This document shows, piece after piece, positions 1-64,000 of a stretch of DNA of 64,000 nucleotides. Position 1 is the stretch's first letter, and every line of letters begins with the position of its first letter. The position numbers were made by a program, and so were the translations under genes. The DNA is from Euprymna scolopes (Eukaryota). The notes beneath the pieces are model-generated. The model saw nothing but the letters and a program-made list of their open reading frames with translations. It was not told where the DNA came from and made no database searches. The DNA lies in assembly GCA_053919585.1 (NCBI GenBank), contig CM132825.1. One strand, 5' to 3'.

Positions 1-283
1 TTTGCAAGACATACAAACTCACACACACACATTTTGCCTTTTATATATTAGATGATCCTTAATTTCCTGGTCATTGTAGCCTTTTAGTGCAAATTAATTT
101 AGGTACTGAGACCACCAAATTATCACTTTGTAAATAAGATAGGTGGAATTCTGGGATTTTTTTCTGAATACAAAGGGAAAAAAAAAAAAACAAAAACAAT
201 GTATGTATCATGCAAAATAAGTATCCTCACCATTCATGGGCATATGCGAACACACACGCCCATTTAGCCCTTTATATAATAGA

Positions 284-520
284 CCAGCGGAAGTACCTGG
301 CATTGCCCAGGTGTTTGGAGGTGTGTGTCAAACACTAACAAAAAAAGTGTTAGTAGGTGGGCAGGCTCGAACCTGTGATACGTGTTGCCTGGGTGTTTGA
401 AGAAGAAAATAGTGTTAGTAGGCAGGCAAGTTCGAGCCCATGGTGCAAAGGCAGAAAAGAAAGTGAAAGAAAATGTGTGAACATATACAGCTATCCTATG
501 AAGCCATAGGAAATGGAAAG
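284..520 (-). mobile_element. Helitron 3' end related to family A, abutting the 5' end of another Helitron (~230-283)
   Basis: cctggcattgcccagg hairpin and gtttggagg..ggcaggctcgaacc as in family A; the inner boundary is uncertain. Confidence 0.55.
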
Positions 521-1560
521 CGTTAAAATTTAGTAATGTCAATCAACATGTTGACTTGCTAAGTAAACGCAGAAATGAACGTTGGTTGAAGGCCAGTTCA
601 GCTTGCCGCTGTTTCATTTATTCATTTCCCCCACGATGTTGGGGGAAACCAGCTCCCTTCCAAGAAGGGGGAGCTTTCTAAATGAATAGCAATTGTTGAT
701 ATGAAAGGTTTTCCCCACATTGATCAAAGCTAACTGCTTTTCTGGAGGTCCTGGCCGACAAGGCTGGCAAATGACGTTCGCTGCTATTAGTTTTGCTTTT
801 ATACGAAAAATACAGACAAACATGTGAGAAGATGGAATAGGAATAGCGTGAATTTTATAAAAGTCAATCAAAATAAATTTAGAGATGACGTCCCTTCGCA
901 AATTGTAGATATTATAATCTAGGGAGTATGTAAAAAGTTTTAAAACATAGAAAAAATAAAATTTCAGGTGCGGAATCAGTTTCGCTTATGAATTTATGTG
1001 CCACTAGTATTTTAAGACAGTTAATCTTTTCTCATCATCATTATTATTATTATTAGAGATAAAGTCGGCTGGGTAGCTTCCCATTCTGACATAGGGTTGT
1101 GAAGAATCAGTGCATGCTTTTTTTGAGTGTGTGATTTTTCAACATTAAAACTGACTTTGTGTCTAATTCTGCTCTTATGGGGGATGGAATTGCTAAGATT
1201 TAAAAGAATAATAAAAATGTTTTTAGGTTTTTTTTTTTAAATCAGATTTTTAATCTTTGCTAACTACGACCTTGGTAAACAAAATAGACATTCCAGAAAA
1301 ACGAACGGATTGATATTAAAAAAATTAATTATATATATATAGTAAATTTACAATTAGTTTTATTTTTAAATAAAACGTGGGGTGTGTGTGTATATTTAAA
1401 TGTTTCTATATTAAAAAAAAAAAATGAAATGTTTTGTTTTTACATATCTATCATTTTAAAAAAACAATTATATCCTTAATTTATCAGGGTTTTTTTTTTG
1501 GGTTTTTTTTTAATTCCTATTTACTTGCTTCCGCTTCCTCATGAGGATTTAGTATATAAG

Positions 1561-2141
1561 TCAGCTAACATACTTCCTAGCTTCCAGTGTGTCTGCTACT
1601 GGAAGTGGTGACAAGGAAAATCAGTTCCTTCACTTTTATTGTTCTTCAGAATTTTTATTGTGAAGCGATTTATTGAAATAAAATATAAGAAAAAGATATT
1701 GAAAAATAATACAATAACAAAATTATAAAAATAATTATTTTTTATTTGAACTTTAAATTACAAAATTAAAAAATATAATTTTTCATTCTATTTGAAATTT
1801 TATAAGAAACATGCTTATGAAATTATAAAAAAATAATTTTTTAAAATTTATATGTTTCTAATTGCAATAATTCTTAATTAAAATTTTTGAAAAATTTTTG
1901 AAAGTGTTTTCAACAACTCTTTAAAAAAAACAAAAACTTAATTTTAGTAATTTTTTTTAAATAAGACCAAAAAAACTTGAAATAAAAGAAAAAATCATCG
2001 GAAAAACATTTAAAAAAAAAAAAAAAAAAAAAAGTACATGCACAGGAGAGATATATGTATATAGAAAAATATGAAGGAACTAATTAGCCTCGTCACTGCT
2101 TCTAGCAGCAAGCATCAAAAGTTAGGAAGTACATTAGCCGA
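1561..2141. mobile_element. Fold-back MITE with ~70-bp TIRs (second copy 60809-61288, inverted)
   Basis: tcagctaacatacttcctagcttcc.. / ..gttaggaagtacattagccga. Confidence 0.7.
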
Positions 2142-2757
2142 GTGTTACCGAGAATGCAAATTCACTAAGCATTTAAAGTGAAGTTAATATAATTTTGCTA
2201 GGACCTTATTGAATTCAACAAGACATCATTTCTGCACCATGTAAAAATTATCAAACATTTATATCCATAAAAATAATTTTGGAACTATTATCTATATGAA
2301 CATTAATTCTATATACAGTAGAACCCTGGGATACAGCATTAATTCGTTCCATGGTTGAAGTCGTAAGGTGAAATGGCCATAGATGAGGTCCAAGAAAAAT
2401 TTTATACAGTACATATAGAAAATTAGTAATAAAAATATAGTACAGCATATAATACATATGTATATAAGCAAATAATTATTATGGTACAGCAGACCCCCCC
2501 CCCGGGGGGGGGGGGGGATATGCCATTAAAAATTAGTAACAAAATACAGTACAATATATAATTCATATGTATATAATCAAATAACATAGATAACACCATA
2601 AGGCCGAGCAAATACTGTAACCAGGGACAGGAAAAACTTTGTATTCCCCATCGTAACTTGCAAAAAAATGTGTCCAGGGGCCATCGTATATATGTGTGTG
2701 TGTTTTTTTTTTGTTTTTTTTTTTTTTTGTTTTTTTTTCACATACATACACACACAC

Positions 2758-3085
2758 TTACTAAACAGTTGTTTTATGGTGAGCTCCTCCTTGGCAAAAG
2801 CCCAAAAAACGTTTTTGGAATAGCATCAAGAAGAGTTTGGTGAGCTTTCATGTCTCTGTTGACCGTTGGGAGTCCTTAGTATCTGATCGCAAGCAGTAGA
2901 GAGTACTGATATACAGAGGTGCAGAACATTTTGAAGTAGCCAAGATAGACCGAGCAAAGCTCAAGAAATTATGTAGGAAACACTAAACCTTGCCACCCAA
3001 TCCTGGAAATCTATGAACCTGCAAGGTGTGTGACTGGGTTCTGTTGTTCAAGGCGGGTCTTGATAATGTGGAAGCGCACAATGAT
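2758..3085 (+). mobile_element. RTE/BovB-type LINE 3' fragment
   Basis: L(T)KQLFYGELLLGK.P.. and a terminal CKVCD....KAGL zinc-finger-like remnant. Confidence 0.65.
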
Positions 3086-3313
3086 AAGCAGACAAGGTAG
3101 AAATTAAAAAAAATAAATAAATAAACAATAAGTCCCGTTGCTCTTGGTTTCAAAGTTTGTTTGGTTTTTTTTACTTGGGAGTAAAAATATATATACAATT
3201 CTTTTTCATCCATTATCCATCCAATTATCATACAAAGAGGGTGTAGCTCATTAGGTGTGAAAGTTCTCTGATTTTTAATGAAAAGATGTTATTGCCTTTT
3301 AAATGCTACGGTT

Positions 3314-3430
3314 ACATAGGGCATAATCATGTTGACACACCAGTTATTGTTAAATCGCAGAAGTTAAGTGACGTTGAGCCTGGTCATTTCTAGATGGGTG
3401 ACTATATAGAAATATTGTATGCTCTATGTA
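3314..3430 (+). mobile_element. Degenerate 5S rRNA-derived head (SINE3-like), interrupted by the U2-headed element; appears to resume at ~3643-3680
   Basis: gttgacacacc..gaagttaag.gacgttgagcctgg..agatgggtgac..gctctatgta is colinear with 5S rRNA and with the copy at 57547-57670. Confidence 0.7.
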
Positions 3431-3627
3431 CCTATTTACTATGCCTCCCCACGGGACAGAGTTAGACACCAGAGTCGTTTTTTAACGCGGAGAAAAGGTA
3501 CAAAAATAAAAATTGTCTCAGTCGTGAAGGATTTCTCCTCCACCGAAAGAGAACATGAAATAGAAGTGCAGCATCTGAAGAACAAATACTACACTTTGAT
3601 CTTGTCCCGAAGGCCAAGAACCGTGTG
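3431..3627 (-). mobile_element. U2 snRNA-headed retroposed element (SINEU-like or variant-U2 retrocopy), copy 1, apparently full length
   Basis: The minus strand reads GGTTCTTGGCCTTCGGGACAAGATCAAAGTGTAGTATTTGTTCTT (U2 5' end) followed by a body shared with the copies at 18037 and 24540; flanked by a 15-bp direct repeat tgtatgctctatgta (3416-3430, 3628-3642). Confidence 0.85.
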
Positions 3628-4719
3628 TGTATGCTCTATGTAGGAGGGCATCAACACCTCCCTGCAAGAACTTTAGAGACCTAACATCTCCTGTAATTGA
3701 GGTATACATGCAACCGGGGACAACTTGTGAATTTAATATTCCCTTGACATTTCCACCTTTGGAGAAAATGTTTTCATCTCCTCAGGTGAATACTGCTGCA
3801 GATATATAGTGTACACAGACAGTACTGTTTTGCCGTTTACAGTTCTCATGCCTTATCTATCTTATCTCAAAACGTCACCTTGTGTGATTTTTTTTTTTTT
3901 TTAATTAATAGGGGAAACATAATTTTTCATACAACCAGAACTACAATTAGGATCTCCATTTTTGTTTAAATTGGAAATATTTTCAAAATTTGCAACATTA
4001 CAAAATTCACGTTTCCTTCACCTGACTCTTTTTAAAAAGAATCCTTTAAGGATTTCACTTTCATTTTGATACGACCCTAACTGCGATGAGAATACCCATT
4101 ATTTTTTTGTCCAAATTTAAAAAAAATTTTCAAATTTTCATCTGCTTGCTATGGCCAAATAGTTCCTCTGCTGTGTGGATACCTTGGGAAAGGTAAAAGC
4201 TAAGAGAGTAAACCCTGACAAAAAAATCCGGTTTGAAGTCCCGATAGGTGGATCTTGAAGCATTGCAACACTTTTCTGGCAACTCCTGCAGCTGTTGCAG
4301 CTGTGCTGGCTCCAATTGCATTGGCTTGCCTTTCCGTCTGACTTTGTCTGCAATGTCGAGAAGGAGACTCTAGTAACTGGGCAAACCTAGGTCTTATCAT
4401 CCATACAGGCCTGCATCCAGAGAACCAACTCCAGCTTTGAATTGTATAATCATAGAAGATGTTGCAGTGCACCAGACTAGATGCAGAATGCTGTTGTCTT
4501 ATGAACAAAAGGTTGCTGTCATAAGATAACAAGTCTGCTATTCCTTTTCTTTTTAATGGTCTCCAGGTCATTTCATTTTCTGGATATGGCTGATCTTTGC
4601 TTGTCTTTTTGATGATGATTCTCTTATCGATAATTCTTTCTGTTCTCCCACATTTTCCTTCAAAATCTAATCACTCTTGATTCTGTAATTATTACACCAA
4701 AGAGGGTTGCTAGAATTCT

Positions 4720-5540
4720 TGCTGGTCTTGACCAATCTGAGGTTTTCAGTCCTGATTTGATTCCTGTTGTTGATTTCAAACATTGTGCACCTGAACTTTC
4801 TTCTATATATCCTCTCAAAATTTAATCTCTGTCTCAGTCTTGTTTTCCTTATTGGAAGGAATCCTCTGTTGTCCCTATCTTTAAAACTGCTGATGATTGA
4901 TCTGAGCCAGCTAAATATCGTTCTGTTAGTCTTCTCACTTGTTATTAGCAAAGTCTTTGAAGGGTTGGTCAAGAACAGGCTTGTTCATTTTCTTGAAGTC
5001 TGGGCTTAATGATGTTCGGTATGGCTTTCATGGTTTTTATTCAACAGCTGAGTTATTAACTGTTATAACTAAACAGATCTGTCAGTTTGGATGATTCAGA
5101 CGAGAGGTAGAGTCAATGTGCTTGATATTTCAACAGTGTGGGGCACCCTTCTACACTACATACATATCGAGGTTATGGTATTGGTAAAGTTCTTGATAGT
5201 GTTATGTCTTTTCTTTCTGATTGAAGCTTGAAAGTAAGTAGCTCTTGAGGGAGTATTTTCATTTTCTTTTCCTATCAAATCCAATGTTCCTCAGGGCTCG
5301 ATTCTATGTCCAACACTGTTTCTTCTTTATACGAATGACCTTCCAGAAAATGTTATTCAGAAAATTTACCATTTATGCTGATAACAGCACCCTTTATTAT
5401 GGTATTGCTTCTCACCCATCTTCCTCGGATCAGTTTAAATATGCAGTTGATCTAGAAGTTGATTTGGGCTATATTATGGATTGGAATAAGAAACGGCTTG
5501 TTTTGTTTAATCCTGTTAAGACTCACCTATTGTCCTTCAG
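4720..5540 (+). mobile_element. Degraded CR1-group LINE RT fragment
   Basis: KHCAPEL, WKESSVVPIFK, YRSVSLL..VISKVFE, VPQGSIL, IYADNST remnants. Confidence 0.75.
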
Positions 5541-5675
5541 TATTTTATTTTTATGTCAGGCATTCTTTTCTATTTTCTTTCACACTTTTTCCTTTTCTCT
5601 TTACAAAGTTTTTGTTGCATTTAATTTTATTAACAAATAAAGTACACTATTTATTTATTTATTTTTTTTTTTTAG

Positions 5676-5788
5676 GTACTCAAGGCCAACGCGGATCTGT
5701 GGGTCCTATCGACGATGGGGGTTGGAATACAGTAGCGTCCAAGCAAATACGGATACCATTCGATTCAAATAAATTACGTTTACCTAAG
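5676..5788 (+). CDS. eIF4G: eIF4G internal exon (linker after MIF4G): GTQGQRGSVGPIDDGGWNTVASKQIRIPFDSNKLRLPK
   Basis: poly-T/tag acceptor and AAG|gtaata donor; contains the eIF4G DDGGWNTV motif; phase 1 to 0. Upstream exons are not seen in the window. Confidence 0.9.
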
Positions 5789-5915
5789 GTAATATTTTTA
5801 TTCAAACTTATTATTTTTGATTTTTTATTATTTTTGATTTTTTATTATTTTTGTATTTTTTATATTTAATTAATGACTTCTGGTGTAATCTATCCAAAAC
5901 CTTTTCCTTCTTTAG

Positions 5916-6028
5916 CAACAAAAGATCGATAATGTTCAGCTTGGACCAGGTGGTGGTAATTGGGGACGTGGTAGCAGTGGTGGTGGCCTTAAAGGTTCGC
6001 AAGAATCTGAACGATCTCCTGGAAACCG
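5916..6028 (+). CDS. eIF4G: eIF4G internal exon: QQKIDNVQLGPGGGNWGRGSSGGGLKGSQESERSPGNR
   Basis: tttag acceptor and CG|gtaaaa donor; LGPGG..WGRGSSGG motif typical of metazoan eIF4G; phase 0 to 2. Confidence 0.9.
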
Positions 6029-6684
6029 GTAAAATACTCTTTTCTTTTTTCTTTTTCTTTTTTTTTTTTTTTACTTGGTAAAAATATTTATAAGCATACA
6101 TTTGATCTGTAAAAATCAAGATGCAATGATGTTGAATCTTATGTTTAGAATCCTGTATTCTAATTTTGATCAAAATCTATTACATCATTTTGAAAATATC
6201 TCTAATTTAAGGCTCAAGCTTAAGAGGTCTTAAAAAGAAATAGAAATTCAGGGAATCTTGCTTAATTATGTTAGATAGGTGATGGGCAATGCCAAAAAAT
6301 ATCGGACGTAGATATATACACAATGTACGCACGCAATGGCATAGATCACCAATTACCTAGCGATGACATCATTCCTATCAAGAGTTGCGGTTATGGAAGA
6401 AAATGACTTAAAATGAAAACAATAGGATGCCCTACATTTTAACCTGGATTGAAATTACTAAAAACGCAAAAGAAAAGATTAAATTCCGATTTGTGAAAAG
6501 AAAATAAAAGCCCAACAGGGAGTGAGGCACTCGACAACAATCAAGCAATGAAGACATTTCTGCACCGCGCACCTCGATGCCGACCACTCGTCATTTTACT
6601 GCTGTGTGTCGATTTGTCAATAAAGCTAAGTTGCTAATGTTATTCATGTCATATTGAAATTAACAGCATGTATTTTTTTCGCAC

Positions 6685-7589
6685 GCATTTCAATAAGTAT
6701 CCCGACTTTTTTCGTATGGACACTTTTGTTGGTAGTACACACATGAAACTCTACTCGCCTTCAAAGTAATCTCCTCCGGCTGCAATGCACTTGTTGTACC
6801 GTTCCAACAACTTCTGAAAGGCCCCATGGAAGTCCTCTTGTGTGAGAATGTCAATCACAGCGTCTTTAATCTCCTCAATTGAGAACCTCTAAGGTTTTCC
6901 CTGAGTTTACCAAATAAACAAGACTAAGAGAACAAAGTCTGGATTATAGTGAGGGTGAGTAACTGTCTTGATGTCTATCTTGATCGAATAATGTGATGAA
7001 GATGGAGTTAGTCTTGGGATGAAGTTCACAAATCTTCTGCATCTTCAATTTCTCGGGAATAATTGTGTGTACAGTTCCCACACTGACGTCAAATTGTGCA
7101 CTCATTGTCTCTATAGACACAAGACGGTTCTTATCCATGATATTCTATATTTGACCAATCGACTCTGGTGTTCTGACTTCCTTGCTCCTCCTACATCCCT
7201 CATCATCCCTCACAGACTCCCTACCTTACTTGAATCTCTTATGCCACTCAAAAACTGATGCTCGATTCATGCAAGATTATCCAAAAGCAGTTTGAAGCAT
7301 TCTTCTGTGGCATTTTTTTTCCATGTTTAAAACAAAATTTTATTGTATATCGTTCTTCTAAAGTATCCTCATGTCCAGATTATATTTTTGAAATTCACCA
7401 GCTGTGACTATCAGGCTTTAGTAGGGTGTATTCCAACTCCTGCTCTAGCTGTTCATTTAAACCTGAAATCATATAAATTGGGCAGTCATCTCATACGATG
7501 TATATCAATAACATACTGAATTTTTAAGAATCTCCAATGATTTTAAATGCTTGTACAAAAGAGTCTGGAAACTTATTGAAGGCACCTCG
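6685..7589 (-). mobile_element. Internally deleted mariner (Tc1/mariner) transposon
   Basis: TIRs ttcaataagtatcccgacttttt / agtctggaaacttattgaaggcacctcg|ta; the minus-strand remnant RLVSIETMSAQFDVSVGTVHTII.EKLKMQKIC is a mariner HTH. Confidence 0.85.
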
Positions 7590-7852
7590 TAACAATTAGT
7601 TTCAAATGACTATGAATCAAATTTAATGTAAATTTGAAATATTTTAGTTTTGAAGAGAAAGTTTGTTTGGTTATCATGCACGGCTTTACATTATTTATTT
7701 TTTTTATCATCCAGGGCTCATTACTGAGTGAAAGATGTCTTTTCAACCATTATTATTATTTTAAATAAAACAAGCAAGGTCAAATTATTCAAACAATAAA
7801 GTGTTTAATAAAACCTTATACTGTAGAACTTCGGAATACCATGGCCATAGGA

Positions 7853-7896
<44 letters not shown>

Positions 7897-8670
7897 GTTA
7901 CAATGTGGAATACAATGTTTTTCCAGGTTATGGTATTTGCCCCGCCTTACGGTGTTATTTATAATGTTATTCGATTACATACATGTTTATTATATACTGT
8001 ACTAGCATTTTGTTACTAATTTTTAATGTCATATCCGGGTGTTCTGCTGTATTCTTATTTTTTTTTAAATGAAGACTGTTAAAAAAAAACATCTGATGAA
8101 TTTCAAATATTCATACTTTTTAAGTCTCAACAGAAAATTTGGTGCATATTTACAATTACACTTATTAAAAAGAAAAATCTTTGATGTACGTACTCATCAC
8201 GGAACAAAGATGTCATATTCCAAAAATCATATGAGTTTGGCTAGTAACTTTTCTACTTGGCTAGTAAACAAGAATATTTAGTTACCAAAGATCAACTAAA
8301 GATAAATTTGTCCGTAGAGCCCTGTCGTGGTTATTGATATGTCAACAGAATTGCAAGTAACTTCCTATAAGGAATTCAAATTTTTATCAAATTCCATCTC
8401 AGGGTCAGGTTTTCAAATGGGAGGTTGTGCTCTTTTAAATAAATCAAAGAGACTGAAACTTTGAAATTATTTATTGATGCCTATTAAATTTTCACAAATG
8501 ATTTCCAGGCCCTCTTTACTCCCTTTTGCATAAAACCAAATATTGCCCACATTGCATTGTTTAGCTGAGTTGTGTTCCAAAATTCATAATGATTGGTTAA
8601 TTTGGATTAATAGGACTGCAGTTCTCATCTTGAGTGTTATTTTCACGTTGGTATATATTTCACGTTGGTT

Positions 8671-8711
<41 letters not shown>

Positions 8712-8716
<5 letters not shown>

Positions 8717-9073
8717 AATGGGAATTTGAAAACTTTGAAGCGTCGAATATAATGATAAAATCATGTTTATTTACTGATCTCCCCCCCCCCCCCCATTTAA
8801 TTTTTACTGTGTGTGACCATCTTTTACTTTAAATCCCGCTCGAAACTGGAGCATTGTACACTTTAAATCACCGGAACAACGTAAATTCTTTTCTCTTCGC
8901 CATAACACCAAAATAAAGAAGAAGAAAGAAAAAAAATTTCACAAACCAGACTTTCGACCTTGATGAGGCTATGTATTAGCGAAATATCGGACTTACAAAA
9001 AAAAAAATCAGTAAATAAAAATGATTTTATTATTATATGCAACACTTCAAAGTTTTCAAATTCCCATTTAAAT
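8712..9073. mobile_element. MITE with ~65-bp TIRs inserted in a (TA)n tract
   Basis: atttaaatgggaatttgaaaactttgaag / cttcaaagttttcaaattcccatttaaat. Confidence 0.75.
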
Positions 9074-9365
9074 TATATATATATATATATATATATATAA
9101 TACACCAAATTCCTGACACGTGCTTTACAGATACAGCATTATCAATAGAAAATGAGAGCATACCCCTCTCCCTTCCTGTAAGACCAAGTAAAACTTGGTT
9201 TAATTATGAATGCAGGATGGCTGCAAAAGGAATGCCGAGTGGCTCAAGAAAATCTCAAAAGAAAACCTGTTTCTTATTTAGAATTTGACTTAATTAAAAA
9301 AACAAATACAGAAAAAGATTTATGATTTATGGACTCATTACAAAAATCCAAAAATCATATAGCAG

Positions 9366-9398
<33 letters not shown>

Positions 9399-9399
<1 letters not shown>

Positions 9400-9845
9400 T
9401 AGCCTGAATGCCCAGCGTTGCCCAAATGTTTGGAGGCATGTGTTAAGAGGAAAAAAAAAAAATGGTAGTAGCAAGCGGGCTCTCAAACCCGTACCGCGAA
9501 GTGGGAAAAGAATGTGAAAAGGAAAAAAATGTGATATCTTCGTTGTTGCCCCCATCACCAAACCGGAAATGACAAAGGTTTAAATTAAGGCTAGTCAATT
9601 GAAAAGAGGGATGACTTTCGAAAATATCAGTGGAAAAAAAACGACCCCTCCTTGTAGGGAAGTGCCCACTTAAGGGTGAAGGAATTAATATTTTTATCCA
9701 ATTTTTCGATATTTGTCATCTGAAGGGTGTAGTTTCAAAACTATACTGATATCGTGAAAATCTGTCACCTCTGTCAAAAGTTTTAGGCAGATATACAAGT
9801 ATACATACATACATTTAAACAGGCAGGTGTGATTTATATTATAGA
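9399..9845 (-). mobile_element. Complete non-autonomous Helitron (family A)
   Basis: Minus strand: A|TCTATAATATAAA ... gggcaacgctgggc hairpin ... CTAG|T; no TSD, AT target. Confidence 0.85.
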
Positions 9846-10399
9846 TATATATAAAATCTGGTTTACAAGTTTTAGCAGTAAATTGTATCCATTACAAGGC
9901 TGATTTTAAACTTGGTAGTTTGAATTAAGTTGTCTCTCTCTTATTCATAAATAATGGTGGATCAAGAAATGTCTTCCTTCGTACTTAAAATTTTCTTTGT
10001 TAAAAAAAAGTAAAGTACTTGATCAATTTATATGATTTTTGGAATATGACATCTTCATTCCATGCTGGGTTTGTACACCATAAGTTTTTTTCATTAAATT
10101 GTAAATAAGAATCGAAAACCTTTGATAACTGTAATGTCCTACATCTGCCGACATTTATAAAGGTTAAAAGAAAAACATGGCATACCTAAAGATCAAAAAT
10201 TAATTTCAGTACAAAAACGGAACATGGTAAAGAAAAGGGGAGAGGACAGGGGTCAATACACTGCTAAAATATCTAGAACATAAAAATACAAAGCCACCAG
10301 AAAGAAATAGTAAACCTACAAGGAACTTTTGAAAAAAATAAAATAACTCTTAAAAATAAAATAAAATAAAAAGTAATGAATCAAAGAAAAAATAACACA

Positions 10400-10880
10400 T
10401 TAATTTCTAAACAAAAATTCCCCAAATCACTCCTTCATAACAAATGAACCGAAAGATTCTGTAGTGAAAACCTGTAACAAATCCATTGTCTCAAATGAAA
10501 GATACTACGAATTCCTGCGGACTCTTTCCTTCTTTCCTTATAAAATCGTATGTCTATCTTGTCCATCTATGACAATATATTATGGACAACAGGCAGCATT
10601 CGTAAATTATGAGAACAGAATATTATAATCATCATAGTTAAAATCTAAAACTTCTTTTCAGACCTAATAAGTTACAATCCAATTGCACTTAAAAGTTGTC
10701 TGCAAAATCATTGAAAGAATAGTGAATGGCGGATTGACATTTGATACATGGATAAAAAAGAAACTAATTACAAAACTACGATCTGGGTACAAAAAAAAAT
10801 CATGTATAATTGATAAGTCAGTAACTTTTATCTAAAATGCTTTCATTAAAGAAGGACAACACCTAATCACTATATTATTA
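10400..10880 (+). mobile_element. Highly degraded I/Ingi-group LINE RT fragment
   Basis: SYNPIALKSC..KIIERIVN..L resembles YRPISLTSCLCKLMERMVN.RL. Confidence 0.5.
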
Positions 10881-11104
10881 TTTGATATAGGGGAGGGAGG
10901 AGCATGTCAGCAGGAATGATTAGAAACTTAAATAAACCTTTGAAGTGAATCAATAAAATAAATAATATATGAATAATGCTACAGTTGCCACTTTAATTTT
11001 GAAGCCATAATTCGGGTTCATTTAAGCAAAATAATATAATCTCAGAATAAAAGACTTCCCCTTGCGGATGCAGTATAAACAAATTGGTGAAGTGCTAGTT
11101 CTAA

Positions 11105-11530
11105 TTGCGGCCTTAAAAGGTATCCAGTGATGAGAGAGACCCCCCCCCCTCCATTTGGGGTTGTGAAGAATGTAGAGTTGCCCTTAGTTACCATTGCTCC
11201 CAGGTATCACTTTTTACCGATTTGGTAATACCTGTTAGAGCATTTGGTGTTATCAGATCAGGTTGTCTACAGATACTGGCTTGCCAAACAAAAAATCCAC
11301 CAAACATTGATGTCATTTTTTTTTTTTTTTTTTACCCTTTGTAAAACTTAAATCATTTCTACAAAGTCAAAAACAAATCAATTTTCTTTCATAAAACAAA
11401 CCAAACTCTGTGAATAAATATTTGGAAATATAAAAAAACTTGAATCAAACTTTTTTCAAATATTACTGTATTCTGCACTATATAACCCAAAGAGGTTGAT
11501 GTGTCATAAAACAAAATAATTAAACCAAAC
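11105..11530 (+). mobile_element. Degraded SINE/MITE-like interspersed repeat (tail also at ~57175-57235, inverted)
   Basis: ccattgctcccagg..tggtaatacctgttag block and aaccca.agaggttgat.tg.cataaaac tail. Confidence 0.4.
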
Positions 11531-12194
11531 TAAAGTATTGTGCTACACACAGAGCCATCTGTTGGTCACCTAATAAACTAGTTTAGTAACAAGTTTCCTC
11601 ACTGTTTGTACCTGTATTTATGTTGAAAAAAAAGAGAAATGAATGCTAAAATAAATTTATTCTGATTTACATTTGAAGACAAAAAAAGGCAATTATCACT
11701 ATATTTTCAGTGATTCATGTACTTCAAAGGAAAGTTGAATTGTGCCATGGGAAAATATTAAAGTGGATTTTTTTTTTATTTTATTTTTTTATTAAAATTA
11801 TCAGTTTCGAGTTTATACATGTTGTAAACTGTTTTTAAATAAAAAAGCAATTTAAGTTTATAAAAGGCAGAACAATGCGAAGGTGTGACGCATGGACTCA
11901 AACTGGTGCAACTTAAGATATAGTGGTGAAACCAACTGTGCAGTTTCACTTTTATTGATCCAATTCATGTATGTCTGTATAGCCAGACATGTATAAGTGT
12001 TTTCCTTTATTTTTTTCTTCATCACAAGGTATATTGCCACTCAAGCATATTGCTCTGGAAGGGAAGTATTAGAGACTGAAAACAAGCATGTGGATCTCTA
12101 AATGGGAGTCGAGTTTAAGTAGGAAGAAATGAGTCCTCTGTGTGACACCTCCTAGATGTAACAATCTTACTTCATCTTTAGATGTATTTTATTT

Positions 12195-12422
12195 TTGGTC
12201 CCCCTACTATTTGTTTGTTCGCACTTTTCTCAATAACCATGCCTTGGATTTTTTTTTAATTTTGCACAAACATTAGTCATGGTAAAAGAAAATTTTTTGC
12301 CAGAGCGGATTTTGTGGGATAACTCTGGTTGCCCTCCTCCCCCTGGTGGGGGGGCATTATAGGGATAAAATTGTGCCCAAATCGTTCACTCATGAAGGAG
12401 GACCCTGCATGCTCGGCTTGTT
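12195..12422. mobile_element. Short HINE-like element (reverse complement of the 62122-62624 family)
   Basis: tttttggtcccc..gcactttttctcaataacca..ccctgcatgctcggcttgtt. Confidence 0.6.
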
Positions 12423-12877
12423 ATGTAAGTAAAGGAGCAGTAGAATGATCCAACCCTTCCATCAGTAACAGATCTGAGGTGAATGTCAGTTTTAGGTGGT
12501 TATCAAAACAGGATGCTTTTTGCAAGAGAAAGAGCATTCATTTCAAATTGTGGTGAAACAAGATTGTTTTCTCATTGCACCACAGTGCTCCAGATTTAAA
12601 GAAAATCGGTAAGATCTTAATCAACAATGCTCTTTGAAGTGTTGCCATATATGTGTCATCTGCATAAAAATATGAGCAAATTATCATTGTGAGTTAAAAG
12701 ATCAGGAAGACTATTGGGTCCAGAGTAGATCCGTAAAACATTGCTCCTAACAACCTCTGTATGTTATCTTTTTTGTTTTTTCTTTTTTTCATGGGTGCAG
12801 GGAGAAAGAAAAAAAAAAAAAAATGAAAGTTGAAGCCTCACCAATCTTAAAGTAATAGCATAATTCTTTTCCAACAG

Positions 12878-13066
12878 ATTCTCTGCATTAAGTGGACCAG
12901 CCGAAGAAGGTCGTGGACGTTATGGGCGAGGTGGTGTTAGTCCTGCTCGTGGAGATGTTATGACAAGACCATATTCATTTTCCTCAACTAACAACAGTAC
13001 AAGAGGAAAAATAATGTCGCGCTCATCACAAGAAGGAGACAAAGAAAGAATGATTGGACATTCAAG
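12878..13066 (+). CDS. eIF4G: eIF4G internal exon: (R)FSALSGPAEEGRGRYGRGGVSPARGDVMTRPYSFSSTNNSTRGKIMSRSSQEGDKERMIGHSR
   Basis: ccaacag acceptor and AG|gtatgg donor; splicing to the previous exon rebuilds the conserved NRFSAL motif; phase 2 to 2. Confidence 0.9.
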
Positions 13067-13080
13067 GTATGGCTTTTGAT

Positions 13081-13147
<67 letters not shown>

Positions 13148-13316
13148 AATTTTGATTCTTGATCAGGATTCCCCCCTATTAAAAATCTACACACACACAC
13201 ACACACACACAAATTTTGATTCTTGATCAGGATTCCCCCCTATTAAAAATCTGTATGATGAACTAAAAAAAAAAAAAAAAAAAAATCATCTAAACTGATC
13301 AGGTATTTTTATTAAA

Positions 13317-13782
13317 AGTAGCAAATTTGCCTGGCGTTGACCAGTATTGCATGTAACGTTTCATTTAAAAAAAAAAAAAAATGCAGTAAAAGCAAACTGA
13401 GACATGTGCATGCGAGTATTGCATTTTTTTTCCTAAACAGTTCACTTATTGTAAGTTAAAAAAAAAAAATTAAAAAATACACTCACGCTGAGATTGAAAC
13501 TAAAACCTAAAGAAAGGGAGTTAAGTACAATAACCATTCAGCCAGCTTGCCACGACTTTAAAAAGGGTTTTTAAATCAACATATTCTTAACATAAGGAAG
13601 CTGTCATTTGAACAATTCGCTCAAACACAGTTGTGAAACAGTTGACAAACAGATAAAAATCCAATTACATCCCCACCCCCAATGTGTCTGAATATCATAT
13701 ATACCAAATCCGTAGATCAAAAATTTGTGGAGTGTATAGGTTGAGAGTCGTCCTCCCTCCCTCCCTTTTATAAATATATAGA
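13317..13782 (-). mobile_element. Non-autonomous Helitron related to 25201-25680
   Basis: Shared aacagttcac.t.ttgtaagt, ttcttaacataag and gtagatcaaaaatttgt blocks; ends tttataaatatataga. Confidence 0.6.
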
Positions 13783-13874
13783 TAACTTTTATGAATATCA
13801 AAAAAAAAATCACAGGGTGAGGGTCAATTTGTTGTTACTACACATTCGCTCGCATTAAGCATTTAAAAATGACT

Positions 13875-14902
13875 TTTTGGTCCCCCGATTTATCGAGGAG
13901 AGACCTATGTTTTCAATGTCGTCCGTTAGTCCAGATGATTGTCAGATAACTGTCCATTAGTTTTTCCTGAAATTTTGCTACAAATTGTATTTCATTAAAT
14001 AGATGTGCACGGTAAAGTTACGGTACGCCCCCCCCCCCCTCCAAGGGGCCCAAAAGAGGTCAAAATGGCCAAGAATGACATGTTTTGCCCCATAAGTTTT
14101 GATCCATCCATTAGATTTTTTTTAAACTTGGCTAAAATGTGGAGCTCATTCTTAATATAAATCCAGTATTGGTTACCCTGGTAAAATTCTGGTTTGCGTC
14201 CCGGGTACTTTCAGTCCTAAAAACGCCCCTTTTTATGGCTCTTTTTTCATATTTCTCAACAAAAACTTGATATGTCAAACTATATAGTGGTTTTTCACGG
14301 GGATCAACTGAAATATACATGTTTTAAGGCCTTAAATTGCACAGTTATCCATTTACACTGGGATTCGGTGTCCCCAGGTGCACAAAAGAGGTTAAAAATG
14401 ACATTTTGCCCCATGGCGTTTGATTCATCCATTAGATTTTCCTAAAACTTGGCCAAAATGTGGAGGCCATTGTTCTTAATATAAATTCAGTATGGGTGAC
14501 CATGGCAAAATTCTGGTTCACATCCTTCTAAGACTTTTAGGATTAAAAAAACATGCCTTTATGGAGTTCTTTTTTCATATTACTCAAAAACTTGATATGT
14601 ATGTCTAGTGGTTTTCCATGGCGCTGAATTCAAATATATGTCTTAAGGTGTGAATGCACCATTTGTCCATTTTTACTGGGATTCTGCATTCCCAGGAGCT
14701 CAAAAGGAGTCACAAATGCCGCAAAATTGAAAAAAAAAAAAAGACACTTTTTACCCTATAATTTTTGCCCCATCCTTTAGATTTTTTTGAAAATTGGCAA
14801 AAAATGTGAAGCAACGTTGGCCCTTCTCACTTTTCATATTCATTATTTTTTCACTATTTTTTTGTGGCGTCATCTCACATGCAGCACCAGAGAGTGGCTT
14901 GT
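13875..14902. mobile_element. Helentron/HINE-like element with internal ~300-bp tandem repeats
   Basis: tttttggtcccc start and cttgttt end in T-rich flanks; repeated catccattagattt..aaacttgg.caaaatgtggag units. Confidence 0.55.
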
Positions 14903-15038
14903 TTATTTTTATTTTATTTTAAATATTGGAGAATTTTGGACAAGAACCCAAATTTTTTATTTCCAACATATCTTTTCTTTTTTCTCATTTTTTACTATTT
15001 TAACAAAAAAAAAAAATCTTTTTCCAATTAAATCTTAG

Positions 15039-15237
15039 GAATATGCACAGCAGTAGTGGTAGAGCTACTCCTCCTTCAAGAGGGCCTAGTAGAGAAAGCA
15101 GCCGGTCTCGAGATGTACGACACAAAGAAGAAGCAGCAGAGCAACCAACTCCACCTGTTAAAGAACTCTCAATAGACGAAATAAACCATAAAACAGTAGC
15201 TATTATGGATGAATACTTACATATAACGGACATTAAG
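15039..15237 (+). CDS. eIF4G: eIF4G internal exon, start of MA3 domain (..ELSIDEINHKTVAIMDEYLHITDIK)
   Basis: cttag acceptor and AAG|gtgagt donor; AIMDEYLH matches the MA3 N-terminus; phase 2 to 0. Confidence 0.93.
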
Positions 15238-15418
15238 GTGAGTTTCTTCATGCTTATTTTTAATCTTCCTAAAACGCTTTTTTGTTTGTTTTTTTTTTGT
15301 TCTGTTATAGAAATTGCTACAAACAAGTTTCAATGAGGATTAAATTTTTCAAGGAATCTAATGACTCCATTTAAATTTTCATTCAAATCCATCTATTATC
15401 GATTAAATCTATAAAATA

Positions 15419-15472
<54 letters not shown>

Positions 15473-16020
15473 TATTGTAAAAGTTTAAATTTTTTTCCAT
15501 AACATATTGTATTCTTGTAAGTCACCAATAGAGAAAAGTTATAAACTTTTATACTTTTCATATTCATTTTTTCGTAATCAAGACATTAAAAAATAAAAAT
15601 ATTGCCCAAAAAAGAAAAAAAGAAAGTTATATTGTATGTATCCGTTTTGGACAAGATCTCCAAAAAAGATTTCACTTAATTTGATCGAGTAGTTTTGTTT
15701 TTGTTACAGCGGAAAAACACGTTTTTATGACAGCGCATTGAAGTCAGCCATCTTTGAATTGTTTTAACATGCCAGAGGGATATAACTCGGTTTAAAGCAC
15801 CGACACTCCCTCCCCATCTTTAATAACTAGCTTTTCTTCCTAAAAATCGAACCTTTTGCTCAGTATTGTAACAAACTGCTTTGTTTTTTTTTTTTTAGAA
15901 CTTCATTCCATAACTTATACATATAAGTCTTTTTTTTTTTTTTTTTTTTTCTCTATTTTCATTTTTTAATGTCTTCATTAAACTGTACAAGTACCCATTT
16001 TATTTTTTTTATATATATAG

Positions 16021-16546
16021 TCTATAAATATAAAAGCAAAAATGTATGTATGTGTGTTCGCTTTTTCTGTATGTCTACAAAAGGCTTTTTTCAGAGAAGC
16101 GGTCGGTCGGTTCACAACTTTTTAAAACTTTTTATATCACATATAAATCGCAATATCTCCCAGTTAACAACGAAGCTCGCCTGTCTATTTAATTTGCTCG
16201 ATTTCGGGAAGATAAATATTCAACATTTGTCGCTCTCCGCATGTGGGTTAGTCTTTTTCCTATTAACATCTTGGGGAAAATAAATCCCGCAGTCAAACTT
16301 GAACTCATTAAAATGGGCATCTGCCAAATCCAAGTAATTAAATAAATTCAAACGTGTTTCCGTTAGCATCTCGCAGTGGGGCAATCGTTAACGTCACTTT
16401 TTTTTTTTTTTTTTTTTTTTTTACACTTTAATTTACAACTTTGCCTCAAGGGTTCGGGTTCGATCCTCATACTTACTTTTCCTTTTTTTATTTATTCATT
16501 TTTTTCTCTCCCAAACACTCGGGCAACGTCGGATACCCCTCGCTAG
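16021..16546 (+). mobile_element. Non-autonomous Helitron (family B)
   Basis: 5' TCTATAAATATAAAAGC; 3' cgggcaacgtcgg hairpin and CTAG. Confidence 0.8.
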
Positions 16547-17105
16547 TCTATATATATATATAAAAGCGAAAATGTATGTATGTTTGCTTTTTGTGTATGT
16601 CCGAGAAAGGCTTTTTTCAGATCAGTCGACTCACTTAAAACTTTATATATCATGTCTAAATAATAATATCTACCAATTAACAATGGGGGTCGCCTGTCTA
16701 TTTAATTTGCCCGACTTTCAAAAGATAAATATTCGACATATTCGGATCGCGGCATGTTGCTTTCACTTTTCAGTATAAAAACAGCGAAACTGGATTCGAA
16801 CCGGATGTAAACGTCACTGTCAACTTTGGCCTCATTAAAAATTGTGATGTTTGACAATCACTTTTTAATTGCTCTTACATTGACTGTCGCTGTAGCGCAG
16901 TTGTCCAGGCTTAGCCTATGGGCCTCAAGGCTCCGGGTTCGAGCCGACCTGTCATCAGGCCTCCTCCTTTATTTTCATTTTTTTTTTTTTTATATATATA
17001 TTTAAATAGGGTTAAGTTTCCTTTTTGTTCCCCCCCCCCCCCACACACACACACAAATGCACAAACCTACAAGCACCCGGGCAATGCCGGATCTGCCTTC
17101 AACGC
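16547..17105 (+). mobile_element. Non-autonomous Helitron (family B), directly abutting the previous copy
   Basis: 5' TCTATATATA..AAAGCG; 3' ccgggcaatgccgg hairpin. Confidence 0.75.
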
Positions 17106-18036
17106 GCTCTCATAAAAACGTGTTTTTCCGCTGTAAAAAAAAAAACTACTCAATCAAATTAAGTGAAAATTTTTTTCAGAGATCTTCATGTCAAAATGGA
17201 TACATACAATATAACTTCTTTTTTTTTTTCCGATATTTTCATTTTTTAATGCCTTGATTAAATTGTACAAATGCCTTAATTTCATTTTTTTTTAAATCAC
17301 CTCCTTGAAGAATGCACTTAAAAAGGTTTAAACATTTAAAGAGTTACTTTTATTGGTGTTCTTTAAGATTTAAATATTTATTTGATTCATTAAATTTGCT
17401 TGCCATAAACTAAACTAGTTTTTTTTATTTATTTACATTTTCAGTGTCCCACATTCCATATACTTATGTGTTATATAATCCGTATAATTATTTCTTATAC
17501 AATTATTGCATTAATTGTAATTATACAATTATTATACATTCTATGCAATTTTAAGTGTTTTGCAATTTAAAATGTAAAAATTGAATTTATTTAGTAATTA
17601 AAAAAAAAAAAAACTTAAATTTATTTTAAACGAGGGTTGTGGGGCAGCCTTGCTAGGTTGTAAAATATTTTTTAATATATTTTAACTCAAGCAGATTTAT
17701 TTATTGCCAAGCCAATTCTCTATTGAATATTATATTGTACCTAATATGTAGTATTGATTTCAACAGTTACAAAAAAAAATTTTTAAATGACTTGGGTATC
17801 ATCAACTAGAAACAGAACCCAAATATTTAGCACTCCAGCCATGTTCCCTACTGTTTGAGCTATTAACAGATAGATAAGAAAGATTTAAAATTGAATCACT
17901 TCAAGCTATGAATGAATTCGCACATGCATAAAACTAATAGAAATATATTGACCAGTTGAAACAAACATTTTACATTTCAACTCGCTGACATACTTCTGTA
18001 TGCATAATTCATCCATCCAAACAAGTATTTTACTCA

Positions 18037-18222
18037 CTTAGCTTTTTGGTCAAGATCAAAGTGTAGTATTTGTTCTTCAGATGCTGCGCTTCCATTTCTT
18101 CTCTTTCGGTGGAGGATCAGTCCTTTACGACTGAGACAATTTTTTATTTTTGTACCTTTTCTCCACGTTAAAAAACGACCCTGGTGTCTAACTCTGTCCC
18201 GTGGGGAAGCATAGTAAATAGG
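18037..18222 (+). mobile_element. U2 snRNA-headed retroposed element, copy 2
   Basis: cttagctttttggtcaagatcaaagtgtagtatttgttcttcag head; body and 3' end (..gcatagtaaatagg) colinear with copies 1 and 3. Confidence 0.85.
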
Positions 18223-19132
18223 AACTCATTATAAACTCTCCTTGGTGTATGATTACTATCACTATCCTGTTAATTTCTGTGTTATCGGACCAGTGGTTTT
18301 AGAGTTTATCAGTTAAATATTTACACACATATACTGTTCTATTTATATACACTAAATCTTTATCTCGAGAAGTTTTTAATTATTGTTTTTTTAATTATTC
18401 GATTTCTTATTAAAAATACTAACTTTTTTAGGCAAATATTTTTTACAAATTATGACACTTTAAATTATTCCAACCAGTACAGGGTTCGCACAGACTTGAA
18501 AAATCCTTATTTCCTGAAAATAGAATTCTTTGTCCAGTGAAACTTTGTGAAAATACTAAATACTATAAAATTATTTTTAAGTATTAAAAAAGAATACCAT
18601 TAAAATATTTTTTAAATATTGAAAATAAAATGGAAAGGCATTGATCTGAAATTGTATAGTAATAGTGTGGATACAAAAGTTATCTCCCTTTTTCACAAAA
18701 CTACCTTGGTTAGTAACTTTAATTGGCTATTTATTTGTTGTATATTTGATTTTTTTTTTTTTTACCACTTTTTCGAATCACTATGGATTGTAAAACTCCA
18801 AATTTTGTTTTGAAAACTTGAATTTTATCTGGAGGAGGCCTTGAAAATCGACATTGGAAATCTGTACAAATCCGTGTGTTTGTGTTTATCTGCCCTTCTT
18901 TCTCTCTCTCTTCCCTGCCTCTCGCTACTTTAAAATACAGTCGAACCTTAGGGTATGTTTTTTAGTTTACGATGTGGAATACAATGTTTTTCCGGCCCCT
19001 GGTTACATTATTTGCTCCACCTTATGATGTTATTTGGTTATATACTATACTGCATTTTGTTACTAATTTTTAATGTCTGTCTAATATATATAAACAAACA
19101 TATAGTGGAGACTGTTCTTTTTCTCTTTTCAG

Positions 19133-19305
19133 GAAGCTACACAATGTGTAATAGAAATCAAGAATCAGCCTTATCTATACTGCTTTGTATCTAAAGCTTT
19201 GGAATATGTGCTGGAACGTTCTCAAGTCTCACGAAGACAAACGGGATTATTGCTTCATAATTTAGTTAAAGCGGAGATTATTGATGTTGAAACTTATTTA
19301 AAAGG
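19133..19305 (+). CDS. eIF4G: eIF4G MA3 exon: EATQCVIEIKNQPYLYCFVSKALEYVLERSQVSRRQTGLLLHNLVKAEIIDVETYLKG
   Basis: pyrimidine tract/cag acceptor and GG|gtaagc donor; EAxQCV..LERS..R..G.LLH MA3 signature. Confidence 0.95.
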
Positions 19306-19426
19306 GTAAGCCATTTCCCATTTATTTAGAGCTTGCCGATTTCTTTTTCCATTTTCAGATTAATTAAAATATATTCTTCTAATCTCTTTATTTTTTATTT
19401 ATTTAAAAAAAAATTTTTTTTTATAG

Positions 19427-19631
19427 ACTGAACGAAATTCTTGAGTTTGCTGATGATATGGCAATTGATATCCCAATGATATGGACGTATCTCGGAGAGT
19501 TATTAGGAGTGATGGTTAACGATAAATGTGTTCCATTGGGTTTCCTCAAAGAAGCCTGTAAACCTTTGAAAAGAACAGACAAAGCAAAAATATTAGTTGC
19601 TGAAATATTGCACAATGCTAGCCACCAATTG
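19427..19631 (+). CDS. eIF4G: eIF4G MA3 exon: LNEILEFADDMAIDIPMIWTYLGELLGVMVNDKCVPLGFLKEACKPLKRTDKAKILVAEILHNASHQL
   Basis: tatag acceptor and TTG|gtaagt donor; ADDMAIDIP.IW.YLGEL motif. Confidence 0.95.
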
Positions 19632-20547
19632 GTAAGTTGGATACAGATATGTGAACATGGTGTTGGGTTGCAGAATTTTTTGTTAAAAATTTACATCTGT
19701 CAGTTTTTGTTTGGATTCTTTGTCAGCTGATATTTGTTCTTTGTGATGAATTCCCTAGAAAAGTCACTTCCGATTAATGTTTACAAGAGTATAAAATATT
19801 CTGTTCTTTAAAAAAAAAAATTTTTTTTTTAAAACAGCCAAGTTCGTTTGAATGTTTTAAACATTGATTAGAAGTGACTTTTCCCAGGTTATTAATTGAA
19901 CTTGGTTTCAACAGAATTTATAACGTTAAAGATTTAAATGTTAGCTAGAAGCAAAGTACAATATGCTATTTCCTAAGAGTAATGTAAATGCAAAATGGAC
20001 CATCGTCTACTGACTTCATCACTTTTTTTTTTACTTTCTAGAAAACTTCTCTTTTCTTTCTTTTTTAGATTAGATTGTCCAATATATTCGCCTGAATTCA
20101 GCGTTTAGTACTCATTAATTCCTTTCATTTTGGTAGCAATTGCTTAGTGGCCCTGATGTAAAAGTTTAGCAAATAGAGCAAAAGGTGACTTTGTGATTGG
20201 GTTTGAATCTCATGAACGGCAGGTAGTCAACCCTTGCTGATGATTTTATGTGTGTGTTGGGACGATTAATCGGAAAATTTGTACATATTTCCCAATACCG
20301 AAAACGATTTTTTTTTTTTTTTTTTTTCCCTCCCTCCCTCTCTCTCTCTCTCTCTCTGTCTTTTACATTGTAAAGATTTTTCTTTATTTTCATTCTTTAA
20401 TGTAGAGGAATTCCAGACAAAAAAACAAATCTTACTAGTTTAGCTAATTTGTGGACATTTTTATGTATTAATCTGAAATAACGATTAAAGTTTTATTAAA
20501 GGCTAGCATACCCACATATTTTATAAATTTATATTTTCTTAATTCAG

Positions 20548-20646
20548 GGTCATAGGAAAGTCAGTGAATTATGGAGGTCATCAGGCTTGAAATGGTCAGA
20601 TTTTATAATTGAGCCTGAAGATGAAGCAGAGTTCATTAAAGAAAAG
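20548..20646 (+). CDS. eIF4G: eIF4G exon: GHRKVSELWRSSGLKWSDFIIEPEDEAEFIKEK
   Basis: ttcag acceptor and AAG|gtaact donor; LWR.SGL.W.DF motif; 99 nt, phase 0 to 0. Confidence 0.95.
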
Positions 20647-20765
20647 GTAACTTTTATGATTATAATTTCTGTTAATTGATTACGTTAAGTATTGCTTCCT
20701 CAGCATTCTTTCAACGCCTTGAGTGTTTCAACATTCTTCTGACCTCATTTCTTTTCTCTCTTCAG

Positions 20766-20895
20766 AAACTAGAATTTACTCTCAGTGTTGATGCGCCACA
20801 ACCAAATCCAGAGACAATTTCCATCGAAAAATTAAAAGAGAAGCTCAATAATTTACTGCTGACGCCAGAGGCCAAAAATGAAGAGATTTTTGATT
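20766..20895 (+). CDS. eIF4G: eIF4G exon (start of W2 region), 3' end lost in assembly gap: KLEFTLSVDAPQPNPETISIEKLKEKLNNLLLTPEAKNEEIFD[W..]
   Basis: ttcag acceptor; in frame with the previous exon; NEEIFD runs into the N-gap at 20896. Confidence 0.88.
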
Positions 20896-21135
20896 NNNNN
20901 NNNNNNNNNNNNNNNNNNNNNNNNNNNNNNNNNNNNNNNNNNNNNNNNNNNNNNNNNNNNNNNNNNNNNNNNNNNNNNNNNNNNNNNNNNNNNNNNNNNN
21001 NNNNNNNNNNNNNNNNNNNNNNNNNNNNNNNNNNNNNNNNNNNNNNNNNNNNNNNNNNNNNNNNNNNNNNNNNNNNNNNNNNNNNNNNNNNNNNNTAAAT
21101 CCGGCACAATTTAATGTTTTGTTTCGTTGTTTCAG

Positions 21136-21217
21136 GCAAATGTACCCGAAGAAATGACTAAGCAATCCCCATTTGTCAGAACTTTGATGACAGCAGTATG
21201 CTTAAGTGCCATCTCAG
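21136..21217 (+). CDS. eIF4G: eIF4G W2 exon: ANVPEEMTKQSPFVRTLMTAVCLSAIS
   Basis: tttcag acceptor and CAG|gtcaga donor; FVR.LMTAVC.SAI motif. Confidence 0.93.
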
Positions 21218-21279
21218 GTCAGAGCAGTTTTCATTTCATTTCTTTGTGATTAATGTGTGTGTGTGTATGTGTATATATA

Positions 21280-21657
21280 TATATATATAAGGCAAAATGT
21301 GTGTGTGTGTATGCTCGCTTTTTCTGTATGTCCGCAAAAGGCTTTTTTCCGGTGGTTCTTGGGGGGGGGGGGCTCATTCTTAAAACTTTTTATGACATCT
21401 AAATGATAATATCTAGGCGTTAACAACGGGGGTCGCCTGTCTATTTAATTTGCCCAACTTTGAAGTGCTAAATATTCCAGATTTTTGGATTGCCACATGT
21501 TGCTTTTGCTTTTCAGTATTTAAAAAAAAAAAAAAAAGCAAAACTCGATTTGAATATCCCAGAAAGTGATGTAAACGTTTGGTCAATGTCGGCTTTTCAC
21601 CGTCATATCAGACAGTTACTTTCATTTGGAAACACTCCCCTAATAAACGAGGAAGCT

Positions 21658-21697
<40 letters not shown>

Positions 21698-21785
21698 GGG
21701 TTATTACTTCGCTTATTCTTTTGTTTTGATCCCCCCCCCTCCCAACACACACACACACACACACACCTCTAAACACCCCCACTAG
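21280..21785 (+). mobile_element. Non-autonomous Helitron (family B)
   Basis: Shares cgcctgtctatttaatttgcc..aacaacgggggt blocks with the 16-17 kb copies; ends CTAG|T. Confidence 0.75.
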
Positions 21786-22289
21786 TTTATAATAAATTTA
21801 TTTTCTCAAACATCAGAAATATAATCATTCAAAATAAATGTAAGAAATCGTTACGCTTCAGAATTCGATTCTCATTTTGGCCAACGTAATTTCCAAGCAA
21901 GTCTAATAATAGTAAAATTAGTGAATATTTGTTCCATTCTGGAACCTGAGCAAAAATGTACACTTAAACCAGTAAGAGATTACCTTGGCTAAAATGTGAT
22001 TTTTTTTTTTTCTTTCTTTCTTCTTCCCTCGACATAGAATATCAGATCAACAAACTCTTCCTGGTGCTTCTAGATGAGTTAGTGTTTACAGATTTTAAAA
22101 TGTATTGCCTGTGAAATAACCATAAGAAAATGATACAAAGACGAAGGGGAAAATCTAACAAATTTATACATACAATTTAACCATTGATTATTGAGCCAAT
22201 GAATGTGAAATGATTATAAATCTCTTGTTGGGTGTGTTTTGTCCTCAAGGTGTCTTGGAAATCGCTCCTTTGTCAGCTCTTACTGCCAG

Positions 22290-22742
22290 TTTATAGTCAA
22301 CTGCTATTGTCTACAAGCTCTTGCTACTACTGACAATTTATACAGTCAACTGCTATTGTTTATAAGCTCTTGTTATTATTACTAACAATTTATACAGTCA
22401 ACTACTATTGTTTATAAGATCTTTTTATTACTAACAATTTATACAGTCAACTACTATTGTTTATAAGATCTTTTTATTACTAACAATTTATACAGTCAAC
22501 TACTATTGTTTATAAGATCTTTTTATTACTAACAATTTATACAGTCAACTACTATTGTTTATAAGATCTTTTTATTACTAACAATTTATACAGTCAACTG
22601 CTATTGTCTACAAGCTCTTGTTATTACTAACAATTTAGTCAACTGCTATTGTCTACAACCTCTTACTACTACTGACAGTTTATACAGTCAACTGCTATTG
22701 TTTATAAGATTTTGCTATGAGTGCCAATTTATACAGTCAACT
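22290..22742. repeat. 49-bp minisatellite (~9 units) in an eIF4G intron
   Basis: Unit tttatacagtcaactactattgtttataagatctttttattactaacaa; core units identical. Confidence 0.95.
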
Positions 22743-23565
22743 AAAGGTAGTGCTGCTACAAATAATTTTGCTCTCGTTATTTCCTAATCCTATTCTCAAT
22801 TCAGTGACTGATCACTTGATATGTCATAGATGCGGATTACCTCAAAATTTTTGTAAAAGATGTAAGATTAATTGACTTTGCCATTCACTCTAGATGTAAC
22901 TTTCTTGGCCTGGAACAAACTGCTCAAAAGGAAATTCCAGTGTTTCGGCCATGTGTGGCACCAGCCTGGTGAAGAGTTCATTTGTAAACTAGGGGCACCC
23001 AACAAATCCATCGGTTGGCAAAAATTCAGTCGGGCCAAATATAGAAGTTTTATCCGGTCCTAGAGTTTTTAGTGTCCAACGCTGGAATTGCGAATGGCTA
23101 AATCATGTCGATCAATGTGCGATGCAGCTAACACTACTGGATCCAGCTCAAATTCACTCGAGGTGAACGACACTACAACTATATTTAAAATAAAAAAAAA
23201 AAAGTGGGGATGGTTAATAAAGCATTTGAGACTGTATCAATTGGCAAATTAGTTGTCACTAATATGGATTTTAAGTCGGTTAGGCATGGTATGATTTCTT
23301 GTGGCAATTGAAGAAGGATGTATAGTATAAATGTTGTATTTTTGCAAAAAAAAAAAAAAAGGGGTGAATGTAGAAATTAGCTAGAATCGTATAAGTTAGC
23401 ATTGGTCACCTTTTTGTGACTGTGCGTCAAATTTATAGAATAAAGAAATTTATTTTTTTGTTAAAAATAAATATTGACCTACAATGTTGTTGTTGTTTTT
23501 TCTTTTTTTTGTTTTTTTTTACTTTTGATTTATTAATTCAATTAGCAATGTTAATGTATTTGCAG

Positions 23566-23709
23566 GTCTGGAGTCAACCGCCAAAGTAGAAGAACAGTTA
23601 ATTAAAGAAAGATCTAAATTACTACAAAAGTATTTAATCAATCAAACTCTACAGCTACAAGCTTTGTATGCTTTACAAGCCTTAGATCACCAAATGGAAC
23701 ATCCCCAAA
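23566..23709 (+). CDS. eIF4G: eIF4G W2 exon: GLESTAKVEEQLIKERSKLLQKYLINQTLQLQALYALQALDHQMEHPQ
   Basis: ttgcag acceptor and A|gtaaga donor; LLQKYL...LQALYALQAL...EHP motif. Confidence 0.95.
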
Positions 23710-24539
23710 GTAAGATCTTTTTTTCCTCTTTCCTTTTCTTTTTCATGCACTTTCTCTTCCTCCCCTTTCCTTTTATTTCTTTTTTTTTTTTTCTTTTTTT
23801 TTATTATTTTAGGTTTTATTTTCTTCACTTTATTTTTTATTTCATATTTTTTATTTATTTTTCATTTTATTTATTTTTCATTTTATTTTTACTATTCTTC
23901 CCTAAAACAAAAAACACCTGCGTTCTTAAACCTACGTAAATTTACAAAATTTATTCAGGACTTTAAGCTAAAAATCTGTTTTACACAAGAATATTTTATC
24001 TGAAAAAAATAAACCGGATTTTGTCCAAAATGTTCTTGTGCAGAACAAATTTTTACACTAATACGTTGAAACCTATTCAATTTCCAAAGCTTCCTGCCAT
24101 CGGTTTTATAAATTTTTCCTGGACATTCGACAGCATTCACTGGCCATCAGTGTGGAACATCGTTTTGCACAAGTATGGCCTGCCCAAAAAAAAGTCATCA
24201 TTGCAGTGAAGCAAATTTATACACATTTCAAGTGTCGCATACAAACAAGATTCTTTCAATGACTGGTTTGCGGTAATTGCTGGAATCGGTCAAGAATGTT
24301 TTTTATTTTTTCTTGATTGGATATTAAAAACAGTAATTAACAATTTGGTTGTTTAGAAAATATTTTACGAGTAAATGTTTGATATATAATAGTTGATATT
24401 TTTAGCGAAAACATTTATTGTTCTTTATGGGAGTGTATTTATTTCAGTGTGAGGAAATGTATCGTTAACATATCCTGAAATATTATTAGGTATTTGAGTA
24501 TGTCTTGAATCTGCAAGTGTGTATATTCCTGATATTGTA

Positions 24540-24721
24540 CCTATTTACAATGCCTCCCCACGGGACAGAGTTAGACACCAGGGTCGTTTTTTAACATGGA
24601 GAAAAGGTACAAAAATAAAAATCGTCTCAGTCGTGAAGGATTTCTCCCCCACTGAAAGAGAACGAGAAATGGAAGCGCCGTGTCTGAAGAACAAATACTA
24701 CACTTTGATCTTGGCCAAAAG
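24540..24721 (-). mobile_element. U2 snRNA-headed retroposed element, copy 3 (slightly 5'-truncated)
   Basis: The minus strand reads cttttggccaagatcaaagtgtagtatttgttcttcag..., with the same body and 3' end; possible ttgta TSD. Confidence 0.85.
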
Positions 24722-25200
24722 TTTGTAGATGTACTTAAAGTTTATGATGTGGAGGGATTTTCAGTTTGTAGACAAAACCACTTGTGCTATTGTTGTAAAT
24801 TTTTTTTTTTTTTGAGGGCTTGGTGTGTTTGTATTTCAGCAGTCGCATAAGTTATTGTGGTTGTCAGATTAATCGGGATGATAAAGTTAAATTACTTTTA
24901 TAAGAAAACAAAGATCTTGTAAGTTTTATTAGTTAGCTAAGCAAAGGAGGTTATATTTCCAGTCGAGTTTGTGGACACTACGCTGTACATATTAATTAAC
25001 CAATCTCACCGAACTTGGTCAAAATATCAGCTATTGTCAAACTCTGAATCAATTTATTTTGGGATCTCTATCGAAGGGTGAAATTAACACTTAATGTTCA
25101 TTGTAGAAACTTCCTACTTTGTAACTAATGAATTCTGGCATCATATGCATCTTATACATTACGCAACCCTGTCTACATTACGCGACCCTCATATATATTA

Positions 25201-25665
25201 CTAGTAGACCGCCCTGTGTTGCACGGTCATAAAATATGTATAAATATTTTAATTCATACAGAAACACTTAGATATGTACATGTATTTTTTTTAACAGTTC
25301 ACGTCTTGTAAGTCAAAAAAGAAACACTTGAGCTGACATCAAAACCGAAACCAATGAGTCGAGTTCGATAACAATTATACCAGTGTGACATGGTCTTTAA
25401 AAGGTGTTTTCAAACCTACTTGTTCTTAACATAAGTAATCTGTAATGTGAACTGTGCGCATTTGTGGAGAAGTTAGCAAACAAATAAAAAAATCCAATGA
25501 CTCCCACATATTTCAATTTTGACCTTTTTAGAAGCCCTTTTTTCCAGATGAAAATGAATTGAAAAGTTTTACACATGACTGGATATCCTATATACTAAAT
25601 TTCAAGTCTGTAGATCAAAAATTTGTTGGGTATATAAGTTAAAGTGTCCTCACACATACATTCTC

Positions 25666-25711
<46 letters not shown>

Positions 25712-26672
25712 TAGCAGTTCCACCCGGCTTTGCTCGGGCCCTATGTACTGTTCATAACTTTATATACCTATGTATATATTAAAAAGTGTACATATGTATG
25801 GTAATACCTTTCTATATAATAGGCTTCCTTAACTACCATAGAGAAAAGTTGCTAGAGACTGCAGACGTCAAATTTTTTTTTTAATTTTGACCCCTTAACA
25901 TTTATTGTTTTGGACTCAAATTAAAATGTTTGACCCATATCCAAGTAACCTACATCTAAAATTTCAAGTGTTTGGGCTCCAAATTGACGGAGCAATTTGG
26001 TAGAGTCTGCAAAGGTCAACTCTGTAAACTTTGACTTCTTACCAACCAAATTTTTGCCCAGAAACTGATTAAAAAGCTGACTGCATGTCTGAATATTCTT
26101 TATGTAAAATTTCAAATGTTTAGACCACAAAATTGGCTAAATAGTTTGCTAGAGACTGCAAAATCTTTTGAACTTTGACCTCTTTGTAGCCAAATTTTCA
26201 GCCAAAAAGCTTGCCTTATGTATGAATACACTTTATGTAAAATTTCAAATATTTAAACCAAAAGTTGGCTGAGTAATTTTGTAGAGACCGTAGAGGTAAA
26301 TTTTTTTTTTTTTTTTTTTCTTTTTTCCTTTTTTCTTTTTTTCTTTTTTTTTTTTTTTTTTTTTTTTTTAACTTTGACCCTTTACATTTGTTTTGGGCTC
26401 AAATCAAATTATAAAGTTTGATCCATGTCCAAAGAACCTATATCTGAAATTTCAAGTGTTTAGACACAAAATTGGTGGAGAAGTTTGGTAGAGTTCTCAA
26501 AGGTCAAATCGTTGACAGCTAAATTTCTGGCCGAAAACCAATCAAGATTTTCCCAAATCTCACTACCCCTTATGTCAAATCTCGAGTCTGTAGACCAAAA
26601 ATTGACAGTTATTGTGTAAGGAACTGTACACACACACACACTGTTATAGATATGACTTATATATATTATATA
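25201..26672 (-). mobile_element. Two adjacent non-autonomous Helitrons (25201-~25680 and 25711-26672) separated by (TA)n
   Basis: Each begins a|ctag plus a GC hairpin on the + strand and ends ..tatatatta; internal aaatttcaagtgt sub-repeats. Confidence 0.7.
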
Positions 26673-27540
26673 AACGTTGCTGTTGCGCTCAGACCTTGTT
26701 TGTGTTACAGTTCAAACTTCTCTTGACACCCACCCCCATCTCCACCCACACACAGTCTGGCACCGTCGTGAAGGAACAAATAAACAAAAATTAAAAAAAA
26801 ATCCGGGTCAGCATCTTTTCCCTTTTAAGAAAAGCATTTATTGCGATTACTTTCCCGTCTCGACACGACTTAAATCTTAGTTCAATCATGCTCTAAACAG
26901 AAACATTTATTTTGAATCCGCCCGTCTTATCAAAGAACCTACTGTTGATTTTATATGCCAGGTCCTTCTGCTTGTTCATTGATAACACTTCTAAAATGCA
27001 CTTGTGAAATGTTAGGTTGTAGAAAAGTGTTAACTTTGATCAAAATCATACTTTCTTTTAATAAAAAAATTTTTTATTATCAATTTTCAATTCTTATCGG
27101 CTGCATTCCGATACAACACCTATCTAAGAACATTCTCATATGGAATTTAAAAAAAAAAAATCAGCCTAGCCATTTTGAAATCCATAAAGAACCAGCTCTG
27201 AGACACATAAACAAAATGCCTTTTCTATATGTTTGGAGTTTTTCTTTTCCTTCATGGGAGGTATTTCTATGAATCTTTGCTGCTATGGCTACATTTGAAG
27301 ACCTGTGTCAACTAAAGGCTTAGCTTCTTCAAGCCACGTTGTTAACCTGAAAAAAAACAAATAGAAGAACCAAAACATTGTTTTTATACTAACAACTTGG
27401 TCTGAAAAAGCCATTCCTTTACAGGGCTATAACTGAAACATGTCTGCAAATATGTAACTAAAATGTTTATATAAAGAAAAATGTATACTAAATATGAGCC
27501 TATAGTATAACATTAACTATTGTCATTGTTATTGTTGCAG

Positions 27541-27713
27541 GTGTCTTAAGGAGTATCTTTAACTTCCTGTTTGATGAAGATGTCATTTCGGAGGAGGCAT
27601 TCAAGAAATGGGCGAAAAGTGATGATCCTGCGGAACAAGAAGGAAAAGGCGTCGCTTTAAAACAAGTTGTTCAGTTCTTTACTTCGTTGGAGAATTATAA
27701 CGATGATAGTTGA
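27541..27713 (+). CDS. eIF4G: eIF4G terminal coding exon: SVLRSIFNFLFDEDVISEEAFKKWAKSDDPAEQEGKGVALKQVVQFFTSLENYNDDS*
   Basis: ttgcag acceptor; DEDVISEEAF..W..S.DPAEQ.GKGVALK W2 signature; TGA at 27711-27713. Confidence 0.96.
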
Positions 27714-29835
27714 GGTCAAGTTCAAATAGGATTTAAACATGGACACAAATTATTAGGGAAATAAAAACAAAAGAAGATTCAGACTTTGCTGTTAAAATAA
27801 TTGGGAGACAAAAAAATAAGACAATTATAAACTATTAAAATAAATAAATAAAAAAAAAAAAATAACATGCACAGAATTTGTGTGTCAATGTTGGTGAATT
27901 GTCGGCAGAAAAAAAAAAAAAACTGCAAAGGATGAATGAAAACAACAAAAGGACTCCCCCCTCCCGAAAAAAAATTTTTTTGTCAATTTGTAAAAATGGA
28001 AAAATTTAAAATGAAAGTTTTCTTTATATATATATAAATATATATATATAAATATATATATAATATATATATTTATACATGTCTTACCTTCTGACTCTAC
28101 TTCTATGCCTATCCTCCTCATCCTCTATAATGGCTATAAAAAAGAAAAGGGGGAAAAAAGCCACTGTATATACAGCTTACTAAACAATTTAAACATCTAT
28201 ATATACACGTATATATATAAATGTATGGGAAATACTTGTTTGGCTTCAAACCCACTACCTTGCTCACAAATAATCTGAGTCTTAATTACAGGTGCTACTA
28301 TGCAAGCATTTAGTAAAAGTGGACCCCCCCCCCCTCTAAGTTTACTTTTTTCCTTTCCTCCTCGTCCCTCTTTAATTTAAAAAAAAAATCTTCCCCACCC
28401 CCTTTTAAATTTCTTTTTTGAACAACACAAACCAAAATGGATGTGTCCTTTCTCTTTACTTTAGNNNNNNNNNNNNNNNNNNNNNNNNNNNNNNNNNNNN
28501 NNNNNNNNNNNNNNNNNNNNNNNNNNNNNNNNNNNNNNNNNNNNNNNNNNNNNNNNNNNNNNNNNNNNNNNNNNNNNNNNNNNNNNNNNNNNNNNNNNNN
28601 NTATGAAGAAAATACAATTACCATAATATATTACATTTTTCCAGGATGGTCAATTTGGGATTATTTAATTGTTGAATTACAAATTAATAGTAAGGAAACT
28701 GGCAAACTGCTTTTCTTTTTTTATTATGATTATTATGAATCTATTTAATTAAAAAAAAATCTTTAAAATTACAAAGATACATCTTGAAAAATGCAAACAT
28801 TCAGTCAAGCACAACCACTATGCAAGATAAGGTAATTAACCTTGTTACTTAGTTGTTTAAATAATGTTTGTTTTTTCTTTGTTTTGTTTTTTTTTTTTAA
28901 TAGTTTATGAATCTACAAAATATAAGGTAGAGGATTTTTTTTTTTCTCACCAAATAAGCAATTTTGGTAAAGGTATCTTTTCAAAAGTTAAATGAAAAAA
29001 AAAAAATATCTAAATTTTTTTTTAGAAAAGATTTCTTTAAATTGACCTACTACTAAAGTTAGCAATTGAGGAGAAAGCTGCTTTGCAAGAAATCACCTCC
29101 TATTGGTTTCTAATTGTTCATCACCACCTGTTAAAAACGGTACTTGCTTTGCAAAAATGCAATTTAATCTGCCAACAAAACAAATGAAAATTACCAAAAA
29201 AATATATAATAAATTTTAAAAAAATAATTAAAAAAAAAAAAGCAAAAAAAAAGAAAAGAACCCCCCCCCCCCAAAAAAAAAACAAAATACAACTATGCAT
29301 ACAGAAAATGTAAATAAAATACTATAAGCATACCCTTTTTTTTTTTTCCTTTTTCCTTTATTTCTGGATGTGTCTTCACAGGCTGAAATAATAAACTCTT
29401 CAATTTTTTTTTTTTTTTTTTTTTTTTTTGCCTGTACTACATTTCTTCAGTAGCAGCAAAATTGGTTTTGTACTTAGGTTAAAACAGTTTTCCTGAAATA
29501 GGGATGGGGNNNNNNNNNNNNNNNNNNNNNNNNNNNNNNNNNNNNNNNNNNNNNNNNNNNNNNNNNNNNNNNNNNNNNNNNNNNNNNNNNNNNNNNNNNN
29601 NNNNNNNNNNNNNNNNNNNNNNNNNNNNNNNNNNNNNNNNNNNNNAAGAAAAGATGGGCAGGGTAGGGGGTGAAAGAAAGGCTAGAAGTATAAAACGATT
29701 GTATTGTATGAATTGAAATAAAAGAAATTGTGACAAAAAACAGAACTTTGTACAAAATATTTATTCTAAGAAAAAAAATATTTGGTTCTTATTTAGAATT
29801 CAATCTAATTACAAAAACAAAAATACAAACAAATC

Positions 29836-30118
29836 TTTGAGGTATGTACCCGTCACAGAATAAAGATGTCATATTCTAAAAATCACTAAGAAAATCCTAC
29901 CAATGAGATACTAGGAGTTTTTTTTTTTTTTTTTATAGAAATTCAAGGGTGATAACTTAATTCGACTACAGAAATTTTGTTTGTATTCACAATATTTAAA
30001 ACATTTTAATCGCCAAAGATCAAGTTTCGATTTTCTTAGGTATAAAAAAGCAACTTTATCAATTTCTGCGAATTTTTGGAATATGACATCTTCATTCTGT
30101 AATGAGTATATACATTAT
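29836..30118. mobile_element. MITE; the same TIRs also bracket 8180-10084
   Basis: aaagatgtcatattctaaaaatc / tttttggaatatgacatcttcattc. Confidence 0.65.
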
Positions 30119-30253
30119 AAAGATTTCTCTGTGTTTTTGTTTATTTTAATTAAGTGTAATTATAAATAGAAACCAAAAATTCATAAAGAAAATGTTCAAT
30201 AGTTAGGTCATATTTGTTTTATGTGGTGCTATTCTTTTATGTGAAGCGATCGT

Positions 30254-30287
<34 letters not shown>

Positions 30288-30607
30288 CTTAGAAGCAAAA
30301 CTAATAATTGTTTAAGTATACCTTAGTTTATAATAGCAAACACTATTATGTTATTTTTTAATCCATTCATTATTTATTAAGGGTGTAAACGCTTTTGGTT
30401 ATTACCCGTAAATATTTTATCCATAATGCTAGCTGGTCTCGTTACTAGAGGAATAAAGCGAACTAAATTAAATTTGGACTACTAACATATTGGCAAGGGG
30501 TGGGGTCTAAAAACAAAATCTTATGGTGTTATAAAGTCTTCCTGTTGGTAATTTATTATCTGGAAGTATGCTTTATTAATATTCAAGATTGTTTTAAGTG
30601 TGTGTGT

Positions 30608-30667
<60 letters not shown>

Positions 30668-30669
<2 letters not shown>

Positions 30670-30866
30670 AGGTGAGGTTTAATAATTGCGAAATTATCAA
30701 GTTTACATAGGAGAAAACAACAAAATCCAATTTTTTCATGGACAGTTGTCTGTAAATATTGAATGAATAAATCATCTCCGAAACAATCGTACATGAAAGA
30801 AAAATGGATTTTGTTTGCTTCCTCGCCTATGTAAACTTGATAATTTCACAATTATTAATCCCTCAG

Positions 30867-30870
<4 letters not shown>
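30668..30870. mobile_element. Short fold-back MITE inside (TA)n
   Basis: taataattgcgaaattatcaagtttacatagg / cctatgtaaacttgataatttcacaattatta. Confidence 0.75.
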
Positions 30871-30923
<53 letters not shown>

Positions 30924-31527
30924 CTCTAGGTGAACAGCACCTATAACTGCAGTACTCCTTGCTCTTATAGACCTTGTCTATAACACTATATAATAAAATA
31001 AAGTCACCCCCCCCCCTTCTTCCTTGAAGATTCAGACAAAAAAACAATACCTTTATATGTTTATTTGTTCTGATAAACAATTAATCTAAGTTCTCATGCA
31101 CGTTTCCAGAAATTATGCGTTTGCTTTTCATCCTTTCAATATTTGTTATTTTATTAAAGGAAATCTGACTCTCACAAACAAAAGTTTAAAAAAAAAAAAA
31201 AAATCCAAAGAAAATGGCTATCTTTTTCACCCATTTGTACTTATCTACTCTTACTGCTATCCAAACCAGCACGGTTTTTTTTTTTTGTTTATTTTTTTAC
31301 AGGAGAAAATTGGTTAATTCGCTGCTATATTTTAGCTTAAGGAAAATATCATTCAGTCATTTCGACTGCTTTCAAACCTTCATTTTCTGTAAAATCGATT
31401 GTTTCAACAGACAGATTTTTGCATGCCAGATTTCTGTTAGTGTAAATACATCTCCGACATTTCTTTTTGTTTTTCTCTCTACTACTAAGCATCTCCCGAA
31501 ATATGTAATTTTAGAGTTACATGCAAG

Positions 31528-31580
<53 letters not shown>

Positions 31581-31802
31581 GATGACTACAAAAACAAAAA
31601 AAATTCCGTTGGTCTAGAAAATTTTTTGGATACAACACCTTTTAATAAAAACTATTTCCAATGTAGTTTTAAACAATCAGAATAAATACAGTTTCAGTAT
31701 ACAAAGAATTTTCTTTTTTGGATTTCTCCTTTGTTCTGTTCTTTGAAGAGAACAGATGATGGTTTAACGCAAACAGGCCATAATGTTTTTAATATTGTTA
31801 TG

Positions 31803-31840
<38 letters not shown>

Positions 31841-32031
31841 TCATCCTTTCGGGAATCATCAGTGCAGGGTGTCACGATTACCGCTGATTCCATTAGCAAG
31901 GAACAAACCCACACTGCCATTGTTAATCGCGAGAAATATAGTTGAAACTTAAAGATTTATTTTTAAATGTCAAAACCGTGATAGTGATCTAATCATTGAC
32001 ATGATCTGCGCATGTAAGCTTAAGTGACCGA

Positions 32032-32075
<44 letters not shown>

Positions 32076-34671
32076 CGAATTAGTAATCTTTTAAACCAAT
32101 GCATTTCAGGTATGTGTCATGTCGGAATTAGTATTATTTTTTTTTCTTTTTATGGAAATTACTCCAAACAAGACATGAAGCCACTTCATGTAAAAGAGCC
32201 AAAAAATAAATGTACTTTAAGGTCAAAAACTTGCAAAAAATAAGTATTAGATGGAATAGATTCTGACCCAGAAAACGGCAATTCTTCCCTCTTTGTCAGA
32301 AACATTGCTCGTGGAATGCGAGGACTAAAATAAGGGAAGTGAGAGTTACAAGGCGTCAAAACAAGAAATTAGAAAAAAATGATCCAGTAGAAAAATAATG
32401 GCAAGTAAAAATAGAATTTATCAAGTTTTATCATGTGTTTTTAATGTGAAAAAGTTGTGCAACCAGTTGTGTGTGTGACAAACTGACTTGCCTTCCTTGA
32501 ATATAATTTAAGTGTCCACCAATTTTTAAAGAAAATGTCAGAACATAATTGTGAATGATTGCAAATACACAAAGCACATCTTCTACTGTTTCATTTTCCA
32601 GAGTTTGTAGAATGAATTCATACTAAATTTTGCCATGAAACATGAGTACGTAAATAATGTTTGCACCTGAAATGTGTTTGTTTAAATTATCACTAATCTG
32701 TATAAGCACCAAGGAATTTAAAAAAAAAAAAAAAAACAAAGCAAAATCACTATAGAAAAAAAATTTTCTTGAAATGTGGCATAGTTTTATAGAACATTGT
32801 CTCTGTTTAGAAGGAATCTTTGTTTTTTATTGTTGTTTTTTTTGGGGGGGTTGCAAAATATTGTCTTTAGTCTTGAGAGGAAAAAAAAAAACAAAAAAAA
32901 ACGAGGCTATAGGTAGAAGGAAAACAGTCAGCAGAAAGAGTTCCACAAGTCTGCAGTTTTTGGAAAGAAGCTACTGGAGGAAGCTGCATTACAATGAGGC
33001 ATTAAAACCTCAACCACTAGATCAACAAGTCAAGCAAGTTGGAGAAAGGGAAGCAAATTTGTGTCCATAATGCAGATTATTTAACACACAAATTGTCTCT
33101 TGAGATTTTTTTATCTTGACCAATAATTGATGTAATCTCAAATTTTGTGTACATATCTTAGATCTTTTTACTGAACAAAACTCAAAACTGTCCTGTGACT
33201 TCAGTTGGAATCTGAAGTCACACATTATACATAATGTCATTCGGTTTGAAAGATGTCTAAACATAAGGGATCGGGTTTTGCATATACATTTAGCATGAAA
33301 TGATCATCACCCACTTTCAGATCACACAGCATTTTTAAGGACATGTAACCATTTTTTCTGCTAAAAAAATATGCATTTTGTGACAGTGTTGTTGGATCTA
33401 ATGATGGAAAGAAAGTATCGTTAGGAAAGGTTATGACATCAATTTAATGCACACGCCCACTTATTTGTAAATATTGATAAAGAAAACTGGACATTGCAAT
33501 ATAAAGGTATCTCAAAAAGAATGTCAGACAAAAAACCTTTTGGCGATTTTAAAGTTCGTCTGAACAGGCCTCCCTTCTGGGTGGTCAAAAATTATTTGGA
33601 TCACCTGAAATATAGGTTGGATGCTACAAGATGGATACAAAATCAAGTGTCCATTAAATTTTGCCCAGAAAATTTGATCACCCCAAAAAGATAACCAAAT
33701 TATTTTATTTTTTTTTTTTTTTACTCATACAAAACAACACTAAAAAAAAAACAACCTTGGTTATGCAAATAAAGGATGGGCCCTCTGGGAGTAGCACATT
33801 AAGGAAGAAAAGGATTTTTTTTTTTTCTTTTTTTCAGAGCTTGAGAATTTCAAAAACTGCCTAGATGGGGTTTCTGAGAATTGTAAAATGGGATTCTGGG
33901 AATTAGAGGTGGGGTTAAGCCCACCTGATTCTCAATATAATGCAAGGCAAAAATAGCCTCGAGGACACACTCAACTAGCTGCCTAGGGCTTTTACACCAG
34001 TCCAAAAGAAACCCCTGACTTAAGTTCCACTTTGTTCCAAGCTATTGAATTTATACTGTTCAGAGACAAGCCCCTGGATTTAGGGTTATTTGCCATAACT
34101 TTACTAATAAAAGCTGCCAGTCCCCAAATATTTGCAACTTGAGTCAGAGACTTATAAATGATCAGAGTTTTGTAGCTTTCAGTGAATAATTATTTTTTGT
34201 TTATAAGAAAGATGACCACTGGTTTTTCTTTATTTGTTGATTGCCAGTAGAACTGATGGTCCAGTTGATTTCAGATCTGCTCTGACACCAAATGTTCCAA
34301 TCATCCGATTTCCAGTGACCAGTGGGAGTCTAGTCACTCTTAAAGGGTCCACTACTTGACAGAGTTAAAAGTGTAGCCACCGGGACTTAGTGTTAGTGTA
34401 CATTTTCTTGCCTGTGTGTATGACAAGAATCTGCCCAGGTTGGTATTACAATTATTTTGGGATGGTGGTCGAAATTGACTTTTAATGCTAGCATAGACTA
34501 TAAATTGACTTAAATCACATTCACCAGTAAACCTTTAAAAAAAAAAAAAAAAAAAAAAAATTTGTCTCTTGTATTGCCATTCAAACTTGGGGTTAGTGGT
34601 AGGGATAAGGCATGCGTGAGTATATTTTTTTTCTTTCTAAACATAGGCATTTTTTGTTTTATATATATATA

Positions 34672-34743
<72 letters not shown>

Positions 34744-34839
34744 GGATGTTTGGGACAAATGTTACTCCTTTTGAAAAGGAAATAAACATATTTTGACCAA
34801 TAATTGATTTATTCACAATTAAAAGTGAATCACTTAAAG

Positions 34840-35211
34840 CAGTCATTCTCAACCTTTCCTCCATCATTGACCCCCACCCCCTCGGTTTTCTATATTTTTC
34901 CATTTACCCTCTACTTCCATACAAAAAAAAATATTCATAGCCATCATAAAGTGACCAAAAAACAAGGTCAAAAAGAACCTTTTTATTGTTTAGAATTTTT
35001 TTGTACAAAAAATAGTTTCTCCGCACCCTCCATAACAAAGTCAGTCATATTGGACATCTGAATCCACGTATGTACATTTCTTAGACATCAGAGAATCTGA
35101 AAAAAATAAAATTTTAAGCATCAGTTACTTATTTGCTCCCAACTCTATAAATTTTTAACACCCCACCCCCCCACCCCGCGAGGTAAATTTACCTCTGGTT
35201 GAGAACCTCTG
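34840..35211. mobile_element. hAT (Charlie-like) MITE
   Basis: cagtcattctcaacc / ggttgagaacctctg termini. Confidence 0.6.
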
Positions 35212-36556
35212 GTCTAGAAGGATCTTTTACTGTACCGTTTTGAAAACGTGCTGTTGAGCATGTTTTACTAGTGAATAGCAAATATTACAATCATAGATGG
35301 AAGAAGGGGCAGATAGTTGAAAATATCTGGCCAGAATCAGACAATCCTAGGAATATTGTCTTTGAAAAACTAAGTGCCTCATGTAATTAGAAAGTCATGA
35401 TGGGATCGGTTTTTAGGGAGGGGCGGGGTATAATTTTTTTTTTTTTTTAGATGGGCTCTAGATAAAACCCTCTGACAGTTTGCAGTGGATTCCTCCTCTC
35501 GGTGACTGAACAATGACTGCCAACAAGAGGCCAGTTAGTCAAGCATGAAGATACCCCAGAGGAGGAGGAGGAACAAGAGCGCAGTTGATTTTTTTTTTTT
35601 GCGAGAGAACTAGGAGGCAGTTCTACCAACCAGTTGGGCCCTCTCTTTATTAAATGGGGCTGGTCTGGCCAGGAAAACACCGTTCTGTAACTTATTTATC
35701 AATTTAGAGAATCTTTATGATATTATCTGTACAAAACCTAAGAACACTACCAGACATATAAATTAGCTTTGTGTGAAATTTGCAAAAGATAGGCTCAACC
35801 GTTTTGGAACCTATGAGGAAGGAACACACACACATACACATATATACATACACACACACATACATACAAAGTGACTTTGTTATAGTAGTAAAGATAGAGA
35901 TAGACCTTGTGTAATGTGACGTCGCAAACAATCAAATCCGGATCAGGATTTTTTTTCTTTTTTAACATAAGTCGTTTATTACTGTTACTTTCCCATCCTT
36001 ACACCACTTAAAAAATCTCTTGCTGCTACATGTCCATCTAACCTGACACGAGTTTCTCTTTCTTCCGACTGCACGCTGGCCACAACTTGTCCATTCTTGC
36101 CTTCCCTTTGCACATACGTTTCCTTGGGCATCGACTTTGTTTCTTCCGACCACATGGTCTCCTTTTTATTTTTTTTCATCAGATGCAAGCCCAAGCACAC
36201 TTGCCAATTTGCATATATGTTCAAACACTGCTCCTGCTGCTAATACAATCCCTTGCCATCCATCCTTCGACTGCTGCTGATATTTTCATGCACGCTGTTA
36301 CACTTGGATTTACACTCGGCATTCATTCTTTCAGTATTTATCATGAATGATGTTTCTGACAAAAAAAGGGGACGAATTACTGGTATTTATCTAGCACCTT
36401 ATCAAGTTTTTGACTATGACACAGTATTTGTTTTAAGCTCCTTACACTAAGTGGTTTCATGCTTTGTCTGGAGCGAATTCCATTGAAATATTGAGAAGAA
36501 AGAACAAAATGCTGTCCATACAAAATAATTAATTTTTTATTGACAATGAAAGATAG

Positions 36557-36593
<37 letters not shown>

Positions 36594-36715
36594 AGTCCTA
36601 AGAACGTTCTAGTGAAAGAAAGTTGCTTTGTATGTAAGGAGTTCACCTGTAGGTTTCAATTGTTACCATGTAATTGAACAGACATGTTAATTTCAGCTAA
36701 CGCCATTTGTGTTTA

Positions 36716-36916
36716 CAGGAGAACGCCGGGATACGGTTGCCCTAGGACACATTTTTTTCAGGTTACAATGTGGAATACAATGTTTTTCCGGACCCTGGTT
36801 ACGGTATTTGCACCACCTTACATTGTTATTTATGTTATTTGATTATATACATATGAATTATATATTGTACTGTATTTTGTTATTAATTTTTTATGCCGTA
36901 TCCTGGGGTTCTACTG
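36716..36916. mobile_element. pogo/Tigger-like MITE with TA flanks (other copies ~2316-2688, 7821-8049, 18938-19075)
   Basis: ta|caggagaacgccgggatac ... gtatcctggggttctactg|ta; the internal ggttacaatgtggaatacaatgtttttcc block is shared by four loci. Confidence 0.7.
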
Positions 36917-37079
36917 TATATGTGTGTGTGTGTGTGTGTGTATGTACACACACTATGTTACCGCACCCGCCCACCCACCTTCAGTGTTAGGAAGGAAACA
37001 AAATAAAGAAAGCAGCATATAAAAAGAAGCGGAAACAGAACAATGTAGAGGAAGTTGTTTACTGGGGTAGACAAAAGAA

Positions 37080-37700
37080 TGCTGCAATAGGGTTGTAACT
37101 AAGTGTGACACTTACGTCACCCGCGTGTTGTCTAGTGGTGGATGTTCCCCGATTTTTGGTCCTCGTGTTTTCTGATGAGAATGTCAGCGGCCAGTACCTG
37201 AAAGAGACTCATCGAGCGTTTTTGCAAGCATGCCAAACAAATTAAAAAAGGACAAGTCGACACTTGTTTTTGTTTTTTTTGTAATTCAAAATTCCTTGTT
37301 ATTCATAAAAGGTTACAATCGTCGTTTCGTATTTCACTATTAAGTTAGGGACTGGCGGTTTGTTAACTGCAAAGTTCTTTCGTTTTCGATAAAAACTAAA
37401 TGGCTACGTCGGCAGGGTCAATTGATGAGGTCGGCTTTTTCGCTCGTTCGAGCCCAGGTGTCTGTCGGTCTTTGTGTCCAGCGCTCAAAACTCGCTGCTT
37501 ATATTGTGGGGGCGAGAGCTATATCTTCTTTTTCTCTCATTCGGCCCCTTAGCCAATCAGGATTCCGGAACCGCTGTCACTCAAATCTTCACCAGGCTGC
37601 CTATGCCCAAAAAAGGGGCTGTTTCTTCTTCTGTTTGCAATCGAGTAGAATATCTCAGCCGGCGTGTGCCTAATAGAATTTGACAGGCCATTAAAACCAG
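37080..37700. promoter_or_regulatory. CpG-enriched, repeat-free segment; candidate promoter/5' end of a neighbouring gene
   Basis: Visibly high CG density against the AT-rich background; ttacgtca (CRE-like), aaatggc (YY1-like) and ccaatc motifs. Confidence 0.4.
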
Positions 37701-39169
37701 AATGGTCTCGTTCAATTAACTTTGAGGGATCATAAAAATGAACCAAATCCAATTCCACAAAGGCCATGCGTCTTTTCAATAGAGGCCACTTACCCACCAG
37801 GGGGCAGTCAACAATGGTCGCTTTGTAAATTGGAATTTCAGTGGTATCCTTCCTTTCACTCACGTATCGGGCTATCCTTCGCACATACCATTCTGGCCCT
37901 TATCTACATTTTTTCTCCTTTTTATTTTTTTCTCTTCTGTTTACAACTGTTTTTTTCTATGCCTGTCGTCCGCCCCCCCTCTTTTCTCGGTCGTCTGCTA
38001 CTTCTCTCAGTGTCTATCCCATTGGGTGCATTTAGCTTGCAGTTTACTGCACCTTTGAGCTTGTCTCATAAGGTGTAAATGGCAGTAACAAAAGATCCGA
38101 ACTTTGGTGAGTGCCTATGAGTTTATAACAGTAGGAACAGTTTATGAACAGTTTTGAGTTTACAATGGTTGGGGACGGTCAGGAGCTGAAGAGTGGCAAC
38201 TTTTGCACCAGTTGAAGGCAGTCGTGGCTTGGGTCAGATTGGGAGAGCTTTGAAAGATCGAGATGATTAACTGGACTAGGCCTTGACAGAAAATCTAAGA
38301 TATGTATTTTAGGGCTTTAGAGATTAGTTTCCCACAATAGTGTCACACACACACACACAGTGTAATATTTACAGAAAGTGTTGGCGTCAATGTTTTCTTT
38401 TGTGTTTTATTTTACCTTAATTGTATACTTGCAAACCCACGCATGTCCCTCAACAGCTGCCAATATGACTGCCGATAATACAGCCAGAAGAGAAGACAAA
38501 AGGAGCTGAAGACCATTGGAGTCGGGTTAGGGTTAGGGCTAGGGCTGCTGAGTGAAGAAATGCATGGGAATAGATATGAAGTCATGCATATATTATGTTT
38601 TGTTAGCGAGAAAACATTATTAAATAACTTGCAAGCAAGAAACTTTGGTTAACAGTGTGCCTATGCTGGTGCTGTATTTAATAGTCCAAGAATATTGAGG
38701 CTCTCCAATCCCTTCCCTTCTAAAAAAAACCTAGATAGCATTATCATATCCATGTCAGTTTTTAAGAAAATGTTGTTTGTTTTGTTCATAATGTACCCTT
38801 ATGGCACCACTAAAATGTACCCCTTACTACTCCAACAATGTTCCGTGGGTGACATTTGGCTGTTCTGGGTCACAATTGGTTACTTAGTACTGGACGGTTA
38901 CTCTAGCCGTTGAAAAGTATGGCGAACAACATCTGTCCCTACATTGTAAAAGATCAAAAGGGCAACTAGTCTGGCACTGGTCTGTATCACTGGAAAGCAA
39001 AGGTCATTTCAAGCCAAAATAAGAAAAGAATAATAAGTCGATGACCGATCCTTTTGTATAAAACAAATTGATTATTCATTGAAATATTACACAACTCTGA
39101 TCATTCACAAGTTTTTGATTTAAGATTCTAATCTGGATGGCACTATTGGTAAAGTCTAGACGCTTTTTG

Positions 39170-41987
39170 GGTGTAGCGATCTCAACTAAAACTGGCATTG
39201 GATGGACTATTTCCCTAGATGAGTTTGTAATTAAAAGATACTCTAACTTTCAAATCTAACCCCCAAGATCGCCACGGGCATAAATATGTGCTGATATAAA
39301 AGATGGCTTTTCACGTGGTAGGGACATCTCCAGAGAAGATCCTAACTTACCCTATATGTGCTTCCGGATTGCACTTGCTCAAACTACTGCGTTTATATTT
39401 GCTCTCTATCACCCCCACAACAGCAGAGTTACTATTTTTAAAAGCATATCTGAGAAAATTGACCACATCCTATCTGCTTATCCTTCAGCTAATATTCATG
39501 TCTGTGGAGACTTTAATGTTCACAATGTGGAATGATTAACTCACTTGATGAGGGGAGATTCTGTCATGATTTCTCCATTGCTTATGACCTCACTCAGATT
39601 GTTCACGAACCCACCCATGTGCCCAATACTGACAGCCAGTATGCAAGTCTCCTAGACTTTTTTCTCACAACTTGCCCTGAACTGTGTTCAGCTTCCATTG
39701 TGTCTCCACTTGAATCTTCCGACCACTCTGTTGTATCAGTTAAGATAAAAATGAAATGTAATAAGTCCTCAGATGTACCTCTCCATCGTACAGTATATCG
39801 ATACTTTATGGTTGACTGGGATAGCTTCCGTACATTTATATCAGATCTATCTCTGCATTCCATGTTTAAAAAGGATGTGTCCTCCATAGTATTGGACCTG
39901 ATGGAATGATTAATTGTAGGTATAGACCGTTTCATACCCTTGAAAAATTCCAACAAAAACCTGACAGCCAGCTGTGGTTCTCTCCAGAATGTGCTGCTGC
40001 CATTGCACACAGGAATCACTTTTTCCATTGCTTCCAACGTAATAGATGTACTGAGACTAAAGCCGCTTTCAGGATTGCCAGCAACCACTGTAAAAAAGTA
40101 ATAAAGAACGCAAGAGAGTTGTATGCTCAGTCCGTCAAGTCCAAAGTAGCTGAGCAGCGACTTGGTACCCACCAGTTTTGGCAAATAGCAAACAGAAGCA
40201 TGTGTTCTATCCCAACTATCATAAATAGACCTGAGGTAATCTCGTCAGTATCATACAAAGTCAAACTCTTTGCCAAGAACTTTGTGGTTAATTCTAACCT
40301 TTGCGACCAAGGCCGCCAATCTCCAATATTTCCTCCTGTATCAGAAAACACGCTATGTGATATACAAATATCTGTACATGATGTTGCCAGTAAAGCAACC
40401 GGCCCTGACGGTATTCCAATTATAGTACTCAAAAGACTTCAACCAGAACTAGTGCCCATACTTACAAAACTGTTTAAACGTTGTCTTAAGGAGAATTGCT
40501 TCCCATTACCCTGGAATATCTCATCAGTATGCCCTGTATTTAAGAATTTAGGTGATCGCTCATCTCCCTCTCAGTAAAGGCCAATAAGTCTCTTGTGTGT
40601 CATGAATAAGTTGCTGGAATCTGTGTTAAATAGAGAAGTAATCAACCATCTCAGAAAAAATAACCTTCTTAGTGACACGCAATATGGTGTCCATTCTGCT
40701 AGATCTACAGGAGATGTGCTTAGATTTATATCTCATAGGATTAGCAAATCTCTCGATGGAGGCTACCCTTCTAGGGCAATTGCTCTTGACATATCAAAGG
40801 CCTTTGATAGAGTATGGCATTAAGGTTTACTTCATAAGATCTTCTCAATTATTAAATCATTTCTCTCTGATAGGTTCATAAGAGTAGTAGTTGATAGACA
40901 GAAATCAGAAGCTCACAGTATTAATGCTGGAGTCCCTCAGGGGTCCATCCTGGGCCCAACTCTTTTCCTGATCTACATTAATGATCTTCCAAATCACATC
41001 CTTACATCATTCATAGACATTTATGCTGATAGCACTACTTTTTATGGTAGCAAATCTAAGACAGTAAACAACCAAGTTCTCTTTGATTCTCTCTCCTCTG
41101 ATCTTGAGCAAGTGGTACAATGGGGAAAGAGGTGGCTGGTTACTTTTAATGCATCTAAAATCAAGTTTTTATCTTTACATCATCAACGTTCTGATCCCCA
41201 TCTGGCATCAATTGAAATGAATGGCTCTCATCGTGGGGAGGCCTCATGCTTCCGGGCTTGACTTTTACACCTGATCTCAAATGGAGCACATACATTAAAT
41301 CCATTGCCAAGGTTGCTGGAAAATGATGGGATCTTTCTATCGATCCGGTAGATATTTCACTGCTGATGCAATTCTCTATCTATATAAGAGCCAGGTACAT
41401 CCAAGGATGGAATACTCTTGCCACATTTGGGTAGGAGCTGCTAGAAAGGGCTTATCCTGCCTTGATAGAGTTCAAAATAGACTTCGTAGCCTCATAGGGG
41501 ATGTCTTTTTCTCTTCCTTGCAACCTCTTTCTCACAGAAGAGATGTTGTGAGTTTGTCTCTACTTTATCGTTATATTCATGGCAAGTGCTCGACAGAGCT
41601 TCAATCTATGGTCCCCCCTCACCAAACTTTCACAAGAAATATTCGTCTAGCAGAAAACACTATCAATAATTTCCTCCACTCTTTATCCGTGTCTAAACCT
41701 AAACGTAGATTCAATGAACAAAGCTTCTTTCTCAGAACTGCAGGCCTACGGAATTGTTTTCCGTTTTCCTGCTTTCCAGCTGACTACAATATGGTTGTCT
41801 TCAAGTCTAATGTAAACAAGTTTTTGATGAGCCGTTCCGTATAAGTTGACAAATTTACCGAATTTTCATTACTAACAATTACTATATTATCCAATTGACT
41901 ACTATACACTCTTAACCCTTATCCTCGAGTGGCCTCTTGGCCTTGATAAGTGGTGACGCCTATGTAAAAAAAAAAAAAAAAAAAAAA
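39170..41987 (+). mobile_element. CR1/Jockey-group LINE (APE-RT ORF2), degenerate, with intact 3' tail and poly(A)
   Basis: CGDFNVH, SDH, KATGPDGIP, ALDISKAFDRVWH, GVPQGSILGPTLF, IYADS, LYKSQV.P.MEY.CHIW, LQPLSHRR motifs; tail aacccttatcctcgagtggcctcttggccttgataagtggtgacgcc plus A22. Confidence 0.93.
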
Positions 41988-42070
41988 CATAGGTCAAGGG
42001 CCAATCTCAATGACGTGGTTTTGTTGGACAAGAGGAACAGTGTCTCCGAAATTTATTGTTTTGTTTTATA

Positions 42071-42957
42071 CTAGCATTTTAGCCCAGCGTTGCCCGGGTG
42101 TTTAGAGGTGTATGTTGAGCAAAATAAAAAAAAAAAAATGGTAGTAGGAAGGCAGGCTCAAACCCGTACCACGAAGGAGGAAAAGAACGGGGAAAAACAT
42201 GATGTCTTTGCTGTTACGACCACCGTCAAACCGGAAATGACATAGGTTTAAATTAAGGCTGGACAATCGAAAAGAGCTCTCATCTTTCGAAAATATCAGC
42301 GAAAAAAGCGACCCCTTCTTGTTAAAAAGTGCCATTGAAGGTGAAGAAATTTATGTTTTTAGCCAATTTTTTGGTATTTGTCGTCTGAAGGGTCGCGCTT
42401 CAAAACGATACTGATCTTGTGAACATCTGTCACCTCTGTCGAAAGTTTTAGGCAGACATGCAAAAATACATACATAGATTTATATATTTATAGCTCAAAT
42501 TTTCGACCTGAACCGATTAAAAAGCTTGCCCTATCTCTGAATACCCTTTATGTAAAATTTCAAATGTTTAGACCAGAAATTGTCTGCGTAATTTGATAGA
42601 GACCGCTGAGGTCAATTTTTTGTAACTTTGACCCCTATTATGACCCTTTAACATTTATTGTTTTGGGCTCAAATCAAGTTATTAAGTTAGATCCATGTCC
42701 AAGGAATCTATATCTAAAATTTCAATTGTTTATACCCAAAATTCGCAGAGGAGTTTGGTAGAGTTCGCAAAGGTCAAATCGTTGAACTTTGACCCCTTAA
42801 CAGCCAAATTTCTGTCCGAAAACGGCTTACAAAGATTTTCCCAAATCTCAGTACCCTGTATATCAAATTTCCGAGTCAAAACTGAAAATTGACAGAATTA
42901 TTGCGTGGGGAAATGTACACAGACAGACAGACAGGTTCACTTTTATAGATATATAGA
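42071..42957 (-). mobile_element. Non-autonomous Helitron family A joined to part of a second Helitron family (related to 25711-26672)
   Basis: a|ctag..cccagcgttgcccggg end; 42071-42490 aligns to 9399-9845 and 42495-42957 aligns to the 25.9-26.67 kb element. Confidence 0.75.
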
Positions 42958-43486
42958 TTGAGAATTAGATGGACATGACTTTGCCCCTCTGCCAATAGAA
43001 TTTAATTCATAATTCTAGGTAATACATTATCGTTTCACGTTTCCAGTAATACTTACCTTTAAACCTGCCTTTTTTCCTTCTTTTTCATCGGTCCCAATTT
43101 CTCACTGTTACCCTGACAGGAGGAAATCCCTCCTCCCCTTTTGACAGATCTTCGTAATTATGTGTTTTATAAATATGTGCTGACCATAATTTCTCTATGC
43201 ATAATTGTTATCGAAATTTTAACCACGGGGAAGTGTCTTTTATCAGTTAATTAATCATCAATCCCCAACTCATCATCTCATCTACAGCGATGTGTGGTAC
43301 TTCTGTTTACTTGCCTCCAATTTTGTTATTTCGGTACTTTTCAAAGACTTATTTATTTTTATTTTTGCTTCAAATGATTACCCTCAGTGACTGGTGTTGA
43401 ATTCGATCTGCCATATTTCTTGTTTGTTTTTGTCATTTTAATAACAACTCTTTACTGTCTATTCACTTCAACATTTATTGTAAACG

Positions 43487-43832
43487 AGCTTGGATGCCCT
43501 GCGTTGCCCAGGTGTTTGGAGGTATGTGTTGAGCAAAAAAAAAAAAGTGATACTAGGCAGGCAGGCTCGAACCTGTACTGCAAAAGAGGAAAAGAACATG
43601 AAAAAAAAAAAAGTGACATCTTTGCTGTGGCGTCCATTACCAAACCAGAAGTAGCGAAGGTTTAAATTAAGGCTAGTTATTCAAAAAGAGAGGATGACTT
43701 TCGATAATATTAGTGAAAAAAGCGACCCCTCCTCATAGAAAAGTGGCCAGTTAAGGGTGAAGGAATTAATGTTTTTAGCCATTTTTTCAATATTTGTCAT
43801 CTGAAAGGTCGAGCTTCAAAATTATACCAATT
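43487..43832 (-). mobile_element. Helitron family A, partial
   Basis: Colinear with 9399-9760. Confidence 0.75.
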
Positions 43833-43989
43833 TCTTTGAGAAAAAAAGCCGCACTTTCAGATACAAAAAAGGCCATTTTGCAAACTCAGACCTTAGTGCT
43901 TGGGTTTTAGGGACAAGAACTTACAATATTGCAGTAATGAATAACTATAGCCAATGAAGAAGACCATACAGACCAGTCAATCTTGAGGT

Positions 43990-44790
43990 ATGATCTTATA
44001 GTGACAAACAAGATCATTCCGCTGTGACTCTCCCAGTTAGGATCGGGACAAATATTTTATAGTCTACTTTTACCGTGATTCGCCGGAATTATTTCATTTT
44101 GGCATTATGTGCGTTCACCTTCCCCCTATGACTCAAATACTGCAAAAATAATGAACAGCCCTTTCCAACTCACTTTTGATTATAATGACAATTTCATTGG
44201 CTACTCAGACATAAACCTTCATTCTAGAATGTGCCTTTAGCAAACACTACATAATGACTTCATTTACAGTAAACATGGCTGTCAGCACGTCCATTAGTTA
44301 TCCATTTCGGTCTATTAAAAATGCTGTGTAACGACTGAGTTAACAGCATTTTCATGACATCTTATGAAGTATTTGCTCCAGTATTAACTGGGAGAGTCAC
44401 AGTAGAAAATAATAAGTGTGGGAATTGTCCTCCTACTATGGTTGAAAAGAAATATTGAAAAACATGTTAGTTATGAATAAAAAATGTTTATCGAGAAATA
44501 TTTTTCTAATTCCTGAAAGCATTGTACTAAAGCAGGAATCCTTTTCGATTGAAAGAATGTTTATGTCTGAGTAGCCAATGAAATTGGCCTTGTAGGTAGA
44601 AGTGAATTGGGAAGGGATCAGTCATTAGTTTTGCAGCAAGTAAGTCATAGATGAAAAGGAAAGCCACGTAATGACAAAAGCGAAATAATTACAGTGAATC
44701 ACAGCGAGCACAGAGTATGAAATAATTGCACCAGTCCTAACTTGGAGAGTCACAGTAGAAAATATTAAGTGGGTGAGTTATCCTCCTACC
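43990..44790. mobile_element. Fold-back element with ~220-bp imperfect arms
   Basis: ctgtgactctcccagttagga..ggctactcagacataaac versus gtttatgtctgagtagcc..tcctaacttggagagtcacag. Confidence 0.7.
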
Positions 44791-45505
44791 AAGGTTTGTT
44801 ATGATTTGTTTTAAATAGTTACTCTTTTCAGAAATAATGTAGCAATTTATGATAGCAGATGGAATTGAACAATAACCAGAAAACATGCATTGAGTATTAG
44901 AATGGAGTGTGACTGTTTTTGATTTTTGTGTGGATGCAATGTTTGTAAAGCTATATTGTAATTTTAAAAAAGGGAAAAAAATGTTCCTATTTTATTATAT
45001 ATACAGAGATCACTAATTGTTGGCTGTCTAAGTAAGGAACAAGAATAATAAATAAACCCAGGTTTGAATTTAGACAAACTTAAGTTTAGCATGTACGTTT
45101 ACATACTTATCTTTTTGATTTGGCATTTATATTACTCGTTTACGTATGTTTTTTTTTTTTTTTTCAAAAGGGATTCTAACCAAGATGGGGCGGACGTAGC
45201 TAACGTCAAATCACGTAGCAACCATCTTGGTACTTCTTTGTTATCATAGCGAAATCAGACAGATTTATGTGAATGAAAACATATTTTAATTAATCACGAG
45301 AATGATGGAAGATGATAATGAAAAGCAGGCCTTTGTTAATTTCACTTTTATGAAGATTTTGGGAAAAAGGGAAAAGCTGATGTTATGATAATAAGTAATG
45401 AAATTTATCAGGGAGTGTTGTTATGTAAACAGAATCTCCTCAGTGGCTGGTCATGAGTGGCAGATGAGCCATCTGTCTTGCATAAGCCACAAAACAAAGA
45501 TAACT

Positions 45506-45910
45506 TCTATAATATAGATCTCACCTGTCTGTTTAAATGTATGTATGTATATCTGCCTAAAACTTTTAACAGAGGCAACAGATTTTCACGAGATTGGTAT
45601 CATTTTGAAGCTCGTCCCTTCAGATGACAAATATTGAAAAATTGGCTAAAAACATTAATTCCTTCACCCTTAACTGGCCACTTTTCTACGAGGAGGGGTC
45701 GGTTTTTTCACTAATATTTTCGAAAGTCATCCTCTCTTTTTGAATAACTAGCCTTAATTTAAACCTTCGCTACTTCCGGTTTGGTAATGGACGCTAAAGC
45801 AAAGATGTCACTTTTTTTTTTTCATGTGCTTTTCCTCTTTTGCAGTACAGGTTCGAGCCTGCCTGCCTACTACTAATTTTTTTTTTTTTGCTTAACACAT
45901 ACCTCCAAAT
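45506..45910 (+). mobile_element. Helitron family A, 3'-truncated
   Basis: Starts TCTATAATATAG; reverse complement of the 9430-9845 sequence. Confidence 0.75.
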
Positions 45911-45914
45911 AATA

Positions 45915-46530
45915 GTTAATAGTGCATGACAGCTCAGCATCATCAGGAACATTAACTTCAACCAAGGTTGCTTCTTCTTCCTTATCCCATGTCACTTTGT
46001 CAGACTTAATAGCTCTTTTCTATGTACGTAGTTGTCAAAATTGCTTAGTCATAATGGATAGTATATGACTCATTATGGATGGGGCATCCTATCAGATACC
46101 AGACATTCATCTTCTATCTAATACAAGAAATCTTGTTAAGATTTTAACCGTCTCTTCAAGTACAATTACTTATATCTCTATTGCACTTGGTTCACCAGAT
46201 ATATCTGCCAGGTGATTTTTAAAATTCTTTTTCACGAGTCTAGATGCTCCGAGAATTACTGGAATGACAAAGATCTTCCTAAGATTCCAATTTCTTTTCA
46301 TGTCATACATAAGACCTTGGTATTTTGTTATCTTTTCCCTCTCAGCTTTGTTTAACTTAGCAATCATTGGGAACACTAACTTCTACTAAGGTTGCTTCTT
46401 TCTCCTTCTTATCCCATGTCACTATGTCAGATTTAATAGCTCTGTTTTCTAGGTGCGTTACTGTAAGAATTGCATAATCATAGTGGATGGTGTATGACTT
46501 ATTACCAACTGTTGTTTCTGGTGTATTTTC
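45915..46530 (-). mobile_element. Restriction-like endonuclease (R4/Dong/NeSL-type) LINE C-terminal fragments in tandem
   Basis: IK(S)DIVTWDK..KEATLVEVSVP followed by EREKITKYQGLMYDMKRNW...VIPVILGA, the RLE PD..E..K.Y signature; 45950-46075 duplicates 46376-46505. Confidence 0.7.
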
Positions 46531-46547
46531 CTAGGACTTGCAGACGG

Positions 46548-47140
46548 CTAAGGGTTCAAATAGCGAAGAAGCCACTATATAGACATTTAGAAAAATGACA
46601 GACAATAACATGTCATATACATATGAACACTACACCACTATGAAACATAGCGTCCTTACTGTCTAAGCTATTGACAGATGGCTATGAAATGTTAAAAATT
46701 AAGTGATTTTGAGCTATGAATGTTTAATTTTACGCATACACATAACTAACAGCAGGTGTAATGTCTTATTCGACTTTTTATTTTTCTCTCTTCAAATTAG
46801 TATTCTATTAGTTTTAATAGTATTAGCTTTCAGGAGGTAATTTTTTTTTTTGTTTTCCTAACTAAGTGTGAGATCTATTTTTCTTTTGGTTAACATCCAT
46901 CGTGTTACATTTCAGTGTGTCCATTGCGATATGATCAATCAGGGTTATTATTTATTTGAGAACTGGCTTCTTTAATGTGTGTCCATTAATTATTTATTGA
47001 TTTTTATGTTTTCTGATTAGATGATTGGTTCTATTTTATTATTATGCTGAATTCTATTTATGCATAGTTTCTACATTCTGCATAATTGCGTAGAATTTAA
47101 GATGAAAACGTTTTAGCACATAAGAATATTTTTATACATA

Positions 47141-47171
<31 letters not shown>

Positions 47172-48350
47172 GTATATAAATATTAGTGATTCCAATATTT
47201 TCCCGATTCCGATACAATTACCGATTCCGATTCTTTATAAATCTCTAAATATTTAATTATGGAGTTGTGATTTTCCCTGATTTTTGTAAAAAAAAACACG
47301 TTAAATATGCAGATATTTTCCTAAACGTAAATTTACACTTGTGAAGGATGATCGATCGATTTTAGCTTTACTTGTATTTTAAAATCAATGAATATTCAGT
47401 GAAAAGTAGTTACACACTTTAGAAGACATTTATTTTGAATAGAATTTAAAGATAAATTAATTAGAAACCTTTAAATGTCATGAAATGATAAAATCAATTT
47501 TAATTTGTTGTGTTTCATTCCAATATTTCATTAAAAATTAGCCTCATCAGGGTTTTAAGTCCAGTCTGTATTTTTTTTTTTTTCATTTTGTTGTTATGAG
47601 AAGAAGGTAAATCTTGGAGAAGAAAAATTGAAATGTACGTGCTGTCAGTTATTTTAATGTGTGCGTTGCTCCGTTTTTTTTTTTTACCGAAATATTGGAA
47701 TGAAACACCAACAAAGTAAATGAAAATGATTTAATCATTTCATGACATTTAAAGTTTTCTAATTTATCTTTAAAATCAATAAATATTTATTATTTTATCA
47801 TTGTTACCGGCAATGGAAGGTTTTACTTTAAATAAAATCAAATAAAAAAAGACAATTAAAAGAATCGTTTTGGCATCGGAAAATAGGCATCAATTTTTTT
47901 TATTCCGATACAGATACTCTTAAATTTGTTGATTTTTCTGATTCTGATTAATCGGCCAGACACTAATATATATAAGTGACCTTGTTGGTGTGTGTAGGAA
48001 AAGTCTCTGAATATTTAGTCTACAAGGTTTTATATACAGAGTATAAGAACCTGTAGCACACTTTTAATTTGACTTTTAGTTGGCAAAAATTGCTGCTAAG
48101 GGGTCAAAATTGAAAATAAAACAGTTGACCTTGGCAAGTTAAGTCGAATAAAACATTACATCTGCTGTTATTCTTGTGCATGTGTAAAATTAAGCATTCA
48201 TAGCTCAAAATCACTTAATTTTTAACATTTCATATACATCTGTCAATAACTCAGACAGTAAGGACGCTATGTTTCATGGGGGGGGGGTAACATATATATG
48301 TCGTGTTACTAAATGTCTACTGTGGGGTTCTTCACTATCTGAACCCCAAG
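46548..48350. mobile_element. Fold-back element with ~225-bp TIRs containing nested MITEs (47184-47965 and 47446-47773)
   Basis: catagcgtccttactgtct..aaattaagtgattttgagctatgaatg..ttattcgactt versus the reverse complement at 48141-48350. Confidence 0.75.
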
Positions 48351-48659
48351 GTATCGTGTTGGTTTAGGGTTATCGTGTTGCAGTCTATTTATGTCCCGTG
48401 ATCGTCCAAATGTGTTGCATGCGTGTGTGTCAAGCATAACATAAACACATACATGTATTTCGACATACCTCATCAATTTTTAAACTGTGCCGCTGACCTT
48501 TTGGTCCACCTGGGAATTCATCTGTTCTTGGATGGAACCTGGAATCTGTGGATGAATGCATTTCAACTTCAAGACAATGATTGATTTTATATTACTTTCC
48601 AGGTGACAATCACAGAATAATGGAAAGTGAATATCTTTGCTTGAGTGCTTAATTCTACG

Positions 48660-48970
48660 TCTCCATTCTGAGACATGTCAGCTGGTAAGCCGTCGAAAGC
48701 AGTGCATAGGGAGCTGCACATTTTTTCTGATGTGTCCACGAAAGCCGTAGCAGCAATTGCCTACCTTAAAACTATTGACTGTGAAGGTAACACCCAACAT
48801 TTCTTTCTTCCGCAAACAAAACTTGTGGAACAGCTGACTGCAGCTTAGTTGAACCTGATTGAAACACTGAAATTCGACTACAAGTTTCTACGCTTCTCCA
48901 CAAAAAAGTGACTTGGATCCGAGGATTTTGAAAAGTTCTCTACCTAGTCATTCCTTACTCGAGCACATGT
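48660..48970 (+). mobile_element. BEL/Pao LTR retrotransposon RNase H fragment
   Basis: HRELHIFSDVSTKAVAAIAYLK and FEKFST*SFLTRA motifs. Confidence 0.7.
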
Positions 48971-50059
48971 GTTTTCTCTAGTGCGGACACGCTTGTCAGA
49001 AAAGTGGAGGTAAAGGTGTTCAGGAAAGATAGTATTAGGTGCCTACTTAGACTCATTACAACAATCGTCCCTCTCATACCCTAACATTGATCATATTCAA
49101 ATTCGTACCATTATAGACCTTCCTCATCACAGTTTCAGTGATATGAAGGACGTCAGGCAGAGAGTGTCATCACTCACATTCCTTTTTACTGCTCTCTTTC
49201 TTTGGAGGGGACAACCTGTGACCCTTCACCACTGACACCACTGCTTTTCTTTTTCCTTTCTATGGGGTCTTAGCTGCTACTGCCTCAATATTTCTTTCCT
49301 CGATGTTGGACCTTCGCTGTCAGTTTTCCTTTCTCCCATCTCCTCATTGAGACTTTAATTTTCTTTCCTTACTTTTCTATTTTGTTCTCTGGACTTCTTC
49401 AATTCTCCTGTATAGTTTTAAGCATTTATTGCATTCCCTTCCACCTCGCGCTAATTCTGTATTTGCTCTTTCTGTTTTCAGTTTTTACCTTCTCCAATTT
49501 CAATTAACTTGTTGATTTAACGATTAACCGTCTCCAGAGTTTTGGTTTCGGAGAGGTGTTTATACTTTCCGTCGTCAGACTTCAAACACACTCTAGACAA
49601 CGGAGCACGTGGTCTTTATGAGACGGAACAGTATTAGTTGGTGAGCTGTAAAGCTATATATAAGTATAAAGACCTCTGGAATTTATAAAGCATTCATTGA
49701 TTCGTGAGTTGTTGCCTCCCTTGAATATTTAAGGAATGCATGGATTGGCCAACCAGTACTTGTGGAGTATAATGAGATTCAAGTAGTATATTCTGAGTAT
49801 TATTACGTATTTGTGTGTCTGAGTATAAATATTATTATGTATTTGTGTGTAATGTCGAAATTATTAAAAAATTACAGAAAATGATTAACTAAGAGATCTA
49901 GTAAAACTTTTTTTAATAACAAAAAAAAACAAAAAAAAAACAAAGAAGATAGGAGTCTGTAATTTTTTTTAATTTGAAATAGCAGATTACAAATATTTTG
50001 TCAAAATTATAGATTGCAGTTACCTTCCCTGATTTTTAAGAATTCTCCAACAAGGGCAA

Positions 50060-53000
50060 GAGAAGGACTTGGGTGCAGAACTGCTAGGATGCCTCTTCAG
50101 CCAGTACGGTAAAGTGGAATAGGTGACCCCAGGACGGTCAAAAACTGGGACTCACCAGGACTGCTACACAATAGCAATGAGACTGAAGAGGGAGGGTGTT
50201 CGGGCGATACCAGCGCTGCTGACATACAAGGATGACAGCATGACGGTAATGGTGGAGGGCCACCATCTGCACTGCTGGTTCTGCCAAAAGCCCTAATCAA
50301 ACAACCCAAAAGGTGGTCACAACCCCTGAGACAGCGCCCGCGCCAAAGCAGGCGGCAACAACCCCTGTAACCGTGGCAACAACCCCAGCTCCAAGGAAAA
50401 CCCAGGGGGCCAAAGAGGAGGTATAGAGCACAGTAGTGAGACAAAAATGGAAGCCCATAATCCCTTCCGCCACCGTCCCACCACCAGCCCCAAAATCGAG
50501 GCAGCAAATGCAGCAACAACAACAGCCACTGCAGCCGATGCCGCGGAAACAGTTGCAGCAACAACTACCGCAGCAGCAAGTGTGGCAGCAGAAGCAGAAA
50601 CGACACCAGCGAGAGCAGCAGCAACAAAAACAGCCGCAGCAGCAACTAGAGGAGCAGACACAACCAACGGTCCCCACACCAATTGATACGGGGATCAAGC
50701 GGAGAAAAGACTGCTTCTCTGAGGATGAATCTGCAAGTGAGAGGGAGAAGAACTCAACCTCACCTTGGTTCGTTCAAAAGAATTTAAAAAAATAAATAAA
50801 AGAAGAAAAGGGGAAGAAAAGGTGGCCCCCACTCCCTGTGAACATATACCATCCCTTAACAACAAAATCCACTTCAGACACCAAACCAGACACCACACCA
50901 ACAACAAATATGGCACCAACACCAGACAAACACCAGGCACCACACAAACACCTGTCCCCATACCAATGACAACTGAGCGCCCCCCCCCCAAAAAAAAGGA
51001 AAAGAATGAACCAAGGGAAGGGAGAGACTACACTGCCTCTCGCAGACCAACCAAATTAAAAGCCCTTGGCCCCAAGGAACTATGTTATGTAGACCCTCAA
51101 TCTGTGGTAACAGACATTTCCCATCGGCAGAGGAAAAACTTAAAACCCCTGCTCGATTACAAACAGATAGAGGGGAAAGATGTAAATATCCCCTCAAATT
51201 TCCCGGACGCCCGCTCCTAATAAATTTTGTCAGAACTCCAGAGGCCTGCAAGACCAACTTGTGGACAAGGCTGCAGACCGCTGGAGGGGCGTTTCTGGGA
51301 AGCGAACTGGTTAAGAAAAATGACCCTTCTCTTGATGAACTGTTAAAAAAATCCAAGGGAAGGGTCCCAGTGTTGGTCCATCCATCATTCTACAGGGCCA
51401 TGAAATTAATTTATCCTTTGGACGTCGGCAGCATTGCAAGAGAAGGTCAGGATATGAAAAACCTGACCACCTTAAGTATGGCACATAACATTGGTGTCCT
51501 CTCCCCGGCTGACTTTTGAGCTGAGTGTGACACACCCTAAAGTAGATACCATGGTTTTGAATTTGGCTAGTTTGAATGCGAGGGGCTTGAGATCACCAGG
51601 TCGGATGGCTCGCCTCCGGCACAACCTCTTGTCCCTGGGAGTGGATGTGGCTGCGATTCAGGAAATGCATTTTGTTTCCTCTGTGGACCGTAAGTTGCTG
51701 GCCCGAGATTTTGAGGTTTTCTCAGCATATGGCACCCTGCGGGGGAAGGGAGTTTCCGTGCTGGTTAAACATACCCTGTCGGTGACGGTCGATATTGTTC
51801 ATAGGAATGCGATGGGCAGGCTAGTTGTGGCCGATGTTACTGTAAAAGATTCTGTGTTTTGAGTGATCGCAGTTCATGCGCCCAGCACCGCTCGTGAGAA
51901 GGTCTCATTCTTCAGTCAGCTTGACGCGTTTGTAGATTGTCGGAAGCGGGTAGTGCTAATGGGGGATTGGAACGCCATCTTAGACCCCGAGATAGATAAG
52001 GTAGGTGGCAGTGCTAGAGGATCAGAGACGTGCGAGTCCAGCCTGGCTGTCTGATGGCTAGATGCGGTCTGGTTGACAGGTTTCGGGTTGAACATCCGGG
52101 GCAGGAGATGTGAACGTGGACCAATAGCATTTCCTCCTATCCAAACACTTACTTGGACAGGATGTTAGTTAGGAGAGGCGAAGTAGACTTCTTATCTTGT
52201 CCCACATTCACTTGGCTAGGCCAGACAGACGATAAACTAGTTATGGCCCAGCTGAAGCTAGGAAATAGGTCTAAGTTAGTGGCTCACTGGAAGTTAAACA
52301 CCTCACTTCTGGAGATACAAGACTTCCAAGAGAAGCTACTAGAATTAATTCAAAAAGCAGTAGTGGGGGCGGTTACTGGGAGTAAGTGGTGGGTAGGTCT
52401 AAAAGCCAAAATTAGAATCTTCTCCGTCAAGTATGCCCAGCTCCTCACACTATATAAAGCCAAGACGAAGAGGAAGCTACAGCAGAAACTAGCCCGGGCT
52501 GCAGGAAGGGTGATAGGGTTAGTCAGGAACTAGCTAAGCAGGACCTTTTGTGTGAGAATAGCGAGCGTTATGAAGATCAAGTAGTCATAGCTAGGCTTAG
52601 AAAGGTAAGCAATGAAGCAGTCAACTCCAACACTGACGTGCGTCGTGAAATTTCTAGGCGTGGCTCAGACAAGTACATTGCAAAGGTAAGACATCCGGAT
52701 GGACGCACCCTGGAATTGACTCGGGAGATTTGCGAGGGGTTTCAAGAAGCGTTTTACGCAGCAGCCCAGTCTTCTCCCCAGCTACAACAGCTCGTTGCGA
52801 GGGCCGGGTGACGGAGCGGGAGGTTTTTACTGCGCTGAAGCAAGTCAGCTGTGACAGATCGCCGGGACTCGATGGTCTGCCATACAAACTGTATTTGAGG
52901 CTGTCGCCCATGTTTCTGCCTCTTTAGACAGATGTGTTCAACCATTGGTTTGCTCAGGGATCCATCCCAGAGCAAGTCACCAAGGGACTGAACACATTGC

Positions 53001-55550
53001 TGAGGAAAGGTGACGGGCATGGTGGGGAAGAGTTAGACGACTACAGGCCCATAACTCTGCTAAACACAGAGTTGAAGATTTTGGCCAAGGTCCTGTCGAA
53101 TCGGCTACAGGTTGTTATCGACGAGTTGGTTGAACCGGAACAGAACTACACTGCGAAGGGGAGATCGATTCAGAACAACTTGCACCTGATACGCACGATC
53201 CTAGAGGGAAGGATAGATGACAACACAGAAGCCACGCTGATCAACTTAGATCAGTCCAAAGCTTTTGATAGGGTCGACCATCGTTTCTTGGCATCTGCCT
53301 TAGAGGTTTTAAACCGGACTTCTGCAAGTGGATCTCCGTGATATATCGACAGTCCACAGCCGTTGTGCAAGTCAACGGAAAGCGCTCGAAACCCTTTGTT
53401 ATCTCTCGGTTGGTTCGTCAGGTTTGTCCGCTGTCGCCCCTGCTCTATGTCCTGGCTTTGGAGCCCCTGCTCCGCAAGCTGAGACATGGGGAGGTAAATT
53501 CGGCCCTGCGCGAAATTGCAATACCTGGTGGCTCAGCCGCCAATGGATCCGCGTTCGCCGATGATGTCACGGTCTTTGTGTCAGAGACATCGATATCATG
53601 TTGGAGGCGCTCGCTCAGTACGAAAGAATTACAGGGAACAAGATAAACTGCAGCAAGTCGGTAGGACTGCGGGGGGAGCGCGTGGAGTGACAACGCCAAC
53701 TTCTCGGCGCCCTTCAGCTGGACGGATGGCCTTGTTCGGATCCTCGGCGTGTGGTTCGGACTAGGTCTCCAGCTTGACAAAAATTGGTTGGAGGTACGGT
53801 CTAAGGTGGAGGCTGCAGTCAATTCGTGGCTTCCTAGGAAACTTTCCTGAAAGAGTAGAGCTGAGGCGTGCGCCACTTACATCTTTCCTCTCATCCTTTA
53901 CCGACTGGCTGTACTTCCCCTGCTTGCACAACACCTAACAGCTTTCGTCGAACTCTTGTCCTGCTTCTTTGGGACAGACGAAGACACTGGGTGAGCAGAC
54001 AGGTCTGTATTCAACGTCCGTGTGAGGGAGGCTTGGGAATGCCGGACTTGAAGTGTCATCGAGACGCTGGCCTTCCTGAGCCACTATATGCAAGATGACC
54101 AACCGTGGCACCCCGTGGTTACTGCTGCCTTCCCTCGACCTCATTCTCAACCCTTCTATCGAGAGCCGTCGCAGACCGTGGGGAGAATCTGCCTACATGA
54201 AAGAGTGCCGAGCCATGCTAAACTGACTACCAAGGTCCAGCAACCTTGTGACTGCTACCCATAAGGAAGTACACAGGGATATAGTGAAGGGGGGCAGCCG
54301 ATGACACGCTATGCAAGCGTTTGGGTTGGCAGCAGAGTGAGATCCACTCCACGTGGAGCTGGGCGCCAGGTTCGAGTCATCTGAACAATCTGGCGTTCTC
54401 TCTGACCTGACGATTGGCCTGAAATACACTTCCACTCAACAAGATACAATGTAGTTCTGGGTTTTTGGAGTCGCCTGATTGTCTCCGTTGTGGGACAACA
54501 GCCGTAGAAACGACTGATCACGCTTTCTTCGATTGCCGCGAACTCCGCCGGTACTGGTCATAAGTTACAGCTCGCCCAATTACCGTATCCAATTTTGTGG
54601 ACAATGTGATGCTGCCATGGGACCGAGAAAGACAAATGGTCTACGTTACGATGCTGGCTGTGGCGAGTATGGTGATTTGGATGTCGCGTCTGCAAGGTTG
54701 CCGGGAGTGAGGTGTTGTCTTTTTCTGATCAGGATCTGATCGCTTTCTTTAAACACCAACTACGGATGAAGATCAGATGTGATAGAAGAAGGCTGCATTG
54801 CATGGCATTTGACAGAAGATGGATACATGTAGCAAGTCTGTGTGTACGAAGAGAAGCCAAATTTGAATACATGTTCCCCGCCTAGGTGTGGAACGCGCAG
54901 TTCCGTAAAGTAAAATTAAACAAGTAGCCTCTCAGCTAGCTGAGTGTGTGTTCCATCCTTCCCCGATTAGGAAGCCTCCAAGATCGCTACCCTCTCCTAC
55001 TTTCAATTTTTGTTTTCACCCCTCACTCTAAATTTCACCCATCTTGGAGAGAAAGAAATACAAACTAACCCCCATCTCACCCACAAAAATTTCTTTTTTC
55101 CATTTCCCCGCATCTAGAGGGTATCCCCACTTAGAGACTGGCCCGCAGAAGGCAGGTTCCTTTTACAAACCTAGTGGAATGGGCAGTCTATCAACTAGAC
55201 GGGGTTGGGAGGGTCCTACTAATCACCTTTTATTTTTAATTCCCCCGCCCTAGATGCAAATGAATTATTGTACCATTTTATTGTTATCTTTTTTGTTTTT
55301 ACACGTCAATAAAAAATGTTTTAAAAATTGGGAGGTAAGTAAGACGTCCCCCAGTATGAAAGGGTGAATGCGGTATTATGGTGACAAAAGATACTAGCTG
55401 GGAGAAACTTTTGATTTTGTTTAGTTCTCTAGTGATAAGGATGACCAACAACCCCTACAATCCCCCCTTTTGAGTTGGCCATGTGCCTAAGTTTTTTGTT
55501 CATTGTTGATTTTCACTGTATTTTTAACATGAATAAAGGATTTAATATCG
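50060..55550 (+). mobile_element. Tx1-clade (L1 group) non-LTR retrotransposon, 5'-truncated and degenerate: ORF1 ~50060-51519, ORF2 51551-54885, 3'UTR
   Basis: ORF1 remnant FSQYGKVE...VMVEG..HCWFC (RRM plus CCHC start). ORF2: MVLNLASLNARGLR, AAIQE, LMGDWNAILD (APE endonuclease); SPGLDGLPY, YRPITLLNTELKILAK, LDQSKAFDRVDH, CPLSPLLYVLALEP, SAFADDV (RT); EGGLGMPD and a C-terminal zinc knuckle. Many stops and frameshifts. Confidence 0.92.
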
Positions 55551-55750
55551 CAAAGTGTAGTATCTGCCGGAACAGATACTGCAAGTGACAACCCCACATA
55601 AAAGACCTTGGTCAATGTAGGGGCAACCCTTCATACCAATTGTCACTATCCAGTTCTCCTACTCCCTGGAGAGTTGGTCCCCATTTCCCCTTCACTCCTC
55701 ACATTAAAAATCGGCCTTGTGCCTAATTTGCTCGGTAAGGGAGCAAATAA

Positions 55751-55802
55751 ATACCCTTTTCTTAGCCTTTTGGCCAAGATCAAAGTGTAGTATCTGTTCT
55801 TA
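55751..55802 (+). pseudogene. U2: U2 snRNA 5' fragment (~nt 1-49: stem I plus branch-point recognition region)
   Basis: ttcttagccttttggccaagatcaaagtgtagtatctgttctta matches the invertebrate U2 5' end; the remainder of U2 is absent. Confidence 0.85.
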
Positions 55803-56524
55803 CTACACGCTGTACTTATGTCTGTAACTTTGTGATATAAAGTGGGGGATCACTTTTCTGTATTAATTTAATGTAAAACGATCACCCACTTTACAACCAG
55901 TCAGTCTCAAAGCCATTCAAGTAATTGCTCAGATCATTCAAGTTGTTTTTGAAGGATTCCAGTTATTTTTTAAGCATTCAAGTCATTCTTAAGGCCATTC
56001 AATTCATTCTTAAGTTCATTAAAGTCATTCTAAGTCATTTGCTTTATTTATTTAAGTCATTTCAGCTCATTTTAGTTTATCTTTAAGAATTTCATGTCAA
56101 TCTTACATTCACGCATTCATTACACGAGAGCATGAGACTAATGGCTATCGGCCTTGTTTTTACTTACACTTGTTTTTCTGCTTGATCATTTCTCTGTAAA
56201 TTTTGGAATTTATTTTTCACTAATTTTGACATGACACTTATTTTTTATTTTTTTTATTTTTATTTTTTATTTTTTTTTTACATAGAGGGAATTCTAGACA
56301 AGAATTAAGTAGAAAAAGTTGTTGTAAAGTTTTCAAAAAGTCTATATTTGATATTCCCGCTGAGTCCCCCCTTTTTTCTTTTAAAGAAAACAAATTAGTT
56401 CTCATTTTAAGCAAAAAATGTAATTATCTGCAATTACTAAGTCAGGAGGCAAGCTCCATAACTAAGGCTGGGCACCCAGGCTAGTTTTGAACAAAGAGAA
56501 GAGGTGGAGTCAATATTATCCAAG

Positions 56525-56990
56525 TCTCTATCAAGCATCAGCTTAAAATCAAAATTAGATGTGATAGAAAAATATTATATCTAATAGAATTCAAAAAAAG
56601 ATAAATACAAGTTGTGAGTATGAGAATGCAAAAAATTATACCTTAGCTTGTTAAATGAGTTTTTTTTTTTTTTTTTTAGTTGGAGAGATCCTTAATGATT
56701 CCTAATCCCGATTTTATTTTGACTAATTATTAGATTTATGTTAAGACAAAATTCACTTATAAATTCCACTTTATCCCACTCCTACTTAAAGATTAATCTT
56801 GTTCTGATCCTATACAAACCTGAAAAGTAAGCATTCTACACTTAGAAAGGGTTGGAAGGGTAGTCTTGATTCAACACTGGTTTATTATGTTTTTTGTTTG
56901 TTTGTAAGGGTGTTTTTGTTGTTGGCCTCCCTATCATTGTCCATAAATTGTACATATTTTTTTTGTAAATAAAAAAAAATTTTTTTTAAA
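56525..56990 (+). mobile_element. Older Tx1-clade 3' fragment
   Basis: Encodes IKHQLKIKIRCDRK..F.KR*I.V.S, matching the ORF2 C-terminus FKHQLRMKIRCDRRR..FDRRWIHVASL of the 50-55 kb element; ends aataaa plus an A-run. Confidence 0.65.
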
Positions 56991-57309
56991 CTCCTTGTGA
57001 AGGTTTTAAGTGAGATGGATTATAGAGTAAATAAATGTTCCTTAGATTTGCTTTTTTTTATTTATTTTATTTTTGCATATCAACGCTTTTCAGTTTATTT
57101 AATAACGAGTTCAGTCAATTTGGAAAAAAAATTTATGCTTCGAGTTCTTTGCATCTTCAAATATTTATTCATTGTGTTTGGTTTGGTTGTTTTGTTTTAC
57201 GGCATATCAACCTTTTTCTGGTTATTTTAATGCTGAATACAGTAATTTTGAAAAGTTTTCATACTTTCTAAAATTTACCAAAATGACACCTGATGTCCTC
57301 TATATACAC

Positions 57310-57670
57310 AGGTAGATTTTACGAGTTGCAGTGCACCCGAGTATGGTACAACATCATATTTGGCTCCATATCTGAATTACGTGTTGGCAGAAACTGACTT
57401 CCGAACTAACCCGTCCGTGGCCAAGTCTTTCCAACTCCATAGCCGGTGAGATGCACAGGCCATCTACAACTAAATAATGTTTTTGTAGCAAGGAGTTCTT
57501 TTTACAGGGTGAGGGTGCTGGCTCCACACTCAACCTTCCCAGAAGGTACATACAGCGCCTAGCCTTCCCAAATGGTCACCCATCTGGTACTGGCCAGGCT
57601 CAACGTTGCTTAACTTCGGTGTTCGGTGATCTGGCGAGAACCGGTGTGTCAACGTGATTGTGCCGTACAA
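57310..57670 (-). mobile_element. 5S rRNA-headed element (SINE3-like); 5S part ~57547-57670 followed by a non-5S body
   Basis: The minus strand reads tgtacggcacaatcacgttgacacaccggttctcgccagatcaccgaacaccgaagttaagcaacgttgagcctggccagtaccagatgggtgacc..gctgta (5S-like, with a 7-bp internal duplication and no oligo-T terminator). The 3' boundary is approximate. Confidence 0.75.
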
Positions 57671-57930
57671 GTCTTTATTTATCATTTTTTTCTTTTTCAA
57701 CTTCATTAACATTTCCTCTCATTTAAAATTTTTTTTCTCCCGCTTGATAAAACTGTTAGCAATAGACAGAGGCTGCTAAGCTAATTAGGGTCTAATATGA
57801 ATGTATATTGTTGCAGGTTTGATCTGTTCAGCTGCAGCACAGGGCGGTAGTTGAGCATTGTGGTGGGGCAAGAACCATGAAATAATAATCTGTAGCCAAC
57901 AAGTGTTACATTCCGACATCAAGCCTAATC

Positions 57931-59506
57931 TTTTTTTTTTTTTCAAAAAGGCATCACCACATTATCAAGGCCAAGAGGCCACTCAAGGATAAGGGTTAAA
58001 GAGTGTACAGTAGAAATTGGACAATATAGTAATCGATAGTAATGAAAATTTGGTAAATTTGATAACTTATATGGAACGGCTCATCAAGAACTTATTTACG
58101 TTAGACTTGAAGACAACCATATTGTAGTCAGCCGGAAAGCAGGAAAACGGAAGACAATTCCACAGGCGTGCAGTTCTAAGAAAGAAGCTTTGTTCATGGA
58201 ATCCACGTTTAGGTTTAGGCACAGATAAAGAGTGGGGGGAATTATTGATAGTGTTTACAGCTAGACGAGTGTTTCTTGTGAAAGTTTGGCGAGGGGGGAC
58301 CATAGATTGAAGCTCACTCGAACACTTTCCATGAAAATAACGATACATCTCTTCTGTGAGATAGAGGTTGCAAGGAAGAGAAAAGGACATCTCCTATGAG
58401 GCTACGAAGTCTATTTTGAACTCTATCAAGGCAGGACAAGTCCTTTCTAGCAGCTCCTGCCCAGATGTGGCAACAATATTCCATCCTTGGACGTACCTGG
58501 CTCTTATATAGATAGAGAATAGCATCAGCAGTGTGATATTTACTGGATCGATAGGAAGATCCCACCATTTTTCCAGTGGCCTTGGCAACAGATTTGATGT
58601 ACGTGTTCCATTTAAGATCAGGAGTAATGGTCAAGCCCAGAAGCTTGTCAAAACTTGAGGCCTCCTGAAGACGAGAGCCATTCATTTTAATTGATGCCAG
58701 ATGCCAGATGGGGATCAGAATGTTGATGATGTAAAGAGAGAAGCTTGGTTTTAGATGCATTAAAAATAACCAGCCACTCCTTTCCCCATTGTACTACGTG
58801 CTCAAGATCAGAGGAGAGAGAATTGGAGAGAACTTGGTCGTTTACTGTCTTAGATGTGCTACCATAAATGGTAGTGTCGTCAGCATAAATGTCTACAAAT
58901 GATGTAAAGATGTGATTTGGTAGATCAGGAAAAGAGTTGGGCCCAGGATGGACCCCTCAGGGACACCGGCATTAATACTGTGAGCTTCTGATTTTTGCCC
59001 CTCAACTACTACTCTTATGAACCTATCAGAGAGAAATGATTTAATAATTGAGAAGACATTTCCAGCTTTACCATAGCTAGAGATCTTATGAAGTAAACCT
59101 TTATGCCATACCCTATCAAAGGCCTTAGATATGTCAAGAGCAATTGCCCTAGAAAGGTTGCCTCCGTCAAGAGATTTGCTAATCCTATGAGATATAACTG
59201 TAAGCACATCTGCTGTAGATCTAGCAGAACGGAAACCATATTGAGTCTCACTAAGAAGGTTATTTTTGTTGAGATGGTTGATTACTTCTGTATTTAACAC
59301 AGATTCCAGAAACTTACTCATGACGCACAGGAGACTTATTGGCCTGTACTGAGAGGGGGATGAGCGATCACCTGAATTCTTAAATACAGGGCATACTGAT
59401 GAAATTTTCCAGGGAGATGGGAAACTATTCTCCTTAAGACAACGTTTAAACAGTTTTGTAAGTATGGGCGCTAGTTCAGGTTGAAGTTTTTTGAGTACTA
59501 TAATTG
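57931..59506 (-). mobile_element. 5'-truncated copy of the same CR1-group LINE family (RT domain to poly(A))
   Basis: ORFs 58893-59597, 58314-58760 and 58067-58390 are nearly identical to the 40-42 kb copy; YRPISLL, QYGFR, DISKAFD, VDIYADDTT; same 3' tail. Confidence 0.93.
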
Positions 59507-59529
59507 TATAGTATCTATATATAGTATAT

Positions 59530-59940
59530 ATATCTAAGAAGATCATATACTCCAGAGGGAACAAGATCGCAGCAGGAGTATGTATCTGATCGCACAATGT
59601 TGTGGACCCTCAAGAGAATCTGAGAAGATCTTGCCAACCCTGGCAAATACTAGAGACCCATATTCCAAGTGGGGACAAATCATTTCCTTGTAAAGCCTAG
59701 TCGGCAAGTGCCTTTCATGAGGAATTTGGTAGCTTAGGATATGCAACTTGTAATGTTCTTTATTAGGCTTTTGGATACGTAGACAAGTGGTTCTTAAACC
59801 TGAGATTGTTAGATATTATTGCTTCCAGCTAGTTGTGACATTTTGAGAATGGCACAAATGTGTCTTCAAATCAAATCTCATAGACAGGGATAAGAGAGAA
59901 ATATCTAGAGGACAATAGCATAACTGTTTTTGCTGAGTTA
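59530..59940 (-). mobile_element. Degraded CR1-type LINE 3' fragment
   Basis: LYKEMICPHLEYGSLVF resembles the LYK..VRPHLEY...VW thumb motif. Confidence 0.55.
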
Positions 59941-60808
59941 AACATGATGCCCAAGGCCTCCACCCTCTCAGACACAAAAACAAATGACTGTACACTAGAC
60001 TTGCTACCTTAACTGCTCTACATCTACAAATCAGTGAATACTTATTTATACTATTGTAATGTCCTGTACATACTTATATTGTCAAGATTTCATTTTCCTA
60101 TGAGGTCATCAGATTTAAACCTGTCACACATTTTTCATTATTATAATAATTTTTACCCATCAAAAACGTAATACGAACAAAAAAAAATCATACATTTTAT
60201 TTTATTTATAAATCATTTCAGATATCACAAAAAGATAATTGCAAATTAATAAAAGCAAGCAAAAAAAAAACAACCCCCCAAAACAAGCACAACAAAAGCT
60301 TTAAACAATAACAACTCTTACAAAAATTATAAAAAGGTAACAGAAAATAAAGTAACAAAAAATAAAGTAACAAAAAAGCAAACAACAAAAAAGCAAACAA
60401 CAAAAAAAGATACATGCGTTTGTTTTACAAAAAAGTAAAAAAACAAAAAATGATTTCATTGATAAAATTCATTTTTAAAAACAAAAAATAAAACAGAAAG
60501 CTTTCTAAAAGGTGTAAAACAGGCTTATATCAAAGTGTAGTATATGTGAGCATTTTAATGATTCCCAAAATGGAGGGAATCATTGAGAGGCAGAAGAATT
60601 TTTTATGAATAACCCTGCTAAATGGAGTTGTGAGGGACTCTGGAATAAAAATTAAAATTGCTTTAGTCTACAAGGATTTTTTCAATCACTGATCAAGGAG
60701 AAAAAAAAAAAAAAAAGATAGCACACTTTGCTCCAAATCAAAAGGGCAAAGAAATCACTTGTTATAATTTCTAAATTTAAACTAAAATAGAAGAAAAATC
60801 AATTCTAG

Positions 60809-61288
60809 TCAGCTAATGTACTTCCTAACTTCCGGCGTAATGTTACCAGAAGCGGTGAAAAAGCAAATCAATTCCTTCACCTTTTTCTCTCACGTTTATA
60901 TCTCCCCTGTGCATGTACTTTTTTTTATTATTACATTTTTCCAAACGTTTTTTTTTTGTTTTAATAATCATTGAAAAGTTGGGTTTTTTTTTTCATTTTA
61001 TTTTAATTAAGAATTATTGAAAACGTTTTGCACTCTTTTTTTTTTTTTTATAGAATTATTGAAAACACATTAAAATCTTTTTAAATAATGAACTATTTAA
61101 TAAAGACTGTGTTATATTCATCTGTATAATTTTTTTTCATTTTTATTCTATACTTTTCTTTAATGCCCTTTTCTTCTATTGCATGTCAATAGATCACTTC
61201 ACAATAGAAATGCTGAGTAACAATAAAAGTGAAAGAGCTGATTTGCCTTGATACACTGATATGCATGATATGCCGGAAGTCAGGTACA
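60809..61288. mobile_element. Fold-back MITE, same family as 1561-2141
   Basis: tcagctaatgtacttcctaacttccgg start; internal cctgtgcatgtactt is the reverse complement of 2033-2047. Confidence 0.65.
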
Positions 61289-61689
61289 AAATATTATATT
61301 AAATATTGTGGTTAACCTAATTGTAAAAAATTAATAATTAGCAAAAGAAAAATGATTTACAATAAAATTAGAAATTATAAAGTTTCTATAAAAAAAAAAA
61401 AAAAAAAATCTTTTTCACAGCATGATATGACTGAACTTTGGATCATGCTGCACAAGCGATTATAATAATTGATCGAATTAAGTGTCATTTGGGTGTAAAA
61501 TCTTTTTCTTTAGAATTTTATATAAAATTTAGAGAATAGCATTACATAACAAACGCAAGCAGATTATACAACAAAAGAAAAAAGCTGAATAAAAATACAA
61601 AAAAAAAAAAAATTTAAATATCAAAATAATTCTGGTTCTGTTGAATTTCTAAGTCATCTTTATGCTATTTTAAAAATAAACATGCATAA

Positions 61690-62072
61690 AAAAACGGTCA
61701 CCTTTCAAAAAGTTGAACTTTAGGGTTATTTGGAATGAAGATCATATTTAAAATTGTTGCCGACAAGTAGTTTTTAAGATATTAAAATTTTATTATCTAA
61801 TGTTTTCCATAATGGGTTTCATGATCAGTATTTTTTTTTTACTGCTGATAATACAAATTAAAGTAAACATGCATATTGAGCAGTTAATTATTTGTCAAGT
61901 GTCTTAGATAAAAACAAAATAGCGACCACTGAAAACTATTAGTAAATACATTTGATAATAAAGGTCTTAATATCCTAAAAACTACTCGTTGGCGACAATT
62001 TTAAATGTGATATTTGCTCAAAGCAGGCCCAAATATCCGTAAAAATTAACTTTTGAAAGATGAGAGTTTTAT
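61690..62072. mobile_element. Fold-back MITE
   Basis: atttaaaattgttgccgacaagtagtttttaagatattaa / ttaatatcctaaaaactactcgttggcgacaattttaaat. Confidence 0.65.
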
Positions 62073-62121
62073 TGATAGACATCGGCAATTTGACCCAAAA
62101 AACGTTATTAGACTGGTTTTA

Positions 62122-62624
62122 AACAAGCCGAGCATGCAGGGGCCCCCTCCACGAGCTAAAAATTTACTTTCACCATGTTTGTGCAAAATTTAAAAAAGAT
62201 TCAAGGAGTGGTTATTAAGAAAAGTGCAAACAAACAAAGAGACGAATGATTTTGACACCGGAGGGAGAAGGGGGAGGGGGACCCAGAGTTATCCTGGAAA
62301 ATCCTTTCTGACAAAAATGTACTTTCATCATGACTAATGTTTGTGGATAATTTAAAAAAAAAAAAAAAAAAAAAAATCCAAGGTGTGGTTATTGAAAAAA
62401 GTGCGAACAAATGAATGGACGGACGATTTGGTACAATTTATGTGGGCACCCAGAGTTATCTCAGAAAATCCGTTCTGGTAAAAATTTATTTTCACCATGA
62501 CTAATGCTTGTGCAAATTTTTTTTTTAGAATCCAAGGTGTGGTTATTGAGAAAAGTGTGAACAAACAGATGAACAGGAATGAATTATTAGGTCCAATCCC
62601 TCCTTTGTCAGGGGAGGACCAATA
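62122..62624. mobile_element. HINE-like element with ~3 internal tandem units
   Basis: aacaagccgagcatgcaggg..; repeated tccaaggtgtggttattga.aaaagtg; ends ggaccaataa. Confidence 0.6.
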
Positions 62625-62805
62625 ACTGTAGAATAGTTACCATAAAAACCAAAATCCTAAATCACAATGCATGCAATAATCCCTGTATAATAAACACTAT
62701 AAATAATAAATAATAGAAAAAAAATAATCTCTGTATAATAAACACTATAAATAATAGAAATTTTTTTTTTTTTATGCTGCATATTTAGCAATTTAAATAA
62801 ACTCT

Positions 62806-62840
<35 letters not shown>

Positions 62841-62879
62841 CTTTTTAACTAAAAAAGTTTAAGAGCTATGAAGATGGGA

Positions 62880-63180
62880 ACGGTACCATTAAAACAAGCA
62901 ACCTCTTGTGCTCCAAAATTTATTTTTCTACATAGTCACTCTCATTCTCAAAGCACTTTTGTCAGCAATGACTTATCACGGTGCACTTCATCATATATGG
63001 GCCGTTCTAAAAGTAGCCTTTTTTTTTTTAAACTGAAAAAGCTGAAAAGTTACGAAGGCAGGAATAGTACTATTAAAAAAAAGTAACCTTTTGTGCTCCA
63101 AACTTTATTTTTCTACATAGTCACCACCATTCTCAATGCATTTTTGGCAGGAATTCAATAACACATCTCTGCTTCTGACA
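62880..63180. mobile_element. Mariner-like terminal fragment with a local ~70-bp duplication
   Basis: gggccgttctaaaagtag end motif; tttatttttctacatagtcac..attctcaa occurs twice. Confidence 0.45.
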
Positions 63181-64000
63181 CCTGTCCATGACAAGGATTG
63201 TTTCTTAGAGTCTCACACTATTAATATTTACAACAGAAAGGTAAAACTTTCAGGTCACAAATGCATAAGTTCAGTCATCATAACAACGCAATCTGCAGTC
63301 CCCTCTGATCCATTCGAATGGAATGAAAAAAATAGGAGGCATTCATTAAAATAGGAAAATAGTTTCTAAAAACTGGTAAATCTCATCATAATTCCATTTG
63401 AATATTGTTATTTCTGGAAATTTATTTGCAGGAATGAAATGAAGTATTTTATTGTTCTGCAAGAAGATATCAGTTAATCCTAATCAATAGTAACTTCATC
63501 TACCCAGTGTTGCTCAGGTGAAGAAGAAAAAAAAAAAAAAAAACATTACTAGAGGCAAGAAAAGTTATCCATACCTGGATAAGCTTTTTCTAAGTTGACT
63601 CAAAATGTACAATCAAAGTTATTTGACATTGCGATAAAAAAAAAAAAAAAAAAAAAAACAACAACAAAAAAAAAAAAACACATGGCTGACAGGGGTAGCC
63701 ACGTGAGACCCTGATAATCATCCAAAAATCGAAAATTAAACAAAAATACAGGTGATACAAATATACAGTTTGATTAAACATTAAATCTTTGCCTAATCGG
63801 TGACAGTTACTACCTATATATATATATATATATATAGCAAGTTATAAAATGTATATGGCGATTAAGCTACACTGAACATTCCGCGTTTCATCCACTCTAG
63901 GATTCTCCAGGCTTATGTGCGAATTCTGTGGTTTTTTGTCGTTTTTATATGCTCATCTTCTATTGAAATTTTAGTTAGCCAATCAGCTTTCTAGTATCCA

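What the first reader, a model, noticed from the sequence alone, without database searches (positions are those of the whole stretch)
3431..24721. A U2 snRNA-headed, snRNA-sized mobile RNA family: three copies in eIF4G introns
Seen: three dispersed, colinear ~185-197-nt copies (3431-3627 minus, 18037-18222 plus, 24540-24721 minus). Each starts with the U2 5' end (stem I and AAGATCAAAGTGTAGTATTTGTTCTT, including the GUAGUA branch-point recognition sequence), then diverges from U2 at the same point, lacking the stem IIa sequence ATCAGTTTAATATCTGAT. The body still looks snRNA-like: a hairpin ATTTCTC..GAGAAAT (copy 3), an Sm-type ATTTTTG site, then TGTACCT able to pair with the terminal AGGTAC(A). 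There is no poly(A) or evident LINE tail, and copy 1 has a C(UUCG)G loop in stem I. Known: snRNA-headed SINEs (SINEU) were described from crocodilians. Inference: this is either an invertebrate U2-headed SINE or retrocopies of an unannotated, highly divergent U2-variant snRNA; three copies in ~21 kb suggest a high genomic copy number.
Basis: partly seen in the sequence, partly recalled or inferred. Interest (0 to 1): 0.88.

Follow-up and report, generated by a model that had tools for sequence, protein, structure and literature searches.

The report
U2-headed SINE family in a mollusc
The three repeats are copies of a very abundant short jumping element whose front end was copied from U2 spliceosomal RNA; this element type is published only from crocodilians, and this scan had already found the same family elsewhere in this mollusc genome.

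Summary
Three colinear copies, 90-92% alike, lie at 3428-3620(-), 18037-18225(+) and 24537-24722(-). Each starts with U2 snRNA nt ~6-47 (stem I and the GUAGUA box). Each then leaves U2 at the same letter. The body is not U2: Rfam finds nothing in it, and stem IIa, the GCUUGC loop of stem-loop III and stem-loop IV are missing. Copy 1 has a perfect 15-bp target-site duplication inside a 5S-headed repeat.

Public reads show the family is huge. About 26,000 contigs per DNA run match it, with summed word depth of 0.8-4.3 million against 4-47 on unique flanks. This holds in two species labels, and its words occur in runs of four. PolyA RNA covers both strands equally, has no preferred ends, and 86% of reads run into foreign flanks, so this is passenger transcription and not a discrete small RNA.

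Best reading: a SINEU-type, LINE-dependent retroposon, not a U2 variant gene. The partner LINE is not identified. A distant colinear relative of the body lies just after a degenerate APE/RT LINE in this window.

Unexplained: in every module seen, the first non-U2 letters pair with the U2 branch-point box. Earlier notes of this scan report the same family on other DNA of this genome.

The parts
3428..3627 (-). Copy 1: the family unit is 3428-3620, with 7 extra 5' letters (CACACGG) at 3621-3627. Head = U2 nt ~6-47, with C(UUCG)G in stem I.
   Evidence: nhmmer E 1e-68. Family ends fixed by loose ends at 3427 and 3620/3621.
3416..3430 (-). Downstream copy of the 15-bp target-site duplication TACATAGAGCATACA. 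Its first 3 letters (TAC) overlap the unit's own 3' end.
   Evidence: The upstream copy is at 3628-3642.
3628..3642 (-). Upstream copy of the 15-bp target-site duplication of copy 1.
   Evidence: Joints in paralogous 5S-SINE copies skip the insert (3402>3632 and 3414>3633).
18037..18225 (+). Copy 2, 5'-truncated by 2 nt. It has only a 5-bp candidate duplication, ACTCA (18032-18036 and 18224-18228), of which 2 letters overlap the unit end.
   Evidence: E 3e-65.
24537..24722 (-). Copy 3. The first ~8 letters (24729-24722) are diverged or untemplated. Candidate duplication GTACA (24734-24730 and 24540-24536), of which 4 letters overlap the unit end.
   Evidence: E 4e-67.
3565..3597 (-). Hairpin 1 in copy 1: the U2 branch-point box AAGUGUAGUAUUUG pairs over 14 bp with the first non-U2 letters CAGAUGCUGCACUU (loop UUCUU). 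It includes G-U pairs, so it forms only in the sense strand.
   Evidence: Folds; consensus fold. The same feature is in copy 2 (18058-18090) and, with two mismatches, in copy 3.
3501..3507 (-). Sm-like AUUUUUG, single-stranded between hairpin 2 and the 3' domain. The flanking letters are U, not purines.
   Evidence: Subfamilies break exactly behind it (loose ends at 3500/3502).
3428..3500 (-). 3' domain: GUACCU pairs with the terminal AGGUAC and encloses the stem UUCUCCGCG/CGUGGGGAG.
55755..55890 (+). A fourth U2 head with a different body ('family B'): U2 nt ~3-49, then UACUACAC pairs with GUGUAGUA. Its 3' end was not determined.
   Evidence: Rfam U2 52.4 bits; (hmm 1-87, E 1e-9).
55549..55754 (+). 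A distant, colinear relative of the unit from U2 nt ~29 to the tail (...GCAAATAAATAC). It has its own hairpin, UGUAGUAUCUG/CAGAUACUGCA. It is either a decayed sister-family copy or part of the LINE 3' UTR.
   Evidence: Global alignment z about 4, 0 of 1500 random windows; tail z about 3.3; nhmmer E 0.009.
50050..55330 (+). A degenerate, 5'-truncated LINE with APE (51491-51862) and RT (52934-53646) domains. It lies upstream of the stacked short units. Its ends are approximate.
   Evidence: Pfam hits. Relatives reach 78% aa identity, with APE + RT + zf-RVT.
3314..3430 (+). The 5S-rRNA-like head of the repeat into whose 3' end copy 1 inserted, in the opposite direction.
   Evidence: Rfam 5S 34 bits; contig depth 26,000-73,000.

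Best explanation
The three repeats are members of one very abundant, non-coding, non-autonomous retroposon family of about 190 nt in a mollusc genome. It is of the SINEU type.

Layout of the unit:
- The first ~43 letters were copied once from U2 snRNA (nt ~6-47: stem I and the branch-point box).
- The rest is not U2.
- The RNA folds into an snRNA-like layout: two 5' hairpins, a single-stranded AUUUUUG, and a closed 3' domain that ends in ...AAATAGGTAC without poly(A).

How copies spread (inferred): a LINE's endonuclease/reverse transcriptase performs target-primed reverse transcription. This gives variable target-site duplications (15 bp in copy 1), short 5' truncations or extra letters, and 1-4 nt of microhomology between the unit's terminal (G)TAC and the target.

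How it is transcribed (inferred): U2 has no internal promoter, and the unit carries two T5 runs that would stop RNA polymerase III. Template RNA therefore most likely comes from read-through or host pol II transcripts, or from a few master loci. These three copies are dead passengers in introns of an eIF4G-type gene, not snRNA genes.

The partner LINE is not identified. The best candidate is the kind of APE/RT LINE that lies next to a distant relative of the unit at 55.5 kb.
For: Shown:
- One shared U2/body junction in three copies that are 90-92% alike.
- A perfect 15-bp duplication around copy 1, with paralogous empty sites.
- About 26,000 contigs laid per DNA run. Summed word depth is 0.8-4.3 million on the unit against 3.7-47 on unique bins, in organisms A and B.
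- Unit words are held at 56-69% by runs of organisms A-D and by mollusc and invertebrate metagenome RNA runs, while the flanks are not shared.
- Loose ends with random flanks sit exactly at 3428 and 3620/3621.
- The body alone gives no Rfam hit. True U2 genes carry ATCAGCTTAATATCTGAT and a GCTTGC loop that the unit lacks.
- PolyA RNA reads lie on both strands alike (3331 against 3330 in the peak bin), show no start or end pile-ups, and 86% run into unlike flanks.
- Heads of family A and family B share derived letters (CTTAGCC..GGCCAAG) that none of 97 true U2 genes has. This points to one capture followed by module shuffling.
- Mosaic subfamilies break at 3500/3502 and 3539/3543.

Known from the literature: SINEU elements have U1/U2 heads, internal T runs and no known promoter, and are thought to be moved by Tx1 LINEs (PMC4494074).
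Against: - No partner LINE with the same 3' tail was found. The similarity to 55549-55754 is weak (nhmmer E 0.009), and that stretch may itself be a decayed short element rather than a LINE 3' UTR.
- Relatives of the neighbouring LINE from marine metagenomes carry no U2 letters and have other tails.
- Copies 2 and 3 have only 4-5-bp candidate duplications, most of which overlap the unit's own end and could be chance.
- The contig depths are sums and not a true copy number.
- PolyA libraries cannot show a non-polyadenylated small RNA, so a discrete transcript is not excluded.
- The fold has no compensatory changes: 0 of 54 pairs with n=3.
Confidence: 0.85

Rival explanations
1. The units are retrocopies or genes of a divergent U2-variant snRNA that works in splicing. 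The three copies would be pseudogenes of it.
For: - The snRNA-like layout: 5' stem I and GUAGUA box, a single-stranded AUUUUUG between stems, and a closed 3' domain.
- The Rfam U2 model places AUUUUUG on the Sm site and the next stem on stem-loop III.
Against: - Scores are 24-32 bits, below the gathering score of 46, and come from the head. The body alone gives nothing.
- There is no stem IIa or IIb, no GCUUGC loop and no stem-loop IV.
- The branch-point box is locked in a 14-bp stem.
- The family's 5' end is at U2 nt ~6.
- Upstream flanks are unrelated.
- There are tens of thousands of contigs and mosaic subfamilies.
- PolyA RNA reads have no preferred ends.
Confidence: 0.04
2. The unit is the non-autonomous partner of a U2-homing (Keno-like Tx1) LINE. 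The U2 head would be the LINE's landing site carried along, so each insertion seeds a new target and units pile up head-to-tail.
For: - Head-to-tail joints were seen: 3604-3620 joined to 3426-3428 with 0-33 letters between.
- The window holds a stack of LINE, then piece 55549-55754, then the family B head.
- Earlier notes of this scan report such stacks, and LINEs with a U2 leader, elsewhere in this genome. These are unverified leads.
- Crocodilian Tx1 families share U1/U2 heads with SINEU (PMC4494074).
Against: - None of the three copies sits in U2 sequence. Their targets are a 5S-repeat tail and two plain intron sites.
- Keno and Utopia cut so that downstream U2 starts at nt 39 (PMC4640811). 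The junctions here are at U2 nt ~1-17 and ~29.
- The joints have single-copy-like depth (19-116). With about 10^5 copies, they could arise by chance or by template jumping of the reverse transcriptase.
- No U2 letters lie at the 5' side of the LINE in the window or in its relatives.
Confidence: 0.3
3. The copies are independent chimeric retrocopies. In each, a reverse transcriptase jumped from some RNA to U2 snRNA, as in U6-L1 chimeras. They would not be a self-propagating family.
For: Template switching to snRNAs is known, and was proposed for how SINEU heads were first added (PMC4494074).
Against: - All copies, and the bulk of about 26,000 contigs, share the same junction and the same derived letters in stem I.
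- The head starts at nt ~6, not at nt 1.
- Independent jumps would give varied junctions.
Confidence: 0.03

Closest known systems
SINEU (SINEU-1/-2/-3) of crocodilians (Kojima 2015, PMC4494074)
   Same: - A short non-coding retroposon with a head copied from U2 (or U1) snRNA.
- One fixed head/body junction per family.
- Internal T runs and no recognisable promoter.
- No poly(A).
- Mosaic subfamilies formed by head or module exchange.
- A suspected Tx1-type LINE partner.
   Different: - The host is a mollusc, so the origin is independent.
- Judging by contig depth, it is far more abundant than the low copy numbers I recall (from memory, not checked) for crocodilian SINEU.
- The body is unrelated to SINEU bodies as described.
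- The first non-U2 letters always pair with the branch-point box.
- No Mariner target preference was seen in these three copies.
- The partner is not identified.
Keno (Tx1 clade) and Utopia (NeSL clade) U2-gene-specific LINEs (PMC4640811; Kojima and Fujiwara 2004 as cited there)
   Same: They link U2 sequence with non-LTR retrotransposition, and tandem insertions in U2 arrays occur.
   Different: - They are autonomous LINEs that insert at one site, with downstream U2 starting at nt 39.
- The units here are 190-nt non-coding elements found outside U2 genes.
- Their U2 part runs to nt 47.
U2 snRNA (Rfam RF00004) and its retropseudogenes
   Same: Nt ~6-47 match, including stem I and GUAGUA, and there is a Sm-like AUUUUUG.
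   Different: - There is no stem IIa/IIb, stem-loop III or stem-loop IV.
- The score is below the gathering threshold.
- Stem I carries derived letters.
- The family has its own body and tail.
SINE3 and other 5S-headed SINEs
   Same: A small-RNA head on a LINE-dependent short retroposon. A 5S-headed family lies in the same window and is the target of copy 1.
   Different: The 5S head carries an internal pol III promoter. A U2 head does not.

Membership tests
SINEU (snRNA-headed SINE) | The 5' part is derived from U1 or U2 snRNA. | tested here: met
   U2 nt ~6-47 are present in all copies. The head matches true U2 genes from 97 loci, apart from 3 derived letters.
SINEU (snRNA-headed SINE) | Short (<500 bp), non-coding, and with the same structure in many dispersed copies, not independent chimeras. 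| tested here: met
   Units are 186-193 nt with one junction. About 26,000 contigs per run have common ends at 3428 and 3620/3621.
SINEU (snRNA-headed SINE) | Retroposition marks: target-site duplications of variable length and 5' truncation. | tested here: met
   Copy 1 has a 15-bp perfect duplication with paralogous empty sites. Copies 2 and 3 have only 4-5 bp, which is weak evidence. The 5' ends vary.
SINEU (snRNA-headed SINE) | Mobilised by a Tx1-clade LINE with shared target preference or shared head. | tested here: inconclusive
   The only link is a weak colinear relative next to an APE/RT LINE. The clade of that LINE could not be assigned. Its relatives lack U2 letters.
SINE in the strict sense (pol III retroposon) | An internal pol III promoter in the head and a transcript that can pass through the unit. 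| tested here: not met
   U2 genes have only external promoters (established knowledge; PMC4494074). The unit has TTTTT twice in ATTTTTATTTTTG.
U2 snRNA gene (RF00004) | Reaches Rfam's gathering score with stem IIa/IIb, Sm site and stem-loops III and IV. | tested here: not met
   Scores are 32.2, 31.6 and 24.2 bits against 46. The body alone gives no hit. The IIa letters and the GCTTGC loop are missing.
U2 snRNA gene (RF00004) | External PSE at about -55 and a 3' box. | tested here: not met
   The upstream and downstream flanks of the three copies share nothing. The species' own PSE is unknown, so this test is only by conservation.
Keno/Utopia-type U2-specific insertion | Inserted in U2 sequence at the site where downstream U2 begins at nt 39. 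| tested here: not met
   The three copies lie in non-U2 DNA. Junctions with U2 heads seen here are at nt ~1-17 and ~29.

The most novel reading that the evidence does not exclude
The unit is an Sm-class RNA mimic. On this reading, the U2 5' end, the stem that hides the branch-point box, the single-stranded AUUUUUG and the closed 3' domain let the retroposon RNA be made from snRNA-type master loci and ride the snRNP pathway (export, Sm-core assembly, re-import) back to the nucleus for reverse transcription. The hairpin would be kept by selection so that the RNA does not engage branch points.
Probability: 0.1. Interest if true: 0.85.

Novelty: new member of a known kind. Interest (0 to 1): 0.55.

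Why it matters
- snRNA-headed SINEs are published only from crocodilians, where they are old and where how they are transcribed is an open question.
- A second, independent and extremely abundant U2-headed family in molluscs, present in several species and found in transcripts, offers far more copies and live material to study that question. With it one can look for master loci, the partner LINE, and the reason the branch-point box is always paired.
- It has a practical side. A sister element in this window (55753-55890) passes Rfam's U2 threshold, so automatic annotation will over-count U2 genes in these genomes.
- About 0.1% of the polyA RNA reads sampled carry the unit.

Tried and rejected
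1. I first took the extra A in GATCAAAGTG as a mark of the element. A metagenome scan found it in more than 120 contigs that are true U2 genes of many eukaryotes, none with the unit's body. It is not diagnostic.
2. I thought a second LINE ended directly at the 5S element at 57670. Aligning its two copies shows that it ends in poly(A) about 265 nt earlier. Rejected.
3. I tested whether the body derives from U2's Sm site and stem-loop III, as the whole-unit Rfam alignment suggested. The body alone gives no hit, and the GCTTGC loop is absent. Rejected.
4. I looked for the partner LINE through protein relatives of the neighbouring LINE's RT. The nearest, at 78% aa identity, come from marine metagenomes. 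They have other 3' ends followed by T runs and carry no U2 letters. No help.
5. Clade assignment of that LINE through the protein atlas and cluster names gave only 'RVT_1' and no names.
6. Covariation on three copies gave 0 compensatory pairs of 54, so there is no power.
7. A hammerhead or retrozyme, and a MITE, were considered from the sequence. There is no CUGANGA core and there are no terminal inverted repeats.
8. An ADAR-type A>G excess in the RNA reads was considered. The changes are symmetric (A>G 20, T>C 21, C>T 22, G>A 20).


Full report
**Observation.** The three stretches were read on their own strands and aligned. They are colinear and 91.7, 90.1 and 89.7% identical pairwise. The 26-nt U2 box AAGATCAAAGTGTAGTATTTGTTCTT occurs exactly at the three places. 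It occurs once more, with C for T, at 55776, against none expected by chance. An HMM built from the three copies finds no further full copy in the window.
- C(UUCG)G is in stem I of copy 1.
- ATTTCTC..GAGAAAT is in copy 3.
- ATTTTTG is in all three copies.
- GUACCU is complementary to the terminal AGGUAC.
- There is no poly(A).

**Gap and host gene.** The N runs are at 20896-21095, 28465-28601 and 29510-29645, and none touches a copy. The gap inside the finding's span matters only for the spacing of copies 2 and 3. Open frames on the + strand at 19407-19727 and 27498-27710 match the end of MA3 (weakly) and W2 (47 bits). Frames at 15004-15333 and 20527-20676 read like eIF4G by eye. Copies 2 and 3 therefore lie in introns of an eIF4G-type gene, one sense and one antisense. 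No exon was found upstream of copy 1, so its intron status is not shown.

**How much of the unit is U2.**
- The whole-window Rfam scan at gathering score reports no U2 at the three copies.
- At relaxed threshold the copies score 32.2, 31.6 and 24.2 bits against a cut-off of 46.
- The body alone (18078-18235) gives no U2 match at E<=10.
- A metagenome scan for the head pattern returned more than 120 contigs with true U2 genes. In 80 of 97 usable ones GTTCTT is followed by ATCAGCTTAATATCTGAT (stem IIa), and stem-loop III carries a GCTTGC loop. The units have neither.
- The same set shows that the extra A in GATCAAAGTG is normal for many U2 genes and is not a mark of the element.
- The stem I letters CTTAGCC..GGCCAAG are shared by this family and by the different element at 55755, and they occur in none of the 97 true genes. 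The heads of both families therefore go back to one captured copy.
- The U2 part is nt ~6-47.

**Mobility and abundance.** Copy 1 is flanked by a perfect 15-bp duplication, TACATAGAGCATACA (3628-3642 and 3416-3430). It sits at the 3' end of a 5S-rRNA-like repeat (3314-3430, 34 bits), in the opposite direction. Copies 2 and 3 have only ACTCA and GTACA, and most of those letters overlap the unit's own terminal (G)TAC. That may reflect pairing of the RNA 3' end with the nicked target, or it may be chance.

Words of copy 2 are held at 56-69% by runs of four coded species labels and by mollusc and invertebrate metagenome RNA runs. The 1.1-kb stretch around copy 2 is held only to the share that the unit makes up.

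Four runs were laid on 2800-4200:
- About 26,000 contigs per DNA run matched, in organisms A and B.
- Summed word depth was 0.8-4.3 million over 3411-3645, against 3.7-47 in the non-repeated bins.
- Loose ends with random flanks fell at 3427 and at 3620/3621. These fix the family's ends, so the unit ends in ...AAATAGGTAC.
- Joints in which paralogous 5S repeats skip the insert were seen.

The tool warns that summed depth is not a copy number. I take it only as 'at least tens of thousands of copies'.

**RNA.** In a polyA RNA-seq run, 14,123 of 12 million records read carry the unit. They lie on both strands alike. 86% run on into unlike flanks. No place shows molecules beginning or ending. This is what embedded copies in many host transcripts give. 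It does not test for a non-polyadenylated small RNA.

**Anatomy.** The consensus fold of the three copies (single folds, z -3.6, -2.6 and -0.5) has three parts:
1. A 14-bp hairpin in which the U2 branch-point box AAGUGUAGUAUUUG pairs with the first non-U2 letters CAGAUGCUGCACUU.
2. A second hairpin, GUGGAGGA-GAAA-UCCUUCAC.
3. A single-stranded A/U stretch with AUUUUUG, followed by a 3' domain closed by GUACCU/AGGUAC.

With three sequences there is no compensatory change (0 of 54 pairs). Seven one-sided changes keep pairs and three break them, which proves nothing.

More telling is that the same theme recurs with different letters:
- Family B pairs GUGUAGUA with UACUACAC.
- The piece at 55551-55585 pairs UGUAGUAUCUG with CAGAUACUGCA.
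- A subfamily seen through loose ends at 3543 carries ACTACACTT, the exact complement of AAGTGTAGT.

I cannot explain this. It could reflect selection on the RNA, or a snap-back origin of the junction.

**Subfamilies and stacks.** Loose ends with their own consensus at 3500/3502 (just behind AUUUUUG) and at 3539/3543 show families that share only the 5' or only the 3' module. Joints from 3604-3620 back to 3426-3428, with 0-33 letters between, show head-to-tail pairs. Their depth (19-116) is near single-copy level. With this many copies they may be chance insertions, template jumps or a real preference, and I could not tell which.

**Partner LINE.**
- A degenerate LINE with APE and RT domains lies at about 50.05-55.33 kb.
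- Behind it, 55549-55754 is colinear with the unit from U2 nt ~29 to the tail: global z about 4 with 0 of 1500 random windows, tail z about 3.3, and nhmmer E 0.009.
- That piece abuts the family B head.
- Comparison with the 3' UTR of related LINEs suggests that the LINE proper ends near 55.33 kb. The piece is therefore more likely a decayed sister unit in a stack than the LINE's own tail, though a tail-like motif is also repeated at 55478-55499.
- The nearest relatives of the LINE's RT (78% aa identity, from marine metagenomes) end in other letters followed by T runs and carry no U2 sequence.
- The LINE's clade could not be assigned with the tools.
- Keno and Utopia leave downstream U2 starting at nt 39 (PMC4640811), which fits none of the junctions seen here.

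The partner stays open.

**Comparison with what is known.** The closest known kind is SINEU of crocodilians (PMC4494074). Shared features are the U1/U2 heads, the internal T runs, the lack of a known promoter, the module exchange and the suspected Tx1 partners. Full-text searches found no report of such elements in molluscs or cephalopods. Repbase and Dfam could not be searched.

Earlier notes of this scan describe the same family on other DNA of this genome. They also propose U2-homing LINEs with a U2 leader. I used these as leads. The abundance and the stacks agree with my own results. The U2-homing partner could not be confirmed here.

**Verdict.** This is a real, well-defined, extremely abundant U2-headed retroposon family. 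It is a new member of the SINEU kind in a new phylum, and not a variant snRNA gene. Interest is moderate: it is a clear addition for transposon biology, with two open points (transcription, and the always-paired branch-point box). The kind is known, and the scan has already met this family.

Noticed in passing
window 55753-55890 (+): This stretch passes Rfam's U2 gathering score (52.4 against 46) but holds only U2 nt 1-49 followed by its own body. It has no Sm site and no stem-loops III or IV. It would be annotated as a U2 gene by mistake. It is followed by degenerate CATTCAAG-like repeats up to about 56000.
   Followed up: partly
window 3314-3430 (+) with body to ~3790; 57670-57547 (-) with body to ~57480: Two copies of a 5S-rRNA-headed SINE-like family (34 and 69 bits). 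Their bodies behind the 5S part are alike. Contig depth is 26,000-73,000 in two species labels.
   Followed up: partly
window 40417-41980 (+) and 59597-57940 (-): Two copies of a second LINE in opposite directions, 89-95% alike. It has an RT domain (77 bits) and ends in poly(A).
   Followed up: partly
window 55300-55548 (+): The stretch between the LINE's likely end and the unit-like piece repeats the tail-like motif GGCCATGTGCCTAAG (55478-55499; compare 55713-55731). It may be another decayed short unit in the stack.
   Followed up: partly
L125:1-16444: A 26-kb metagenome contig holds three LINEs of the same group (62% aa identity to the window's RT piece) in the same direction, about 7.6 kb apart. 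This is a head-to-tail stack without any U2 letters.
   Followed up: no
L121:4125-4160, L123 and L124 3' ends: A young LINE family from marine metagenomes (nine cluster members at 90% identity or more, 1145-aa ORF2) always ends ...AATCACAATCATT directly before a T run. This suggests insertion into T/A runs.
   Followed up: no
window 13080-13150, 30857-30933, 36916-36977: The sub-threshold Rfam 'mir-297/mir-1277/mir-466' matches are TA/TG microsatellites, not microRNA genes.
   Followed up: no
window 3588/3589 (copy 1): 712 of 5373 polyA RNA reads carry a 5-nt insertion (ATCAG on the element strand) inside GUAG^UAU of the head. This is a transcribed subfamily with a split branch-point box. It is not seen in the contigs.
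   Followed up: no

What the first reader, a model, noticed from the sequence alone, without database searches (positions are those of the whole stretch)
55530..55810. Tx1 LINE ends in U2 sequence and is followed by a PSE-like plus U2-5'-end cassette: possible U2-targeting, self-repairing retroelement
Seen: right after the Tx1 3'UTR AATAAA comes CAAAGTGTAGTATCTG (55551-55566, from the U2 branch-recognition region). The same 16-mer recurs at 55781-55796 inside a U2 5' fragment (55751-55802). The 214 bp between them contain tcactcctcacattaaaa about 59-42 nt upstream of the U2 start (PSE-like in sequence and spacing) and a tttgctc/gagcaaa hairpin. Known: Keno elements (Tx1 clade) and Utopia elements insert site-specifically in the U2 5' region. 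Inference, three alternatives: (a) a Keno-like element carries a promoter and the U2 5' end at its 3' terminus, so insertion regenerates the U2 gene downstream; (b) a second short element inserted at the same U2 target with a 16-bp TSD; (c) a co-mobilised piece of a U2 array. The U2 piece shares the non-canonical CTTAGC and GGCCAAG variants with the U2-headed elements, so this LINE is a candidate partner or source for that family. Caveat: a similar tcacccctcac motif occurs at 55016, so the PSE call is weak.
Basis: partly seen in the sequence, partly recalled or inferred. Interest (0 to 1): 0.8.

Follow-up and report, generated by a model that had tools for sequence, protein, structure and literature searches.

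The report
U2-homing LINE stacked in U2-headed SINE
This stretch is the junction zone of a dead jumping gene (a Tx1/Keno-like LINE) that homes to a short piece of U2 spliceosomal RNA sequence, which here sits in a U2-derived short repeat present in tens of thousands of copies and not in a real U2 gene; the supposed promoter motif is part of the LINE family's own 3' tail.

Summary
The 16-mer occurs twice (0.04 expected by chance) and a U2 5' piece lies at 55756-55802. But 55550 is not the end of the repeat. Every genomic copy runs on to about 56160 and is then flanked by unrelated DNA.

Three parts are nested here:
- A decayed, 5'-truncated APE+RT LINE (50074-55550). Its nearest Swiss-Prot relative is Xenopus Tx1.
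- A 190-bp piece (55567-55755) that carries this LINE lineage's 3' tail.
- The 3' 405 bp of a roughly 540-bp SINE-like host repeat with U2-derived heads (55756-56160).

U2 targeting is supported:
- Intact sister LINEs interrupt the genuine 764-bp U2 array.
- The junction of LINE tail to U2 nt 28 occurs about 5,900 times.
- 15 of 18 informative truncated copies have the host's 5' part upstream.

The cassette is most likely part of the LINE's transposing unit. It follows the LINE tail in 82 of 89 copies (11 others unclassified), against 47 of 100 bare heads.

The "PSE" is a conserved tail motif. It is absent upstream of real U1 and U2 genes, so promoter-based self-repair is not supported. A co-mobilised piece of U2 array is rejected.

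It remains open whether the head behind the tail is a 45-bp target duplication or is RNA-templated. Tails of this type abut nt +1 of real U2 and U1 genes.

The scan already reported this system on other DNA of this genome.

The parts
50074..55550 (+). Keno/Tx1-like LINE body, 5'-truncated inside ORF1 and decayed (many stops). ORF2 ends near 54885. The A-like 3' UTR spans 54886-55550 and holds the conserved core GGCCATGTGCCTAAG at 55477-55491.
   Evidence: Genomic matches begin at 50074. ORFs are broken. Identity to intact LINEs in the U2 array is 67-74% at nucleotide level and 57-75% at amino-acid level. Tail alignment.
51491..51862 (+). Fragment of the apurinic-type endonuclease domain
   Evidence: Pfam Exo_endo_phos, E 2.4e-6. 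57% identical to the ORF2 N-terminus of L086.
52934..53646 (+). Reverse-transcriptase domain fragments in two frames
   Evidence: Pfam RVT_1, E 4.7e-13 and 4.3e-6. 75% identical to L085 ORF2.
55551..55566 (+). First U2 nt 28-43 copy. It is a fossil target copy between the LINE's A-like tail and the tail module (nt 28-45 in typical copies).
55551..55583 (+). Fold-back hairpin made of U2 nt 34-43 and its inverted copy, at the 5' edge of the module
   Evidence: -16.4 kcal/mol, z -4.3. 55570-55583 matches the reverse complement of U2.
55567..55755 (+). Tail module, a short Keno-like 3' end.
   Evidence: Alignment with LINE tails from the U2 and U1 loci and with the U2-headed SINEs. Found behind several different partners. 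Star-shaped tree. Fold.
55756..55802 (+). U2-like head (about U2 nt 4-49) of the host repeat, the landing pad. It includes the second 16-mer at 55781-55796.
   Evidence: 22,184 such heads in the genome.
55756..56160 (+). 3' 405 bp of a dispersed, roughly 540-bp SINE-like host repeat. It comprises the U2-derived part to 55890, then the body and a tail ending ..GGCTATCGGCCTTGTT. The host's 5' leader and first head are missing at this locus.
   Evidence: All copies end at 56158-56163 next to unrelated DNA. Empty hosts are L076 and L081. Host against window. RNA depth stops at 56163.

Best explanation
SHOWN
- 55530-55810 is an internal junction zone, not an element end.
- A LINE with an apurinic-type endonuclease and a reverse transcriptase lies next to the U2 branch-site-recognition sequence. 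The target is the U2-derived head of a dispersed, roughly 540-bp SINE-like repeat, not a U2 gene.
- Such heads number about 22,000, against about 1,200 real U2 genes, and they keep U2 nt 4-49 nearly intact.
- The 3' junction of the LINE's older tail is fixed at U2 nt 27/28. The 5' junctions vary, as expected for target-primed reverse transcription with 5' truncation.
- The 214 bp between the two 16-mers are a short 3'-end module of the same LINE lineage. It has a C-rich stretch, the GGCCTTGTGCCTAA core, a stem-loop and TAAATACC. The module is followed by a complete U2-like head.

INFERRED
- The module first landed at the same target as a second element. It was then taken up by read-through, so that LINE + U2 nt 28-45 + module now move as one unit whose real 3' end is the module tail.
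- The stem-loop tail is the part the reverse transcriptase recognises.
- The repeated 16-mer is what remains of successive target copies.

OPEN
- The complete head behind the tail may be a target duplication of about 45 bp. Or it may be copied from RNA, either a read-through transcript or a U2-like RNA, after a nick at nt 38/39.
- How this particular copy lost the host's 5' part.
For: Extent and dispersal:
- More than 40 copies of 55300-55900 at 83-93% identity, all ending at 56158-56163 with unrelated flanks.

Real U2 genes:
- A 764-bp tandem array is interrupted by 7.1-7.6-kb LINEs with intact ORF1 and ORF2 (APE, RVT_1, zf-RVT). These are 67-74% identical in DNA to the window LINE.

Clade:
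- The best Swiss-Prot structural match is the Tx1 149 kDa protein (E 1e-62, 23% identity), ahead of L1 ORF2. The nearest solved structure is L1 ORF2p.

Site specificity:
- The tail to nt 28 junction pattern gives 5,885 hits and no control hits.
- Of 18 informative 5'-truncated copies, 14 have the host leader directly upstream and 1 has it inverted. Truncation and junction points differ between copies.

Module:
- It is homologous to the tails of sister LINEs and of the window's U2-headed SINEs.
- The stems differ in sequence between two tails but both fold into long hairpins: -43.5 kcal/mol (z -6.1) and -42.8 kcal/mol (z -4.5).

One transposing unit:
- The module follows the LINE tail in 82 of the first 100 listed copies, and the host body follows in 7. 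After bare heads the counts are 47 and 53. Fisher p = 9e-12.
Against: - The window copy has no host leader upstream of 50074, as do 3 of 18 other copies. Its own insertion event is therefore not documented, and no target duplication was found.
- Modules behind LINE tails do not form a clade of their own, and modules also follow other tails. Separate insertion of the module is not excluded for single loci.
- The counts come from the first 100 listed zero-mismatch matches on two contigs.
- The LINE's 3' junction (nt 27/28) differs from the published Keno/Utopia site at nt 39 (PMC4640811).
- No phylogeny against Keno references could be run.
Confidence: 0.8

Rival explanations
1. Two independent landings at this locus. 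The 214-bp module is a separate non-autonomous element that inserted on its own into the U2-like head. The LINE later, or earlier, landed in the neighbouring target copy. The 16-mer is the target duplication between them.
For: Modules occur behind A-type tails, behind other modules and behind bare host heads, always with the same 5' edge. The module tree is a star with no clustering by context. Tandem modules occur in L071, L074 and L075.
Against: The LINE tail is followed by the module in 82 of 89 classifiable copies, against 47 of 100 bare heads. Independent landings predict equal shares.
Confidence: 0.25
2. Self-repairing retroelement with its own snRNA promoter. The tail carries a PSE and the U2 5' end, so that a working U2 gene is rebuilt downstream of each insertion.
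For: Tails of this type are followed by a complete coding sequence from nt 1 in real U2 genes (3 of 3 B-type copies) and in real U1 genes with gene-like 3' flanks.
Against: - The motif has no counterpart upstream of genuine U1 genes, whose conserved box GTGTGATATAAAA lies at -36 to -24, or upstream of the U2 array.
- Its distance to nt +1 differs between tails, about 45 nt in the module against about 90 nt in the B-type.
- The same motif lies in the tails of U2-headed SINEs that are followed by non-snRNA DNA.
- No pile-up of RNA starts was seen at the head.
Confidence: 0.05
3. This window copy did not land in a resident host repeat. It is a secondary retrocopy of a read-through RNA (LINE + module + host 3' part) that used the host's own tail and inserted at a non-U2 site.
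For: No host leader or head lies upstream of 50074, and the upstream DNA is unique. 3 of 18 other copies are alike. The host family is itself dispersed and has a defined 3' end.
Against: No target duplication flanks 50074 and 56160. A target deletion at the 5' junction explains the same picture, and copies with graded loss of the head are seen.
Confidence: 0.2
4. A co-mobilised piece of a U2 gene array.
For: There are two U2 fragments 230 bp apart.
Against: The real array unit is 764 bp, and its spacer shares nothing with 55567-55752. The first fragment is followed by a non-U2 fold-back.
Confidence: 0.01

Closest known systems
Keno (Tx1-clade non-LTR retrotransposons specific for U2 snRNA genes; Kojima and Fujiwara 2004, as cited in PMC4494074 and PMC4640811)
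   Same: APE + RT ORF2. The nearest Swiss-Prot protein is Tx1. Sense-oriented insertion in the 5' third of U2 sequence. Precise 3' junctions and variable 5' junctions. Relatives sit inside real U2 genes.
   Different: - The 3' junctions lie at nt 27/28 (window type), about 21/22 (A type) and nt +1 (B type and module). The published site at nt 39 appears only in some module copies.
- The main target is a U2-headed repeat, not U2 genes.
- Found in a mollusc genome, according to earlier notes of this scan. Keno is reported from vertebrates, lancelet and cnidarians.
SINEU and Tx1-Mar of crocodilians (PMC4494074)
   Same: Short elements with U1- or U2-derived heads are linked to Keno-related Tx1 LINEs. 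snRNA pieces are added repeatedly at 5' ends, insertions occur in tandem, and some LINEs carry snRNA heads.
   Different: - Here the SINEs share a structured 3' tail with the LINEs and have no poly(A).
- The LINEs land in the snRNA-derived head itself, not in a Mariner transposon.
Utopia (restriction-like-endonuclease LINEs in U2 genes, PMC4640811)
   Same: Same target region of U2, with tandem insertions in U2 arrays.
   Different: A different endonuclease type. Utopia's 3' flank starts at nt 39.
R1/R2-type rDNA-specific LINEs (from general knowledge, not tested here)
   Same: Homing to a multicopy RNA gene. Co-transcription and read-through of target sequence are proposed to guide precise junctions.
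   Different: A different clade and target. No decoy SINE target is known for them.

Membership tests
Tx1 clade / Keno | ORF2 with an N-terminal apurinic-type endonuclease and a reverse transcriptase | tested here: met
   The window fragments match Exo_endo_phos and RVT_1. Intact relatives have APE + RVT_1 + zf-RVT, and ORF1 has a CCHC knuckle.
Tx1 clade / Keno | RT phylogeny groups the element with Tx1 and Keno references | tested here: inconclusive
   No Repbase references were available. The best Swiss-Prot fold and sequence match is Xenopus Tx1 (E 1e-62, 23% identity), ahead of L1 (18-19%). This is a ranking, not a tree.
Tx1 clade / Keno | Site-specific, sense-oriented insertion in U2 snRNA sequence | tested here: met
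   Four sister copies lie in the genuine U2 array. There are 5,885 junctions of tail to U2 nt 28. The host head lies upstream of 15 of 18 truncated copies.
Tx1 clade / Keno | 3' flank begins at U2 nt 39, the same site as Utopia (PMC4640811) | tested here: not met
   The window-type tail joins nt 28, the A type joins nt 22 and the B type joins nt 1. A junction at nt 38/39 is seen only for some module copies (L074 and L075; 732 RNA reads).
SINEU-like (snRNA-headed SINE): the host repeat and the window's U2-headed SINEs | 5' part derived from U1 or U2 snRNA | tested here: met
   Rfam U2 hit. Alignments to this genome's own U2 gene up to about nt 113-120.
SINEU-like (snRNA-headed SINE): the host repeat and the window's U2-headed SINEs | 3' poly(A) tail, as in crocodilian SINEU | tested here: not met
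   Hosts end in ..GGCCTTGTT. The U2-headed SINEs end in ..TAAATAGG.
snRNA gene promoter (PSE) | A motif shared with genuine snRNA genes of the species at a fixed distance upstream of nt +1 | tested here: not met
   12 genuine U1 upstream regions share a box at -36 to -24, and 8 of them also share a T-rich stretch near -85 to -70. The U2 array upstream is GC-rich. Neither resembles tcactcctcacattaaaa.

The most novel reading that the evidence does not exclude
Tails of the B/module type are joined to nt +1 of two unrelated snRNAs. These are U2 genes and U2-like heads, and, for a sister LINE, 168 U1 junctions. The same tail also joins U2 nt 38/39, the classical Keno site.

The most novel reading that is not excluded is this. 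The nick is always inside the snRNA sequence, and the 5' part of the snRNA is rebuilt from RNA at each insertion, from a read-through transcript or from the snRNA itself as a bridging template. The element then leaves a complete snRNA coding sequence, and a reusable landing pad, behind it. This process would also create snRNA-headed SINEs.
Probability: 0.35. Interest if true: 0.75.

Novelty: new variant of a known kind. Interest (0 to 1): 0.55.

Why it matters
U2-specific LINEs were thought to be held back by the low copy number of their target (PMC4640811). Here a Keno-like lineage has about 5,900 copies of this junction. Its landing site is carried by tens of thousands of U2-derived short repeats, and some of these repeats share the LINE's tail.

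This gives a concrete, testable case of how snRNA heads of SINEs and target-specific LINEs can feed each other. It also shows how a homing endonuclease can expand without harming the real genes.

For annotation, U2-like hits in this genome are mostly landing pads, not genes.

Tried and rejected
- An Rfam U2 family search of the whole genome failed twice. A U2 pattern without the extra A found only 4 odd copies. The first U1 pattern found nothing.
- The protein homologue search and the Atlas search returned no names useful for clade assignment.
I could not fetch full-length window-type LINEs, their 5' ends, or the DNA upstream of the U1 loci.
- Shared private variants between the head copy upstream and the one downstream of an insertion: none shared among roughly 20 private changes counted by eye in about 10 loci. 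That is too few to decide between target duplication and RNA-templated heads.
- RNA reads showed no places where many molecules begin or end, so no transcription start could be called.
- PSE reading: rejected. U2-array fragment: rejected. Host as a DNA transposon: a 12-nt inverted match between its ends was seen, but it is not terminal and was not pursued.
- No target duplication was found for the window copy.
- The Keno paper of 2004 is not held.
Full report
**Observation.** The sequence is as described. The 16-mer CAAAGTGTAGTATCTG is exact at 55551 and 55781. The window holds six matches with up to two mismatches, against 0.04 expected. Rfam's U2 model matches 55753-55890 at 52.4 bits. Against this genome's own U2 gene, 55759-55802 is 93% identical to nt 6-49, and the 16-mer is nt 28-43. 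The small stem in the cassette folds, and a stronger fold-back lies at 55551-55583.

**Extent.** 55550 is not an end. A search of the genome with 55300-55900 gave more than 40 full-length copies at 83-93% identity out of about 5,000 candidates. All of them run on to 56158-56163, end in ..GGCTATCGGCCTTGTT, and are followed by unrelated DNA. A second sample, drawn with the tail only, gave the same end. Family-level RNA-read depth also falls to zero after 56163.

**Real U2 genes.** The genuine genes form a 764-bp tandem array on another contig, with 1,175 pattern hits. The array is interrupted by inserts of 7.1-7.6 kb. I read four of them.
- All four are LINEs with intact ORF1 and ORF2 (APE, RVT_1, zf-RVT). 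They are 67-74% identical in DNA to window 51526-54046.
- All four have U2 nt 1-47 in front.
- One, which I call the A type, is followed by U2 from about nt 22.
- Three, the B type, are 98.5-99% identical to each other and are followed by a complete U2 from nt 1.
- The ORF2's best Swiss-Prot match is the Xenopus Tx1 protein, ahead of L1. The nearest solved structure is L1 ORF2p.

**The window LINE homes to U2-like heads.** Upstream of 5'-truncated copies at dispersed loci lies one and the same sequence: a leader, a degenerate first U2-like head, and a second head. This sequence is broken at a different base in each copy. Of 18 informative copies, 14 have it in direct orientation, 1 has it inverted and 3 lack it. 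Uninterrupted copies (L076, L081) show that this is a repeat of about 540 bp, whose 3' 405 bp are window 55756-56160. The junction of LINE tail to U2 nt 28 occurs 5,885 times, against no hits for the control pattern. Intact heads number 22,184. Each copy is therefore an independent, site-specific landing in a U2-derived head.

**The 214-bp piece.** In typical copies the order is LINE ..TAATATCT, then U2 nt 28-45, then CCGGCAG.. with a fold-back, then a C-rich stretch, GGCCTTGTGCCTAA, a stem and TAAATACC. The window copy is a mutated version of this.
- The same core and end are found in the 3' UTRs of the window LINE and of the A and B LINEs.
- They are also found in a U1-linked sister LINE and in the three U2-headed SINEs of this window.
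- The B tail and the U1-linked tail fold into long hairpins whose arms differ in sequence.
- The piece also occurs behind other tails, behind itself and behind bare heads. Its copies form a star tree with no clustering by context.
- Yet it follows this LINE's tail in 82 of the first 100 listed junctions, with the host body following in 7. After bare heads the counts are 47 and 53 (p = 9e-12).

I read this as a former second element that has become the functional 3' end of the LINE unit. Module-only copies would then be extreme 5' truncations resolved at the internal U2 nt 28-45 homology, or a separate short RNA.

**Promoter test.**
- Genuine U1 genes share a box at -36 to -24, and most share a T-rich stretch further upstream.
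- The U2 array upstream region is GC-rich.
- Neither resembles tcactcctcacattaaaa.
- The motif is a conserved tail motif. The U2-headed SINEs have ctccacgttaaaaaacg.. at the same place.
- Its distance to nt +1 differs between tails.
- The real U2 spacer shares nothing with 55567-55752.

**What follows the tail.** The head behind the module is the host's own head type. The window's A in CTTAGC is private to this copy. Junction variants include one to three host bases that lie in front of the head. B-type tails abut nt 1 of real U2 genes. A module, and a sister LINE tail, abut nt 1 of real U1 genes with gene-like 3' flanks. That U1 junction occurs 168 times, mostly in runs with a period of 7.2-7.4 kb. 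The same module tail also joins U2 nt 38/39 (L074 and L075; 732 and 383 RNA reads). This is the published Keno/Utopia site (PMC4640811).

Two models remain. In the first, the bottom-strand nick lies at the front edge of the head and produces a target duplication of about 45 bp. In the second, a single nick at nt 38/39 is followed by copying of nt 1-38 from a read-through or U2-like RNA. I could not decide between them.

**This copy.** The LINE starts at 50074 inside ORF1, and unique DNA lies upstream. It has many stops. The host's 5' part is missing and no target duplication was found. The cause is either a deletion at landing or a secondary retrocopy.

**Known relatives.** Keno is the U2-specific Tx1 lineage. 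Crocodilian Tx1-Mar LINEs group with Keno, some carry U1 or U2 heads, and they are held to move SINEU elements. Up to 2015 only Keno and Utopia were listed for U2, and only Dada-U1 for U1.

New here:
- the landing pad carried by the SINE-like repeats themselves;
- the shifted junctions;
- the structured tail shared between LINEs and SINEs;
- the composite 3' end.

**Earlier notes of this scan** on other DNA of the same genome describe the same system. My results agree with them. I add the intact LINEs in the real U2 array, the negative PSE test and the tail-module association.

**Limits.** There is no reference phylogeny. The junction shares rest on the first 100 listed matches. No further genome DNA could be fetched.

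Noticed in passing
G000:C46 150-208 Mb; loci L098, L102, L089: A sister LINE tail, and once the module, abuts nt +1 of U1 snRNA genes. The junction pattern gives 168 hits, mostly in tandem runs with a 7.2-7.4 kb period. The U1 3' flanks look gene-like. A 2015 review of the field lists no U1-specific LINE.
   Followed up: partly
window 3441-3625 (-), 18036-18228 (+), 24537-24721 (-): Three copies of a U2-headed SINE, made of sequence like U2 nt 2-113 plus a tail homologous to the module tail. The copy near 3.5 kb is flanked by a 15-bp target duplication (tacatagagcataca) at a non-U2 site.
   Followed up: partly
window 57547-57670 (-): A 5S rRNA-like sequence (Rfam, 69 bits) followed by non-5S sequence. 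It is probably the head of a 5S-derived SINE and not a gene.
   Followed up: no
L085-L088 (G000:C9 168.87-168.96 Mb): Two LINE types sit in the genuine U2 array. Their ORF2 proteins are 72% identical and their ORFs are intact. In two of the three B-type copies the upstream partial U2 reads GGTCAAG where the array reads GGCTAAG. This may mean that the U2 nt 1-47 leader travels with the LINE RNA.
   Followed up: partly
window 55908-56163: In a poly(A) RNA-seq run, family-level reads over the host body are strand-biased about 5 to 1. This hints at transcription of the host family itself. The direction cannot be told without the library type.
   Followed up: no
L076 (empty host copy): The host repeat has TTAGTCGCGTGC near its 5' end and the exact reverse complement GCACGCGACTAA near its 3' end. 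This could be a long-range pairing or a remnant of inverted repeats.
   Followed up: no
genome-wide: About 11 of 100 LINE-tail junctions continue after U2 nt 47 with TCTC or TCCC. This is neither the module nor the host body, and may be the 5' end of another stacked element.
   Followed up: no
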